From Lingula anatina (Eukaryota; Animalia; Brachiopoda): DNA of 64,000 nt. The translations under genes were made by a program, and so were the position numbers. The notes beneath the pieces were generated by a model that was not told the origin of the DNA, did not search any database, and saw nothing but the letters and a program-made list of their open reading frames with translations. The stretch covers positions 3,100,001 through 3,164,000 of the forward strand of contig CM120642.1 in the NCBI GenBank assembly GCA_051362555.1. The letters are read 5' to 3'. This document shows positions 1-64,000 of this stretch, one piece after another (the first letter of the stretch is position 1; the number at the start of each line of letters is the position of its first letter).

Positions 1-1110
1 GTGTCCATTGCAGAAAGAGTAGCTAATGAGAGGTCAGAAAACCTTGGTGTGAGTTGTGGCTACAGCGTTAGATTTGAATCTGTGCTGCCACGACCATATG
101 GTGCCATCTTATACTGTACTGTTGGTAAGATATTTAACTTTACTTGCTTAAAACACATGTATTCATAATTTTCTTAAAGTTAACTTAGAAAGACAGCTGC
201 TGTTTTGATGAAATATGGTCTACTATTTAAAGTGTATTATGATCATGACATGTATTGTGTGATGATTACTTATAAATTAAATTTGTAAAAATCTGAAAAT
301 TGCTATTAGAGTGGATGTTTAGTATTAAAGAAATATAAAGGCGTTGAAGAGAGCATATTATTATGGAATTTTTAATGCAGTCACTTTATTTCAAGGCACA
401 TTGCTGAGGAAACTGGAGAATGGTTTGCGAGGCGTTTCCCATGTTATTGTGGATGAAGTACATGAAAGGGATCTCAATGTAAGGAATGCTACGTATCAAA
501 ATCTCTTCACATATTTTTATTGAATTAACTTCTATCAGGATCAATGTGAAAGAGAGAACTCAATTTTAAAACTAAATCTATTTTTTACTTTACATCTCAC
601 CTTCATTTTAAAAATTGAGTGTATTAAGCAAATAGTAATGTTATATTTTACTAAATCCAAAAAAATAAAATAAAATGTGTGTATTATTATGTCATTGTGT
701 AGTTATTAGTATTTCCCATTTTACTTGGTTTTATGTTTTTTTTTAATGGTAGAAATTAATTTTGCATTATCATATTTAAAACAATAATTAAGTGTAAAAT
801 GTCTGTTTGCAGACTGATTTCTTGATGGTGATGTTACGAGACATGGTCCATGTTTACAAAGATCTCCGCATCGTCATTATGTCTGCCACTGTGGACACAA
901 CCTTATTCACTGACTACTTTGGCTCAGTGGAAGTTGTAGAAGTTCATGGCAGACTGTTCCCTGTTCAAGGTATTGAGGCTGTAGTCTTGGGGTTACTTGA
1001 AAACATTATCAGATACTGTGTTAAGTTTGTGGATTTTGTAGCAGTAAACATTTTCTATTATTATTACTTCTTGTTTCCTATTTTACTGATGTTGATGCAT
1101 GCACCCCCCA

Positions 1111-1176
<66 letters not shown>

Positions 1177-1889
1177 CAGATTAGTCTAAAAATTACTGTC
1201 TACATGTAAAATAAAGTTGAATAAATATCGAACCATCACAATTTCCTGATGCATATATAAACATTATTATTGAAAATACATTATGAGGAAGATACAGGTT
1301 ATGGAACATATTTATGATGAACTATTATGATGATTACAGACTATTACTTGGAAGATTGTGTCCAGATGTTGAACTTTATTCCTCCACCTTCCAACAAGAA
1401 GAAGCGGGACAAAGATGACATTGCGGATGAAGAAGGGGAGAAAGAGGTAGTCATTGGTTATAGTTTTATCCATTTATTTTCCGTAAAAATGTCAAACCTA
1501 TTAATTCATCATTTGTTTTAATTGTTACGTTTTAGTCTATGTTGTTATGTTATCTTAAGTTATGTTTTATGCTATGCTATATGTAAGCATATATTGCTAT
1601 ACTATATCCTTCTACTACTTAGGAAAATTGCAATATGATGATTTCATCAGATTATAATGACACAACTAGAAGAGCCATGGCCATGCTGAGTGAGAAAGAG
1701 ATGTCATTTGAACTTATTGAGGTGAGTATGATTCTAGTTACAAAGATAATTTTAGTTGAAAGAAAATTTTGTAAAGCAAATGAAAAAAAATTAAGCCAGT
1801 AACGATAATTGATCATTTTCCTACTGTAAACAGCAGTGTGTGTGAATGTCTGTCACAGTGTGTGTGTGTGTGTGTGTGAATGTCTGTCA

Positions 1890-1924
<35 letters not shown>

Positions 1925-1931
1925 TCTGTCA

Positions 1932-1982
<51 letters not shown>

Positions 1983-1989
1983 TCTGTCA

Positions 1990-2024
<35 letters not shown>

Positions 2025-2031
2025 TCTGTCA

Positions 2032-2088
<57 letters not shown>

Positions 2089-5000
2089 TCTGTCACAGTG
2101 TGTGTGTGTGTTGGAGCTAAATAGTCTAAAGCAGCCAAGTATTCAACCTTAAGGTTGAAACTCATTTGTTTCTTATTCTAATTTTTATACTGCCATTAAA
2201 TCTTTGCCAATTATAAAAGTTCGCATTACCATGGGAACAGTAGATGCTGATAGAATGCCAAATTTATATGCATTGCAGGTATTGTGTATTATATTATTAT
2301 AATATCGACAATTATGATATATTCCAGGCACTTTGCAAGTATATCAAGAACCTTGGTATCCCTGGTGCCATCTTGATATTTCTCCCAGGGTGGAACCTGA
2401 TATTTGCCTTACACAGACACCTGTCAGAGCACCCAGAGTTTGGTAAGAGAACAAACAGCAAACATATTTGATTGAAAAAAATTATTGACCTTATCGTGGA
2501 GTAGTATAGTATGAGTATTTTTATTGTTAATACTTAGATATTGAAGATGATGAGGCAGCCATTTAATGAAGATGTTTGTTTAAACTACTTTGATAACACT
2601 GAAGTGTATTTTACACAGAATATTTATATGACACTGCAGGGGCGGATCCAGAGATATTTTCTGAGAGTCTTCCAAATTATCTTTGTTGATCCATCCTCCA
2701 TTTTTGACCGTCTTCCAACAGAAAAAAAAATAGATACCTGTCAATGTAAACTTGAAAATCTGACCGTCTTCCGGAAGACCCAGAAGACGGCCTAAATCCG
2801 CCCCTGCACTGTATGTTTGAATTATTTCAGTAAAATGCAGAAATGTCCCTTCTGTTTAGTTTTTTCTATACATTTTAACTTTTCAAAGTAAAAACTATTA
2901 TATTTACATCAGTTGGTTTACACATAAAAGTTTGTCTTTCAGGTGGCCCTGCATATCGTCTGCTTCCACTTCATTCCCAAATCCCAAGGGAAGACCAACA
3001 CAAGGTTTTTGAGCCAGTACCTGAAGGTGTTACAAAGGTAGGGGTAGTTGAATACAAATAGATGTGTTTTATTTTGTTTATCTGCTTGTGCTTATGTAGA
3101 ATTGTGAATTGCATAATAGGAGTCTTTAAATTTAAGTAATTTGACATATTATGATATTTATTATATAACTCACCATTATAGAACAATTACGTTTTCAATA
3201 TATGTCCATCAGCATTGTTTGGTCTGGATTAATGTAGCTAATATTTTCACTTATTTCAGATCATTCTGTCCCTTAACATTGCTATATAAATGTTAAGTTT
3301 GGATTAGTGTATCAAAATATTCTCACTTGTTTCAGATCTGTCACCATGCATCATAAATTATAAGCTGTAAGAATTGTGAATTTTGATATGAAATAAGTCT
3401 TTGAAGTATATTTTATATACCTCAGCATTATAAAAAATTTCAATATATATCCATTGGCCATGTGAAGTTTGGATTAGTGTAGCAAAATATTCTCACTTAT
3501 TTCAGATCATTCTGTCCACCAACATTGCTGAGACCAGTATCACTATCAATGATGTTGTTTATGTCATTGACTCTTGCAAGTAAGCTAGTGACAGTAGAAT
3601 AAAGTATGAAAAAAGTAATGAATTATAATTTAAAAATTAAGCATGATTTATTTTCAAATGATGAAATGTTGAAAAGGCAAAGAGAGGTGTAATATTCAAA
3701 TAAATTTGATTATGGCTTTAGCATTTGTAATATAAATTTGGATCACTGGCAGAAAAATACAACAAATTTCACATTGATTTAGTATAAAATATTTCATTCT
3801 AGAGACAAAATGTAGTTCTGATTTGTCTCCAGTGACCTGCAATGATCACTTTTTTTCAATTCAAAATGTCCTTAACTTTGTCAAAAATGTGCCAGCTAAC
3901 ATCTCATACTAATGATCTGTTATTTCCAGAGCCAAAATGAAGCTGTTTACATCCCATAATAACATGACCAACTATGCCACTGTGTGGGCCTCCAAGACAA
4001 ACCTAGAACAAAGGAGGGGGAGGGCAGGACGTGTAAGACCAGGGTTCTGCTTCCACTTGTGTAGTAGAGCCAGATATGAAAGGTATGGGATAGACAAAGA
4101 GATTAGTTGTACAACTATCAAAGTAATTAAGACATTCTGTGAATGATTGACAGTTTAACAGTTTTTCTCATTTGATACTTGAAATTGCTTTTTGGGATAT
4201 TTTCATAGATGAGATCATATTGTATGGCATTAAGTAATATATCATTGATTAATTAATATATGAATTATAAAAAATAAAAGCTGTTCATTTAAATTAATTT
4301 TATTTGTTTTAATTGTGTTTCGCAAAAGTAGTATAAAAGCATCTAAAGCTTTTTGAAAATTTGATGACCATTTTGCCAAATTTAGATTAGAACAGCACAC
4401 AACCCCTGAGATTTTCCGTACACCACTTCATGAATTGGCACTGAGCATCAAGTTACTGAGGCTTGGAGAGATTGGTCCTTTCTTGGCCAAAGCTGTGGAA
4501 CCACCACCTATTGATGCAGTCATTGAAGCTGAAGCCTTACTAAAAGGTTTGCTATGCTTGGGTCTACCTTTAGTAAACTGTCATGCTCGGTTTTTTTTTT
4601 TTTTTTTTTTTTTTTCACTTATTTATAATAACACAGGATTCCTATTCATATATTGTCTCAACATAAACAGTGTCATGTCAAATACTGAAACTAACTACTA
4701 AAAATACTGAAACTAACAACTAAAAAAGAAACATAATTTTTGTTGTTTCTTATAGGTTATCAAAAATGTTTTTGAAAACTCTGTATTTAATGTCTGAATT
4801 TTAGAGATGGGTGCCTTGGACAGGAACAATGAGTTGACCCCTCTTGGGAGAATCCTGGCCAAGTTGCCAATAGAGCCCAGACTGGGAAAGATGATCATTT
4901 ATGGCTGTATCTTCTAGTAGGTCCACTTGTGTGTATGTGTGTGTGTGTGTGTGCATGCGTGCGTGTGTGTGTGTGCTTTTGTACAATTAAACGTGCCTGT

Positions 5001-8000
5001 GCACATGCATTTTATATATTGTTTTAATCTTTGATGGCTTTAAATTAATGATACTGATACATCTTGATGCATAATGCCATATTGCAGCTTTATCATTGAT
5101 GTTAGCATTAATAACAGTATTGTCAATAATGTGGTTGTTTTCCTCACAGTACTGACAATAATGTGGTTGTTTTCCTCACAGTATTGACAATAATGTGGTT
5201 GTTTTCCTCACAGTGTTGACAATAATGTGGTTGTTTTCCTCACAGTACTGACTATAATGTGGTTGTTTTCCTCACAGTGTTGACAATAATGTGGTTGTTT
5301 TCTTCACAGTACTGACAATAATGTGGTTGTTTTCCTCACAGTGTTGACAATAATGTGGTTGTTTTCCTCACAGTACTGACAATAATGTGGTTGTTTTCTT
5401 CACATTACTGACAATAATGTGGTTGTTTATCCTCACAGTGTTGACAATAATGTGGTTGTTTTCCTCACAGTACTGACAATAATGTGGTTGTTTTCCTCAC
5501 AGTACTGACAATAATGTGGTTGTTTTCCTCACAGTGTTGACAATAATGTGGTTGTTTTCCTCACAGTGTTGACAATAATGTGGTTGTTTTCCTCACAGTG
5601 TTGACAATAATGTGGTTGTTTTCCTCACAGTACTGACAATAATGTGGTTGTTTTCCTCACAGTGTTGACAATAATGTGGTTGTTTTCCTCACAGTACTGA
5701 CAATAATGTGGTTGTTTTCCTCACAGTGTTGACAATAATGTGGTTGTTTTCCTCACAGTACTGACAATAATGTGGTTGTTTTCCTCACAGTACTGACAAT
5801 AATGTGGTTTTCCTCAGTGTTGGTGATGCTGTGTGTACAATTGCTGCAAGCACAACATTCCCAGAACCATTTGTGACTCCAACTGATCGTAGACGACTTG
5901 GATGGATGCATAAAAACCTGGCAGGCACACGGTGCAGTGACCATGTGGCTCTCCTTAATGCATTTCAAGCTTGGGAAGAGGCCAGGTAGGCACAGGTCTC
6001 ACAGAATAAATATTATATCTGTTATTATATTTTTAAAACATTGTATACATTTTGTCATTTAGATTGAGAACTAAAAGCAGAAATTAAGTCATTCATCTTT
6101 TATTACATTTTTATATCTTTCTTAGCATTTTATCATTTACACATTTTCTCAATTTTTGTAAATTGAATTTTCAAAAACAATAAAGCATAGTTATTTGTAT
6201 TAGTTTATATATATGTAGTTGATTTCTAGTTAGATAGCCTAGTATGGGGACCATGATAATTTTTTTTATCAGGCGAGGTGGTGGCCAAGCTTTTAACTTT
6301 TAAACAGAAATATTCATAATACTTCACCAAGCCTCAATTATAAAATATAGGTTCACCCTTGGTTTCAGGTCTGGTGGTGAAAACAGTGAGTGGAACTTTT
6401 GTGAGCAGAAGAGTTTGTCCATGCCCACTCTAAGAATGACATGTGAGGCCAAGGTAATGTCACACAGCAGTCAGTTAATTAGCAGTATTCAAAGAGTAGT
6501 TTTTTGCATCTACTAAAAGATTTACCGAAAATCATTTCTAAGATCCTTTAATAACTGCTAGCAGGATCTAGCTAGCAGGATACTAAAAAAGTAAGGATCT
6601 TAACTACGAATATTTTCATTTTATAAATGTGCAGTATTTTTAAACATATGCTTATAATATAAGTTCAGGGCTTTGAATTTTATGACAGCTTAATTATCCT
6701 ATTGACTGAAAGGATGATGTTAAATTTACTGTCCCACCACACCAAATAGCAATATTTTAAACCACATATGTTACACTAGGGTAGGTTGAGTATTTCATAT
6801 GTTCTCTATATTTTTTTCTGTAATTTCCAGAACCAACTTCGTGATATCCTGGTGAATGCTGGGTTTCCAGAGGAAAGCCTCTACCCACAGATGTTCAACT
6901 CTTCAGGTCCAGACAGTAAATTAGATGTGGTAGGTGGCTATTAGAATTCTTATCATCATTATTTTTCCAACTCTTAATAGTGTCTTTGTCTGAAAAAGCT
7001 ATTGGCAGAATGTGTAAGGCTTCAGAAACAGAAGTAGTTTGCAGAGGCTATCTTTTCTAAGAATTTAATTCTTGTTGTACTTATTATGCATCTGTTGCAA
7101 TGTAATATTTTATCTTTCTCATCTGCCATACTTTTTATGGTGTCATGGATTTCATACTGACCCCAATTCAAACCTATATGTAACCTATACATTATTATAG
7201 ATGAACAGGTACAGATTATGTTAGATATCACTCAGTGGCCAGGATGACAACACAGTTCAAAATTTCTTTCTTTGAGAACACTGCTATCAATTAACCTGTG
7301 TTTTCATGCCACATAGTATAAGATTATCCACATTATCAGGTGATATCCTTGCTGTGCCTGGGTCTTTACCCCAATGTATGTTACCACAAAGAGAAGAGAA
7401 AGGTTCTGACTACAGAGAGTAGAGCTGCTCTGATTCACAAGTCTTCAGTCAACTGCAGCAATAGAGAACAGACATTTCCAACACCTTTCTTTGTGTTTGG
7501 AGAAAAGGTACAGGGTATATTTCAAAATCAAAGACTCCATTGTATCTGCTACACAAATGCTGTGACATTTCCTTGTTTTGGTATAGGAATTAGTTATAGG
7601 TAACTGCTAGTAAATATTACAGTTACATTTTTTATAACACTTTATTTATAAAAACTATTTTAAATTTTTTTATTAATTTTTTGTTAATTACAAAGTAATC
7701 AATCCTCAAACATATACCAAGTCAGTTTATTCCACCAAATTTAACAAATTAAATGAATTATGATGCTGACAATTTATATCTTCCTTGAAATATTCTTTTA
7801 TTTTAGATATGAATAATTTTTTATGAGAATAAAATTCTTGTCTTTGTTCTTATAGATCCGTACGCGAGCAGTGTCATGTAAACAGATGACCATGGTGTCT
7901 CCAATACAGCTTCTCATATTTGCTGCACGCTCTGTGAAGGCCGAAAATGGGATGATTATCCTGGATGGCTGGTATGTTTTATATGTAGAAATAGGATACA

Positions 8001-9437
8001 AAGTTATTAATATATTGTGTTATCCTGGATGGCTGGTATGTTTTTTAAAAATGTAGTCCTTTATATACAAAGTCCTAAATATAGTGTGTTCAGTTGTTAG
8101 AAATTGGTATTGGGACTATGTAATGTAAGCTCATAAATGGAACCATACCCATTTGAGATTGTGATTTATTTTATTATTAGCCAATACTTTACATAAACTA
8201 CTATCAAAAGTTTGAAAGTAGTACTCATTTTCTACATCAAAAAGTCAAAGGTGGCAACTTGGAAATGGAAAAAAAGGATGAGATTTTAGAAATTAAGAAA
8301 ATAACAGCACATGTACACATGTACATATAAGTGAAGTAAACCGCATTCAATCACTTTATTCAGACATTCACAATTTCCAGTCAAATTCCTTCCCTTCTTG
8401 TCATATGTCCACACACAGGTTAAATCTGAAGATGCCATTCAGCCAGGCAGCCAAGATAGTGGCCCTCCGTCCTGCCCTGGAGGCCCTGAATATCAGAGCT
8501 ACCACAGATCCTGAGGGCACTGCACAACCCATGCCACTGGATGAGCAACTGATGCAGGTGTTCAGGGCGCTGTCCAGGCCAAATGCTGGCAGCTTTGGAG
8601 TGGAGAATAATTACTCTGGGAAAGAGACGGCAGCAGGGTGAGTGTTTTTCATTAGGGTTATAACATCTAGTAGATAATACATACATAATTCCATTTATGG
8701 AGCAGACAATAGTTATTTTGGAAAGAGATGGCAGCAGGGTGAGTGTTTCTGATAACTGTTATAATATCTAGTAATGTGTGGACTGATATACAAAGTACAT
8801 AGTTCCATTTTAGATACATTGGGGATTTTTGATAAATACTATTTATGAAGAAATATATCAATGCTGGTGTGTTGATATTTCTAGCTTGACTGTAATGCCA
8901 TCCCTCCTAACACACCGTCATACTGGTATATTGTATATGTGCTATCATTTTATATGTGTTTGGACCTCTGTCATTACTAGCCATGAATTTTTTTTTCATT
9001 TAGAAATTATTATTACTCCATTTTCATTTTATTTAAAAAGAAAACAAGTGGGAAAACAACAGAGAAGCAATTCAGCCTGACAAAACTTAAGAGTGCTTTC
9101 TGTTTCATATTTTTAGTAATGTATAAAAACTTAAAATGTATATGTTCAATGATTTTTTATTTTAGTTGGTTTAAATTCTGACCTCTTTTTTTTTCACAGT
9201 AGCCCAGGATTTGGCCCTCCACCTCCAAAAAGGTTCCACTTGGGTCCCGGAGGGGGACCTAGATTTGGAGGGGGGCCAAGATTTGGAGGTGGATTTGGTG
9301 GCCGAGGGGGAGGATTTGGAAGAGGTGGATTCCGAGGAGGAAGAGGCGGCTTTGGTGGAGGAAGAGGTGGATTTGGAGTTGGATTTCGTGGAGGAAGGGG
9401 TGGATTTAGGGGTGGATTCAACAGAGGAGAATTTTAA
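1..9437 (+). CDS. DHX9: DHX9/RNA helicase A paralog, copy A (5' part off-window), 18 exons
   Basis: GT-AG exons 1-124, 396-478, 813-969, 1340-1446, 1623-1721, 2328-2442, 2943-3037, 3506-3579, 3930-4082, 4386-4546, 4805-4916, 5818-5985, 6369-6453, 6831-6929, 7340-7507, 7856-7971, 8419-8637, 9200-9437 splice in frame. Motifs: [15 protein letters not shown] (II), MSAT (III), FLPGW (IV), [18 protein letters not shown] (V), [12 protein letters not shown] (VI), HA2 ([19 protein letters not shown]), OB-fold (IHKSSVN), PPPKR NLS-like motif and RGG tail. [25 protein letters not shown] is DHX9-specific. Confidence 0.96.
1114..1175. repeat. (CA)n microsatellite
   Basis: Pure AC run, with a shorter paralog at ~31909-31951. 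Confidence 0.95.
1836..2110. repeat. Compound (TG)n-aatgtctgtcacag minisatellite
   Basis: Six aatgtctgtcacag spacers separated by TG runs, versus one spacer in copy B (~32620-32710). Confidence 0.9.
2637..2806. mobile_element. 170-bp MITE
   Basis: TIR CAGGGGCGGAT...ATCCGCCCCTG, flanked by direct repeat CACTG (2632-2636, 2807-2811). Not present in the copy B intron. Confidence 0.7.
5120..5822 (+). repeat. 32-bp splice-acceptor minisatellite (~22 units)
   Basis: Unit (tgt/tac)tgacaataatgtggttgttttcctcacag. The last (shortened) unit supplies the real acceptor at 5816-5817. Confidence 0.95.
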
Positions 9438-10043
9438 TATTTTGAACATGGGTGTGAAAATATGTGAACTCTTTAATGTGAGAGAAACTGCCTGTTAATG
9501 GATATTTCAGTGGATATTTCAAATGTGTATTATGAAAAAGTTTTTCATAGTTTTAAACAATTCATAGGCAAATTTGTTCTTACACCTCATTTGATCAGAA
9601 TAAAAAAAAAAATACAATAAAATAAGTCTGAGAAAGACTCAGTGACACCTAATTTCTCTCCAGAACTGTATAGGACCACCCTGTATATATCTGTACAATG
9701 CTGTACTCCTCATTTTTCATAAGCGTCAACTCTTTGGCCTGTCATGAGTTTTCATATGTTTAGATGTCTGCAGTATGTAACACTGGGAGCAAGTGTACAG
9801 TGTACATGTGCACATGTACAGAAAGCATTTTTATAAGTGTTACACCATACAGTCATGTTACCCAAAGGGTGTCCATCCTCCCTGAAAAATGTAATATTCT
9901 GTGTTGTAAAATGATTGTAATTTGCAGAATATGGCGATAACATTAACTTGATGTTTGCAATGTGGAACAATTTTACAGATACTTTTTTAAGTTATAGCTA
10001 GATAATTGAAATTATATTATTCCTATGGAGTGGTACATGTAGC

Positions 10044-10049
10044 AATAAA
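10044..10049 (+). terminator. Putative poly(A) signal of DHX9 copy A
   Basis: AATAAA followed by GT-rich ttgtgtttct, ~600 nt after the stop. Conserved at 45232-45237 in copy B. Confidence 0.45.
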
Positions 10050-10622
10050 AGTGAAAAACAGGCCACCTTGTGTTTCTATTCCATATATATATAGTGAAAC
10101 AACTGCAAATGTTACACAAGAAGAATTATATCCAAAATTATGTATGTAGAAGATAAGTTTTAAGGTAAGTTTCCCCCAATGAAAAGATCAAGTCATAAAT
10201 TACCAATTATTGAAAATTGTATAATAAAGGATAATTGCTGATAGAAAATGCAACTTTGGGGAAAAAAACGTTATTTGTATGAGAAATAGCCTATATGAGA
10301 ATTTAATTCTAATTTCACCATTTTGATTATCAGATTTTCACGAATGTGGAGTATGTGAAATTTGGCTTCTTTAAAAATCATAATAACATATTCCCACAAA
10401 GCACAACAGCTTACCAAATTTGACTCAGTGGTGATGACGGCAGCTATAATACTTTTCTACAAATCTTCTCTGAGGCACGAAATACACACACTGAGCGAAA
10501 AATATAAATGCCCCATGTAATACTTTACAAATTTTATCTGCATTGTTATGTTTATATTAAATCATACAAAGTGAACTTTGTTGTTCAATGTGCTATAGAT
10601 AAAATTAAAATCATAACACAAC

Positions 10623-10975
10623 ATCAATTAATTTGGAGTTGCCCATTACACATTACATAAATAATTCACATGGAATGTTTGTATTTTTGCTTAGTTTATA
10701 ATAATAATAAATCAATTCATTTGGAGTCGCCCATTACACATTACATAAATAATTCCCATGGAATGTTTGTATTTTTGCTCAGTTTATAATAATAATAAAT
10801 CAATTCATTTGGAGTTGCCCATTACACATTACATAAATAATTCCCATGGAATGTTTGTATTTTTGCTCAGTTTATAATAATAATAAATCAATTAATTTGG
10901 AGTCACCCATTACACATTACATAAATAATTCCCATGGAATGTTTGTATTTTTCCTCAGTTTATATACAAATAAAT
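10623..10975. repeat. 88-bp tandem repeat x4
   Basis: Unit atcaattcatttggagttgcccattacacattacataaataattcccatggaatgtttgtatttttgctcag..., versus a single partial unit at ~47430-47500. Confidence 0.9.
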
Positions 10976-11534
10976 TACATGCATGTATTCAATTCAATGA
11001 CGTTGATTAACACAATTGTACAATTATTTAATTCAATTATGCTGAAAGGTCATTTTGAATATTAAAAAATTAATAACACTAAAATTTAAAATTAAATAAG
11101 ATAAAAAAATTCTGAATTTGACAGCAAACCCATGTTACTTTTCTCAGAACTTCTGCGAAAAGAAGGTTCTTTAAGACTAGAATTTATGTGATTCTCAAAA
11201 TGAAAGACTTTATGATGTCCTTAATATTTCTTGTCAACTTTATTTGTTGATATAGGGGTGAAATCTTTGAAAACTAAGAATATAGATTTTACTTATTTTC
11301 ATGCTATTGCAACTGTTGCCGTGTAATGACTTTGGCAATATTTACCCCAAATGTGCCAAACTGTATTTTTGTTTAACCGGACTTGAATAGCAATTTGTTT
11401 TGTTAAAAGGCATTTGTAAATCTCCATTAATGCAAGATATTTTTACAAAAGTTTGTTTACTGGAATGTGCATTTTTATGTTATTTTTAAAATGGAGCAAT
11501 AAGAATAATGTTTTAACACTTTTTTATGCTTAGT

Positions 11535-11905
11535 TCTAAAATTATAAAATGTGACAATTTGCCTAGAAGTTGAACAACAAGTGACATCTTTGTAAGAGAC
11601 ATTGCAAATCCAGAATGTTTCTAAGGTGAGATCTCTCTCTCTCTCTCTCTCTCAGCCTGATAGTGAACCAGAAACTAGAGTGTTTTCTTCTTACCAGACA
11701 AATAAGCAGATGTCTTTCACAAGCATTTACTTGTTTTCCAAGAGTTTTAAGATTGTCTAGAAGACCACGAGTTTGCTTTGTGAACTGTAGTTAAAAACAA
11801 TCATAAAATATAGAGAGTCTATGAGTAAAGCATTCATTTTTACAGGCCACAGTGGAGCAAATAGGATCTGATTTACTAAGTGGTATGGAGCAGCAGAGGA
11901 AAATG
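11535..11905 (+). pseudogene. Decayed DHX9 linker/MTAD exons upstream of copy B
   Basis: Reads NVTICLEVEQQVTSL*ETLQIQNVSK|gtgag (in-frame TAA). The exon at 11656 has lost ~110 nt, including WSPPQ..NWNPW, relative to 48269-48402. Exon 11846-11905 reads ATVEQIGSDLLSGMEQQRKM. Confidence 0.7.
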
Positions 11906-12744
11906 GTATCCAAGTTTGTCTGTCTGTTTGTGTTTTCCTTTACCCATGTGTGATAGAACTGGCATTCATGTGTAACATTTGCATGCATTAATGACAGATA
12001 CATGATGAAGTCATTTGTTCTCCATGTAAAAGCCACCATAACTGGACTTGTGATTCCCCTTTATAGCAATCCAAGCCAGCTAGGATTTTGAAGGCATTCT
12101 AAGTGCATGAATCACTACTTGTTGAACTTATCTGTATACAATTTAATCTTTTAGAAGATGATTTGACAGAAAGATGTTGCAAATAATACTCATAGTCATC
12201 GTTCTTTAGACTTGGTAGTCAGCCACCTTGTGACAGTTTGAAAATAGCATGAGAGTCTCGCCATATCCAGAAATTGACTTATCCAATGAATGGTGTATTT
12301 GGATAACCTGTGTTTTAGCATAGCCTAGCTTTGAGCTTTTTCTTTTTCCCAATATGTAACAGAGTTATTAGGCGAGCGACAGAAGGCCAAAATTTTCAGA
12401 TTTAGTGTCCCCTTTATACACAGACGTGTATTATGTATCATTTGAAAGCTCACAGTCTGCTGGTCAAAGTTAGCCATGGTGTGGAAATGTTATGGGTAGT
12501 GTCCAAAATATAAGAATAAATGTTATTTACCCACTAAAACTAGTTACATATTAACTTTTGGTGGGAAAATCTTGGCTTGGAAGACTTCAGTTATAAATCA
12601 TATAACTTTTACATAATGATACAACATAAATGTACTGAAATTCAGTGAACAACAACCCACTTTATTGTCAATGCTCATTACTACTCAGAATAAATGCTTA
12701 TTGTGATTTTATAAATTTAAATGATCTACTCTTCTTTTGTCTAG

Positions 12745-15700
12745 ATGATGAGAGAGAGAGGAGAACTGCCTGTCCATTCATACAAGGAGGAAATATTAAG
12801 AACAATTCATCGTAGTCCCGTGACTTTAATAAGAGGAGCCACTGGATGTGGTAAAACCACCCAGGTAAGGCATAATGATGTAGTAGATAGAGAGGGGTTG
12901 AAGGTGTCAACAGACACTTAATTTAACCATTTCGCCTGTTTAAAGTAGTCTAGATTAATGACTGCAGCACTTTAGGTTTTTTCAAATTGTTAACCCAAGA
13001 CAGGTGTAACTTTAATACATTGATAAGAAATGACTGATTGAATAAAGCAAATATTAAATGCACCAATTTATCATCAATTCAGGTGAATTTTTATTTTCTT
13101 TTGGCTGATTTAAAAATCATGCATAGCAGATGCCTTATTAAGCAGAACTTGATATTTTGTTCAATTTGTCCCATAATGGAATTTCCTTTGCTAATATGTT
13201 AATTTTTGGGTTTCATTTTCATCCTCAGGTTCCGCAGTTCATCATTGATGAGTTTATAGAGGCAGGTAGAGGATCTCAGTGCAATGTTGTGATTACACAG
13301 GTGAGTTTATAGAGGCAGGTAGAGGATCTCAGTGCAATGTTGTGATTACACAGGTGAGTTTATAGAGGCAGGTAGAGGATCTCAGTGCAATGTTGTGATT
13401 ACACAGGTGAGTTTATAGAGGCAGGTAGAGGATCTCAGTGCAATGTTGTGATTACACAGGTGAGTTTATAGAGGCAGGTAGAGGATCTCAGTGCAATGTT
13501 GTGATTACACAGGTGAGTTTATAGAGGCAGGTAGAGGATCTCAGTGCAATGTTGTGATTACACAGGTGAGTTTATAGAGGCAGGTAGAGGATCTCAGTGC
13601 AATGTTGTGATTACACAGGTGAGTTTATAGAGGCAGGTAGAGGATCTCAGTGCAATGTTGTGATTACACAGATGAGTTTACAGAGGCAGGTAGAGGATCT
13701 CAGTGCAATTTTGTGATTACACAGGTGAGATATGCTTTGAAAGTCCATATGCACCTTGTTCATCACACTGTATGTTTTTACTGGTAGATGACAATAAATG
13801 TGAATGAATGCCTGTAAATTTTTCAAACAAAACCAAGAATTCCATACAGTGTAACAGTGTGGATAGTCAAGATGAAAAAACTGCCAAAATATAGCAATTT
13901 GGAGTTTTCAAAGACATCGGTATTAAGGGCCTTTTCAGAATCAGTTGATCTGTAGACAAACTAGTCTGTGGATCAAATATGGTGAGCAGTTGACACTGGA
14001 TTCCCACCTCCCACTTGGACCAGTTAGTCTGCGGATCAACTGGTTCTGAACAGGCCCTAAGACTACAGCCTCAATCACTGTTCTCATGTTAGTAGGCTTG
14101 TTAAGGACCAAAAAATGGCCAAACGCTGCATTTTGTAGTACAAATGTCTAACTTGGCATAAATGTTCCTTGGGCCAAAAGAAAATTTTTTATGCTATGGA
14201 TACATTAATTAGCATAAATTATGCAAATTAGGTGCCAAAATATATAATATTTCATATTTCCATTAATATTTGGCCTAGAAACATGTATAGATTATCAAAC
14301 CTGACTAAATTAGGGACAAGGAACCCATTTTTGATCATTTGGAAGCAATTGGTGGCCATTTTGTGCCTCAAATCCAAGATGGCCGCCACCCGCCATTTTG
14401 AAAGTGGACATAATTTTGCTATTTTATGTTGAATTTTGAAGCGTTTGGTCTAACTATACTTGATATATATATCGATTCTTACTATTTTGGGGGTGCAAAA
14501 GTCATTTTTGATATTGTTATGGTGATAGTAGGTGATTTGAAGGAACAAAGGGGGTGTTTTAAGTGCCTACCAAGATATGTGTGAACGCTGCAAAACCATG
14601 GATATTAATAACCCGTATTCAAATATATGTCAATGCAATTTTTTGTTATATACCATCGCTATTGGACAATATTATTAGCAAAAAAAACCCTCATTTTTAC
14701 CATTATGGAGGCCATTGTGGCCGTTTTGTCCCTCAAATACAAGATGGCTGCCAAAAACCATTTTGAAATTGGGCATAATTTGCTACTTTGAAACTATATG
14801 TATTACATCTTTGTAAATGAGTAATACGTCATTTTATATTATTTTCTGGTGCAGAATACATTATTTGTTTCATAAAGTTTTTGCCTCAAATCCAAGATGA
14901 CCCTCATACGCCATTTTCAAATTGAGCATTATTCACCATTTTGAAACTATCACACCTTCATAAGCGTGCCATACGTCATTTTTGATTATTTCCTGGTGCA
15001 GAATGCATTTTCGGTTTCACCTAATTTGCATAATTTATGCTAATTAATGTATCGATAGAGGGCGTCTCTTTGGATAAAAAATTTTCTTTTGGCCCAAGGA
15101 ACATTTATGCCAAGTTAGACATTTGTACTATAAAATGCAGCGTTTGACCTCTTAACAAGCCTATTATGTGGACTAGTTAGTCTGTAGATCAACTGGTTCT
15201 GAACAGGCCCTAAGACTACAGCCTCAATCACTGTTCCCATGGACTAGTTAGTCTGCAGATCAACTGGTTCTGAACAGGCCCTAAGACTACAGCCTCAATC
15301 ACTGTTCTCATGTAGGCTAGTTAGTCTGCAGATCAACTGGTTCTGAACAGGCCCTAAGACTACAGTCTCAATCACTGTTCCCATGTGGACTAGTTAGTCT
15401 GTAGATCAACTGGTTCTGAACAGGCCCTAAGACTACAGTCTCAATTACTGTTCCCATGGACTTACAAAGATCTTATGATCAGTTGCTAAATGTGAAGTAC
15501 CATGGAAAGTTAGTGATTCAAAAGTACAAAGTAAGACACAGCTTTTGTAGTTTCTCCTCTGCCAACTAATTGTTAGGAATGTTAACATTAAATTGCAGTA
15601 AAAACAAAAACAAATAATATTATTTGGAAATATTCCTTTATAAATAAAGAAAAGGTATGCTACAAAATCTGCTGCAGTTATAAAAGCAAAAAATTACATT

Positions 15701-18700
15701 ATTTTGCCCTGCAATTAATATTACAGCAAAGTAAAGAATAAGCTGTTCACAGAAATTTACTAAGATGGCATCAAACAGAGACAGACCGCTAAAATAATTT
15801 TCTTATCATAACAAGTACATGTATTTGTAAAAAAGCTTATGAAAAAAATGCATGCAATAAACTAGAAACCAACATTGAGTTAAATTATAAATTGTCTCCT
15901 CCAGTGACCTATAACAAAATTAATTAACAATTAATTAATTAATTAACAATTAACAAAATTAATTAACAATTTCATTATCAATTTTGTTACACATTTAAAC
16001 ATTCTCTTTAATCAGAATTTTTGTACAACACAAGTGTCTCAGTAAACGCGTAGACTCACCAACTGAGTTTTCTTTAAACTTCATAGCTCACATTTTCTGC
16101 AAGACCAAAGATGCTATCTGGGTTGGTGCAAGCTGCATTGGTAACATTTTACAAAAATAAATTCTCAAAAGATAAGTAATTAAAGAATATTAACCAAATC
16201 ATATATAAAAGGTGAAGTATTGGTGTCGCATATTTAAGATTGTGATCAGACTAGTTCATAATGCATTTCCATTATGCCTGTATCTTTTCCATTATTATTA
16301 TATTTTAACAATGTACGAAGTTTTCAGTGTTTGTATAATTGTATATGACCATTTAAGTGCTGATGCAGCACACAACTTGCTTGCTCTCACATAGAGTTAA
16401 ATATTGCCTCTAGCATATTTCTGTCATACGGATGTTCCATAATTCTTGCTAGTTGGTGCTAAAGTTTACATGCCATGCTTTTAAAGAAGATGGCAGACTT
16501 TCACATCCATGAACTTTAATATGTTGGCATGTCAAGTCTGACGTAAGTTTCCAGCCCTCAAGTGAAAGATCACCAGATTCGTGGTATTGAAGCAACTTTT
16601 CCAATGCTTTCATGGAAAGGGACTCTTCTTTTTCAAAGATGCTTTTCCATGCAGCCATTCCCCTGTCTTCACTTGAACTGAATTCCGATGGACTTTTATG
16701 AGAAGTGTATATATAAAATCTTTGAGAAGTCAAGTGCTGCATAAAGATGTCAGTTATAGTAAGCATCATCTCCATATCACATAAAGTAGCACTCAGACTT
16801 AGTCCATGTACTTTTGCATGCTGTGACAGCACATCTAGGAATATTGATTCTGGGATGTCCTCAATAGTATAATGCTTACAAAACTGCTTCAGAACCAATT
16901 CTGATGTAAGCTGGTCTTTCGCTAAGATATCCATGCACCTTAACTACTCTATGTCAGAAGTGTTATTCATTGTGAAAAAATACTGTAACAGAATGTCAGC
17001 ATTCCTTTCTGCAGCTTTGTCACAGCTTCCATGGACCTCTGTATGCTGTGACAGCACATTCAGAAACAATGTCTTCTCCACTGCTGACAGGGTTCTGGTA
17101 GTATGGGTCTGGTAAAGTTGTTTGAGCACTTCTTTAGATATGTTTTCATCATCAGCTAAGATTTTCATACATTCTTTCTGCTCTGAGTTAGTGATGTCAC
17201 TGCTTATTAAGAAATCATGTAACACAAATCACAGCAATTCCTTCTGCAGCAGAATAATTGCTACCATGGATTGCTGCATGCTGTGACAGCACATTCAGAA
17301 ACAATGTCCTCTCTACTGCTGACAGGCTTCGGAATTTGTGAGTTTGGTCAAGTTGTTTGAGCACTTCTTCAGATGTGTTTTCATCCTCAGCTAAGATTTT
17401 CATACATTCTTTCTGTTCTGAGTCAGTGATGTCACTGCTTATTAAGAAATCTTGTAACAGAATCACAGCATTTCCTTCTGCAGCAGAACAACATCTACCA
17501 TGGACATCTGCATGCTGTGACAGCACATCCAGAAACAATGTCTTCTCCACTGCTGACAGGGCTCTAGTGGTATGTGTGTGGTAAAGTTGTTTGAGCACTT
17601 CTTCAGATGTGTTTTCATCCTCAGCTAAGATTTTCATACATTCTTTCTGCTCTGAGTCGCTACCATGGATCTCTGCATGCTGTGACAGCACATTCAGAAA
17701 CAATGTCCTCTCTACTGCTGACAGGCTTCTGGATTTGTGGGTTTGGTAAAGTTGTTTGAGCACTTGTTTAGATGTCCACCTATCCTTGGCTAAGATTTTC
17801 ATACAATCTGACTGCGCTGAGTCAGTGATGTCACTGCTTGTTAAGAAATCTTGTAAAAGAATCACAGCATTTCCTTCTGCAGCAGAACAACATCTACCAT
17901 GGATTTCTGCATGCTGTGACAGCACATTCAGAAACAATGTCTTCTCTACTGCTGACAGGCTTCTGGATTTGTGGGTTTGGTAAAGTTGTTTGAGCACTTT
18001 TTCAGATGTGTTTTCATCCTTGGCTAAAATTTTCATATATTTTTTTTGCTCTGAGTCAGTAATGTCACTGCTTGTTAAGAAATCTTGTAAAAGAATCACA
18101 GCATTTCCTTCTGCAGCAGAACAACATCTAACATGGATTTCTGCATGCTGTGACAGCACATTCAGAAACAATGTCTTCTCTACTGCTGACAGGCTTCTGG
18201 ATTTGTGGGTCTGGTAAAGTTGTTTGAGCACTTCTTCAGATGTGCATCTATCCTTTGCTAAGATTTTCATACATTCTTTCTGCTCTGAGTCAGTGGTGTC
18301 ACTGCTTATTAAGAAATCATGTAACACAAATCACAGCAATTCCTTCTGCAGCAGAATAATTGCTACCATGGATTGCTGCATGCTGTGACAGCACATTCAG
18401 AAACAATGTCCTCTCTACTGCTGACAGGCTTCGGAATTTGTGAGTTTGGTCAAGTTGTTTGAGCACTTCTTCAGATGTGTTTTCATCCTCAGCTAAGATT
18501 TTCATACATTCTTTCTGTTCTGAGTCAGTGATGTCACTGCTTATTAAGAAATCTTGTAACAGAATCACAGCATTTCCTTCTGCAGCAGAACAACATCTAC
18601 CATGGACATCTGCATGCTGTGACAGCACATCCAGAAACAATGTCTTCTCCACTGCTGACAGGGCTCTAGTGGTATGTGTGTGGTAAAGTTGTTTGAGCAC

Positions 18701-21700
18701 TTCTTCAGATGTGTTTTCATCCTCAGCTAAGATTTTCATACATTCTTTCTGCTCTGAGTCGCTACCATGGATCTCTGCATGCTGTGACAGCACATTCAGA
18801 AACAATGTCCTCTCTACTGCTGACAGGCTTCTGGATTTGTGGGTTTGGTAAAGTTGTTTGAGCACTTGTTTAGATGTCCACCTATCCTTGGCTAAGATTT
18901 TCATACAATCTGACTGCGCTGAGTCAGTGATGTCACTGCTTGTTAAGAAATCTTGTAAAAGAATCACAGCATTTCCTTCTGCAGCAGAACAACATCTACC
19001 ATGGATTTCTGCATGCTGTGACAGCACATTCAGAAACAATGTCTTCTCTACTGCTGACAGGCTTCTGGATTTGTGGGTTTGGTAAAGTTGTTTGAGCACT
19101 TTTTCAGATGTGTTTTCATCCTTGGCTAAAATTTTCATATATTCTTTCTGCTCTGAGTCAGTGATGTCACTGCTTGTTAAGAAATCTTGTAAAAAAATCA
19201 CAGCATTTCCTTCTGCAGCAGAACAACATCTACCATGGATTTCTGCATGCTGTGACAGCACATTCAGAAACAATGTCTTCTCTACTGCTGACAGGCTTCT
19301 GGATTTGTGGGTTTGGTAAAGTTGTTTGAGCACTTTTTCAGATGTGTTTTCATCCTTGGCTAAAATTTTCATATATTTTTTTTGCTCTGAGTCAGTAATG
19401 TCACTGCTTGTTAAGAAATCTTGTAAAAGAATCACAGCATTTCCTTCTGCAGCAGAACAACATCTAACATGGATTTCTGCATGCTGTGACAGCACATTCA
19501 GAAACAATGTCTTCTCTACTGCTGACAGGCTTCTGGATTTGTGGGTCTGGTAAAGTTGTTTGAGCACTTCTTCAGATGTGCATCTATCCTTTGCTAAGAT
19601 TTTCATATATTCTTTCTGCTCTGAGTCAGTGATGTCACTGCTTGTTAAGAAATCTTGTAAAAGAATCACAGCATTTCCTTCTATAGCAGAACGACATCTA
19701 CCATGGATCTCTGCATGCTGTGACAGCACATTCAGAAACAATGTCTTCTCTACTGCTGACAGGCTTCTGGATTTGTGGGTTTGGTAAAGTTGTTTGAGCA
19801 CTTTTTCAGATGTGTTTTCATCCTTGGCTAAAATTTTCATATATTTTTTTTTGCTCTGAGTCAGTAATGTCACTGCTTGTTAAGAAATCTTGTAAAAGAA
19901 TCACAGCATTTCCTTCTGCAGCAGAACAACATCTACCATGGATTTCTGCATGCTGTGACAGCACATTCAGAAACAATGTCTTCTCTACTGCTGACAGGCT
20001 TCTGGATTTGTGGGTCTGGTAAAGTTGTTTGAGCACTTCTTCAGATGTGCATCTATCCTTTGCTAAGATTTTCATATATTCTTTCTGCTCTGAGTCAGTG
20101 ATGTCACTGCTTGTTAAGAAATCTTGTAAAAGAATCACAGCATTTCCTTGTTCAGCAGAACAACATCTACCATGGACCTCTGCATGCTGTGACAGCACAT
20201 CCAGAAACAATGTCCTTTCCACTGCTGACAGGGCTCTAGTGGTATGTGTTTGGTAAAGTTGTTGGAGCACTTCTTCAGATGTGTATTTATCCTTGGCTAT
20301 AATTTTCATACATTCTGACTGCTCTGAGTCAGTGGTGTCATTGCTTGTTAAAAAATATTGCAGCAAAATCATAGCATTTCCTTTTGCAGCTGTGTCATGC
20401 ATGTACCAGTGGTATCTGTGGATCAATGCATGCTGTGACAGCACTTTCAGAAACAATGTCCTCTCTACTGCTGACAGGCTGCTGGATTTATGGGTCTGGT
20501 AAAGTTGTTGGAGCACTTCTTCAGATGTGTTTTCATCCTCAGATAAGATTTTCATACATTCTGACTGCTCTGAGTCAGTGGTGTAATTGCTTGTTAAAAA
20601 ATATTGCAACAATATAACAGCATTTCCTTTTGCAGCTGTGTCATGAATGTACCACTGGTATCTGTGGATCTCTGCATGCTGTGACAGCACATTCAGAAAC
20701 AATGTCTTCTCTACAGCTGACAGGCTCCTGGATTTGTGGGTTTGGTAAAGTTGTTTGAGCATTTCATTAGATGTCTGTGTATCCTTTTCTAAAATTTTCA
20801 TATATTCTTTCTGCTTTGAGTCAGTGATGTCACCGCTTGTTAAGAAATCTTGTAAAAGAATCACAGCATTTCCTTCTGCAGCTGAATTACAACTACCATG
20901 GACCTCTGCATGCTGTGACAGCACATTCAGAAACAATGTCTTCTCTACAGCTGACAGGCTCCTGGATTTGTGGGTTTGGTAAAGTTGTTTGAGCATTTCA
21001 TTAGATGTCTGTCTATCCTTTTCTAAAATTTTCATACATTCTTTCTGCTTTGAGTCAGTGATGTCACCGCTTGTTAAGAAATCTTGTAACATAATCACAG
21101 CATTTCCTTCTGCAGCTGAATTATAACTACCATGAACCTCTGCATGCTGTGACAGCACATTCAGAAACAATGCCTTCTCCACTGCTGACAGGGCTCTAGT
21201 GGTATGTGTCTGGTAAAGTTGTTTAAGCACTTCTTCACATGTGTTTTCATCCTTGGCTAAGATTTTCATACATTCTGACTGCTCTGAGTCAGTGGTGTAA
21301 TTGCTTGTTAAAAAATATTGCAACAATATAACAGCATTTCCTTTTGCAGCTGTGTCATGCATGTACAACTGGTATCTGTGGATCTTTGCATGCTGTGACA
21401 GCACATTCAGAAACAATGTCCTCTCTACTGCTGACAGGCTTCTGGATTTATGGGTCTGGTAAAGTAGTTTGAGCATTTCTTTAGATGTCCCCCTACCCTT
21501 AGCTATGATGTTCATACATTCTGACTGCTCTGAGGTGTCATTGTTTGTGTGTAGGTCCTGTCTCTGATATACATGTAACAATAGACAACAGGCAGCAAGA
21601 CCAACTCCTCTACCACTGCAGTGTTTATCCAGGTCAAAGACTAAATTTTTCAGTGTATCTCTCCCCTCTTCATTGGGAAGCATTTTGATTTGTTGAAGAA

Positions 21701-24700
21701 CGAGCTTCAGCAAGGTTTGATTTCTAGCAAGTATTTTCAGAATTTTTGTCTTTTTCTCATTCTTACGAAGTTGCTTGATAAAGATTTCAGCAATGGCTAG
21801 CCAGGTTTTGAGTTCTGTTTTGGGTGTTTGTGACAGAAGTTTCCAGTTTTCACTTAAATGTAATGTATTATCTCCTTCAGCATTATGTAACAGTTCCAAC
21901 AGCTCTGTCTTTAGAAACATGGTGAAAGCTTTTTGTTTTGGGGAGGCAAGTTTGAAAACTTTTTGCTTCAAATTTCTGCACACTTTAGCATTTTTATTTG
22001 AATCACAGCCAACACAAAGAAGGATAGAAGCAAGTTTCTTCTGCTGAACTTTGTTTACTTTTGTAAATAGTTCAGGATAAAGTTCAAGCAATTTGACAAT
22101 ATCCTCCACATGCCTCTTGTCTGCTGGAGTGGTTTCTGATGAAAGCAACGACTGGAGTTTCACTACACTGAGTGATTCTTCATTTCCAGGATTTTCAGAA
22201 TTCATGGACTCTGTAGTTTCATCAACTTCACTGTCATGATGAAGAACTTCTACATAACTACATGTATTTACCTCTCCATTTTTTATTGGTGCTTGATGGG
22301 TCTTATCAATTTGGTGCTTTTTTTCATCTAAAGAAAGGAATTATATATTGTCATCCATCACACGAGCAAAAATAAAATTTATAATCCCATGTAAAATTCA
22401 GAAAATAAGAGTTTGACCTTGTGTATCATCATATTTGAGTTTCTAATCTTTATATGTAAACTAGTTGCAGTTAGGTAGTAGACACTTTCATACAGATTTG
22501 GGAATAATTTGATCATTTTACCTCCTGAATTATTTTCTGTATTTTCACTGTCTGAGTCATTGCCACTGCCACTGTCCTCTCCAGAGTCATATTTCTCATA
22601 GTCTTTATAATTAGCATCAGAGGGCAAGGTGTCACATACCACTGGTCTTTGAATAAGCCCATGACACACTGGGAGACCTTCCATTTTTAGTAGATCAGCC
22701 ACAGTCTCTGTAAGTATATATATAATATAGATGGCTATGAAAAATTAGTTGCAGTTTTTACCTGTATAAAACCGAAAAATATAATAGTGTTTCATAATAG
22801 TTAATAATAGCTGTGACAGCACATATTACCACAATTGATGACCCACCATGATTATGTATATTAAAAAAATAAATAGATAAAAAATATTAATAATATAATT
22901 CAGAGTACATAAACTGATACACATTGGGATGGGTGTTACTGTTCAGTGTATATTTTTCTGAATAATTTAAAAACCAGTAATATTCAGCTGAAGTATATTT
23001 CTCACCAGCAAATGTTTGTTGATGCATCATATACAAAGCAGTAAGCAGTTGTGCTGTGATTTGTTCAACAGGTTGGTCATAGTTCCTCTCTAGGAAACTT
23101 TCTAAGCATTCTAAACACTGTGCTTCTTCTTCATCAGGGTGCTGGGACACAATGGCTTGTGTATCTTCCTCTGTAAACTTCAGATGCAAAGCCAACTCCT
23201 TCCACATGCATGACACACGGGGTGATATATGTGCAAATATGGATGCCCAAACTTCACACTTAAATAATCAAAAATACTTTTGAGAAAAATGGTCAGTGTA
23301 GGAAGATACAATGGGATAAATGTACACTCAAGTAAATGCATGATTTGCTTGCAAAAGATTATACATTTTGATTAAGATGTTTTGGCTTTACGTTTATAAA
23401 AAAATAAAAATTGAAATTTTAAAAATAAAAAAAAATGTTTATTTTGATTCTTATATATAAATTACCATTGCAGCAGTTTCTTTTTCTGACTTCATAATGT
23501 GGCAACTCTTTTGATAAGTTACTGTGCAAAATTCCACTTCAATATCTTGCTCAACAGTCAGTGGCCTCTCTTGCTTTATTTGAGTGCCAGATGTAGAGGG
23601 CAATTCTATATTGGTTTGGGTTTCTGGTTCTCCTACAACAGAGGATTGATAGGTGAAAGATTTGAAAGTACATATTTATTACACTGCTTATAAAAACATT
23701 AATGTTATCAAATATATATCACCTGGTTGATGGTTGTTAAAATTTTGTTTATATTGAATATTCATTTTGTTACTGATTTGTATTCCAATCAGTTTCAATG
23801 TATTGGTTTATTCATTACAAAGTTCCTTAGTGATATACTTGTAGAAAAGCTGATACAAAGAAAACTATTTTCCAAAACTTAGCTACAGTGTGCAACTAAG
23901 AATTTATCAAATTAGTTGTAGTTATAAATTGTTTTTTTTTTTTTTTTTTTTTTTTGTTATTAAATAACAAATGTAGCATTATTTTAAAGAAATTCTGTTT
24001 CTCAAGACTGCTTAATAATATATTGCAAATACTTATAGGTGCAGGTAGCCGGTCACTTTGATTTCAGAGGTGCTGCGAGAGCAAAACTTACCTGGTTTTG
24101 TGAAGAATTCCCAGGCTGTAGCCAACTCTTGTTCACAAATGTATACATCCACATACAGCTCTTCTCCCTCCATCTCTTTAAGTTCTTGGGTGATGAACTC
24201 ATTTGTCAGAAACCTAGATAAATCCCCAGACTTGTACTCTGTCCAGAAACTCTGTAACTTCTCTACAGCATCAAACATTAACACACACTCCACACAACCT
24301 TCAATGAGCTTGATTAAATGTGCCCCTCTTTTGATGAATGAGTCAGCTGCCCTTTTAAATTGAGCCAGGTCTTGAAGCATTTCTTTTGTAAAATACTTGT
24401 CTGCCTTTTTGGCGATCTCTTTTGTTTCCCAGTACTTGACATGCATTTTAGCATGAAGAACTAAAAAAAAGGGGAAAATAACATATTTACTGTTACTTGT
24501 ATGAATGATATAATATATATTTACTATTGGTATTTGACTTTGATAAATTGTGTAGTTGTAGAGGAAAACTTTTACTGAACATCCATTTAGCTATCTTCTT
24601 AACTGACCAAGATAAACCAACTAAATATGTTGCATACATTTTTCAATAAAAAGCTTATTTCAGCATCTTCTCATTTCATATTCTTATTTTATTATATGTA

Positions 24701-25119
24701 GCCATATAGCTCTCACAGCATTCTTTTCCTTCAACAAAATGGCTCTGTAGTCATGGATTCTCTTAAACACTGCCTCCAAACTGTATGGATGAATACCAAT
24801 TCAACAAAGGGCCACAGCTTCCTATTGAAGGGGCCCCTTTGGGGGCCAAGCATAGATTAACTAATATGCATACTGGGCAGATGGCACTCTTACGCATTCA
24901 CCAATTATATTACATTTTGATACCTCCATGCAATCAGTCAATGGGCAGATGTCAGGCCAACACACAGGTTTAAAATATGACAGGTCAACTGCCAAACAAA
25001 AACTGACAGTAAGAGGCTACACCCTACACAAAAGTCACCAAATTCCACTTACCTCACCTGGCAATTCAAATGTACATTCTCTGACTCAATTAGTGATAAT
25101 CTATCAACTTTAGGGACTA

Positions 25120-25194
<75 letters not shown>

Positions 25195-26554
25195 AGGATA
25201 TGAAATGAAAGCTTTATATTGATACGCAACTTGTATATCTAGATATATCTTTGCACGTTAAGAAGATAGCCACGTTCCTACCACCTCCCCTATATATATC
25301 CTAAGAATATAAACATGTAAATGATCTTGTTGTAATTGTTTGCTATCACAGATTTCCCGTTTTTTTAAGTAAAAACTTTTGAAAAAGAAAAGATTTGTAC
25401 CATTTCTCTTGTGGATGTTTTTCTTGTCATCCTTTGAAGCATTCTCTTGTTTGACCTTTTTAGGCTTAATGAGCTTCATGGCCATGTTCTCCATCTCTTC
25501 AAGTGTTTTTGTTAGCTCTTCATCACTGTCAGATTGTTCATATCGCTGTTTTCTTATTTTGCTGCAATTATCAAATAACTTGCAGCTGAGGTAATTCATC
25601 CCTAGAAATGAATATTAACATTACAAGTCGTCGGTGTATATTTTATAAACAGACAAAATTACCAGTTGGTCAAGTTGATATTTGTCAATATTATTATTTA
25701 AAGATTAACAATGTAAGATTTTTTTGCTCAGCAAATTTTACCTGGGTATAAGATATTTTTAACAACTACAAAACCAACCACTGTTTATTGACCTTGGCCT
25801 TAGTGCTGTAAAAATCTGCGGAAATTAAGAAGTCCTTTCATCCATGCTTAAGGGTGGGTTTTACAAAGTCCAACATCACTTTGAGCACTGAATTCCAGGT
25901 TGTTCTTGATTCAAAGCTTTGTTAGGATGGTTGACAGGTGGCAAGGTTCATTGAAGACATTAATAATTGCAATTATATTTAAAAATCACAAAATATATAT
26001 TTTTTGTTCTGAGATAAAGTCAAGAGAAAATGATTTAAGTAATAAATGAGTTTTAATTTTTATGATTTGTCACTTTAAGATTTTATCTTTATCTTCAAAA
26101 ATATTACCTTCAGTGATGTGCCTTTGTTCTAAAGGACACGTGTTGCATTGTTTCTCACAAGATTCAGCATCTGGGGCAATCTCGTCTAATTTTTAAGATA
26201 TGGGATGAAAAAAGAAAATGTTTATCAATGTAGCACATATGAAATGCCATTTATATTTGTCTAAAATCTCAAATATACTGACAGTCAATGAAAAAGCATC
26301 AGAAAACTTTCTTGTACTTTTTTACCTAGAATCGATTCCAACCATGTAAACAAGTACAAATGCACTTGTTTGATTATAAGAGAGTGGGCTGACCACTATT
26401 TCACATTTCACATGAAAACTGTTATTTTCTTAATGTGCCAAAGCAACTTCAGATCTTATTTGATAAATAAACGTTACATAATCCCATTCAGTGTAATATT
26501 TTTATGTAAGCATTCTTTATATACTGGCAGTCAGTGAAAACTCATCGTTTATTT

Positions 26555-26604
<50 letters not shown>

Positions 26605-28886
26605 AGATTCATTGCCATAGTTCAAATAAATGAATTACATAATACCTTCATATTTTATTCTCTTGACACTGCTCTTGGATCCTGAATTTATGATAATATG
26701 ATAAGATAATAATTATTTATCATATTCATACATAGTATAAAATGAAAATCTCTGTCATCTATCATCAAACTGAATTTGTACATTATTATTATAATTTTGT
26801 GATAATAAGTTTTTGGAAAGATTTAATGTTTTATTTACAAGAGCCAGAAAATAAGCAATGTGCTGTATTGGGGGGAGGGGGGGGGGCATGTCTTTTGACC
26901 TTTCTCTATGTGACACCCAATGTGAGATACAGCAACTAACCATTACCAAGTTGCAATAGAATTTGATTAATAGATTATAACACCTTGAACATGTTCCCCA
27001 CCCCATCCAGCATTTTTCTCAGGCTAGGGCCAAGTACATTTACCCTCTTGGATTTGAGCATGTGTCACTTCCAATACACAGACTTTCCTTTCCCCACCCC
27101 AACATGATGAATTTCACCCTTCAGGTATGCCTTTTTAATTTCTCAATTTTATGCCTGACTGTAAGCATGTGTTCATGACACTTGGTCTTTAACTTAAGTC
27201 ATTTAAATAATTAACACCAACCTTGCATGTCTTTAAGTCATCTAACTAATTAACACCAACCTTGCATGTCTTTAAGTCATCTAACTAATTAACACCAACC
27301 TTGCATGTCTTTAAGTCATCTAACTAATCAACACCAACCTTGCATGTCTTTAAGTCATCTAAATAATTAACACCAACCTTGAATGTCTTTACGTCATCTA
27401 AATAATTAACACCAACCTTGCATGTCTTTAAGTCATCTAAATAATTAACACTAACCTTGCATGTCTTTAAGTCATCTAAATAATTAACACCAACCTTGCA
27501 TGTCTTTAAGTCATCTAACTAATTAACACCAACCTTGCATGTCTTTAAGTCATCTAACTAATTAACACCAACCTTGCATGTCTTTAAGTCATCTAACTAA
27601 TCAACACCAACCTTGCATGTCTTTAAGTCATCTAAATAATTAACACCAACCTTGCATGTCTTTAAGTCATCTAAATAATTAACACCAACCTTGCATGTCT
27701 TTAAGTCATCTAAATAATTAACACTAACCTTGCATGTCTTTAAGTCATCTAAATAATTAACACCAACCTTGCATGTCTTTAAGTCATCTAAATAATTAAC
27801 ACCAACCTTGCATGTCTTTAAGTCATCTAACTAATTAACACCAACCTTGCATGTCTTTTTTTCTTTTTTTCCTGGCCCTCTTTTCTAATCGCTGCATGCG
27901 TTTTTCAGCTTCCTCAATGGTATCACATAATCTGGGGCATTCAGCATTCTTGAGCAGCTTCTTAAGATCATCATAATTTCCCAAAGTGATGATTCTTTTT
28001 TCTTCAAGGCGATTGAGAAGTGCCAGCTTGTCATTTTCTTCTGATACACTAGCCCCTTATGGCGTCCTTAGATGTTGTTTGATATTTTTAAAGTCATCAG
28101 TTGTAAGCTCATCTTTTATTCTTGTGAGCAACTTATCATGTACTTCTTGTAAACTTTCGCACTTGCCATATAATCCAGTACTGTCAGTGGTAAGGTAATC
28201 CATGTCTGTTCAATTAAATAACTGCAAGAGAGGTCAATAATAAAGTTAGGTTGATTTGTGACCTGTTATACTCACATTAATTTTTCTTTGATCGGGTGAT
28301 TTCCCTGTTGCCCTATGTGCTGGAAAAAACACCTTCATTTCAGTTTCATAAACCAAAAAAAATCCCCTTCCTATTTTAATTAGGCATGGCAGGTTTTCTC
28401 AACTGTCACATTGGTGTTTCAGGTGTGATATGTCAACAATTGAGAAAGGTTTTGTTTGTTTATAGTAATTTGGAAAAAAAATGCATAGATTTATTTAAAA
28501 TCTGAAGTTAGTGTTCGGTATATATGGAAATGAAAACAAAAAAAATTGATTCAGAATAGGTTGTCTCCTGTTCTAATACATGTTTAAAGTGAATGCATCA
28601 CACACTGGGATAGATTAGCTAGCAATTTTTTGTTGATTTTATTTATTAAAAGACATGTCTAAAAATAAACTAACCAATGCTACTAAAACATATCCTTTTT
28701 CATCCCTGGAGGTGGAACAAAATGACGCCATCGTATATGAATCCACTAAAAGCATGTTATCCCATTTCATTGTCAGCATTATTTTTTAGTATATATTTTA
28801 TTCAGTAGCAAACAAGATACAGTCTTACAATAATTTTTTGCCTATAAATCACACACACTTACACACATGCACTCTCCTAGCTCTCA

Positions 28887-28930
<44 letters not shown>

Positions 28931-31906
28931 AAAAAATATACAGTTACAGTAGTGCACATAAGGATTGAAAGAGGGATTGACCATTCACTGTCACTTAAAA
29001 GTGACATAATATTTGGCTAAACCATTATCTCCATACATTTCTTAAAGTAAATAATTAGTTCATAAAGTTTTATCCTCTCCTATATGGTCTCAAACAACAG
29101 TGTATCAACAGTTAGAGCTACAAGCAGTGGAAAAAAAGACTCACCTTGCTTTTTGCCTGTCTTTCTTTGCTAAACGGTCTGCTACAGTTTATTCTGAAGG
29201 TAGTTCCAGTGTTTGGTTTGTGCTGCAACTTACTAAAATGTTAAACTGAGATATATCAACTTGGTTGAATGACCCAAATTTGTGCTGAAGTTCTTTTTAA
29301 ACAGAGGTCCTCACCACTGCTGGTTTTGAAGTGACATAACTTTCAGTCTTGTGGCTGTTCACATCTGGAGTCTTCATTAAGTGTCTGAATATTTTATACT
29401 ATAATGTGTAAATTTTATAACACTCCCAAGCAAAATGTTGTAAAATCACTACTTTCAGACAAAAGTGGAAATCCCAATTACTATTAATAGTGCATGACAT
29501 ATCAGCATATCATTACCTGTTTGTGATTGTTGGTATAGGATAGTCATGGACTTTGATTACCACAGTTTTACAACAATTGTGATAAGTTTTGAGGGGGGAT
29601 TACAATTTGACAGATATCATAAACCAGTACAACATGATTGATAACAAAATAACATATTATTACATGTACATACCTTCTGTCTGTGTGACAGTGAAAATTC
29701 TCTCTGTTGGTTGGTTTTATATGTTTAACCTTTGAGTGTTGTGAGTCACCACTACACAATATCCAGTATCAGATTATAGTTTTAATCATTTGCTGTTTAG
29801 GCACTATGTTTCATGACAGAGACACGGGCAAAAACCTAAGGTGTTACAAATTACTCTTACAACTATAGGTCAGACCAAGATATAGTTTATACTGAATTCA
29901 AATATCTGTTGAGTCCTTACTGCACTGTTTCTGGTAGTTTTATTTAACTTGGAGTGTATATAAACTGTGCTCATGTGATTGCCCTCAAAATGTGCTCTAA
30001 TTTTTTTCAAAAAATTAATTGAGTACTTTTTTACATTCAGAAGATAAACTTTCCGTTTGCCCTTAACCTTTGTATCTTAATTGGGGGTTGAGGGAAGGGG
30101 GACTGATGGGGTAATTAATTCTGAAAACTCATGTGTTTGTGGTATTTATTTTGAGTTATCGATCAGGACTTTGTTCATGGATAGATTATTAAAATTTTCA
30201 TTTGAATCAAGTTGGTTAAATAGTATGCAATTGGTTGTGGTACAAAATGAAGGAAAATCTGTCTAAAAATGATATCAAAGCTAAAAAAAAACTTTTTTCT
30301 TTCAAAATGCCATGTCTTCTTAACTTGGATGTATGAAAATTTATTTTCTATTTTTAAATAGAAATTTAAATTTCATTGTATGTTTAAAATTTTATATTCC
30401 TTTTTCTTACTAGCCCAGAAGAATCAGCGCAGTGTCCATTGCAGAAAGAGTTGCCAATGAGAGGTCAGAAAACCTTGGTGTGAGTTGTGGCTACAGCGTG
30501 AGATTTGAATCTGTGCTGCCACGACCATATGGTGCCATCTTATACTGTACTGTTGGTAAGATATTTAACTCCATGCTTGTATCATATGGTGTCATCTTAT
30601 ACTGTACTGTTGGTAAGATATTTAACTTTACGTGCTTAAAACACATGTATGCATAATTTTCTTAAAATTAACTTAGAAAGACAGCTGTTTTTATGAAATA
30701 TGGCCTACTATTAAATTTTTTTTATCAACATGACATGTATTGTGTGATGATTACTTATAAATTTGTAAAAAACTGAAAATTGCTATGTTTAGTATTAATG
30801 AAATGTAAAGGCACTGAAGAGAGCATATTATTATGAATTTTTTAATGCAGTCCCTTTATTTCAAGGCACATTACTGAGAAAACTGGAGAATGGTTTGCGA
30901 GGTGTTTCCCATGTTATTGTGGATGAAGTGCATGAAAGGGATCTCAATGTAAGGAATGCTACGTATTAAAATATCTTCACATATTTTAAATAATTAACTT
31001 CTATCAGAAAGAGAGAAAGAGAGAACTCAATTTTGAAACTAAATCTTTTTCTTTACTTTACATCTCACATTTATTTTAAAAATTGAGTGTATTAAAGGGA
31101 TAATAACTCTTCGTTTCGGCCAAAAAATGAATTTTCCTGGAGTAAACAATAATTTTCCCATACTAACCAATGGTTAATGGATCCATTTTTACATTCAAAG
31201 TTAGTCCCTGATTTTTTTCTAAAAAGTTCGGTTTTTGTTTAAATCTCTTAAGAGATTTTAGCAGAGTATAGCCATCAATGGAGGTCACATGGTCTAAAGA
31301 CAAGCTCAGATATCAGAATAATAGCTATAACTGCCGTTTTTGTGGTAAAACAGAATATATTATATTTCTATGAGTTATTCACAAAGTTTTTATTGTGAAA
31401 TATAGATCTCGTACGAAGAGTTATTATCCCTTTTAGCAAATAGTAATGTTATATTTTATTAAATCCAAAAATAAAAAATAAAATGTCATTTTGTAGTTAT
31501 TAGTATTTCCCATTTTACTTGGTTTTATGTTTTTTTTTTTAATGATAGAAATAAAACTTACATTATCATATTTAAAACACTAATAGAGTTTAAAATGTCT
31601 GTTTACAGACTGATTTCTTGATGGTGATGTTACGAGACATGGTCCATGTTTACAAAGATCTCCGTATTGTCATTATGTCTGCCACTGTGGACACAACCTT
31701 ATTCACTGACTACTTTGGCTCAGTGGAAGTTGTAGAAGTTCATGGCAGACTGTTCCCTGTGCAAGGTATTGAGGGTGTAGTCTTGGGGTTACTTGAAAAC
31801 AAGATCAGATAATGTGTTAAGTTTGTGGACTTAGTAGCAGTAAACATTTTCTGTCATTATTACCTCTTGTTTCCTATTTTAATGATGTTGATGCGTGCAC
31901 CCCCCA

Positions 31907-31952
<46 letters not shown>

Positions 31953-32642
31953 CAGATTAGTCTAAAAATTACTGTCTACATGTAAAATAAAGTTGAATAA
32001 ATATCGAACCATCACAATTTCCTGATGCATATATAAACATTATTATTGAAAATACATTATCAGGAAGTTACAGGTTATGGAACATATTTATGATGAACTA
32101 TTATGATGATTACAGACTATTACTTGGAAGATTGTGTCCAGATGTTGAACTTTATTCCTCCACCTTCCAACAAGAAGAAGCGGGACAAAGATGACATTGC
32201 GGATGAAGAAGGGGAGAAAGAGGTAGTCATTGGTTATAGTTTTATCCATTTATTATCCGTAAAAATGTCAAACCTATTAATTCATCATTTGTTTTTATTG
32301 TTACATTTTAGTCTATGTTGTTATGTTATCTTAAGTTATGTTTTATGCTATGTATGCTATGCTATATGTAAGCATATATTGCTATACTATATCCTTCTAC
32401 TACTTAGGAAAATTGCAATATGATGATTTCATCAGATTATAATGACACAACTAGAAGAGCCATGGCCATGCTGAGTGAGAAAGAGATGTCATTTGAACTT
32501 ATTGAGGTGAGTATGATTCTAGTTACAAAGCTAATTTTAGTTGAAAGAAAATTTTGCAAAGCAAATGAAAAAAAATTAAGCCAGTAACGATAATTGATCA
32601 TTTTCCTACTGTAAACAGCAGTGTGTGTGAATGTCTGTCACA

Positions 32643-32711
<69 letters not shown>

Positions 32712-35700
32712 GGAGCTAAATAGTCTAAAGCAGCCAAGTATTCAACCTTAAGGTTGAAACTCATTTGTTTCTTATTCTAATTTTTATACTGCCATTAAAT
32801 CTTTGCCAATTATAAAACTTGGCATTACCATGGGAACAGTAGATACTGATAGAATGCCAAATTTATATGCATTGCAGGTATTGTGTATTATATTATTATA
32901 ATATTGACAATTATGATATATTCCAGGCACTTTGCAAGTATATCAAGAACCTTGGTATCCCTGGTGCCATCTTGATATTTCTCCCAGGGTGGAACCTGAT
33001 ATTTGCCTTACACAGACACCTGTCAGAGCACCCAGAGTTTGGTAAGAGAACAAACAGATACTGATTTTGATTGAAAAAAATTTGATTATTTACATTAGAA
33101 TGTATGTAAAAATTATTTCAGTAAAATGCAAAAATGTTAATTCTGTGTGTTAATTATGTCAACACTTTTGAATTTTAAAAGATTTAACTATATTTACATC
33201 ATTTGGTTTAAACATAAAAGTTTGTTTCTTTCAGGTGGCCCTGCATATCGTCTGCTTCCACTCCATTCCCAAATCCCAAGAGAAGACCAACACAAGGTTT
33301 TTGAGCCAGTACCTGAAGGTGTTACAAAGGTATGGGTAGTTTAATACAAATTGATGTATATCTTTATTAAAGAATGTTACTTTTACATAATTATTGTGAC
33401 AAGGTAAGACCTGTACCCCTGCTCCATGGACCTATCTGTCATCATACTTCACAGATTATGAGCTGTTAGAATTGTGAATTTTGATATGTAATAAGAGCCT
33501 TTTAAGTAATTTGACACGTAATGATATATATTATATTTGTCACCAGTAGTGAAGTTTGGATTAGTGTAGCAAAATATTCTCACTTATTTCAGATCATTCT
33601 GTCCACCAACATTGCTGAGACCAGTATCACAATCAATGATGTTGTTTATGTCATTGACTCTTGCAAGTAAGCTAGTGACAATAGAATTAAGTATGAAAAA
33701 AGTAATGAATTATATAATTAAGAAATGAAGTATGATTTGGTTAAATTTATTTTCAAGTAATAAAATGTTGAAAAGGCAAAGAAATGTGTAATATTCAAAT
33801 AAATTTGATTGTGGCTCTAACACTTGCAATATAAATTTGTATCACTGGCAGAAAAATACAAGTATCACATTGATTTAGTATAAACTATTCCTTTTTAGAG
33901 AATAAATGTAGCTCTGATTTGTCTCCAATGACACAAAATGAGCACCATTTTTCAGTTTGAAATATCCATATCTATAACAATGTCAAAATTGTGCCAGCTA
34001 ACATCTCATACAAATGTTTTTTTTTTTTCCAGAGCCAAAATGAAGCTGTTTACATCCCATAATAACATGACCAACTATGCCACTGTGTGGGCCTCCAAGA
34101 CAAACCTAGAACAAAGGAGGGGGAGGGCAGGACGTGTAAGACCAGGGTTCTGCTTCCACTTGTGTAGTAGAGCCAGATATGAAAGGTATGGGATAGACAA
34201 AGAGATTAGTTGTACAACTATCAAAGTAAGACATTCTATGAATGATTGACAGTTTAACAGTTTTTCTCATTTGATACTTGAAATTGCTTTTTGGGATATT
34301 TTCATTGATGAGATCATATTGTATGGCATTAAGTAATATATCATTGATTAATTAATATATGAATTATAAAAAATAAAAGCTGTTCATTTAAATTAATTTT
34401 ATTTGTTTTAATTGTGTTTCGAAAAAGTAATATAAAAGCATCTAAAGCTTTTTGAAAATTTGATGACCATTTTGCCAAATTTAGATTAGAACAGCACACA
34501 ACCCCTGAGATTTTCCGTACACCACTTCATGAATTGGCACTGAGCATCAAGTTACTGAGGCTTGGAGAGATTGGTCCTTTCTTGGCCAAAGCTGTGGAAC
34601 CACCACCTATTGATGCAGTCATTGAAGCTGAAGCCTTACTGAAAGGTTTGCTATGCTTGGGTGTGCCTTTAGCAAACTGTCATGCACGTTTTTTTTTTTT
34701 ACTTATTTATAATAACACAGGATGCCTATTCATATATTGTCTCAACATAAACAGAGTCATGTCAAATACTGAAACTAACTTCAACTAAAAAAGAAACATA
34801 GTTTTTGTTGTTTCTTATAGGTTATCAAAAATGTTTTTGAAAACTCTGTATTTAATGTCTAAATTTTAGAGATGGGTGCCTTGGACAGGAACAATGAGTT
34901 GACCCCTCTTGGGAGAATCCTGGCCAAGTTGCCAATAGAGCCCAGACTGGGAAAGATGATCATTTATGGCTGTATCTTTTAGTAGGTCCACTTGTGTGTG
35001 TGTGTGTGTGTGTGCGTGCGTGTGCGTGCATGCGCATGTGTGTGTGTGCTTTTGTACAATTAAACGTGCCTGTGCACATGCATTTTATATATTGTTTTAA
35101 TCTTTGATGGCTTTAAATTAATGATACTGATACATCTTGATGCATAATGCCATATTGCAGCTTTATCATTGATGTTGGCATTAATAACAGTATTGTCAAT
35201 AATGTGGTTGTTTTCCTCACAGTACTGACAATAATGTGGTTGTTTTCCTCACAGTACTGACAATAATGTGGTTGTTTTCTTCACAGTACTGACAATAATG
35301 TGGTTGTTTTCCTCACAGTACTGACAATAATGTGGTTGTTTTCCTCACAGTATTGACACTAATGTGGTTGTTTTCCTCATAGTATTGACAATAATGTGGT
35401 TGTTTTCTTCACAGTGTTAACAATAGTGTGGTTGTTTTCCTCACAGTACTGACAATAATGTGGTTGTTTTCTTCACAGCACTGACAATGATATGGTTGTT
35501 TTCCTCACAGCACTGACAATAATGTGGTTGTTTTCTTCACAGTACTGACAATAATGTGGTTGTTTTCCTCACAGTACTGACAATAATGTGGTTGTTTTCC
35601 TCACAGTACTGACAATAATGTGGTTGTTTTCTTCACAGTACTGACAATAATGTGGTTGTTTTCTTCACAGTACTGACAATAATGTGGTTGTTTTCCTCAC

Positions 35701-37671
35701 AGTACTGATAGTAGGCTTGTTAAGGACCAAAAAATGGCCAAACGCTGCATTTTGTAGTACAAATGTCTAACTTGGCATAAATGTTCCTTGGGCCAAAAGA
35801 AAATTTTTTATCCAAAGAGACGCCCTCTATCGATAATTAATTAGCATAAATTATGCAAATTATGTGCCAAAATATATAATATTTCATATTTCCATTAATT
35901 TTTGGCCTAGAAACATGTATAGATTATCAAACCTGACTAAATTAGGGACAAGGAACCCATTTTTGATCATTTGGAAGCAATTGGTGGCCATTTTGTGCCT
36001 CAAATCCAAGATGGCCGCCACCCGCCATTTTGAAAGTGGACATAATTTTGCTATTTTATGTTGAATTTTGAAGCGTTTGGTCTAACTATACTTGATATAT
36101 ATATCGGTTCTTACTATTTTGGGGGTGCAAAAGTCATTTTTGATATTGTTATGGTGATAGTAGGTGATTTGAAGGAACAAAGAGGGTGTTTTAAGTGCCT
36201 ACCAAGATATGTGTGAACGCTGCAAAACCATGGATATTGATAACCCGCATTCAAATATATCTCAATGCAATTTTTTGTTATATACCATCGCTATTGGACT
36301 ATATTATGAGCAAAAAAACACATTTTTACCATTATGGAGGCCATTGGTGGCCGTTTTATCCCTCAAATCCAAGATGGCCGCCAAAAACCATTTTGAAATT
36401 GGGCATAATTCGCTATTTTGAAACTATATGTATTACATCTTTGTTAATGAGTAATACGTTGTTTTATATTATTTTCTGGTGCAGAATATATTTTCTGTTT
36501 CATGAAATGTGAGTACAAACTATTTTAGCCTCCAAAATCAATATGCATGTAGGCTTAAGTTGTCAAATAGACTTACATGTGCCATGTAGTCTAATTAGTA
36601 CAAAATGTTTTATTAAATCCTAAAGAGCTTGAAACAAGCGTCAGAGACCAAAATGGCTTAATTAAAGGTAAAGAACACATACCTGGTGCTTTGAAGACAA
36701 TTGGTAGCCGTTTCGATCCTCAAATCCAAGATGGCCTCCAGTCACAATTTTGAAATACAGGTAAGGCATAACTCATCAATTTGAAGCTATTGCTCTTACA
36801 CTAGCATGTTACATCGTTTCTTATCATTTGGGTTGTAGAAGTCGTGTCTTATCTCTTCTGAGATACAATACAAAAAGAAAATATTTCAAGGCTCCAACAC
36901 CAATACAGGCTTACGTCTTCGCCTTGTATACGTCTTGAAGTCAAATTTGTGCAAAAAATATGTTATATAACAATTATAAAATGGTTTTGCCAGACATAGA
37001 TTAAGTGCAAGAGACCAGCATGGCTGATTCCACTTTATGCTGACTACTGTTAGCTATTCTGTTGTTCATATCCAAGAGCCTGTCACTATTTTAAAATTAT
37101 TATGGCATAATTTACCTTTTTGAGCTGTTGGACTTTCATATATGATCGTAATACATCAAGTGTTACTATTTTGGAAGTACGTAATTAATTTCTGGTGTTA
37201 TTCTGGTGACAGAGGATAATAACAAAGGCATAAGGTGTTTTAAGATGATTCCAAGATGAATTTTCCTGTAGTTGTCATATACTCTAGATGTTTTGTGCTT
37301 GTTCGTCCATTGGAAACAATGAGAACTATGTAGTTGCCTTATGGATTTCTATTGGTAGTGAGATGACTTGTCTGGCCAAATCATGCTAGGAATGATCACT
37401 GGCACTGTCAACTAGGAAAAGAGGCTGCTTCCTCGACTTTTTTGCTTTATCCCTCTTGCCTACCTGCGCAGCTGCTGCTTTCTAGTTGGTTTTGCAGATT
37501 CCTTATTTTGTGTAAAGATACCACTTTCCTCTGATGCGACATGTTCTCATGCATTGATGTTTCTCTGGAAACTGGATTTTAATATATTGTTTGGCTGTTT
37601 CTCATAGGACACTGACAAAACCTCAATTCTTACTGGCTGTTGTCTTACTGGCCTACCAGAGCTGATCATGC

Positions 37672-37727
<56 letters not shown>

Positions 37728-40700
37728 GCTGCTGGATGATTTTGCAGACAAGATCTGGAGCTATTTCAAAGCAAAGTCCATTTGCTTGTCTCTCACGGGC
37801 ATTTTCGCATCAATACCACTAACCAAGTTCCATATAGTATTATAAGACGACACATTTTTCACCCTTCAAATCTTCTGGACTATATTTAACATGCAAATGC
37901 AAGCCCCAGTGACTGGGACATAAATGTACATGTGGCTTTTTGGTTCACATTGACCAGTAAAAGATTAATAATATAATACCACTATGTATATATATTTATT
38001 GCTCACCTTTAAATTGTTCAGTATCTTTTAGTGGATGGTCACTTAAGATAAATCTAAATAATATATTTGAGCATGTGGTTCAGGTTCCACATTTTTGTTA
38101 CAGACTCAACGAAACTCATCTTGGAATTTATTTTACAACCTTATATTACGGTACCTTTTTATTATCTTCTGTCACCAAATTAGCACCGGAAAATTACTTT
38201 TGAGCCCCCAGAATAGTACCATTTTACCTAATACAAGACCACAGTTCAAAGGTTATAAATTACACCAAATTATTAAAATAGCGGCATGCAACCAACACTT
38301 GGTTTTGATCAAAATAATGGCTAACAATTATCCTCATGCGGTCAAAGATGTATTATTTTGCTTTAATGCAGCCATTTTGTTTGCTGACACTTGTTTTATA
38401 GATCGGGCAAAAGCAGTTTTGCACGAATTGGATTACTAATTGTACATATAAACTGCAGGCCCATGTGGCGACTGAATCCTATATTTATTTGGAGGCTTAT
38501 AAAAGTTTCTATTTACATTTTATGAAACCGAAAATGCATTCTGCACCAGGAAATAATCAAAAATGACGTATGGCACGCTTATGAAGGTGTGATAGTTTCA
38601 AAATGGTGAATAATGCTCAATTTGAAAATGGTGTATGAGGGTCATCTTGGATTTGAGGCACAAATTTTATGAAACAAATAATGTATTCTGCACCAGAAAA
38701 TAATGTAAAACAACGTATTACTCATTTACAAAGATGTAATACATATAGTTTCAAAATAGCGAATTATGCCCAATTTCAAAATGGTTTTTGGCGGCCATCT
38801 TGGATTTGAGGGATAAAACGGCCACCAATGGCCTCCATAATGGTAAAAATGTGTTTTTTTGCTCATAATATAGTCCAATAGCGATGGTATATAACAAAAA
38901 ATTGCATTGAGATATATTTGAATGCGGGTTATCAATATCCATGGTTTTGCAGCGTTCACACATATCTTGGTAGGCACTTAAAACACCCTCTTTGTTCCTT
39001 CAAATCACCTACTATCACCATAACAATATCAAAAATGACTTTTGCACCCCCAAAATAGTAAGAATCGATATATATATCAAGTATAGTTAGACCAATCGCT
39101 TCAAAATTCAACATAAAATAGCAAAATTATGTCCACTTTCAAAATGGCGGGTGGCGGCCATCTTGGATTTGAGGCACAAAATGGCCACCAATTGCTTCCA
39201 AATGATCAAAAATGGGTTCCTTGTCCCGAATTTAGTCAGGCTTGATAATCTATACATGTTTCTAGGCCAAAAATTAATGGAAATATGAAATATTATATAT
39301 TTTGGCACATAATTTGCATAATTTATGCTAATTAATGTATCGATAGAGGGCGTCTCTTTGGATAAAAAATTTTCTTTTGGCCCAAGGAACATTTATGCCA
39401 AGTTGACATTTGTACTATAAAATGCAGCGTTTGACCTCTTAACAAGCCTACTATGATAATAATGTGGTTGTTTTCCTCACAGTACTGACAATAATCTGGT
39501 TGTTTTCCTCACAGTACTGACAATAATGTGGTTGTTTTCCTCACAGTGTTAACAATAAGGTGGTTGTTTTCCTCACAGTACTGACAATAATATGGTTGTT
39601 TTCTTCACAGTACTGACAATAATGTGGTTGTTTTCCTCACAGTACTGACAATAATGTGGTTGTTTTCCTCACAGTACTGACAATAATGTGGTTGTTTTCC
39701 TCACAGTGTTGACAATAATGTGGTTGTTTTCCTCACAGTACTGACAATAATGTGGTTGTTTTCTTCATAGTACTGACAATAATGTGGTTGTTTTCCTCAC
39801 AGTACTGACAATAATGTGGTTGTTTTCTTCACAGCACTGACAATAATGTGGTTGTTTTCCTCACAGTGTTGACAATAATGTGGTTGTTTTCCTCACAGTA
39901 CTGACAATAATGTGGTTGTTTTCCTCACAGTGTTGACAATAATGTGGTTGTTTTCCTCACAGTACTGACAATAATGTGGTTGTTTTCCTCACAGTATTGA
40001 CAGTAATGTGGTTGTTTTCCTCACAGTACTGACGATAATGTGGTTGTTTTCCTCACAGTGTTGGTGATGCTGTGTGTACAATTGCTGCAAGCACAACATT
40101 CCCAGAACCATTTGTGACTCCAACTGATCGTAGACGACTTGGATGGATGCATAAAAACCTGGCAGGCACACGGTGCAGTGACCATGTGGCTCTCCTTAAT
40201 GCATTTCAAGCTTGGGAAGAGGCCAGGTAGGCACAAGTCTCACAGATATATTATATCTGTTATTATATTTTTAAAACATTGTATACATTTTGTCATTCAG
40301 ATTGAGAACTGGTAAGCAGAAGTCATTCATCTTTTATTACATTTTCATATCTTTATTAGTATTTTATCATTTACACATTTTCTCAATTTTTGTAAAATGA
40401 ATTTTCGAAAACAATAAAGCATAGTAATTTGTATAAGTTTATATATATGCAGTTGATTGCTAGTTAGCCTAGTATGGGGACCATGATAATATTTTTTTAA
40501 TCAGCAAGGTGGTGGCTGAGTTTTTAACTTTTAAACAGAAATATTCATAATACTTCACCAAGCCTCAATTATAAAATATAGGTTCACCCTTGGTTTCAGG
40601 TCTGGTGGTGAGAACAGTGAGTGGAACTTTTGTGAGCAGAAGAGTTTGTCCATGCCCACTCTAAGAATGACGTGTGAGGCCAAGGTAATGTTATATAACA

Positions 40701-43700
40701 ATGAGTGGAACTTTTGTGAGCAGAAGAGTTTGTCCATGCCCACTCTAAGAATGACGTGTGAGGCCAAGGTAATGTTATATAACAGTGAGTGGAACTTTTG
40801 TGAGCAGAAGAGTTTGTCCATGCCCACTCTAAGAATGACATGTGAGGCCAAGGTAATGTTGTTATATAACAGTGAGTGGAACTTTTGTGAGCAGAAGACT
40901 TTGTCCATGCCCATTCTAAGAATGACGAAAAAGTAAGGATCTTTACTATGAATATTTTTCAGTATAAATGTGCTGCATTGTTTAACATGTTTATATTAGT
41001 AAGTTGAAGATTTTGAATTTTATATGACAGCTTAATTATCCTATTGACTGAAATGATGATGTTAAATTTAATGTCCCACCACAGGAAATAACAATATTTT
41101 AAACCACATGTTACATGTACACTAAGGTTAGTTGATTATTTCATATGTTCTCAATATTTTTTCTGTAATTTCCAGAACCAACTTCGTGATATCCTGGTGA
41201 ATGCTGGGTTTCCAGAGGAAAGCCTCTACCCACAGATGTTCAACTCTTCAGGTCCAGACAGTAAATTAGATGTGGTAGGTGGCTATTAGAATTCTTATTG
41301 GATTTATTCTTAAGAGTGTCCTTGTCTGAAAAAGCTATTGGCAGAATGTGTAAGGGTTCAGGAACAGAAGTAGTTTGCAGAAGCTATCTTTTCTAAGAAT
41401 TCAATTCTTGTTGTACTTATTATGTATCTGCTGCAATGTAATATTTTGTCTTTCTCTTCTGCCATACTTTTTATGGTGTCATAGATTACATGGTCCTGAA
41501 TTCAAACCTAGATGTAACCTATACATTATTATAGATGAACAGGTACAGATTATGTTAGATATCACTCAGTGTCCAGATTAACAACACAGTTCAAAATTTC
41601 TTTCTTTGAGAACACTGCTATCAATTAACCTGTGTTTTCATGCCACATAGTATAAGATTATCCACATTATCAGGTGATATCCTTGCTGTGCCTGGGTCTT
41701 TACCCCAATGTGTGTTACCACAAAGAGAAGAGGAAGGTTCTGACTACAGAGAGTAGAGCTGCTCTGATTCACAAGTCTTCAGTCAACTGCAGCAATAGAG
41801 AACAGACATTTCCAACACCTTTCTTTGTGTTCGGAGAAAAGGTATATTTTCAAAATCATACACTCTCTTGTATCTGCTACACAAATGCTGTGACATTTCC
41901 TTGTTTTGATATAGGAATTAGTTAAAGGTAACTAGTAAATATTACAGTTACATTTTTCATAACCCTTTATTTATAAAAACCATTTTAGTAAAAAAAATTA
42001 TTAATTTTTCGTTAATTACAAAGTAATCCATCCTCAAACATATCCCCGAGGCAGTTTATTCAGCCAATTTTAACAAATGAAATGAAACTTCATGTCGACA
42101 ATTCATTTCTTTCATGCAATATTTCAGCGATGTTTCTTTTATTTTAGATATGAATAATTTTTTTACAAAAATGAATATAATTCTTGTCTTTGTTCTTGTA
42201 GATCCGTACGCGAGCAGTGTCATGTAAACAGATGACCATGGTGTCTCCAATACAGCTTCTCATATTTGCTGCACGCTCTGTGAAGGCTGAAAATGGGATG
42301 ATTATCCTGGATGGCTGGTATGTTTTATATGTAGAAATAGGATACAAAGTCATTTATATATTGTATTATCCTGGATGGCTGGTATGTTTTATATGTAGAA
42401 AGAGGATATTAAGTCAATTATATATTGTGTTATCCTGGATGGCTGGTATGTTTTATATGTAGAAAGAGGATACAAAGTTATTAATATATTGTATTATCCT
42501 GGATGGCTGGTATGTTTTATATGTAGAAATAGGATACAAAGTTATTAATATATTGTGTTATCCTGGATGGCTGGTATGTTTTATATGTAGAAAGAGGATA
42601 TTAAGTCAATTATATATTGTGTTATCCTGGATGGTTGGTATGTTTTATATGTAGAAAGAGGATATTAAGTCAATTATATATTGTGTTATCCTGGATGGTT
42701 GGTATGTTTTATATGTAGAAAGAGGATATTAAGTCAATTATATATTGTGTTATCCTGGATGGCTGGTATGTTTTATATGTAGAAATAGGATACAAAGTTA
42801 TTAATATATTGTGTTATCCTGGATGGCTGGTATGTTTTATATGTAGAAATAGGATACAAAGTTATTTATATATTGTGTTATCCTGGATGGCTGGTATGTT
42901 TTATATGTAGAAAGAGGATACAAAGTTATTTAATATATTGTGTTATCCTGGATGGCTGGTATGTTTTATATGTAGAAATAGGATACAAAGTTATTTATAT
43001 ATTGTGTTATCCTGGATGGCTGGTATGTTTTATATGTAGAAATAGGATACAAAGTTATTTATATATTGTGTTATCCTGGATGGCTGGTATGTTTTATATG
43101 TAGAAATAGGATACAAAGTTATTTAATATATTGTGTTATCCTGGATGGCTGGTATGTTTTATATGTAGAAATAGGATACAAAGTTATTTATATATTGTGT
43201 TATCCTGGATGGCTGGTATGTTTTATATGTAGAAATAGGATACAAAGTTATTTATATATTGTGTTATCCCGGATGGCTGGTATGTTTTATATGTAGAAAT
43301 AGGATACAAAGTTATTAATATATTGTGTTATCCTGGATGACTGGTATGTTTTAAATATATGTAGTCCTTAATATACAAAGTTCTTAATATAGTGTATCCA
43401 GTTGTTAGAAATTAGTATTGGGACTATGTAATGTAATTTGAGATTGTGATTGTTTTTTGTTTTTTTTTTATTAGCCAATACTTTACAGAAACTGATATAA
43501 AAAGTTTGAAAATAGTACTCTTTTTGTACATCAAAAAGTCAAAGGTGGCAACTTGGAAATGGAAAAAAAAAGGATGAGATTTTAGAAATTAAGAAAATAA
43601 CAACACATGTACATATAAGTGAAGTAAACTGTATTCAATCACTTTATTCAGACATGCACATGCACAGTCAAATTCATTCCCTTCTTGTCATATGTCCACC

Positions 43701-44624
43701 TACAGGTTAAATCTGAAGATGCCATTTAGCCAGGCAGCCAAGATAGTGGCCCTCCGTCCTGCCCTGGAGGCCCTGAATATCAGAGCTACCACAGATCCTG
43801 AGGGCACTTCACAACCCATGCCACTGGATGAGCAACTGATGCAGGTGTTCAGGGCGCTGTCCAGGCCAAATGCTGGCAGCTTTGGAGTGGAGAATAATTA
43901 CTCTGGGAAAGAAACGGCAGCAGGGTGAGTGTTTCTCATAACTGGTATAATATCTAGTAATGTGTTGAGTGATATATGTCTATATTTAGTTCCATTTTAT
44001 ATAGATTGGGGATTTTTGGTAATGCTATTATGAAGAAATATATATAGATGGTGTGTTGATATTTCTAGCTTGACTGTAATGCCATCACTCCTTACACACT
44101 GTCATACTGGTACAGTACATATGTGATATCAGTTTATATGTTCATTTGGACCTCTGCCATTACTAGCAATGTTTTTTTTTCATTTAGAAATTATCATTTC
44201 TCCATTTTCACCTATTAATTATTTAAAAAGGAAACAAGTGTGAAAACAGAGAAGCAATTTAGCCTGACAAAACTTCAGAGTGCTTCCTGTTTCATATTTT
44301 TACTAATTAGGTATTAAAATTTGAAATGTATATGTTTGATGATTTTTTTAAATGGTTTTAATTCTGATCTCTTTTTTTTTTCACAGTGGCCCAGGATTTG
44401 GCCCACCACCTCCAAAAAGGTTCCACTCGGGTCCTGGAGGGGGACCTAGATTTGGAGGAGGACCAAGATTTGGAGGTGGATTTGGTGGCCGAGGGGGAGG
44501 ATTTGGAAGAGGTGGATTCCGAGGAGGAAGAGGCGGGTTTGGTGGAGGAAGAGGTGCATTTGGAGGTGGATTTCCCAGAGGAAGGGGTGGATTTAGGGGT
44601 GGATTCAACAGAGGAGGATTTTAA
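12745..44624 (+). CDS. DHX9: DHX9 paralog, copy B: intact helicase core to RGG tail, apparently N-terminally truncated (no dsRBDs/MTAD), 20 exons
   Basis: Exons 12745-12864 ([10 protein letters not shown]...[10 protein letters not shown], Walker A), 13229-13300, [17.1-kb intron holding the nested gene], 30414-30555, 30866-30948, 31609-31765, 32116-32222, 32408-32506, 32927-33041, 33235-33329, 33593-33666, 34033-34185, 34485-34645, 34870-34981, 40059-40226, 40600-40684, 41176-41274, 41674-41841, 42202-42317, 43706-43924, 44387-44624. All GT-AG and in frame, with no stops seen. The true start codon is uncertain. Confidence 0.92.
13248..13729 (+). repeat. 53-bp exon-end/splice-donor minisatellite x9
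   Basis: Unit gtgagtttatagaggcaggtagaggatctcagtgcaatgttgtgattacacag. Only 2 units in copy C (49833-49938). Confidence 0.95.
13927..14057. mobile_element. Tourist/Harbinger-like MITE
   Basis: TIR gggccttttcagaatcagttgatc...gatcaactggttctgaacaggccc with TAA on both sides (13924-13926, 14058-14060). Confidence 0.65.
14090..15166. mobile_element. Non-autonomous TIR DNA transposon (Academ-like), 1.08-kb derivative of the 35709-39453 family
   Basis: Termini TAGTAGGCTTGTTAAG...CTTAACAAGCCTATTA, ~145-bp TIR, 3-bp TSD TGT. Near-identical to the arms of 35709-39453 and absent in unit C. Confidence 0.85.
15167..15462. repeat. 71-75-bp tandem repeat derived from MITE end + flank
   Basis: Unit gactagttagtctgcagatcaactggttctgaacaggccctaagactacagtctcaatcactgttcccatg x4 here (plus one before 14090), with a paralog x3 at 50224-50446. 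Confidence 0.9.
16800..21550 (-). repeat. Coding tandem repeat, 234-bp unit (~21 units incl. 246-bp and 165-bp variants)
   Basis: Recurrent gcatgctgtgacagcacat every ~234 bp. Includes a 1102-bp higher-order duplication (17215 vs 18317). Confidence 0.95.
23006..23258 (-). CDS. Death domain exon of the nested gene
   Basis: [53 protein letters not shown]...[14 protein letters not shown](ETV) follows the classic DD pattern W..LA..L.F......I...HP.....Q....L..(W/F)....L..AL. Confidence 0.8.
24092..24460 (-). CDS. TRADD-N-like domain exon of the nested gene
   Basis: [65 protein letters not shown] resembles the TRADD-like N-terminal signature G(S/C)hhhhh.....L..hW..Y.SG.L...L...hIT. Phase 1-1 exon. 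Confidence 0.65.
27195..27858 (-). repeat. 39-bp splice-donor minisatellite x17 at the DED exon end
   Basis: Unit ttaagtcatctaaataattaacaccaaccttgcatgtct reads on the minus strand as AGACATGCAAG|GTTGGTGTTAATT..., the donor of exon 28221-27846. Confidence 0.95.
27846..28203 (-). pseudogene. Death-effector-domain (DED)-like exon of the nested gene, with premature stop
   Basis: [101 protein letters not shown] matches the DED pattern LL..I..ELT..D...IK..L / L.LL..LE....I...N...L..LL. It is missing from the ORF track because of the stop at codon 49. Confidence 0.75.
29145..29400 (-). other. Putative non-coding first exon of the nested gene
   Basis: Strong minus-strand donor AAG|GTGAGT at 29145/29144, ~0.9 kb upstream of the acceptor of the ATG-containing exon (28221). 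The 5' boundary is a guess. Confidence 0.4.
31096..31431. mobile_element. 336-bp Kolobok-like MITE
   Basis: TIR agggataataactcttcgt...acgaagagttattatccct, flanked by TTAA/TTTA. The empty site gtattaagcaaatag is in copy A (~621-635). RR..YY termini with a TTAA target are Kolobok-type. Confidence 0.75.
35191..40063 (+). repeat. 32-bp splice-acceptor minisatellite (~35 units) split by a transposon
   Basis: ~16 units at 35191-35708 and ~19 units at 39454-40058. Paralog of 5120-5822. Confidence 0.93.
35709..39453. mobile_element. 3.7-kb long-TIR (foldback) DNA transposon, Academ-like, non-autonomous
   Basis: Termini TAGTAGGCTTGTTAAG...CTTAACAAGCCTACTA with 3-bp TSD TGA. Near-perfect ~780-bp inverted arms (mirror ORFs 36195+ / 38977-). 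No intact transposase. The superfamily is inferred from YR termini, 3-bp TSD and long TIRs. Confidence 0.88.
40613..40926 (+). repeat. 84-bp exon/donor repeat x~3.7 (in frame)
   Basis: Unit encodes [23 protein letters not shown]|VMLYN. Donors at 40685, 40769 and 40853. Single copy in copy A. Confidence 0.95.
42302..43360 (+). repeat. 64/65-bp exon-end/donor minisatellite x~17
   Basis: Unit ttatcctggatggctg|gtatgttttatatgtagaaataggatacaaagttattaatatattgtg. Only 2 units in copy A (7956-8055). Confidence 0.95.
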
Positions 44625-45231
44625 TATTTTGAACAGGGGTGTGAAATAATATGTGAAAACTTTAATGTGAGAGAAACTGCCTGCTAATGGATATTTCAGT
44701 GGATATTTCAAATGTGTATTATGAAAACGTTTTTCATAGTTTTAAACAATTCATAGGCAAAATTGTTCTTACACCTCATTTGATCGGAGTAAAAATACAA
44801 TAAAACAAGTCTGAGAAAGACTCAGTGACACCTAATTTCTCTCCAGAACTGATATAGCACCACCCTGTATATATCTGTACAATGCTGTACTCCTCATTCT
44901 TCATAAACCTCACCTCTTTTGTCTGTCATGAGTTTTCATATGTTTAGATGTCTGCAGTATGTAACACAGGGAGCAAGTGTACAGTGTACATGTGCAAATG
45001 TACAGAAAACATTTATATAAGTGTTACACCATACAGTCATGTCACCCAAAGGCTAGGGTGTCCATCCTCCCTGAAAAATGCAATACTTTATGTTGCAAAA
45101 TGATTGTAATTTGCAGAATATATTACATTTACTTGATGTTTGCAATGTGGAACAATTTTACAGATACAACATTTTAAAGTCATAGCTAGATAATTGAAAT
45201 TACATTATTCCTATGGAGTAGTACATGTAGC

Positions 45232-45237
45232 AATAAA
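45232..45237 (+). terminator. Putative poly(A) signal of DHX9 copy B
   Basis: Paralog of 10044-10049. Confidence 0.45.
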
Positions 45238-45346
45238 AGTGAAAAACAGGCCACCTTGTGTTTCTATTCTATATAGTGAAACAACCACAAATGTTACACA
45301 AGAAAATATTATATCCAAAATTATAAATGTAAAAGTTCAGTTTTAA

Positions 45347-46274
45347 GGTAGATCGGTCGTTACGTAATTTGACGATTTGCGCAATTTCAGCGCATCGTCA
45401 ATCGTCTCTAACGACACTTCAGTCTGTTTTATTAATTTAAGGAAATAAAACAATTGTCTATAAGATAAACACACATTATCAACTTGTCTGTAACTCTGTA
45501 TGATCGATACAGATTTTCGACAACGTTTGTCGACTATGATTCCATACGACAACTGTAGCACGTTCATAGACTTGCCCTTCAAGAAATCGTCGGAATAGCT
45601 CCTTTTCCAATTTGAATTGGCACTAGAACATGTATGACAGCTAAAGCTCACAAATTATGCACGTAGGTGCTATGTCATGTAAAGAATAAGTGTTGTAAAT
45701 TCCAATCAAAGCGGCTGCGTACATTTTGAGGTAGAACGCCCTGAATGTGCTGCTGTAGTTTAGATTTCGACGAAAACCGGAAGTGCGTCGTAACGCCACT
45801 CATTTGGACTTAGAGAAATTTGGACTGAGAAATATTTCGTAGCTTATACAAATGTTCAGAAAATGGCCATAGGGTCTACAGCTTGAAGAAAATTCACTAA
45901 TCAAAATTGAAACTGAGTTATATTATACAGAAAAATTGTGCACTTCTGACCTTGACTTGTCAGTGTAAACAAAGTGTACTGAACGCACCGCAAGCAAGCA
46001 CGTGAATGCCGCATTTGATACTTTGTATCAGACGCTTCATTTTACTTGACAACACAGTGTTTACGATGTCACGTTCATGTTATATTCATTAATAAATAAC
46101 AACGGCAATAAACTATTTTCATATGCATGAGTATTTCCCTTATTCTCTTCAATAATTTTGTTGTAAAGTTAATGGCTTACACCTTCTCATCAGTTTGACA
46201 AATCTGAAAATAGCTGAGTATACTCACTTCAACTGTTAAACATAACGAAAGTTTTAAATGTACTTAGATGTCTC

Positions 46275-46349
<75 letters not shown>

Positions 46350-46987
46350 ATAAAAAATAACGATTTAGTGAAAAACACCCATTTTCCCATTGATTTGAAT
46401 GGGGACTTCCGACTAGTGCGTCACGCAGGGTGTAACGCACTTCAACTTGGCGTAGTTCTCTTATTTGGTCAGTGACCCCCAACTTTTTTGGCAAAATTAA
46501 AATCTACTTGGATGCCTCTTTACACAAAAAAGTTTTTTTTTTAATTCAAACGTTAGAAAAATCATAAAAAATAACGTTTTGGTGAAAAACACCCATTTCC
46601 CCATTGATTTGAATGGGGACTAGTGCGTCACGCAGGGTGTAGCGCACTTCAACTTGGCGTAGTTCTCTTATTTGGTCGGTGACCCCCAATTTTTTTGGTA
46701 AAATTGAAATGTACTTGGAGGCCTCTTTACACAAAAAAATTTTTTTAAAAATTCGAACGTCAGAAAGTCATAAAAAATAATGCTTTAGTGAGAAAACACC
46801 CATTTTCCCATTGATTTGAATGGGGACTAGTGCGATATGCAGGGTGTATCATATTTAGGGCTAGTTCTCTTATTTGGTCGGTGACCCCCAATTTTTTTTG
46901 CAAATTTTTTATGTACTTGGGTGTCTCTTCAAACAAAAAAAATTTTTAAAAAATTCGAACGTTGGAACATGTAACGACCGATCTACC
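45347..46987. mobile_element. 1.64-kb Kolobok-like non-autonomous DNA transposon
   Basis: Perfect 17-bp TIR GGTAGATCGGTCGTTAC...GTAACGACCGATCTACC with TTAA TSD. Empty site ttttaaggtaag at ~10158 in unit A. Three ~210-220-bp subterminal repeats at 46350-46975. Confidence 0.88.
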
Positions 46988-48104
46988 TTAAGGTAAGTTT
47001 CCCCCAATGAAAAGATCAAGTCATAAATTACGAATTATTGAAAATTGTATAATAAAGGATAATTGCTTTGGGGAAAAAATCTTATTTGTATGAGAAATAG
47101 CCTATATGAGAATTTAATTCTAATTTCACCATTTTGATTATCAGTTCTGATTTTCACGAATGTGGAGTATGTGAAATTTGGCTTCTTTAAAAATCATAAT
47201 AACACATTCCCACAAAGCACAACAGCTGACCAATATTGACTCAGTGGTGATGACGGCAGCTATAATACCTTTCTACAAATCTTCTCTCTGGCACGAAATA
47301 CATGCACTGAGCGAAAAATATAAATGCCCCATGTAATACTTTACAAATTTTATCTGCATTGTTATTTTTATACAAAGTGAATTTTGTTGTTCAATGTGCT
47401 ATAGATAAAAATTAAAATTATAAGACAACATCAATTCATTTGGAGTAACCACATTACATAAATAATTCATTGTTTGTATTTTTCCTCGGTTAATATACAA
47501 ATAAATTACATGCATGTATTCAATTCAATGACGTTGATTGACACAATTGTACAATCATTTAATGCAATTATGTTGCAAGGTCATTTTAAATATTAAAAAA
47601 TTAATAACACTAAAATTTAAAATTAAATAAGATAAAAAAAATTCTAAATATGACAGCAAATCCATGTTACTTAAAAATGTTGACAACAGTTCAGAAGTTT
47701 TCTCAGAAGTTCTGCGAAAAGAAATGATATGATCTTTAAGACTAGAATCTATGTGATTCTCAAAATGAAAGACTTTGTGATGTCCTTAAATATTTCTTGT
47801 CAACTTTATTTGTTGATATAGGGGTGAAATCTTTGAAAACTAAGAATATAGATTTTACTTATTTCATGCCATTGCCACTGTCACAGTGTAATAACCTTGG
47901 CAGTTGCCCCAAATGTGCCAAACCATATTTTTGTTTAAAGATGTAGACTTGTTGAATGGCAATTTGTTTTGTAAAAAGGCATGTTCATTTGGAAAACTCC
48001 ATTATTATGAAAGATATCATTACAAAAATTTGTTTACTGGAATGTACCTTTTTATGTTATTTTAAAATGGACTAATAAGAATAATGTTTTGGTGCTGTTT
48101 TTAT

Positions 48105-48650
48105 GCCTTATTTTACGATGATAAAATGTGGCAATATTCCCAGAAGTTGAACAACAATTGATCTCTTTATAACAGACATTGCAAATCCAGATTGTTTCTT
48201 AGGTGAGATCTCTCTCTCTCTCTGTCTCTCTCTCTCTCTTTTCCTCTCTCTTTCTTTCTCTCTCTCAGCCTGCTAGTGAAGCAGAAACTAGAGGAATTTG
48301 AACTCCAGGAAGAGTATGGAGGGCATAGTGTCCTGGTCTCCCCCTCAGCAGAACTGGAACCCATGGACAGCATGTAATATAGACGAGGGTCCACTGGCCT
48401 TTGTGAGTGTTTTCTTCACACCAGACAAATAAGCAGATTTATTTCACAAGCATTTAGTTGTTTTTTCCAAGGCTTTTAAGACTGTCTAGAAGACCAGAGT
48501 ATGCTTTGTGAACTGTAGGTAAAAACAATCATAAAATATAGACAGTCTATTAGTAAAGCATTCATTTTTACAGGCCACAATGGAGCAAATAGGATCTAAT
48601 TTACTTAGTGGTATGGAGCAGCAGAGGAAAATGGATCAAGGTCTCAAGTT
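48105..48650 (+). pseudogene. Decayed DHX9 linker/MTAD exons upstream of copy C
   Basis: Reads NVAIFPEVEQQLISL*QTLQIQIVS*|gtgag. Exon 48269-48402 is [11 protein letters not shown][frameshift][33 protein letters not shown] (MTAD, cf. human [26 protein letters not shown]). Exon from 48574 reads ATMEQIGSNLLSGMEQQRKMDQGLK with no in-phase GT donor. Confidence 0.8.
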
Positions 48651-49335
48651 TTGTCTGTCTGTTTTTATTTCCCTTAATCCATGTGTAATAGAACTTATAT
48701 TCATGTTTAACATGCATTTAGGATGGATACATGATGGAGTCATTTGTTCTCCATGTAAAAGCCATCAAAACTGGGCTTGTGATTCACCTTTATAGGAAGG
48801 ATTTTAAACACATTCTGAGTGCATGAATGGCTGCTCGTTGAATTTTCTGTGGACAATTAAAGCTTTTAGAAGAAAAACTGACAGATAGATGGCCTTTATC
48901 AATTTGCAAAAAATAATCATATTCATCATCCCTTAGAGTCGGTTTTCAGCCATTTCGTGACAGTTTAAAAATAGCACAAGTCTCAAATATCCAGAGATTT
49001 AGTTATTGAATGGTGTATTTGGAAAACCTGTGTTTTAGCATAGGTTTTGATCTTTTCCTTTTACCTAAATAGTAACAGAGTTATGGGGAGTGTCAAAAAA
49101 GTAAGAATAAATGTTATTTACCCGGGAAAATGAGTAAAACAAGAGAATTTTGTGAGAAAATCTTGGCTTGGAAGACTTCAGTTATAAATTATATAACTTT
49201 TACATAATCATACAACATAAATGTACTGAAATTCAATGAACAGCAACCCACTTCATTGTCAATGAACATTACTACTCTGAATAAATGCATATTGTGATTT
49301 TATAAACTTAAATGGTCTAATCTTCTTTTGTCTAG

Positions 49336-49885
49336 ATGATGACAGAGAGAGGAGAACTACCTGTCCATTCATACAAGGAGGAAATATTAAGAACAATTCA
49401 TCGTAGTCCTGTGACTTTGATAAGAGGAGCCACTGGATGTGGTAAGACCACCCAGGTAAGAGATAATGATGTAGTAGATAGAGAGGGGTTGAAGGTGTCA
49501 ACAGACACATAACTTAACCATTTCGCCTGTTTAAAGTAGTCTAGATTAATGACTGCCGCACTTAAGGTATTTTTAAATTGTTAACCCAAGACAGGTGTAT
49601 TAAACTTGAATACATTGACTAGAAATGACCGATTGAATAAAGCAAATATTAAATGCACCAATTTATCATCAATTTAGGTGAATTTAATTTTCTTTTGGCA
49701 GATTTAAAAATTATGCATAGCAGATACCTTATTAAGCAAAATTTGATATTTTCTCCCGTAATGAAATTTCCTTTGCTAATATGCTAATTTTTGGGTTTCA
49801 TTTTCGTCCTCAGGTTCCTCAGTTCATCATTGATGAGTTTATAGAGGCAGGTAGAGGATCTCAGTGCAATGTTGTGATTACACAG
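49336..49885 (+). CDS. DHX9: DHX9 paralog, copy C: first two intact helicase exons (gene presumably continues beyond the window after a >14-kb intron)
   Basis: Exons 49336-49455 ([40 protein letters not shown]) and 49814-49885 ([24 protein letters not shown]), paralogous to 12745-12864 and 13229-13300. Confidence 0.88.
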
Positions 49886-49986
49886 GTGAGTTTATAGAGG
49901 CAGGTAGAGGATCTCAGTGCTATGTTGTGATTACACAGGTGAGTTCTGCTTTGAAAGTCCATATCCACCTTGTTCATCACAATGTA

Positions 49987-50192
49987 TGACCCCATTCCCA
50001 TAGATTATAGATCGAACTATCCCCGTGGGGAGTCTCACTAGATTACTGTCAGCTTAGCTGGCTTAAGCGTCTGTCCCGCCTACTAAAAATTGTAAGGGGT
50101 AGTTAACTATGGTGCGCGCTCGGCTGACTGCAATTTAGCCTGAACCCCCAGGGAGTTAGGTTTTCTAAATCTAAATCTCTGGGAATGCACCC
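49987..50192. mobile_element. ~200-bp MITE
   Basis: Imperfect TIR cattcccatagattatagat...atctaaatctctgggaatg, TA-flanked. Empty site gtatgtttttactgg at ~13770 in unit B. Confidence 0.65.
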
Positions 50193-51196
50193 TATGTTTT
50201 TACTGGTAGATGACAATAAATGTGACTACAGTCTCAATCACTGTTCCCATGTGGGCTAATTAGTCTGCAGATCAACTGGTTCTGAACAGGCCCTAAGACT
50301 ACAGTCTCAATCACTGTTCCCATGGACTAGTTAGTCTGCAGATCAACTGGTTCTGAACAGGCCCTAAGACTACAGTCTCAATCACTGTTCCCATGGACTA
50401 GTTAGTCTGCAGATCAACTGGTCCTGAACAGGCCCTAAGACTACAGTATTGGTAACATTTTATGAAAATAAATTCTCAATTTAAAGATAAGCGTATCAAA
50501 AAAATAAACCAAATTGTATAAAAAGGTGATGTATTGATTTTATTGTGATCAGACTAGTTTCCAATGCATTTCCATTTATGCCGGTATCTTTTTCATTTTC
50601 ATTATCCTTAAACAACGTATGAAGTTTTCAGTGTTTGTATTTTTTTTTTTTCACATTTATAGTGCTGATGCAGCACACAACTTGACTTTTACTTCAGTCT
50701 ATATGGCAAGTTTCAATCAGCTTCTAGAGAAGGACATAGCACAGAAACAGCTCTCCTAAGGGTTCATAATGACATCATGCTTTCTTTAGACAAACAAAAA
50801 GATGTTATTTTAGTCCTTTTAGATCTGTCTGCTGCATTCGACACCATTGACCACAACATACTTCTGCACAGACTACAGTACCGATTTGGAGTAAAAGATT
50901 TAGCACTTAATTGGTTAACCTCATATCTAAAAGATCGAACACAAAAGATGTCAATTGAGTCGTAGCCCACTATTTTAGAGTATGGTGTCCCTCAGGGGTC
51001 TGTGCTAGGTCCATTGCTCTTTTCATTGTATATGCTACCAGTAGAAGACATTATAGTTAAACATGGTCTCAACACTGTCATTTTTGCTGATGACACTCAA
51101 ATTTATGTCACAAGTGAAAGTAATCGCTCCATGGCTATCACCTCAATAGAAACTTGTCTAGTTGAGATCCGAAATTGGATGAAAACAAACATGCTA

Positions 51197-53616
51197 CGGT
51201 AAAGTCTTGAAAATTTCGTCGACAGACGATTTTCCGCCGACGTAATTTTTTTCCCTTTGAAAACTTCGTCGACCTTGAAAATGAGGTACTCGATAATTTT
51301 TGAAAAGTTCGTCACCAAATATGGCGGCGTTGTCCTGCTCAAACGTGAAGTAATGCATCAGTTGATTCAAGACAATGATATGATCAGGATATCATTGCCG
51401 ATAACACTCTCAATGGGAGATAGGAACAATAGTGCGCCCCTGCGAGCAGTTACTCACAATATAGATGGTTTAGATGTGAATTCACGTTCTCAATTGCGGG
51501 AACGTCGGCCTTTTGTCTTTAGTTGCATTACTATTACCTGGCTTAAGGTGCGTTATCAAGCCGGCAAATAGAAGTCACAGTCATTTGTAACGCCGTTATT
51601 GTTATCGGCGGCTGTCCTAAATGAGGAAGACACAATGAAAAAATCAAGATATTATCTCGAATGAAATGTACCCGTCACTTCTATTCATGCCCATGTTCAA
51701 TTTAGGACCATTTAACGATTACCTGGCTCGTACATGGAGATCATTCGCAATGCGAATGGGACGAGATGGCAATTTTCATATCTTCAGCGGAGAATCGTTC
51801 GCGTAATATGGTCAACAGATCGTTCGCGATCCAAACGAGACGAGAAGATAATTTTCATATTTGTAGCGGACTCCGTTCGCATAAGATCATCAGCGGGAGA
51901 TCGTTTGCGATTCGAGAGAGACGAAAAGGCAATCTTCATATCTTCAGCGGGAGATCGTCGCGATGTAAGCTTGAATAAAATGCACTTTTCATATTTGTTC
52001 AAGGGAACTTCGTTCGTGGAAGATAGTCAGCAGGAGATCATTATTTTAACCCCCCCCCCTCCCCCTTTGAATTTTATAAATAATATATATTTTTTTATTT
52101 TATCTTTAACCCCCTCTCCCTTCCCCCGCTCACGGCATATCTTCAGCGGAGAATCGTTCGCGTAATATCGTCAAGACTTTGTTCGCGTAAGATCGTCAGA
52201 GGGAGATCGTTCGCGATCCGAGCGAGACGAAAAGGCAATTTTCATATCATCATCGGGAGATCGTTCGCGATGTAAGCAAGAATGAAATGCAATTTTCATA
52301 TTAGTTCAAAGGATTTAGGGAACTTTGTTCGCGGAAGATCGTCAGCGGGAGATTATTTAACCCCCCCCCCCCCACGCACACACACACACACTTTGGATTT
52401 CTAAAAAATATTCATTTTCATTTGATCTTTGATCCGCCCCCCCTTCCCCCGCTCACGGTATATCTTCGGCGGAGAATCGTTCGCGTAATATCCTCAGGAC
52501 TTGGTTCGCGTAAGATCATATCAATGGGAGATCGTTTGCGATCCTAGCTTGACGTAAAGACAATTTTCATATCTTCATCGGGAGATTGTTCGCGATGTAA
52601 GCAATAATAAAATGCAGTTTTCATATTAGTTCAAGGAACTTAGTTTGCGAACGATCGTCAGCGGGAGATCATTATTTTAACCCCGCCTCCCCCTTTGAAT
52701 ATTATAAATAATATATTTATTTAGTTTTATCTTTAACCCCCCTTCCCCGCTCACGGCATATCTTCGGCGAAAAATCGTTTGCGTACTATCGTCAGGACTT
52801 TGTTCGCGTAAAATCGTCAGAGGGAGATCGTTCGCGATCCGAGCGAGACGAAAAGGCAATTTTCATATCTTCTTTGGGAGATCGTCCGCGATGTAAGCAA
52901 GAATGAAATGCAATTTTCATATTAGTTCAAGGGATTTAGGGAACTTCGTTCGCGGAAGATCGTCAGCGGGAGATCGTTCGCGATCCTTGCTAGACGAAAA
53001 GGCAATTTTCACATCTTCATCGGGAGATTGTTCGCGATGTAAGCAACAATAATATGCAGGTTTCATATTAGTTCAAGGAACTTAAATTGCGGAAGATCGT
53101 CAACGGGAGATCATTATTTAACTCCCTGTAAATTTTTAGGAAGTTACAGATGGTATTTTTAGAAGGCCTGACACCCAATCCTGGGAAAAGCCTTGCATGC
53201 AACAAACGTTCCCATGTGCGTAATTTTTTTTAACATGTCGCGTCCAGGTTATGATGCAAGGTTGCAATTACGCTTATCTTGATCCTTCTCCTCTATCAGG
53301 AGGTATGTTTCTTACCGAGAAAATAATTCTCAACCTGTTTTCCGGTACAGTAAGTTAAATATAACTTAATCGAGATGCACTAATAAATAGATTATTATTT
53401 ACCACCAGAAAATGACTTAGGAAGTAGTAATAAATATCCCACCATATAGGAGGGTCAAAGATAACAGTCGCTAAGGATAAAAGCCCAAAGGCCGGATTTT
53501 TGAAAATTTCGTCATACCCAGGAGTCGGGGAGAGGTAATTTTGAAAAATTAGTCGGATTTACTCAATTAAAAATATTAATTAATTTTTAAGCGATGAAAT
53601 TTTCAAGACTTTACCG
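51197..53616. mobile_element. 2.4-kb TA-TSD non-autonomous DNA transposon inserted in the LINE
   Basis: TIR CGGTAAAGTCTTGAAAATTTC(G/A)TCG with TA duplication. Removing it restores the RT frame KTNML-ALNDGKTE. Internal CpG-rich degenerate tandem repeats at ~51770-53120. Confidence 0.88.
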
Positions 53617-53964
53617 TAGCACTAAATGATGGAAAAACTGAACTAATATGGTTTACATCAAGGTCTAAGCCAGACAGGGGAAATGAAATGAAATCTGATA
53701 TTTGTATCGGTGGTGTCAACATCAATCCATCTAGCTATGTGAAAGATTTAGGTGTCACCTTTGATCAGTATGCAACTATGGATAGACGGATCTCTGAAAT
53801 TTGCAAATCGGCATCATACTCACTTTGGCGAATTAGTAAGATACGTGACTTACTGGACAAAACTTCAACTGAAAAACTAGTCCATGCTTTCATTACTTCT
53901 AAGCTTGATTATTGCAACAGTCTCTTATATGGTTTGGGCAAAAATCATCTGAACAAACTTCAAT

Positions 53965-56577
53965 AAGGTCGCGCGTCAAGGTTATTTTCAGTTGCACCCT
54001 GGATTATGCACGCTTGCTCCGCAAGGTGTCGCCTGTGGTGGGGGGGCATCACAGCCCATATGGTTACTGTGGGCGAAGGTGACAGGTACTTCCAAACATT
54101 TTTTCATAACTGTCATTTTTCCTTATTCTATTCATGAATTTGATATTTACGGCAATTGAAAATGTGGCACCGGCAAAAGTGAATCTAGGTGCGTTGACAG
54201 GCCGCACAGGTGTCCCCAATTAACCGCCGCCAGAGAAGAGACCCCAAGCATTAAACAACACAACCGGTAGATATTGGAAATTTGGAGAAAGTTAAGCAAC
54301 TGAGGCTTTATTAGATTTGGACAGAAATCGGGGGTAATGCCCAGTGACATGCCAAACCCCTAAGTTCAAGTCTTGGCCCTTGACACCTGTAACGCACCCC
54401 TTAGTCAAGAATCTGAACAAATCAATGTTGGGCAGGTACAGGGTATACTCTATTTTCTACTGGTGTTTTGTGATTTTATCAACTTGATTGTCAAGTGCCA
54501 GACCTTTTGTTCTCAGATACTAGTAGCAAACTTTATCAGATAACAATCTGACACTAACCAAGCTGCACTAACAGCGCTGTAAACCCAGTTATCAATGCTG
54601 TCATCTTTACCTGTATCTTTACCGGTATTATGCCAGTGGTACTGTTTGATACATTTGAGTAAGGAAATATGCTTTTATGCTTACATTCATTTGTAATACG
54701 TTAGCATCAACCTGTTAATAAAAACTTGGAAACTTTCAATGTTATTACACAATAACAGTATAATGATGGGAGATGTTATGATTAAATGCTTAGAAGAATG
54801 ATAAAAACAAATTATGTGAAATATAAAATGAATTGATTTTATTTGGGTTATTTATTTATTTATTTCAAACCAATTAATTATCAAACATGAAGCTTATTTT
54901 AAGAAACATTCGCAGATATATGAAATATAACCCTGCTGGTACACAGATCTACAGTTCTAAAATGCAAATACCAAGTACCTTTCACACACCACTGATGAGA
55001 TGTGAATAATCATATGTATAAAGTAGTAAAAATATCACAAAATGTGTGTAAGCAAGATATTTCTACAAGTAACCTCATTAATCAGTCAGGAAACTTCATA
55101 ATGCACCCAATAAATGTAGAAATTTGAGCCAGAGAAATTCTACATACAGGCATGACAGATTTACCATATATTGCCATCAAACCTTAACTGAATGGGCATA
55201 GAAAGAACAAAGTGAGTCTCCCTCCCATTAAAAATGAGAAATAAAAATAAATAAATAAATAACAGATACTGTCATTCTTAATACTGAAAAACAATGGCAC
55301 CTTGCAGCCTTCACTGCCTCACTATTTGCAGACAATGTTCTAGTCACTGGAACTGTGTACTTTTGATGAGGCATAGATGCAAGAATAACTTCTTTGAAGT
55401 ATATTGTGAAGGTCTCTTTTGTCATAAATCTGCCATGTATAACCAGAATGAACATATTGCGATTCACACCGCAGCAGCTTGTCTTAGTAAGGACTCAACC
55501 AAATTGAAAACTTGTGGCATAGCTTCAGGGACAAGATCACACCATCTATCCTTGCTGTGATGATGGATCTACTAGTACATTATCTATGTCTTGTCCTCCT
55601 AGTTTCTCTAATACCATTTCCGCTGATCTATATGCTCACATCAATCTCTACAGCTTTACCAACTGCTACACAGTTTTTACATCTGAAAGTATAAAGCAAA
55701 AATTGTAATAAAGCACTATCAATTTACTTATTAGATATTGATTCGAGGGCAAGAGAAAAATGCAGAAACCTCATATGATAATCAAGATAATTGAAAATCA
55801 AATATGCATAATCAAATTAATAGCTTTAATTGTACATACTACTGATGATTTAACCTTTTAAACTTCAGCATAAATTTCTCTTGTTAAAGCATAGACACTT
55901 TATTAAAATGTGCTTGAACAAATAATAATAATAATAAACAACCTGCACACAAGATGGAACATGGAGGTCAATTGCCACAAAATAAGTTGATTTGTACTTG
56001 GTAGCCTGAGAAATAGTATCAGGTATTAATTTGAGCAGTAAATTGAGTAATAATACCACCGAGTTAACAATGACACAAGCATATGGTGTTGTGTAACAAA
56101 ATTCATGCATTACTTGCTGTGGCAGTGTCCTCCCCAACCTATCATGCACCGCAGGTTTTGATTTTCAATGTCATCAAAAATGTTTATTGTTGTTAGTTTG
56201 ATTTACGTATCTGCTATTCAAATAATATCGTTTGGAAAATAACTAACTCATTTAATTATGCTTTTGCAACATGAAATCATCATTAACTTTGCCGGTTCAC
56301 GTGTATACAGTACCTTGCTATCAGTGCTGCTCTTTTCTCCCTAACTCGTCACTGACAGGCTAACCACATCGTTTCATAACAACGCTGGTATGCTCCTTTA
56401 CTTTTGGTGTTGGCAGTTTCGCCCCGGGGACATCGTTTTTGGTTAAAAACAACGTATCGTTTTCACCCATCTATACATTGCTCCTGTACAATATGGCCGC
56501 TTGCTGCCCCCCCAAGGGAAAAATCGTAGCACGTGGGTAGTTACGCAAGACCTGTGACGTATAACGCGCGCAAGGTT
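53965..56577. mobile_element. 2.6-kb decayed DNA transposon (ISL2EU-like?) inserted in the LINE
   Basis: Removing it together with one AT copy restores NKLQ-LIQNSAARLV. Ends are imperfect inverted repeats. A minus-strand relic, ILASMPHQKYTVPVTRTLSANSEAVKAARCH (~55290-55400), resembles the lead-in to SWIM fingers of transposon accessory proteins. Confidence 0.7.
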
Positions 56578-57297
56578 ATTAATTCAAAATTCTGCAGCTA
56601 GGCTGGTAACTAAAATGGGATGGAACAGCCGAGAGCATATAACACCTGTTTTGATGGAACTTCACTGGCTTCCAGTAAGAGAGAGAATTTTATTTAAAAT
56701 TTTATGTGTCATTTTTAAAGCAGTCACTGAGAATAAACCACTTTATATCTCAGAACTTATGAAGCAACATCAGCATGGAAGAGTTACCAGGTCTTCAACT
56801 TTTAGTCATTTACTTTTAGAACACAGTGTCTTAGAGAAAAAAGCTGGTAAATTTTACGGTGAAAGGGCATTTATGATATATGCACCCAAAGTTTGGAACA
56901 CCTTACCCTCTGAAATACGAGCAGCAGGTGACATAGATACTTTTAAAAAGCTTTTGAAAACTCATATTTTTAGAATAGCCTATCAGTAAATATCATATAG
57001 TTCATTTTAGTTTTTAATAAGGTGTACTGTAATTTTATGATTAATTTTAAATGTTGTCACTTTAGGTTCTTATCATTTTAGAATATGAATAATTGTTTCT
57101 TTAAATTAGTTCTTAGTCCTTTAAAATTGTAATGTGTTCTTATATTAGTATTGTGTTATTTAGCTCTTTTAAGTGAATGTTGTAAGGCGCATTGAGATTT
57201 TTAATGGAATGCGCCATAGAAAAATAAATTATTATTATTATTATTATTATTATTACTTCAAGCATATTTCTGTCATACACATGTTTCATAATTCTTG

Positions 57298-60200
57298 CTA
57301 GTTGGTGCTGTCTTTTACACGCCATGCTCTTAAAGAAGATGGCAGACTTTCTCGTCCATGAACTTTGATATGTTGGCATGTCAAGTCTGACATAATTTCC
57401 CAGCCCGTAAGTGAAAGATCACCTGATTCATGGTATTGAAGCAACTTTTCCAATGCCTTCATTGAAAGGGATTTGTCTTTTTCAAAGATGCTTTTCCATG
57501 TAGTCATTTCCCTGTCTTCACTTGTTTTCAATTCTAATGGTTTTCTATTAGAAGTGTTAAAATAAGAACTTTGAGAAGTCAAGAAGTGTATAAAAATTTC
57601 AGTTATGGTTAGCATTATGTCCATATGATATGAATAAGCACCTAGACTTATTCCATGTACTTGTACATGCTGTGACAGCACATCTAGGAATATTGATTCT
57701 GGGATGTCCTTAATAGTGTGAGGTTGGCAAAACTGGTTCAGAACACATTCTGATGTGAACTCGTCTTTGGCTAAGATATCCATGCAACTTAACTGCTCTG
57801 TCTCAGTAATGTTCTTGTTTGTGAAATAATATTGTAACAGAATCACAGTTTTCCCTTCTGCAGATTTGTAAGAACTCCGATGGACCTCTGCATGCTGTGA
57901 CAGCACATCAAGAAACAATGTCTTCTCCACTTCTGTTAGAGTTCTAGTGTTGTGGGTCTGGTGAAGTTGCTTAAGCACTTCCTCAGATGCCCATAAATCG
58001 TTGGCTAAGATTTCCATACATTTTGACTGATCTGAGTCAGTGATGTCATTGCTTGTTAAGAAATATTGCAACAGAATCACTGCATTTCCTTCTGCAGCAG
58101 GGAAACATCTACCGTGGACTTTTGCATGCTGTGACAGCACATCCAGAAACAATGTCCTCTCCACTGCTGACAGATTTCTGGTGGTATGGGTCTGGTAAAG
58201 TTGTTTAAGTATTTCCTCAGAAGTCCACCTATCCTTAGCTAAGATTTTCATATATTCTGACTGATCTGAGTCAGTGAAGGCATTGCTTGTTAAGAAATAT
58301 TGCAACAAAATCACAGCATTTCCTTTGGCAGCAGAAATACAGCTACTGTGGACATCTGCATGCTGTGACAGCACATTAAAAAACAATGTCCTCTCCACAG
58401 CTGACAGATTTCTGGTGGTATGGCTCTGGTAAAGTTGTTTGAGCACTTCCTCAGATGCCCATGAATCCCTAGCTAAAACTTTCATACATTCTGTGTAATC
58501 TGAGTCAGTGGTGACGATTGTTGACAAAAAATGCAACAAAATCACAGCATTTCCTTTTACAGCAGAAATACAGCTACCGTGGACCTCTTCATGCTGTGAC
58601 AGTACATTCAAAAACAATGTTCTCTCCACTGCTGACAAGGTTCTATTCGTATGGGTCTGGTAAAGTAGCTTCAGCAATGCCTCAGATGCCCATCCTTTTA
58701 GAGTTCTAGTGTTGTGGGTCTGGTTAAGTTGCTGGAGCACTTCTTTAGATGTGGCTTTATCCTTGGCTAAGATTTGCATACATTTTGACTGCTCTAATTC
58801 AGTGATGTCATTGCTTGTTAAGAAGTATTGCAACAGAATCACAGCATTTCCTTCTGCAGCAGAATGACATCTACCATGGAATTCAGCATGCTGTGACAGC
58901 ACATTCAAAAACAATGTTCTCTGCACTGCTGACAAGGTTCTATTGGTATGGGTCTGGTAAAGTAGCTTCAGCAAAGCCTCAGATTCCCGTGCATCTTTGG
59001 CTAAGATTTTCATACATTTTGACTGCTTTGAGTCAGTGATGTCATTTTGTGTTAAAAAACACTGCAACAGAATCACAGTCTTTCTTTCTAGAGCAGGGAA
59101 ATATCTACTATGGTCCTCTGCATGCATTGACAGCACATCCAGAAACAATGTCTTCTCCACTGCTGACAGGGTTCTAGATTTGTGGGTCTGGTTAAGTTGC
59201 TGGAGCACTTCTTCAGATGTGGCTTCATCCTTGGCTAAGATTTGCATACATTCTGACTGCTCGAATTCAGTAATGTCTTTGCTTGTTAAGAAGTATTGCA
59301 ACAGAATCACAGCATTTTCTTCTGCAGCAGAATAACATGCACCATGGACCTCAGCATGCTGTGACAGCACATCAAGAAACAATGTCTTCTCCACTGCTGA
59401 CAGGGTTCTAGATTTGTGGGTCTGGTTAAGTTGCTGGAGCACTTCTTCAGATGTGGCTTCATCCTTGGCTAAGATTTGCATACATTCTGACTGCTCGAAT
59501 TCAGTAATGTCTTTGCTTGTTAAGAAGTATTGCAACAGAATCACAGCATTTTCTTCTGCAGCAGAATAACATGCACCATGGACCTCAGCATGCTGTGACA
59601 GCACATCAAGAAACAATGTCTTCTCCACTGCTGACAGGGTTCTAGATTTGTGGGTCTGGTTAAGTTGCTGGAGCACTTCTTCAGATGTGGCTTCATCCTT
59701 GGCTAAGATTTGCATACATTCTGACTGCTCGAATTCAGTAATGTCTTTGCTTGTTAAGAAGTATTGCAACAGAATCACAGCATTTTCTTCTGCAGCAGAA
59801 TAACATGTACCATGGACCTCAGCATGCTGTGACAGCACATCAAGAAACAATGTCTTCTCCACTGCTGACAGGGTTCTAGGTTTGTGGGTCTGGTTAAGTT
59901 GCTGGAGCACTTCTTCAGATGTGGCTGCATCCTTGGCTAAGATTTGCATACATTCTGACTGCTCGAATTCAGTAATGTCTTTGCTTGTTAAGAAGTATTG
60001 CAACAGAATCACAGCATTTCCTTCTTCAGCTGAATGATATCTACCATGGACCTCAGCATGCTGTGACAGCACATCCAGAAACAATGTCTTCTCCACTACT
60101 GACAGGGTTCTAGTGTTGTGGGTCTGGTAAAGTTGTTTGAGCACCTCTTCAGATGTTCTCCAACACTTGGCTAAGATTTTCATACATTTTAACTGCTTTG

Positions 60201-62555
60201 AGTCAGTGATGTCATTTTGTGTTAAAAAACACTGCAACAGAATCACAGCATTTCCTTTTGCAGCAGAATAACATGAACCATGGACCTCAGCATGCTGTGA
60301 CAGCACATCCAGAAACAATGTCTTCTCCACTACTGACAGGGTTCTAGTGTTGTGGGTCTGGTAAAGTTGTTTGAGCACCTCTTCAGATGTTCTCCAACAC
60401 TTGGCTAAGATTTTCATACATTTTAACTGCTTTGAGTCAGTGATGTCATTTTGTGTTAAAAAACACTGCAACAGAATCACAGCATTTCCTTCTGCAGCAG
60501 AATAACATGTACCATGGACCTCAGCATGCTGTGACAGCACATCCAGAAACAATGTCTTCTCCACTGCTGACAGGGTTCTAGATTTGTGGGTCTGGTTAAG
60601 TTGATGGAGCACACCTTTAGATAAGGCTTCATCCTTGGCTAAGAATTGCATACATTTTGACTGCTCTAATTCAGTAATGTCTTTGTGTGTTAAGAAGTAT
60701 TGCAACAGAATCACAGCATTTCCTTTTGCAGCAAAAAAACATGTACCATGGACCTCAGCATGCTGTGACAGCACATCCAGAAACAATGTCTTCTCCACTG
60801 CTGACAGGGCTCTAGTGGTATGTGTCTGGTAAAGTTGTTTGAGCACCTCTTCAGATGTTCTCCGATACTTGGCTAAGATTTTCATACATTTTAACTGCTT
60901 TGAGTCAGTGATGTCATTTTGTGTTAAAATACACTGCAACAGAATCACAGCATTTCCTTCTGCAGCAGAATAACATGTACCATGGACCTCAGCATGCTGT
61001 GACAGCACATCCAGAAACAATGTCTTCTCCACTGCTGACAGGGTTCTAGATTTGTGGGTCTGGTTAAGTTGATGGAGCACACCTTTAGATAAGGCTTCAT
61101 CCTTGGCTAAGGATTGCATACATTTTGACTGCTCTATTTCAGTAATGTCTTTGCTTGTTAAGAAATACCGCAACAGAATCACAGCATATCCTTCTGCAGC
61201 AGAATAACATCTACCATGGACCTCAGCATGCTGTGACAGCACATCCAGAAACAATGTCTTCTCCACTGCTGACAGGGTTCTAGATTTGTGGGTCTGGTTA
61301 AGTTGATGGAGCACACCTTTAGATAAGGCTTCATCCTTGGCTAAGGATTGCATACATTTTGACTGCTCTAATTCAGTAATGTCTTTGTGTGTTAAGAAGT
61401 ATTGCAACAGAATCACAGCATTTCCTTCTGCAGCAAAAAAACATGTACCATGGACCTCAGCATGCTGTGACAGCACATCCAGAAACAATGTCTTCTCCAC
61501 TGCTGACAGGGCTCTAGTGTTGTGGGTCTGGTAAAGTTGTTTGAGCACCTCTTCAGATGTTCTCCGATACTTGGCTAAGATTTTCATACATTTTAACTGC
61601 TTTGAGTCAGTGATGTCATTTTGTGTTAAAAAACACTGCAACAGAATCACAGCATTTTCTTCTTCAGCAGAATAACATCTACCATGGACCTCAGCATGCT
61701 GTGACAGCACATCCAGAAATAACCTCCTCTCCACTGCTGACAGGATTCTAGTGTTATGGGTCTGGTAAAGATGATTGAGTACTTTTTTAATTATCTCCTT
61801 GCAATTGGTTAATACTTTCTTTGACTTATTAATCTTTATACAGGGCTTTAGTTTTGCAGATCTTCTGTCCTGAATCTGCAGCAGACTATAGTCAGCAAGA
61901 CCTTCTTCGATTTTTTGAAGAACAAACTTCAGCAAGGTTGTGTTTCTAGCAAGAATTTTAAGAATGTTTGTCTTTTTTCTCTCGTTGTTTCTTAGTTGCT
62001 TTGTAAAGATATCAGCAATGGCTTGCCAGGTTTGAAGCTCTCCTTTAGGTGTTTGTGACAGAAGTTTCCAGTTTTCACTTAAATGTAATGTATTATCTCC
62101 TTCACCATTATGCAGCAGTTCTAACAGCTCTGTATTTAGAAGACTGGCAAAAGCTTTATGAAGGGAGGCAAGTTTCAAAATTTTTTGCTTCAAATTTCTG
62201 CACACTTTTGCATTTTTAACTGAATCACAGCCTACACAAAGAAGCATGGAAGCAAGTTTTTTCTGCTCATCTTTCTTTACTTTTGTAAAAAGTTCAGGAG
62301 AAGGTTCAAGTAATTTTACAATATCCTCCACATGCTTCTTATCTGCTGGAGTGTTTTTTGATGAAAGCAAAGACTGGAGCTTCACTATGTGGAGTGATTT
62401 TTCATTTTCAGGACTTGGTTTAGTATTCATAGAGTTTGTAGTTTCATCAGCTTCACTGTCATGATAAAGATCAACTTCTACATAACTACATGTATTGGCC
62501 TCTCCCTTTTTTAGCCATGCTTGGTAGGTCTGGTCACTCTGGTGTTCATTTTCAT
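57298..62555 (-). CDS. Giant terminal exon of the nested gene (unit C): ~1750 aa, N-terminal helical region + ~18x78-aa repeats + cap; upstream exons off-window
   Basis: Uninterrupted ORF. Acceptor CAG at 62558-62556 is homologous to the acceptor at 22330-22328. Repeat consensus [78 protein letters not shown]. Paralogous to 16449-22327. Confidence 0.9.
57650..61790 (-). repeat. Coding tandem repeat, 234-bp unit (~18 units)
   Basis: Same unit as 16800-21550, with all units in frame. Confidence 0.95.
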
Positions 62556-62999
62556 CTGAAGAAATTGTATTGTTATCCATCACAAGTGCATAGATAATAT
62601 TTATTATCCCAAGATAAAATTGAGAAAAAATAGTATGGCCTTTTGTATAAGCATGTTTGAGTTCTAATCTTTATATAAAAACAAGGCAGCAAAGCTGTCA
62701 AATGTACAGACAAAAAGCAGAAAATAACAATGCACAAAAAAAAAAAAAAAAAAAAAATGCCAATATACGAAAAAATCAAATTTTCACAAAAAATGAATAA
62801 CTTCTAGAAAAACTAGAGGATCAGAGAGGCGATACCGCCTCCGAATATTGTACCACCAGCTGGAGTAAGCGCGATCGTATAGACCCCACACACACAAAAA
62901 AGGATACCAACACCAGTCTTATGCTTGACAAGTTGTAAAAAATGCAATCAACAAGAATTCTCAAAATATGCAAAAAATATATATAACTAAAAATGGTAC

Positions 63000-63565
63000 A
63001 AAGTTCAGTTCATAGTAAGGTAGGTCAAAGATCAATTTCAAGGTCACAGTAAATTTCCAGTATATGACTTCCTATTCAAGTTCAATAGCAACTATGGACC
63101 TATCTCTGCCAGTTTTGGAGATAAAGGGAACCAAAATTTGCAAAGATCAATTCGTGATGAAAAGTAGGTCAAAGGTCAATTTCAAGGTCACAGTAAATTG
63201 CCTCTGATGACTTTCTATTCAAATTCAATAGTAACTATGGGCGTATCTCTGCCAGTTTTGAAAATAAAAGCATTAAAAAGTTGCAAAGTTCAGTTTATGG
63301 TGTAAAGTAGGTCAAAGGTCAATTTCAAGGTCACATTTAGATTGCCAGTACATGACTTCCTATTCAAGTTCAATAGTAACTATGGACCTATCTCTGCCAG
63401 TTTTTGAGATAATAGGGCACCAAAATTTGCAAAGTTCAATTCATAATGAAAAGTAGGTCAAAGGTCAATTTCAAAGTCACATTTAGATTGCCAGTATATG
63501 ACTTCCTATTCAAGTTCAATAGTAACTATGGACCTATCTCTGCCAGTTTTGGAGATATAAGGGAC
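63000..63565. repeat. ~120-bp tandem repeat x~5 rich in AGGTCA, likely part of an interspersed element in the nested-gene intron
   Basis: Unit aaaagtaggtcaaaggtcaatttcaaggtcaca...tgacttcctattcaagttcaatagtaactatggacctatctctgccagttttggagata. No counterpart in the short homologous intron 22328-22521. Confidence 0.8.
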
Positions 63566-64000
63566 TAAATGTTATAATTTTGGAGTTACATTAATGTGCC
63601 ATAAATTTCGTACAGAAAAAATTAATTAAAATAAAGAAAAGGTCATTTTGGTCAAAATTCTTGAAATGGGAGGTGCTCTGAAGTTCCAGATGTTCAAATT
63701 TGATGAAATAATGTCATTTTTGACCACAAGTTGTCTGCCTCGCCAAGCCTTATGTTATATTTTTCCGGGGTTCAAAATTTATTATCCATTACTGTACTGC
63801 ACATTTTGCTTTCACCACCAATATGTACTTTTTGATACAGCGTAACTTGAAAACCGTATGGAATACAAAAAAACGGAGACCACCAGCAGTGTTGGGCTTT
63901 ACATGCTCTACAAAATGCAAAAAAGAATGGTGTAGAGCCGCATTTTGCAACCGACCCCATTTTGCAACCGGTTGCAAAATACGTTCAGTTGCAAAATGCG

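Follow-up and report, generated by a model that had tools for sequence, protein, structure and literature searches.

We find that this locus in Lingula anatina is a head-to-tail segmental duplication, the unit of which combines the tail of a 5′-truncated DHX9 helicase gene with a nested antisense gene encoding DED, TRADD-N, Death and repeat regions. The window (the whole 64-kb stretch of DNA that was analyzed) holds the tail of one DHX9 module (A), one whole module (B) and the head of a third (C), arranged in tandem and joined by two homologous junctions. We favor, with modest confidence, a reading in which this is a copy-number-variable, RCCX-like immune locus that multiplies the nested gene, the DHX9 tails being likely unexpressed passengers kept intact by exchange with a working copy.

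Tandem DHX9 modules and their missing heads

Module boundaries were mapped by self-BLAST and by tblastn with full-length DHX9 relatives. Module B is 36.6 kb long, and the period of the array is 36,591 (position 12745 matches 49336). Self-BLAST and exon mapping place 1-9437 in correspondence with 30432-44624, and thereby reproduce the offsets 1/30432, 9437/44624 and 12745/49336 of the initial annotation, which had described a unit of ~30-37 kb present at least three times head to tail; only unit B is whole in the window. The two spacers, which run from the stop of the RGG exon to the next Met-Met exon, are homologous throughout (8698-13360 versus 43883-49945; five BLAST pieces, 81-91% identity).

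Module A contributes 18 plus-strand exons, identified by exon mapping and RNA depth, which lead from the middle of RecA1 to the RGG tail and its stop (1-9437). Module B extends from a first decayed exon at 11548 over the Met-Met exon at 12745 to the stop at 44624. Its Met-Met/Walker A exon (12745-12864) and VVITQ exon (13229-13300) are followed by 18 further exons on the plus strand (30414-44624), which reach the RGG tail and stop with the frame open. The resulting 20 GT-AG exons form an 860-codon open frame from Met-Met with no internal stop, and seven of seven DEAH motifs checked are intact. Module C occupies 48125-49885 in the window, with its plus-strand Met-Met and VVITQ exons at 49336-49455 and 49814-49885, and then continues as intron up to the window end. 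An insertion resembling a DNA transposon, with ends of about 800 bp that are inverted relative to each other (35708-39454, strand not applicable), sits inside a 32-bp minisatellite of a module B intron; module A is free of it.

The exon at 4384-4545 of module A has RNA helicase A and then MLE as its best PDB matches and agrees with two Lingula anatina DHX9 fragments at 100% identity. The helicase core shares 76-79% sequence identity with mollusc and annelid DHX9, and RecA1, RecA2, OB and RGG regions are present. In module B the DEAH/RHA helicase core is closest to DHX9/MLE; module C shows two exons only. A module A exon matches OB_NTP_bind in Pfam (E = 5e-14) with residues that are identical in module B, which keeps the C-terminal OB fold and the RGG exon.

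The N-terminal part of Lingula DHX9 is represented by P0125, which has two dsrm matches in Pfam and holds both dsRBDs in residues 1-277. A tblastn search with these residues returned no match in the 64-kb window (best E = 0.93), and neither module B nor module C carries the two N-terminal dsRBDs. P0125 residues 278-382 match three exons before Met-Met in both modules, all of them decayed (11548-11915 in module B, where comparison with P0125 assigns them to the region of the post-dsRBD2 linker, and 48125-48650 in module C, both on the plus strand). One stop is common to B and C, and the donor of the third exon is lost in both; the second upstream exon is mostly deleted in module B, and the exons in module C contain stops and one frameshift. 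Relative to P0125, amino-acid decay affects about one third of the edge exon and has vanished once the VVITQ region is reached, so that it appears graded inward from the junction edge rather than as a sharp step, albeit in small numbers. Judged from sequence, modules B and C are headless, lacking dsRBD1, dsRBD2 and working upstream exons. Their first description as dsRBD-less DHX9 units thus holds for these two modules; the 5′ end of module A lies beyond the window, and module A may therefore be the full-length parent.

P0125 ends just after the VITQ exon, which is the exact start of the intron that holds the nested gene, and P0125, a mid-gene DHX9 fragment with an adjacent accession (P0001) and a protein of the nested family (P0122) share one 706,884-base contig. 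From this common contig and the ends of the gene models, rather than from coordinates, we infer that a full-length, dsRBD-bearing DHX9 likely hosts the same nested gene, which gives a probable yes to a question raised by the initial annotation. If the gene is nested in full-length DHX9, its duplication by unequal crossover must copy part of DHX9 as well; as the nesting was likely already in place in the parent, co-amplification of the two genes would be forced by geometry.

The nested antisense gene and its 78-residue repeat

As originally annotated, the intron after the VVITQ exon holds the same antisense gene in module B (16452-28221) and module C (57301-62586, with the 5′ exons beyond the window). 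Nested gene B consists of eight phase-compatible minus-strand exons between 28221 and 16452, the middle exons all being of the AG-GT type. A DED exon (27846-28221) is followed by two exons at 26185-26108 and 25601-25401, a TRADD-N-like exon (24460-24092), a linker exon (23632-23466), a Death domain exon (23258-23006), an acidic exon (22707-22522) and a large last exon (16452-22327) that encodes a unique helical region and about 20 repeats of 78-82 aa. The domain order is thus DED, TRADD-N, Death domain and 78-aa helical repeats, and the middle exons match P0121, P0122 and P0124. In Pfam the Death domain lies above the cut-off (E = 2.3e-5), whereas TRADD-like_N (E = 4e-4) and the DED lie below (E = 2.7e-8 with the stop read as X; 34.4 bits, just under the cut-off of 35.9). 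The TRADD-N and Death exons share 89-92% sequence identity with the closest paralogs, the RefSeq proteins XP_013393640, XP_013419526 and XP_013419534, which are entered as TRADDN-DEDD2+Death in the supplement of PMC8195603, and the domain content first assigned to this gene is supported.

Nested gene B is broken in two of its exons. The DED exon is interrupted by an in-frame stop near 28058, and in the repeat exon the reading frame shifts three times and meets one further in-frame stop, these breaks lying at 19821-19879, 18320, 17218 and 16945. Of the three shifts, one falls within an A-run, where a sequencing error could account for it, and the other two represent a single lesion that has been duplicated. 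The DED stop is also covered by a 724-base contig of an independent run, which departs from the window at one letter (position not given). The large last exon of nested gene C (57301-62586, minus strand) is open over 1790 codons from stop to stop and contains about 17 repeats, mostly of 78 aa. Copies of the nested gene differ from each other, with 4-20 repeat motifs each, and among 7986 scored near-length candidates only two Lingula proteins are near-length homologs of the long antisense ORF.

TRADD-N, an adjacent Death-like domain and a variable flank in lineage-specific copies are all found in the nested gene, which by these features is a DEDD2-clade TRADD-N expansion protein and as such of a known kind. 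Brachiopods have known TRADD-N expansions with variable C-termini, among them 33 DEDD2-clade copies with constant Death-like and TRADD-N parts and variable flanks, and a role in immunity or apoptosis is predicted for the class (PMC8195603, section 11 for the copies). By its domain class, the nested protein is a predicted sensor or adaptor.

The 78-aa repeat has no sequence-family match in Pfam and belongs to no named family. An AlphaFold model of four repeats, calculated with a 15-row alignment, is all-helical with four helices per 78 aa (pLDDT 77, pTM 0.73). Its best structural matches are solenoids of the importin/CAND1/TOG type (Z about 10-11, r.m.s.d. 4-11 Å), and Foldseek E values against HEAT/ARM structures are above 0.001. 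On this model, the repeat tail of nested gene C is predicted to form an α-helical solenoid. Its likeness to HEAT/armadillo solenoids lies in the all-helical fold and in generic solenoid matches, but the scores are in the range of a common helical arrangement only, and the repeat differs in lacking a sequence-family match.

A profile search against 1.84 billion representatives returned three proteins, namely a Lingula paralog, P0144 and P0145. P0144, an unnamed protein with nine CARD-like repeats, is the strongest match outside Lingula (E = 7e-12, summed over 9 stretches); its repeats are 99 aa long and match Pfam CARD weakly. A single-repeat profile aligns with these CARD-like death-fold repeats with a probability of 32% (E = 5e-4, 57 ungapped columns), compared with 0.85% for the best of 30 shuffles and 0.48% for the reversed control. 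Pairwise BLAST between the 78-aa repeat and the P0144 repeats is not significant, none of 22 single repeat units matches Pfam CARD, and no death-fold entry is among the top 50 structural matches of the four-repeat model or of the single-unit model, which is too poor to count (pTM 0.37). The 78-aa period is also too short for the six helices of a CARD death fold, unless the first and the last are shared between units. We regard a CARD origin suggested by this profile match as a lead only.

We took P0145, a bacterial repeat protein (E = 4e-4), to be a chance hit between repetitive sequences. The Pfam hits to the repeat ORFs (CarD_C, RestrictionMunI, RL and others) contain zero passing stretches and were set aside as summed noise. 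The ESM Atlas returned no usable match for P0122 residues 370-1097 or for the four-repeat piece, and PDB sequence searches with repeat profiles returned nothing below E 0.29.

The variable positions of the repeat recur between copies (Spearman 0.60 and 0.46). Over all positions, dN/dS among the repeats is about 0.7. Conserved positions give 0.4-0.5, and variable positions that had been chosen independently give 1.22 in nested gene C, which is not significantly above 1 (p = 0.24). We rejected a value of 1.92 in nested gene B as circular, since B helped to choose the variable positions; positive selection is not shown. The pattern suggests a constrained scaffold with a relaxed or weakly diversifying surface. 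The repeat had been called fast-diversifying, and these ratios are in line with that description only as far as a ratio not significantly above 1 allows. We consider the 78-aa repeat to be a Lingula-restricted, unnamed domain and a candidate ligand-binding solenoid, which may descend from CARD.

Constraint, expression and proposed exchange between DHX9 copies

The helicase exons of modules A and B differ by 29 silent and 8 replacement changes in 790 codons and, outside the RGG exon, by 23 silent changes and 1 replacement (dN/dS = 0.012). Neutral decay of one A/B branch would be expected to leave about 40 amino-acid changes, where 1 is seen, so the helicase exons derive from sequence that was under constraint during at least 93% of A-B divergence. 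In the 5′ exons of modules B and C, both of which are preceded by dead exons, about 13 replacements are expected and 1 is seen, next to 5 silent changes (p = 0.002). By these counts, purifying selection on the helicase exons is real. The initial annotation had taken exon conservation to argue against pure hitch-hiking; the constraint is there, but hitch-hiking is also compatible with it, by exchange with a working copy. The silent time of passenger tails would then have to be less than about 7% of A-B divergence, which would require frequent exchange.

Divergence along the locus is mosaic. Between A and B it ranges from 1% to 14% over 16 introns (heterogeneity p = 1e-18; intron 11, which contains the minisatellite, was excluded), and for B and C the nested gene has 22% silent divergence, against 9% in the adjacent DHX9 introns (p = 1e-6). 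Units that exchange sequence while their edge erodes would be expected to show such mosaic divergence and graded edge decay, which thus point to exchange indirectly.

The same constraint would be seen if the truncated copies were real genes, which we regard as unlikely, though with a chance that deserves to be kept in view. In some tissues or stages, or upon infection, a new promoter would then drive expression from Met-Met of an 860-aa protein made of the helicase core and the RGG tail. Purifying selection would maintain this product, which would behave as a slow or dominant-negative form of DHX9 and would not depend on the nested gene. The open frame, the intact splice sites and motifs, the in-frame Met-Met that opens the first intact exon and the excess of silent changes between the B and C 5′ exons all agree with such a gene. 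We compared this with RNA reads from five runs of other animals, which may differ from the assembled animal in array content, tissue and state (stretches 5820-13300 and 27820-35180; low depth, with 6-25% of each run read). The DHX9 exons are transcribed from the plus strand, with RNA depth on module A exons and a 3′ UTR extending to about 10,070. Reads at the listed joints into Met-Met contain 15 letters that are missing in B and code for P0125 residues (4 reads in run X12, 6 in X15). Six more reads run on from the Met-Met joint into an intact exon further upstream, with a loose end that matches this exon. The reads from these animals fit only the full-length form of DHX9, with intact upstream exons, and no joint from B's own decayed upstream sequence is among those listed for three runs. 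Depth upstream of Met-Met (7.2-7.5) is not below that of the Met-Met exon (2.0-6.6) in three of three runs, and with no depth step at Met-Met there is little room for extra transcripts starting there. The expressed variants appear to fit one diploid locus, 40 of 44 exonic run-by-site cells with at least 4 reads being fixed (from the 80 of 959 variant rows listed); at A/B differences, the expressed alleles mix A and B states and add silent changes of their own. The graded decay upstream of Met-Met, though based on small numbers, also speaks against a new gene start, and so does the reported need of MLE for dsRBD2 in its helicase activity (PMC11498004).

A partial assembly product, in which the junction is real and two haplotypes of a shorter array were concatenated, would make A and B partly alleles and the purifying signal an allelic constraint. 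We judge this distinctly unlikely. The published genome heterozygosity of Lingula is 1.6% (PMC4595640), which is in its favor. Expressed alleles of other animals also depart from B on a scale similar to that between A and B: over 11 exons with 15 A/B differences, run X13 differs from B at no fewer than 7 fixed or nearly fixed and 1 mixed silent sites among the rows listed. No contig spans a whole junction, which is likewise consistent with concatenation. The junction however occurs twice, differently decayed and with shared lesions, which a misjoin cannot create. Contigs from the independent DNA run X3 include near-identical copies of the B junction and DED regions as well as more diverged junction variants, and the RefSeq assembly also carries DHX9 pieces on three contigs.

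We find it very improbable that the helicase tail and the nested death-fold protein work as one immune module, amplified together, with common regulation and physical interaction, the pairing put forward by the initial annotation. Physical linkage and purifying selection on the helicase exons would be in agreement with it, as would known TRADD-N fusions to RNA helicases and RLR-like sensors in brachiopods and cnidarians (PMC8195603, section 11), but linkage follows from nesting alone, the nested copy is broken in B while its host helicase is intact, and the two genes differ in their divergence history. In the stranded runs X13 and X16 the nested 5′ exons have zero reads, and the sequence from the DED exon onward to 30,279 is essentially free of them, whereas DHX9 exons of the same stretch have reads. 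RNA coverage of the nested gene concerns its 5′ exons, as the repeat, Death and TRADD-N exons lie outside the two stretches. With DHX9 reads entering through a parental exon, variants that look diploid and nested 5′ exons free of reads, the functional pair is left unsupported. Logan contig depth of DHX9 exons is often 2-3 times that of nested-B contigs, a ratio not usable as copy number. An inducible antiviral cassette in DHX9 is a long shot: here the nested sensor would activate, or be regulated by, a dsRBD-less helicase made from Met-Met, its tail would be built of eroded, fused CARDs, and crossover would reshuffle its variants.

In the copy-number-variable immune locus that we favor, an immune-type gene would first have landed in the intron after VVITQ of a single full-length DHX9. 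One duplication with its breakpoint after the dsRBD2 exons would then have created the junction, and because of this breakpoint each added nested-gene copy brings along a promoterless DHX9 tail. The roughly 15 kb of near-identical DHX9 sequence would allow unequal crossover and gene conversion to expand, contract and reshuffle the units. Silent DHX9 tails would be replenished by exchange with the working gene, the junction edge would erode, and the nested genes would diverge, alter their repeat number and sometimes die, as in module B. The nested protein is predicted to be an intracellular sensor or adaptor, the helical repeat tail of which binds a ligand and the DED/TRADD-N/Death part of which recruits cell-death or immune effectors. 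Counting against the passenger reading, module B has a broken nested gene and an intact helicase, the reverse of a simple passenger picture, and the silent divergence of A and B, at 5-6%, is above the published heterozygosity. What weighs most heavily against regarding the tails as simply dead passengers is the cleanness of the helicase exons together with broken nested gene B.

If this favored reading is true, the locus would be a clear invertebrate case of an essential housekeeping gene serving as recombination scaffold for a nested variable immune gene, and very low dN/dS between tandem copies need not mean working copies. If instead the truncated helicases turn out to be expressed, selection would be acting on natural DHX9 variants without dsRBDs, and these would directly test what the core can do on its own.

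Comparison with known systems

The helicase modules resemble DHX9/RNA helicase A and Drosophila MLE in their core, OB and RGG regions, and modules B and C differ from these in the absence of dsRBD1, dsRBD2 and working upstream exons. A literature search on Lingula DHX9 and on DHX9 tandem duplication in invertebrates, covering titles and abstract openings, returned no report of this locus.

The nested gene shares its constant Death-like and TRADD-N part, its variable C-terminal part and its occurrence in a brachiopod with the DEDD2-clade TRADD-N expansions (Kaur et al. 2021, PMC8195603). In contrast to the nested gene, the supplement rows at 31 of the 77 Lingula places name no C-terminal repeat and no DED, and these places and section 11 of that paper describe no 78-aa array, upstream DED exon, DHX9 nesting or tandem unit.

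The arrangement of the locus is comparable with the human RCCX module (STK19-C4-CYP21-TNX), likewise a tandem multi-gene copy-number unit around an immune gene, in which added units carry truncated flanking genes and genes lie on opposite strands, as here (PMC8362596). Unequal crossover and gene conversion drive diversity in RCCX, where exchange is shown (PMC8362596); for Lingula we infer it. The two units have no homology, and in Lingula the immune gene lies inside an intron of the truncated gene. The truncated RCCX copies are a TNXA with a frameshifting deletion and a 914-base STK19B stub (PMC8362596), whereas the Lingula copy keeps its open 860-codon frame. The locus thus combines two parts of a familiar type, namely a TRADD-N protein of the DEDD2 clade and a partial tandem duplication comparable to RCCX; new, on the literature searched, are the headless helicase copies with their open frame, and new as well are the nesting in DHX9 and the unnamed repeat.

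Module A RGG exon and related protein models

The RGG exon of module A (9200-9437), the last DHX9 exon of the most upstream unit, carries replacement changes, for example at 9241 and 9379. Among the displayed reads of one DNA run and of three RNA runs, the latter made from animals other than the assembled one, none has these changes; at these sites, the displayed reads of all four runs carry the state of module B. In the RefSeq protein P0125, the parental Lingula N-terminal DHX9 form with both dsRBDs, the 40-residue Met-Met exon is present twice, in tandem. A second N-terminal DHX9 fragment, P0126, maps to a different contig. P0144, an unnamed protein of 1213 amino acids and the strongest non-Lingula match to the 78-residue repeat profile of the nested gene, contains nine CARD-like repeats of 99 amino acids and a C-terminal part without annotation.

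Mobile-element-like sequences

A module B intron contains a 340-bp, very high copy MITE-like insertion (31095-31434), which is found neither in module A nor in contigs from two DNA runs. Two elements that are related to each other both have long inverted ends: one (35708-39454) lies inside a 32-bp minisatellite, the other (14087-15166) in the module B intron that houses the nested gene, and the inverted ends of the larger one measure 676 nt (98%). Downstream of nested gene C, pieces of a LINE-like reverse transcriptase frame (50669-56986), broken up by other repeats, comprise an RVT_1 match at 50669-50962 (E 3e-8) and further pieces recognized by eye at 53598-53963 and 56558-56986.

Minisatellites at splice sites

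Five of the seven module B minisatellites with a period of at least 32 span a splice site (13249-13729, 27194-27858, 35187-40059 (and, in module A, 5114-5809), 40613-40927, and 42302-43353), compared with ∼1.2 expected (P ∼0.001). Minisatellite copy numbers are unequal from module to module. The splice-site minisatellites of module B are similar to the amphioxus 'mirage' minisatellites (PMC3087553).

Follow-up and report, generated by a model that had tools for sequence, protein, structure and literature searches.

The 64,000-nucleotide stretch of Lingula anatina DNA analyzed here, referred to as the window, carries a long minus-strand gene, which we call copy 1, and the last exon of a tandem paralog, copy 2. 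Copy 1 comprises nine coding exons and eight introns, all with GT-AG boundaries and compatible phases, for a coding length of 7527 nt, or 2509 codons. The features are as follows.

29145..29240, minus strand: candidate non-coding first exon, proposed from sequence only; donor at 29144-29143, upstream limit guessed
27846..28221 (coding 28203-27846), minus strand: exon 1, DED and basic stretch; ATG at 28203
26646..26681, minus strand: exon 2, 36 nt linker; GT-AG, phase 1-1, without homolog or read support
26108..26185, minus strand: exon 3, 78 nt linker; GT-AG, phase 1-1, without homolog or read support
25401..25601, minus strand: exon 4, charged linker; 71% identity to residues 12-74 of RefSeq relative P0003
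24092..24460, minus strand: exon 5, TRADD-N domain; PF20694 match and homology
23466..23632, minus strand: exon 6, linker; 82-89% identity to Lingula proteins
23006..23258, minus strand: exon 7, death domain (DD); PF00531 match, 89-92% identity to Lingula proteins
22522..22707, minus strand: exon 8, end of the DD helix and acidic/Ser-rich linker
16449..22327, minus strand: exon 9 (5879 nt), acidic linker, caps and repeats
17195..19143, minus strand: exact duplicate of 847 nt within the repeats; spacing 1102 nt
57298..62670, minus strand: copy 2, last exon; open over 1790 codons, 18 repeats

Because the splice junctions of copy 1 were chosen by eye, the nominal (1/3)^8 chance overstates the evidence for them. 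Independent backing for the joins comes from RefSeq Lingula proteins, which connect the counterparts of exons 4/5 to 9, and Met194 in exon 4 is the counterpart of the XP_013419534.1 start. Within exon 1, the DED covers approximately residues 24-101 and the basic stretch residues 108-116. Exon 9 runs from an acidic linker through a ~200-aa helical cap and 21 repeats (~21540-16740) to a ~100-aa C-terminal cap.

A sequence-only reading of this DNA had called a DED, a TRADD-N-like domain and a death domain by eye, and had anticipated that domain searches would find all three. Each is indeed matched by a Pfam profile. The DED of exon 1, with X placed at its stop codon, matches PF01335 with an E value of 2.7e-8 and 34.4 bits, under the cut-off of 35.9; the TRADD-like_N domain of exon 5 matches PF20694 with an E value of 4.2e-4 and 20.5 bits, under the cut-off of 23.7; and the death domain of exon 7 matches PF00531 with an E value of 2.3e-5 and 24.9 bits, over the curated cut-off of 22.6. 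When PDB sequences were searched with phmmer, the DED yielded weak caspase-8 matches only (E 0.47-2.8). Pfam lists no NACHT, NB-ARC or kinase domain across the 11 window segments scanned, in line with the same reading, and no NACHT or NB-ARC domain, the mark of an NLR or STAND protein, for relatives P0001 and P0002. Whole-protein matches to CarD_C, MunI, BibA_N and RL were rejected as summed repeat noise with zero passing stretches.

Exon 5 is identical to XP_013393640.1 at 109 of 119 residues. The corresponding gene, LOC106161282, is filed together with LOC106180164 as ‘TRADDN-DEDD2+Death’ by Kaur et al. 2021 (eLife, PMC8195603, Fig. 4 source data 1), and a DED+TRADDN-DEDD2+Death protein of Lingula with identical module order is tabulated there as well. 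By homology, the docking part of copy 1 is thus probably a DEDD2-clade TRADD-N module, the clade being taken from the entry for the 92%-identical homolog in that table. The gene shows a death-like domain beside TRADD-N (the DD downstream, joined in RefSeq models, and the DED upstream, on genomic evidence), and it shows a variable flank of 5-21 repeats and a lineage-specific expansion, with two tandem copies and Lingula-only relatives found. The uS motif of TRADD-N consists of a tiny residue plus Ser, occasionally Cys, at the beta2-beta3 turn (PMC8195603); a Gly-Cys pair common to the homologs lies between two hydrophobic stretches within the TRADD-N Pfam match, and its placement as the uS motif was made by eye. 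The closest relatives are therefore already catalogued, in a family whose members are likely adaptors in immunity, and the proposal that copy 1 belongs to no named gene family does not stand.

The repeat array of copy 1 contains 21 motifs in exon 9 with a unit of ~78 aa and predicted helices, which bears out the ~20 helical repeats of 78 aa first reported from the sequence. Eleven of the 20 spacings between motifs measure 234 nt, with three at 246, three at 235, two at 165 and one at 225. Across four gene versions the number of repeats varies from 21 (copy 1) and 18 (copy 2) to 7 and 5 in the two Lingula RefSeq genes. For 34 of 35 inner units the nearest neighbor lies within the same gene copy, and the repeats are homogenized within each copy. 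Entropy per unit peaks in the loops that follow helices 1 and 3, although any repeat, under selection or not, would be expected to vary in its loops, which tempers loop entropy as a sign of sensing.

A three-unit model (pLDDT 75.9, pTM 0.70) contains 12 helices, and each 78-aa unit is predicted to form four helices that stack into a HEAT-like solenoid. Stacked helical hairpins of the kind predicted are shared with the HEAT/TOG alpha-solenoids of CLASP2 TOG1 (5nr4), the TSC2 N-terminus (5hiu) and SF3B1 (5ife), which provide the best structural matches in a flat ranking (Z 9.0-10.2, rmsd 5.2-5.4), the top one (Z 10.2, rmsd 5.2) falling inside the range that the tool calls non-specific for helical repeats. 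These proteins differ from the 78-aa, four-helix unit in sequence, with 8-12% identity and no sequence-level match. Four single units searched against Pfam gave nothing below E 0.03, and a repeat profile gave nothing below E 0.2 among PDB sequences. Foldseek found no match to the three-unit model at E<=0.001 among PDB and viral structures, which is not proof of a new fold, and the ESM Atlas gave no usable match, a result that speaks neither for absence nor for novelty. For the C-terminal 566 aa of copy 2, Foldseek matches to ARM/HEAT structures were set aside, since the single-sequence fold behind them has a pLDDT of 52.7. No published description of the repeat was found in the literature searched, which lay outside subscription papers. 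What is new here is an unnamed, copy-number-variable 78-aa repeat matching no family; the docking part had been catalogued before.

Upstream exons of copy 2 were not found within the 64-kb window. Copy 2 is 80% identical to copy 1 in the N-cap and 71% identical in the C-terminal 164 aa. Exon peptides resembling DHX9 are nearly identical between the two tandem units. Sequence searches found relatives in two Lingula anatina genes only, and a phmmer search of 1.84 billion representatives with the N-cap and first repeats returned P0002, a Lingula RefSeq relative, as the sole match. These two genes, LOC106161282 and LOC106180164, share with copy 1 the TRADD-N domain, linker, DD, caps and 78-aa repeats, at 71-92% identity per exon segment. 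Their models, however, lack a DED, hold 5 or 7 repeats versus 21, and have open frames. The architecture string given for them in PMC8195603 leaves the repeat region unnamed.

The open reading frame of copy 1 is broken by two nonsense codons and three +1 frameshifts. A premature TAA stands at codon 49 of exon 1 (28059-28057), inside the DED, and exon 9 contains +1 shifts near 19850, 18330 and 17228 and a TAG at 16946-16944. As assembled, copy 1 cannot make the 2500-aa protein. The suggestion that nine phase-compatible exons assemble into one protein thus holds for the exons, their GT-AG boundaries and their phases; a single ~2500-aa product is not borne out, with stops and frameshifts in copy 1 and no joint found to the DED exon. 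Checking of lesions against reads was confined to the codon 49 TAA, which one DNA contig of run X1 carries exactly; three other contigs encode Leu, as do 5/5 RNA reads covering the site. Both copies of the 847-nt duplicate carry one shared frameshift. Given the two nonsense codons, the three frameshifts, the TAA in the X1 contig and the frameshift copied by the duplication, copy 1 has probably decayed. It would have done so after tandem duplication, the junction of which likely lies just upstream, at 28.3-30.4 kb. As one part of our best explanation, copy 1 is probably a Lingula-type DEDD2-clade TRADD-N gene, one of a tandem pair and no longer intact.

Seven RNA reads map to the DED exon, all confined to it and all from one of three RNA runs. 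Low-level RNA exists over a Leu-bearing version of this exon. Runs X11 and X14 gave no DED-exon reads in the ~6% of each that was examined, which is too little for a test. Neither these seven reads nor any database protein found joins exon 1 to later exons, and all three RefSeq models (XP_013393640.1, XP_013419526.1 and XP_013419534.1) lack a DED. The working product might accordingly consist of TRADD-N, DD and repeats alone, beginning at Met194 or Met230 as in the RefSeq models, all of which start in exon 4 or 5. The DED exon would then form a small gene of its own or an alternative exon that can be spared, and its TAA would be harmless to the main product. No relative containing a DED came to light, but the search was weak (0/159 candidates at E<=0.001, with the post-stop half of the DED as query and protein lengths of 124-2000 aa). 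We consider a DED-less product unlikely, because exons 1-4 have canonical sites and compatible phases, with codon 49 as their sole stop, because RNA coverage halts at both edges of the DED exon, and because TRADD-N usually follows a DED in the constant module of the DEDD2 clade (PMC8195603). In intact versions, the DED exon is probably spliced to the later exons.

We somewhat favor a joint explanation in which copy 1 is broken and intact versions have the putative function of autoinhibited cytosolic sensor-adaptors that trigger death signaling. A ligand that is foreign or signals damage would dock on the predicted repeat solenoid, presumably at a surface made of the two loops that vary most in each unit, and binding would release the DED and the death domain to recruit cell-death partners. 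Through homotypic contacts, the DED would bind DED-caspases or FADD and the DD would bind DD adaptors. Unequal crossing-over or slippage could alter the number and order of repeats, and hence specificity. In a published model, itself a prediction, TRADD-N keeps the neighboring domains switched off, and a signal that reconfigures it lifts this block; a constant death-fold and TRADD-N part is combined with a variable C-terminus, and repeat arrays are proposed to sense invaders (PMC8195603). Lingula has FADD and DED caspases (PMC11463336).

Intact versions might instead be brakes or scaffolds rather than sensors, which would sequester FADD or DED caspases or organize a complex while the repeat array drifts by slippage without a role in specificity. 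HEAT-like solenoids are common scaffolds, the Pfam scan reveals no enzymatic effector domain, and the array has expanded even across a frameshift. Vertebrate DEDD2 is described as acting in this manner with cFLIP, and as a negative regulator of nuclear apoptotic events (PMC8195603); DEDD has nuclear localization signals (NLSs; PMC2173221), and copy 1 has a basic stretch after its DED. Nonetheless, the 71-90% identity between paralogs and the fourfold range in repeat number would seem more in keeping with an arms race than with a housekeeping scaffold, and we regard the brake or scaffold role as improbable.

It is very unlikely that the exon 9 breaks and the tandem layout are partly assembly artefacts (homopolymer error, mis-expanded repeats or two haplotypes placed in tandem) and copy 1 a near-functional allele: one exon 9 frameshift sits in an A-run (9 vs 8), as is typical of assembly error, mis-assembly could account for the exact 847-nt duplicate, and the near-identity of the DHX9-like peptides points the same way, but a second exon 9 lesion is a multi-base change outside long homopolymers, the TAG is a point change, the codon 49 TAA recurs in an independent-format contig of X1 (which may be the source sample), X1 has no fewer than three versions of the sequence around 28039-28042, which exceeds the two alleles of one locus if X1 is a single animal, and the last exon of copy 2, with similar repeats, is error-free over 5.4 kb.

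A bolder extension of the preferred sensor-adaptor reading, and one we hold to be quite unlikely, is that lingulids evolved their own modular immune receptor, in which arrays of 5-21 units arise by reshuffling and copy-number expansion of a new 78-aa repeat that has four helices and two hypervariable loops. If true, the repeats of one giant exon would be linked straight to a death switch of DED, TRADD-N and DD that has no NTPase, and would form a code-like sensor array that diversifies in the germline, comparable to LRR, PPR or TALE arrays but based on an unrelated repeat. Computational work has revealed DEDD2-clade TRADD-N expansions in sessile marine animals, and the switch model is a prediction (PMC8195603). 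The Lingula gene offers a simple test case: it has three docking modules, it lacks an enzyme, and its repeat array, housed in a single exon, differs from one to another of the four versions. Added here are a DED exon absent from the RefSeq models and a repeat covering much of a region left unlabelled in PMC8195603. Loops that encode specificity would make the gene a novel scaffold for receptors; otherwise it adds a further architecture to an expansion already known, represented here by a decaying copy.

Among known systems, amphioxus LRR-array proteins and their like match copy 1 exactly or almost exactly in the order of their N-terminal modules; their C-terminal part is variable, and its modules differ from those of copy 1. 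None was recovered by sequence search with exon 5, and these relatives are therefore distant. Vertebrate DEDD and DEDD2 (FLAME-3) likewise have a DED followed by TRADD-N, with NLSs in DEDD where copy 1 has its basic stretch; unlike copy 1, DEDD2 is ~326 aa long and lacks a DD or repeat array. FADD and TRADD share death-fold adaptor modules with copy 1. FADD, however, is a short protein of DED and DD only (both domains are described in PMC11463336), and copy 1 also has TRADD-N and the repeat array, so it is not a FADD ortholog. Nor is it a TRADD ortholog, since no match of exon 5 to classic TRADD_N (PF09034) is listed at E<=1 and the DD is internal, followed by ~2000 residues; PMC11463336 reports no TRADD detected in lophotrochozoans. 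The view of copy 1 as an adaptor attached to a repeat array holds up, whereas two claims made with it do not fare as well: TRAF-type partners for TRADD-N are doubtful, since MATH/TRAF is not a universal TRADD-N partner (PMC8195603), and a fusion of FADD and TRADD need not be invoked, since classic TRADD is confined to vertebrates and DED plus TRADD-N is the constant module of the DEDD2 type (PMC8195603).

The nine-exon architecture of copy 1, the minus-strand death-domain gene, is real. All eight introns are GT-AG with matching phases and the exons sum to 2509 codons, which bears out the phase-compatible exons of the sequence-only reading. The DED, TRADD-N and death domain (DD) proposed there each have a Pfam match, and its roughly 20 repeats of 78 aa correspond to 21 counted motif copies. 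Its claim that NACHT/NB-ARC and kinase domains are absent agrees with a Pfam scan of 11 segments, in which the families listed include no NTPase or kinase. The window consists of AT-rich animal DNA with introns.

Features discussed in the text, in window positions
28203 to 16449, minus strand: nine coding exons of copy 1
Exon 1 of copy 1, residues 24-101, minus strand: DED (Pfam E 2.7e-8; 34.4 bits against a cut-off of 35.9; stop read as X)
Exon 5 of copy 1, minus strand: TRADD-like_N (Pfam E 4.2e-4; 20.5 bits against a cut-off of 23.7)
Exon 7 of copy 1, minus strand: Death (Pfam E 2.3e-5; 24.9 bits against a cut-off of 22.6)
Exon 9 of copy 1, 5879 nt, minus strand: 21 repeat-motif copies, mostly spaced 234 nt apart
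57298-62670, minus strand: last exon of copy 2, the tandem paralog; open, 1790 codons, 18 repeats
1-9440 (A) and 30414-44700 (B), plus strand: two copies, by similarity, of a DHX9-like gene with an RGG-rich tail

A 39-nt tandem array (27194-27858; 17 copies, 97% match) starts at the exon 1 donor, so that the donor sequence is present 17 times in intron 1. Past a long T-run, a short open stretch at approximately 25117-25051 (minus strand) is a possible extra exon whose donors, judged by eye, are out of phase with exons 4 and 5.

The remaining point of interest is the repeat, which is unnamed and fast-changing. Four single units gave nothing below E 0.03 in Pfam, and a repeat profile gave nothing below E 0.2 against PDB sequences. 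An AlphaFold2 model of three units, based on an alignment of 19 overlapping windows from copies 1 and 2, has four predicted helices per unit (pLDDT 75.9, pTM 0.70); HEAT/TOG solenoids are the structures that match it best (Z 10.2, rmsd 5.2), in a flat ranking within the non-specific range for helical repeats. Of 39 units, 35 are distinct; among these, the loops after helices 1 and 3 contain the four well-filled columns with the highest variability. With first and last units excluded, the inner units share a mean DNA identity of 0.89 inside copy 1, 0.83 inside copy 2 and 0.82 across the two copies, and for 34 of the 35 inner units the nearest neighbor belongs to the same gene copy. Each copy's array was therefore expanded or homogenized separately.

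Intact versions are somewhat likely to act as cytosolic sensor-adaptors, a reading in which the anatomy is observed and we infer every functional step. The solenoid would take a ligand via its variable loops, the TRADD-N switch would open, and the DED and DD would bring in DED caspases, FADD or DD adaptors. PMC11463336 reports that Lingula possesses FADD and DED caspases, and PMC8195603 (Kaur et al. 2021) proposes that repeat arrays may sense invaders. The latter also proposes that TRADD-N holds flanking domains inactive pending a signal. Rather than sensor-adaptors, intact versions might constitute a brake or scaffold, which we consider unlikely. The sensor-adaptor reading and its three rivals are not mutually exclusive.

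Joining of the DED exon to the remaining exons is putative. In RNA run X17, all seven reads are confined to this exon and none carries a splice joint from it; codon 49 is Leu in all five covering reads, which shows low-level transcription of a Leu-bearing version of the DED exon in one run. DED-exon reads number zero in the approximately 6% searched of each of RNA runs X11 and X14. The only relatives found are the Lingula anatina genes LOC106180164 and LOC106161282 (two of 4901 candidates, two of 118 candidates, and one match among 1.84 billion representatives), and exon 5 of copy 1 is 83-92% identical to Lingula anatina proteins, which makes Lingula or a close lingulid the likely source. In the RefSeq models of the two genes, the counterparts of exons 4/5 to 9 are joined in open reading frames; the repeats number 7 and 5, and every model lacks a DED. 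A main product without the DED is a doubtful alternative to a sensor-adaptor that includes it.

The window is a tandem duplication in which sequence starting at position 1 comes again from 30432, each unit pairing a plus-strand gene that resembles RNA helicase A (DHX9; E 1.6e-28) tail to tail with a death-domain gene. Exon peptides of helicase copies A and B are almost identical and flanking DNA is 80-97% identical; copies 1 and 2 are 80% identical over the N-cap and 71% identical over the C-terminal 164 aa. Their similarity stops within the intron preceding the last exon (62685-64000 region), and a 146-nt repeat array (62999-63564) lies beyond. The gap between copy 1's candidate first exon and unit B's first helicase exon, which codes for a mid-helicase segment, is only ~1.2 kb; judged by eye, it holds no ORF of at least 35 aa resembling the missing front of the helicase. 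Helicase copy B is therefore likely to be 5′-truncated. The duplication junction presumably lies in the same gap, so that copy 1 may have lost an upstream control region, which could fit its decay. Within an intron of helicase copy B, inverted repeats of ~800 nt (97% identical) flank a 3.7-kb insertion (35708-39455), possibly a DNA transposon, of which a related ~1-kb element (14087-15168) may be a short derivative. A GC-richer, satellite-like array with 146/325-nt periods (51868-53126) lies between helicase copy B and copy 2.

As assembled, copy 1 is broken, with two nonsense codons and frameshifts. Codon 49, within the DED, is TAA, and a TAG at 16946 corresponds to CAG in the paralog. In exon 9, a +1 shift near 19850 falls in a run of 9 A (8 in sister units), and an identical +1 shift with TGA occurs near both 18330 and 17228. 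Both identical shifts are contained in an 847-nt exact duplicate spaced 1102 nt apart; this leaves two readings, growth of the array once the lesion was present or a repetition introduced by the assembly. In DNA run X1, possibly the source sample, one contig over 28012-28125 is the exact TAA version and three others have Leu, with at least three sequence versions around 28039-28042. That the lesions or the tandem pair are an assembly artefact is quite improbable.

The sequence-only reading recognized no named family and saw a FADD+TRADD fusion with TRAF-type partners; both views largely fall away. The architecture belongs to the catalogued DEDD2-clade TRADD-N proteins, and PMC8195603 indicates that MATH/TRAF is not a universal TRADD-N partner. 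In that paper, 33 brachiopod copies of DEDD2-clade TRADD-N are counted, and clade proteins keep their death-like plus TRADD-N portion constant while their flanks vary. PMC11463336 describes TRADD as not detected among lophotrochozoans, and PMC2173221 gives DEDD three NLSs and DEDD2 a length of 326 aa. Copy 1 is a variant of this already catalogued type, and the variant itself is new.
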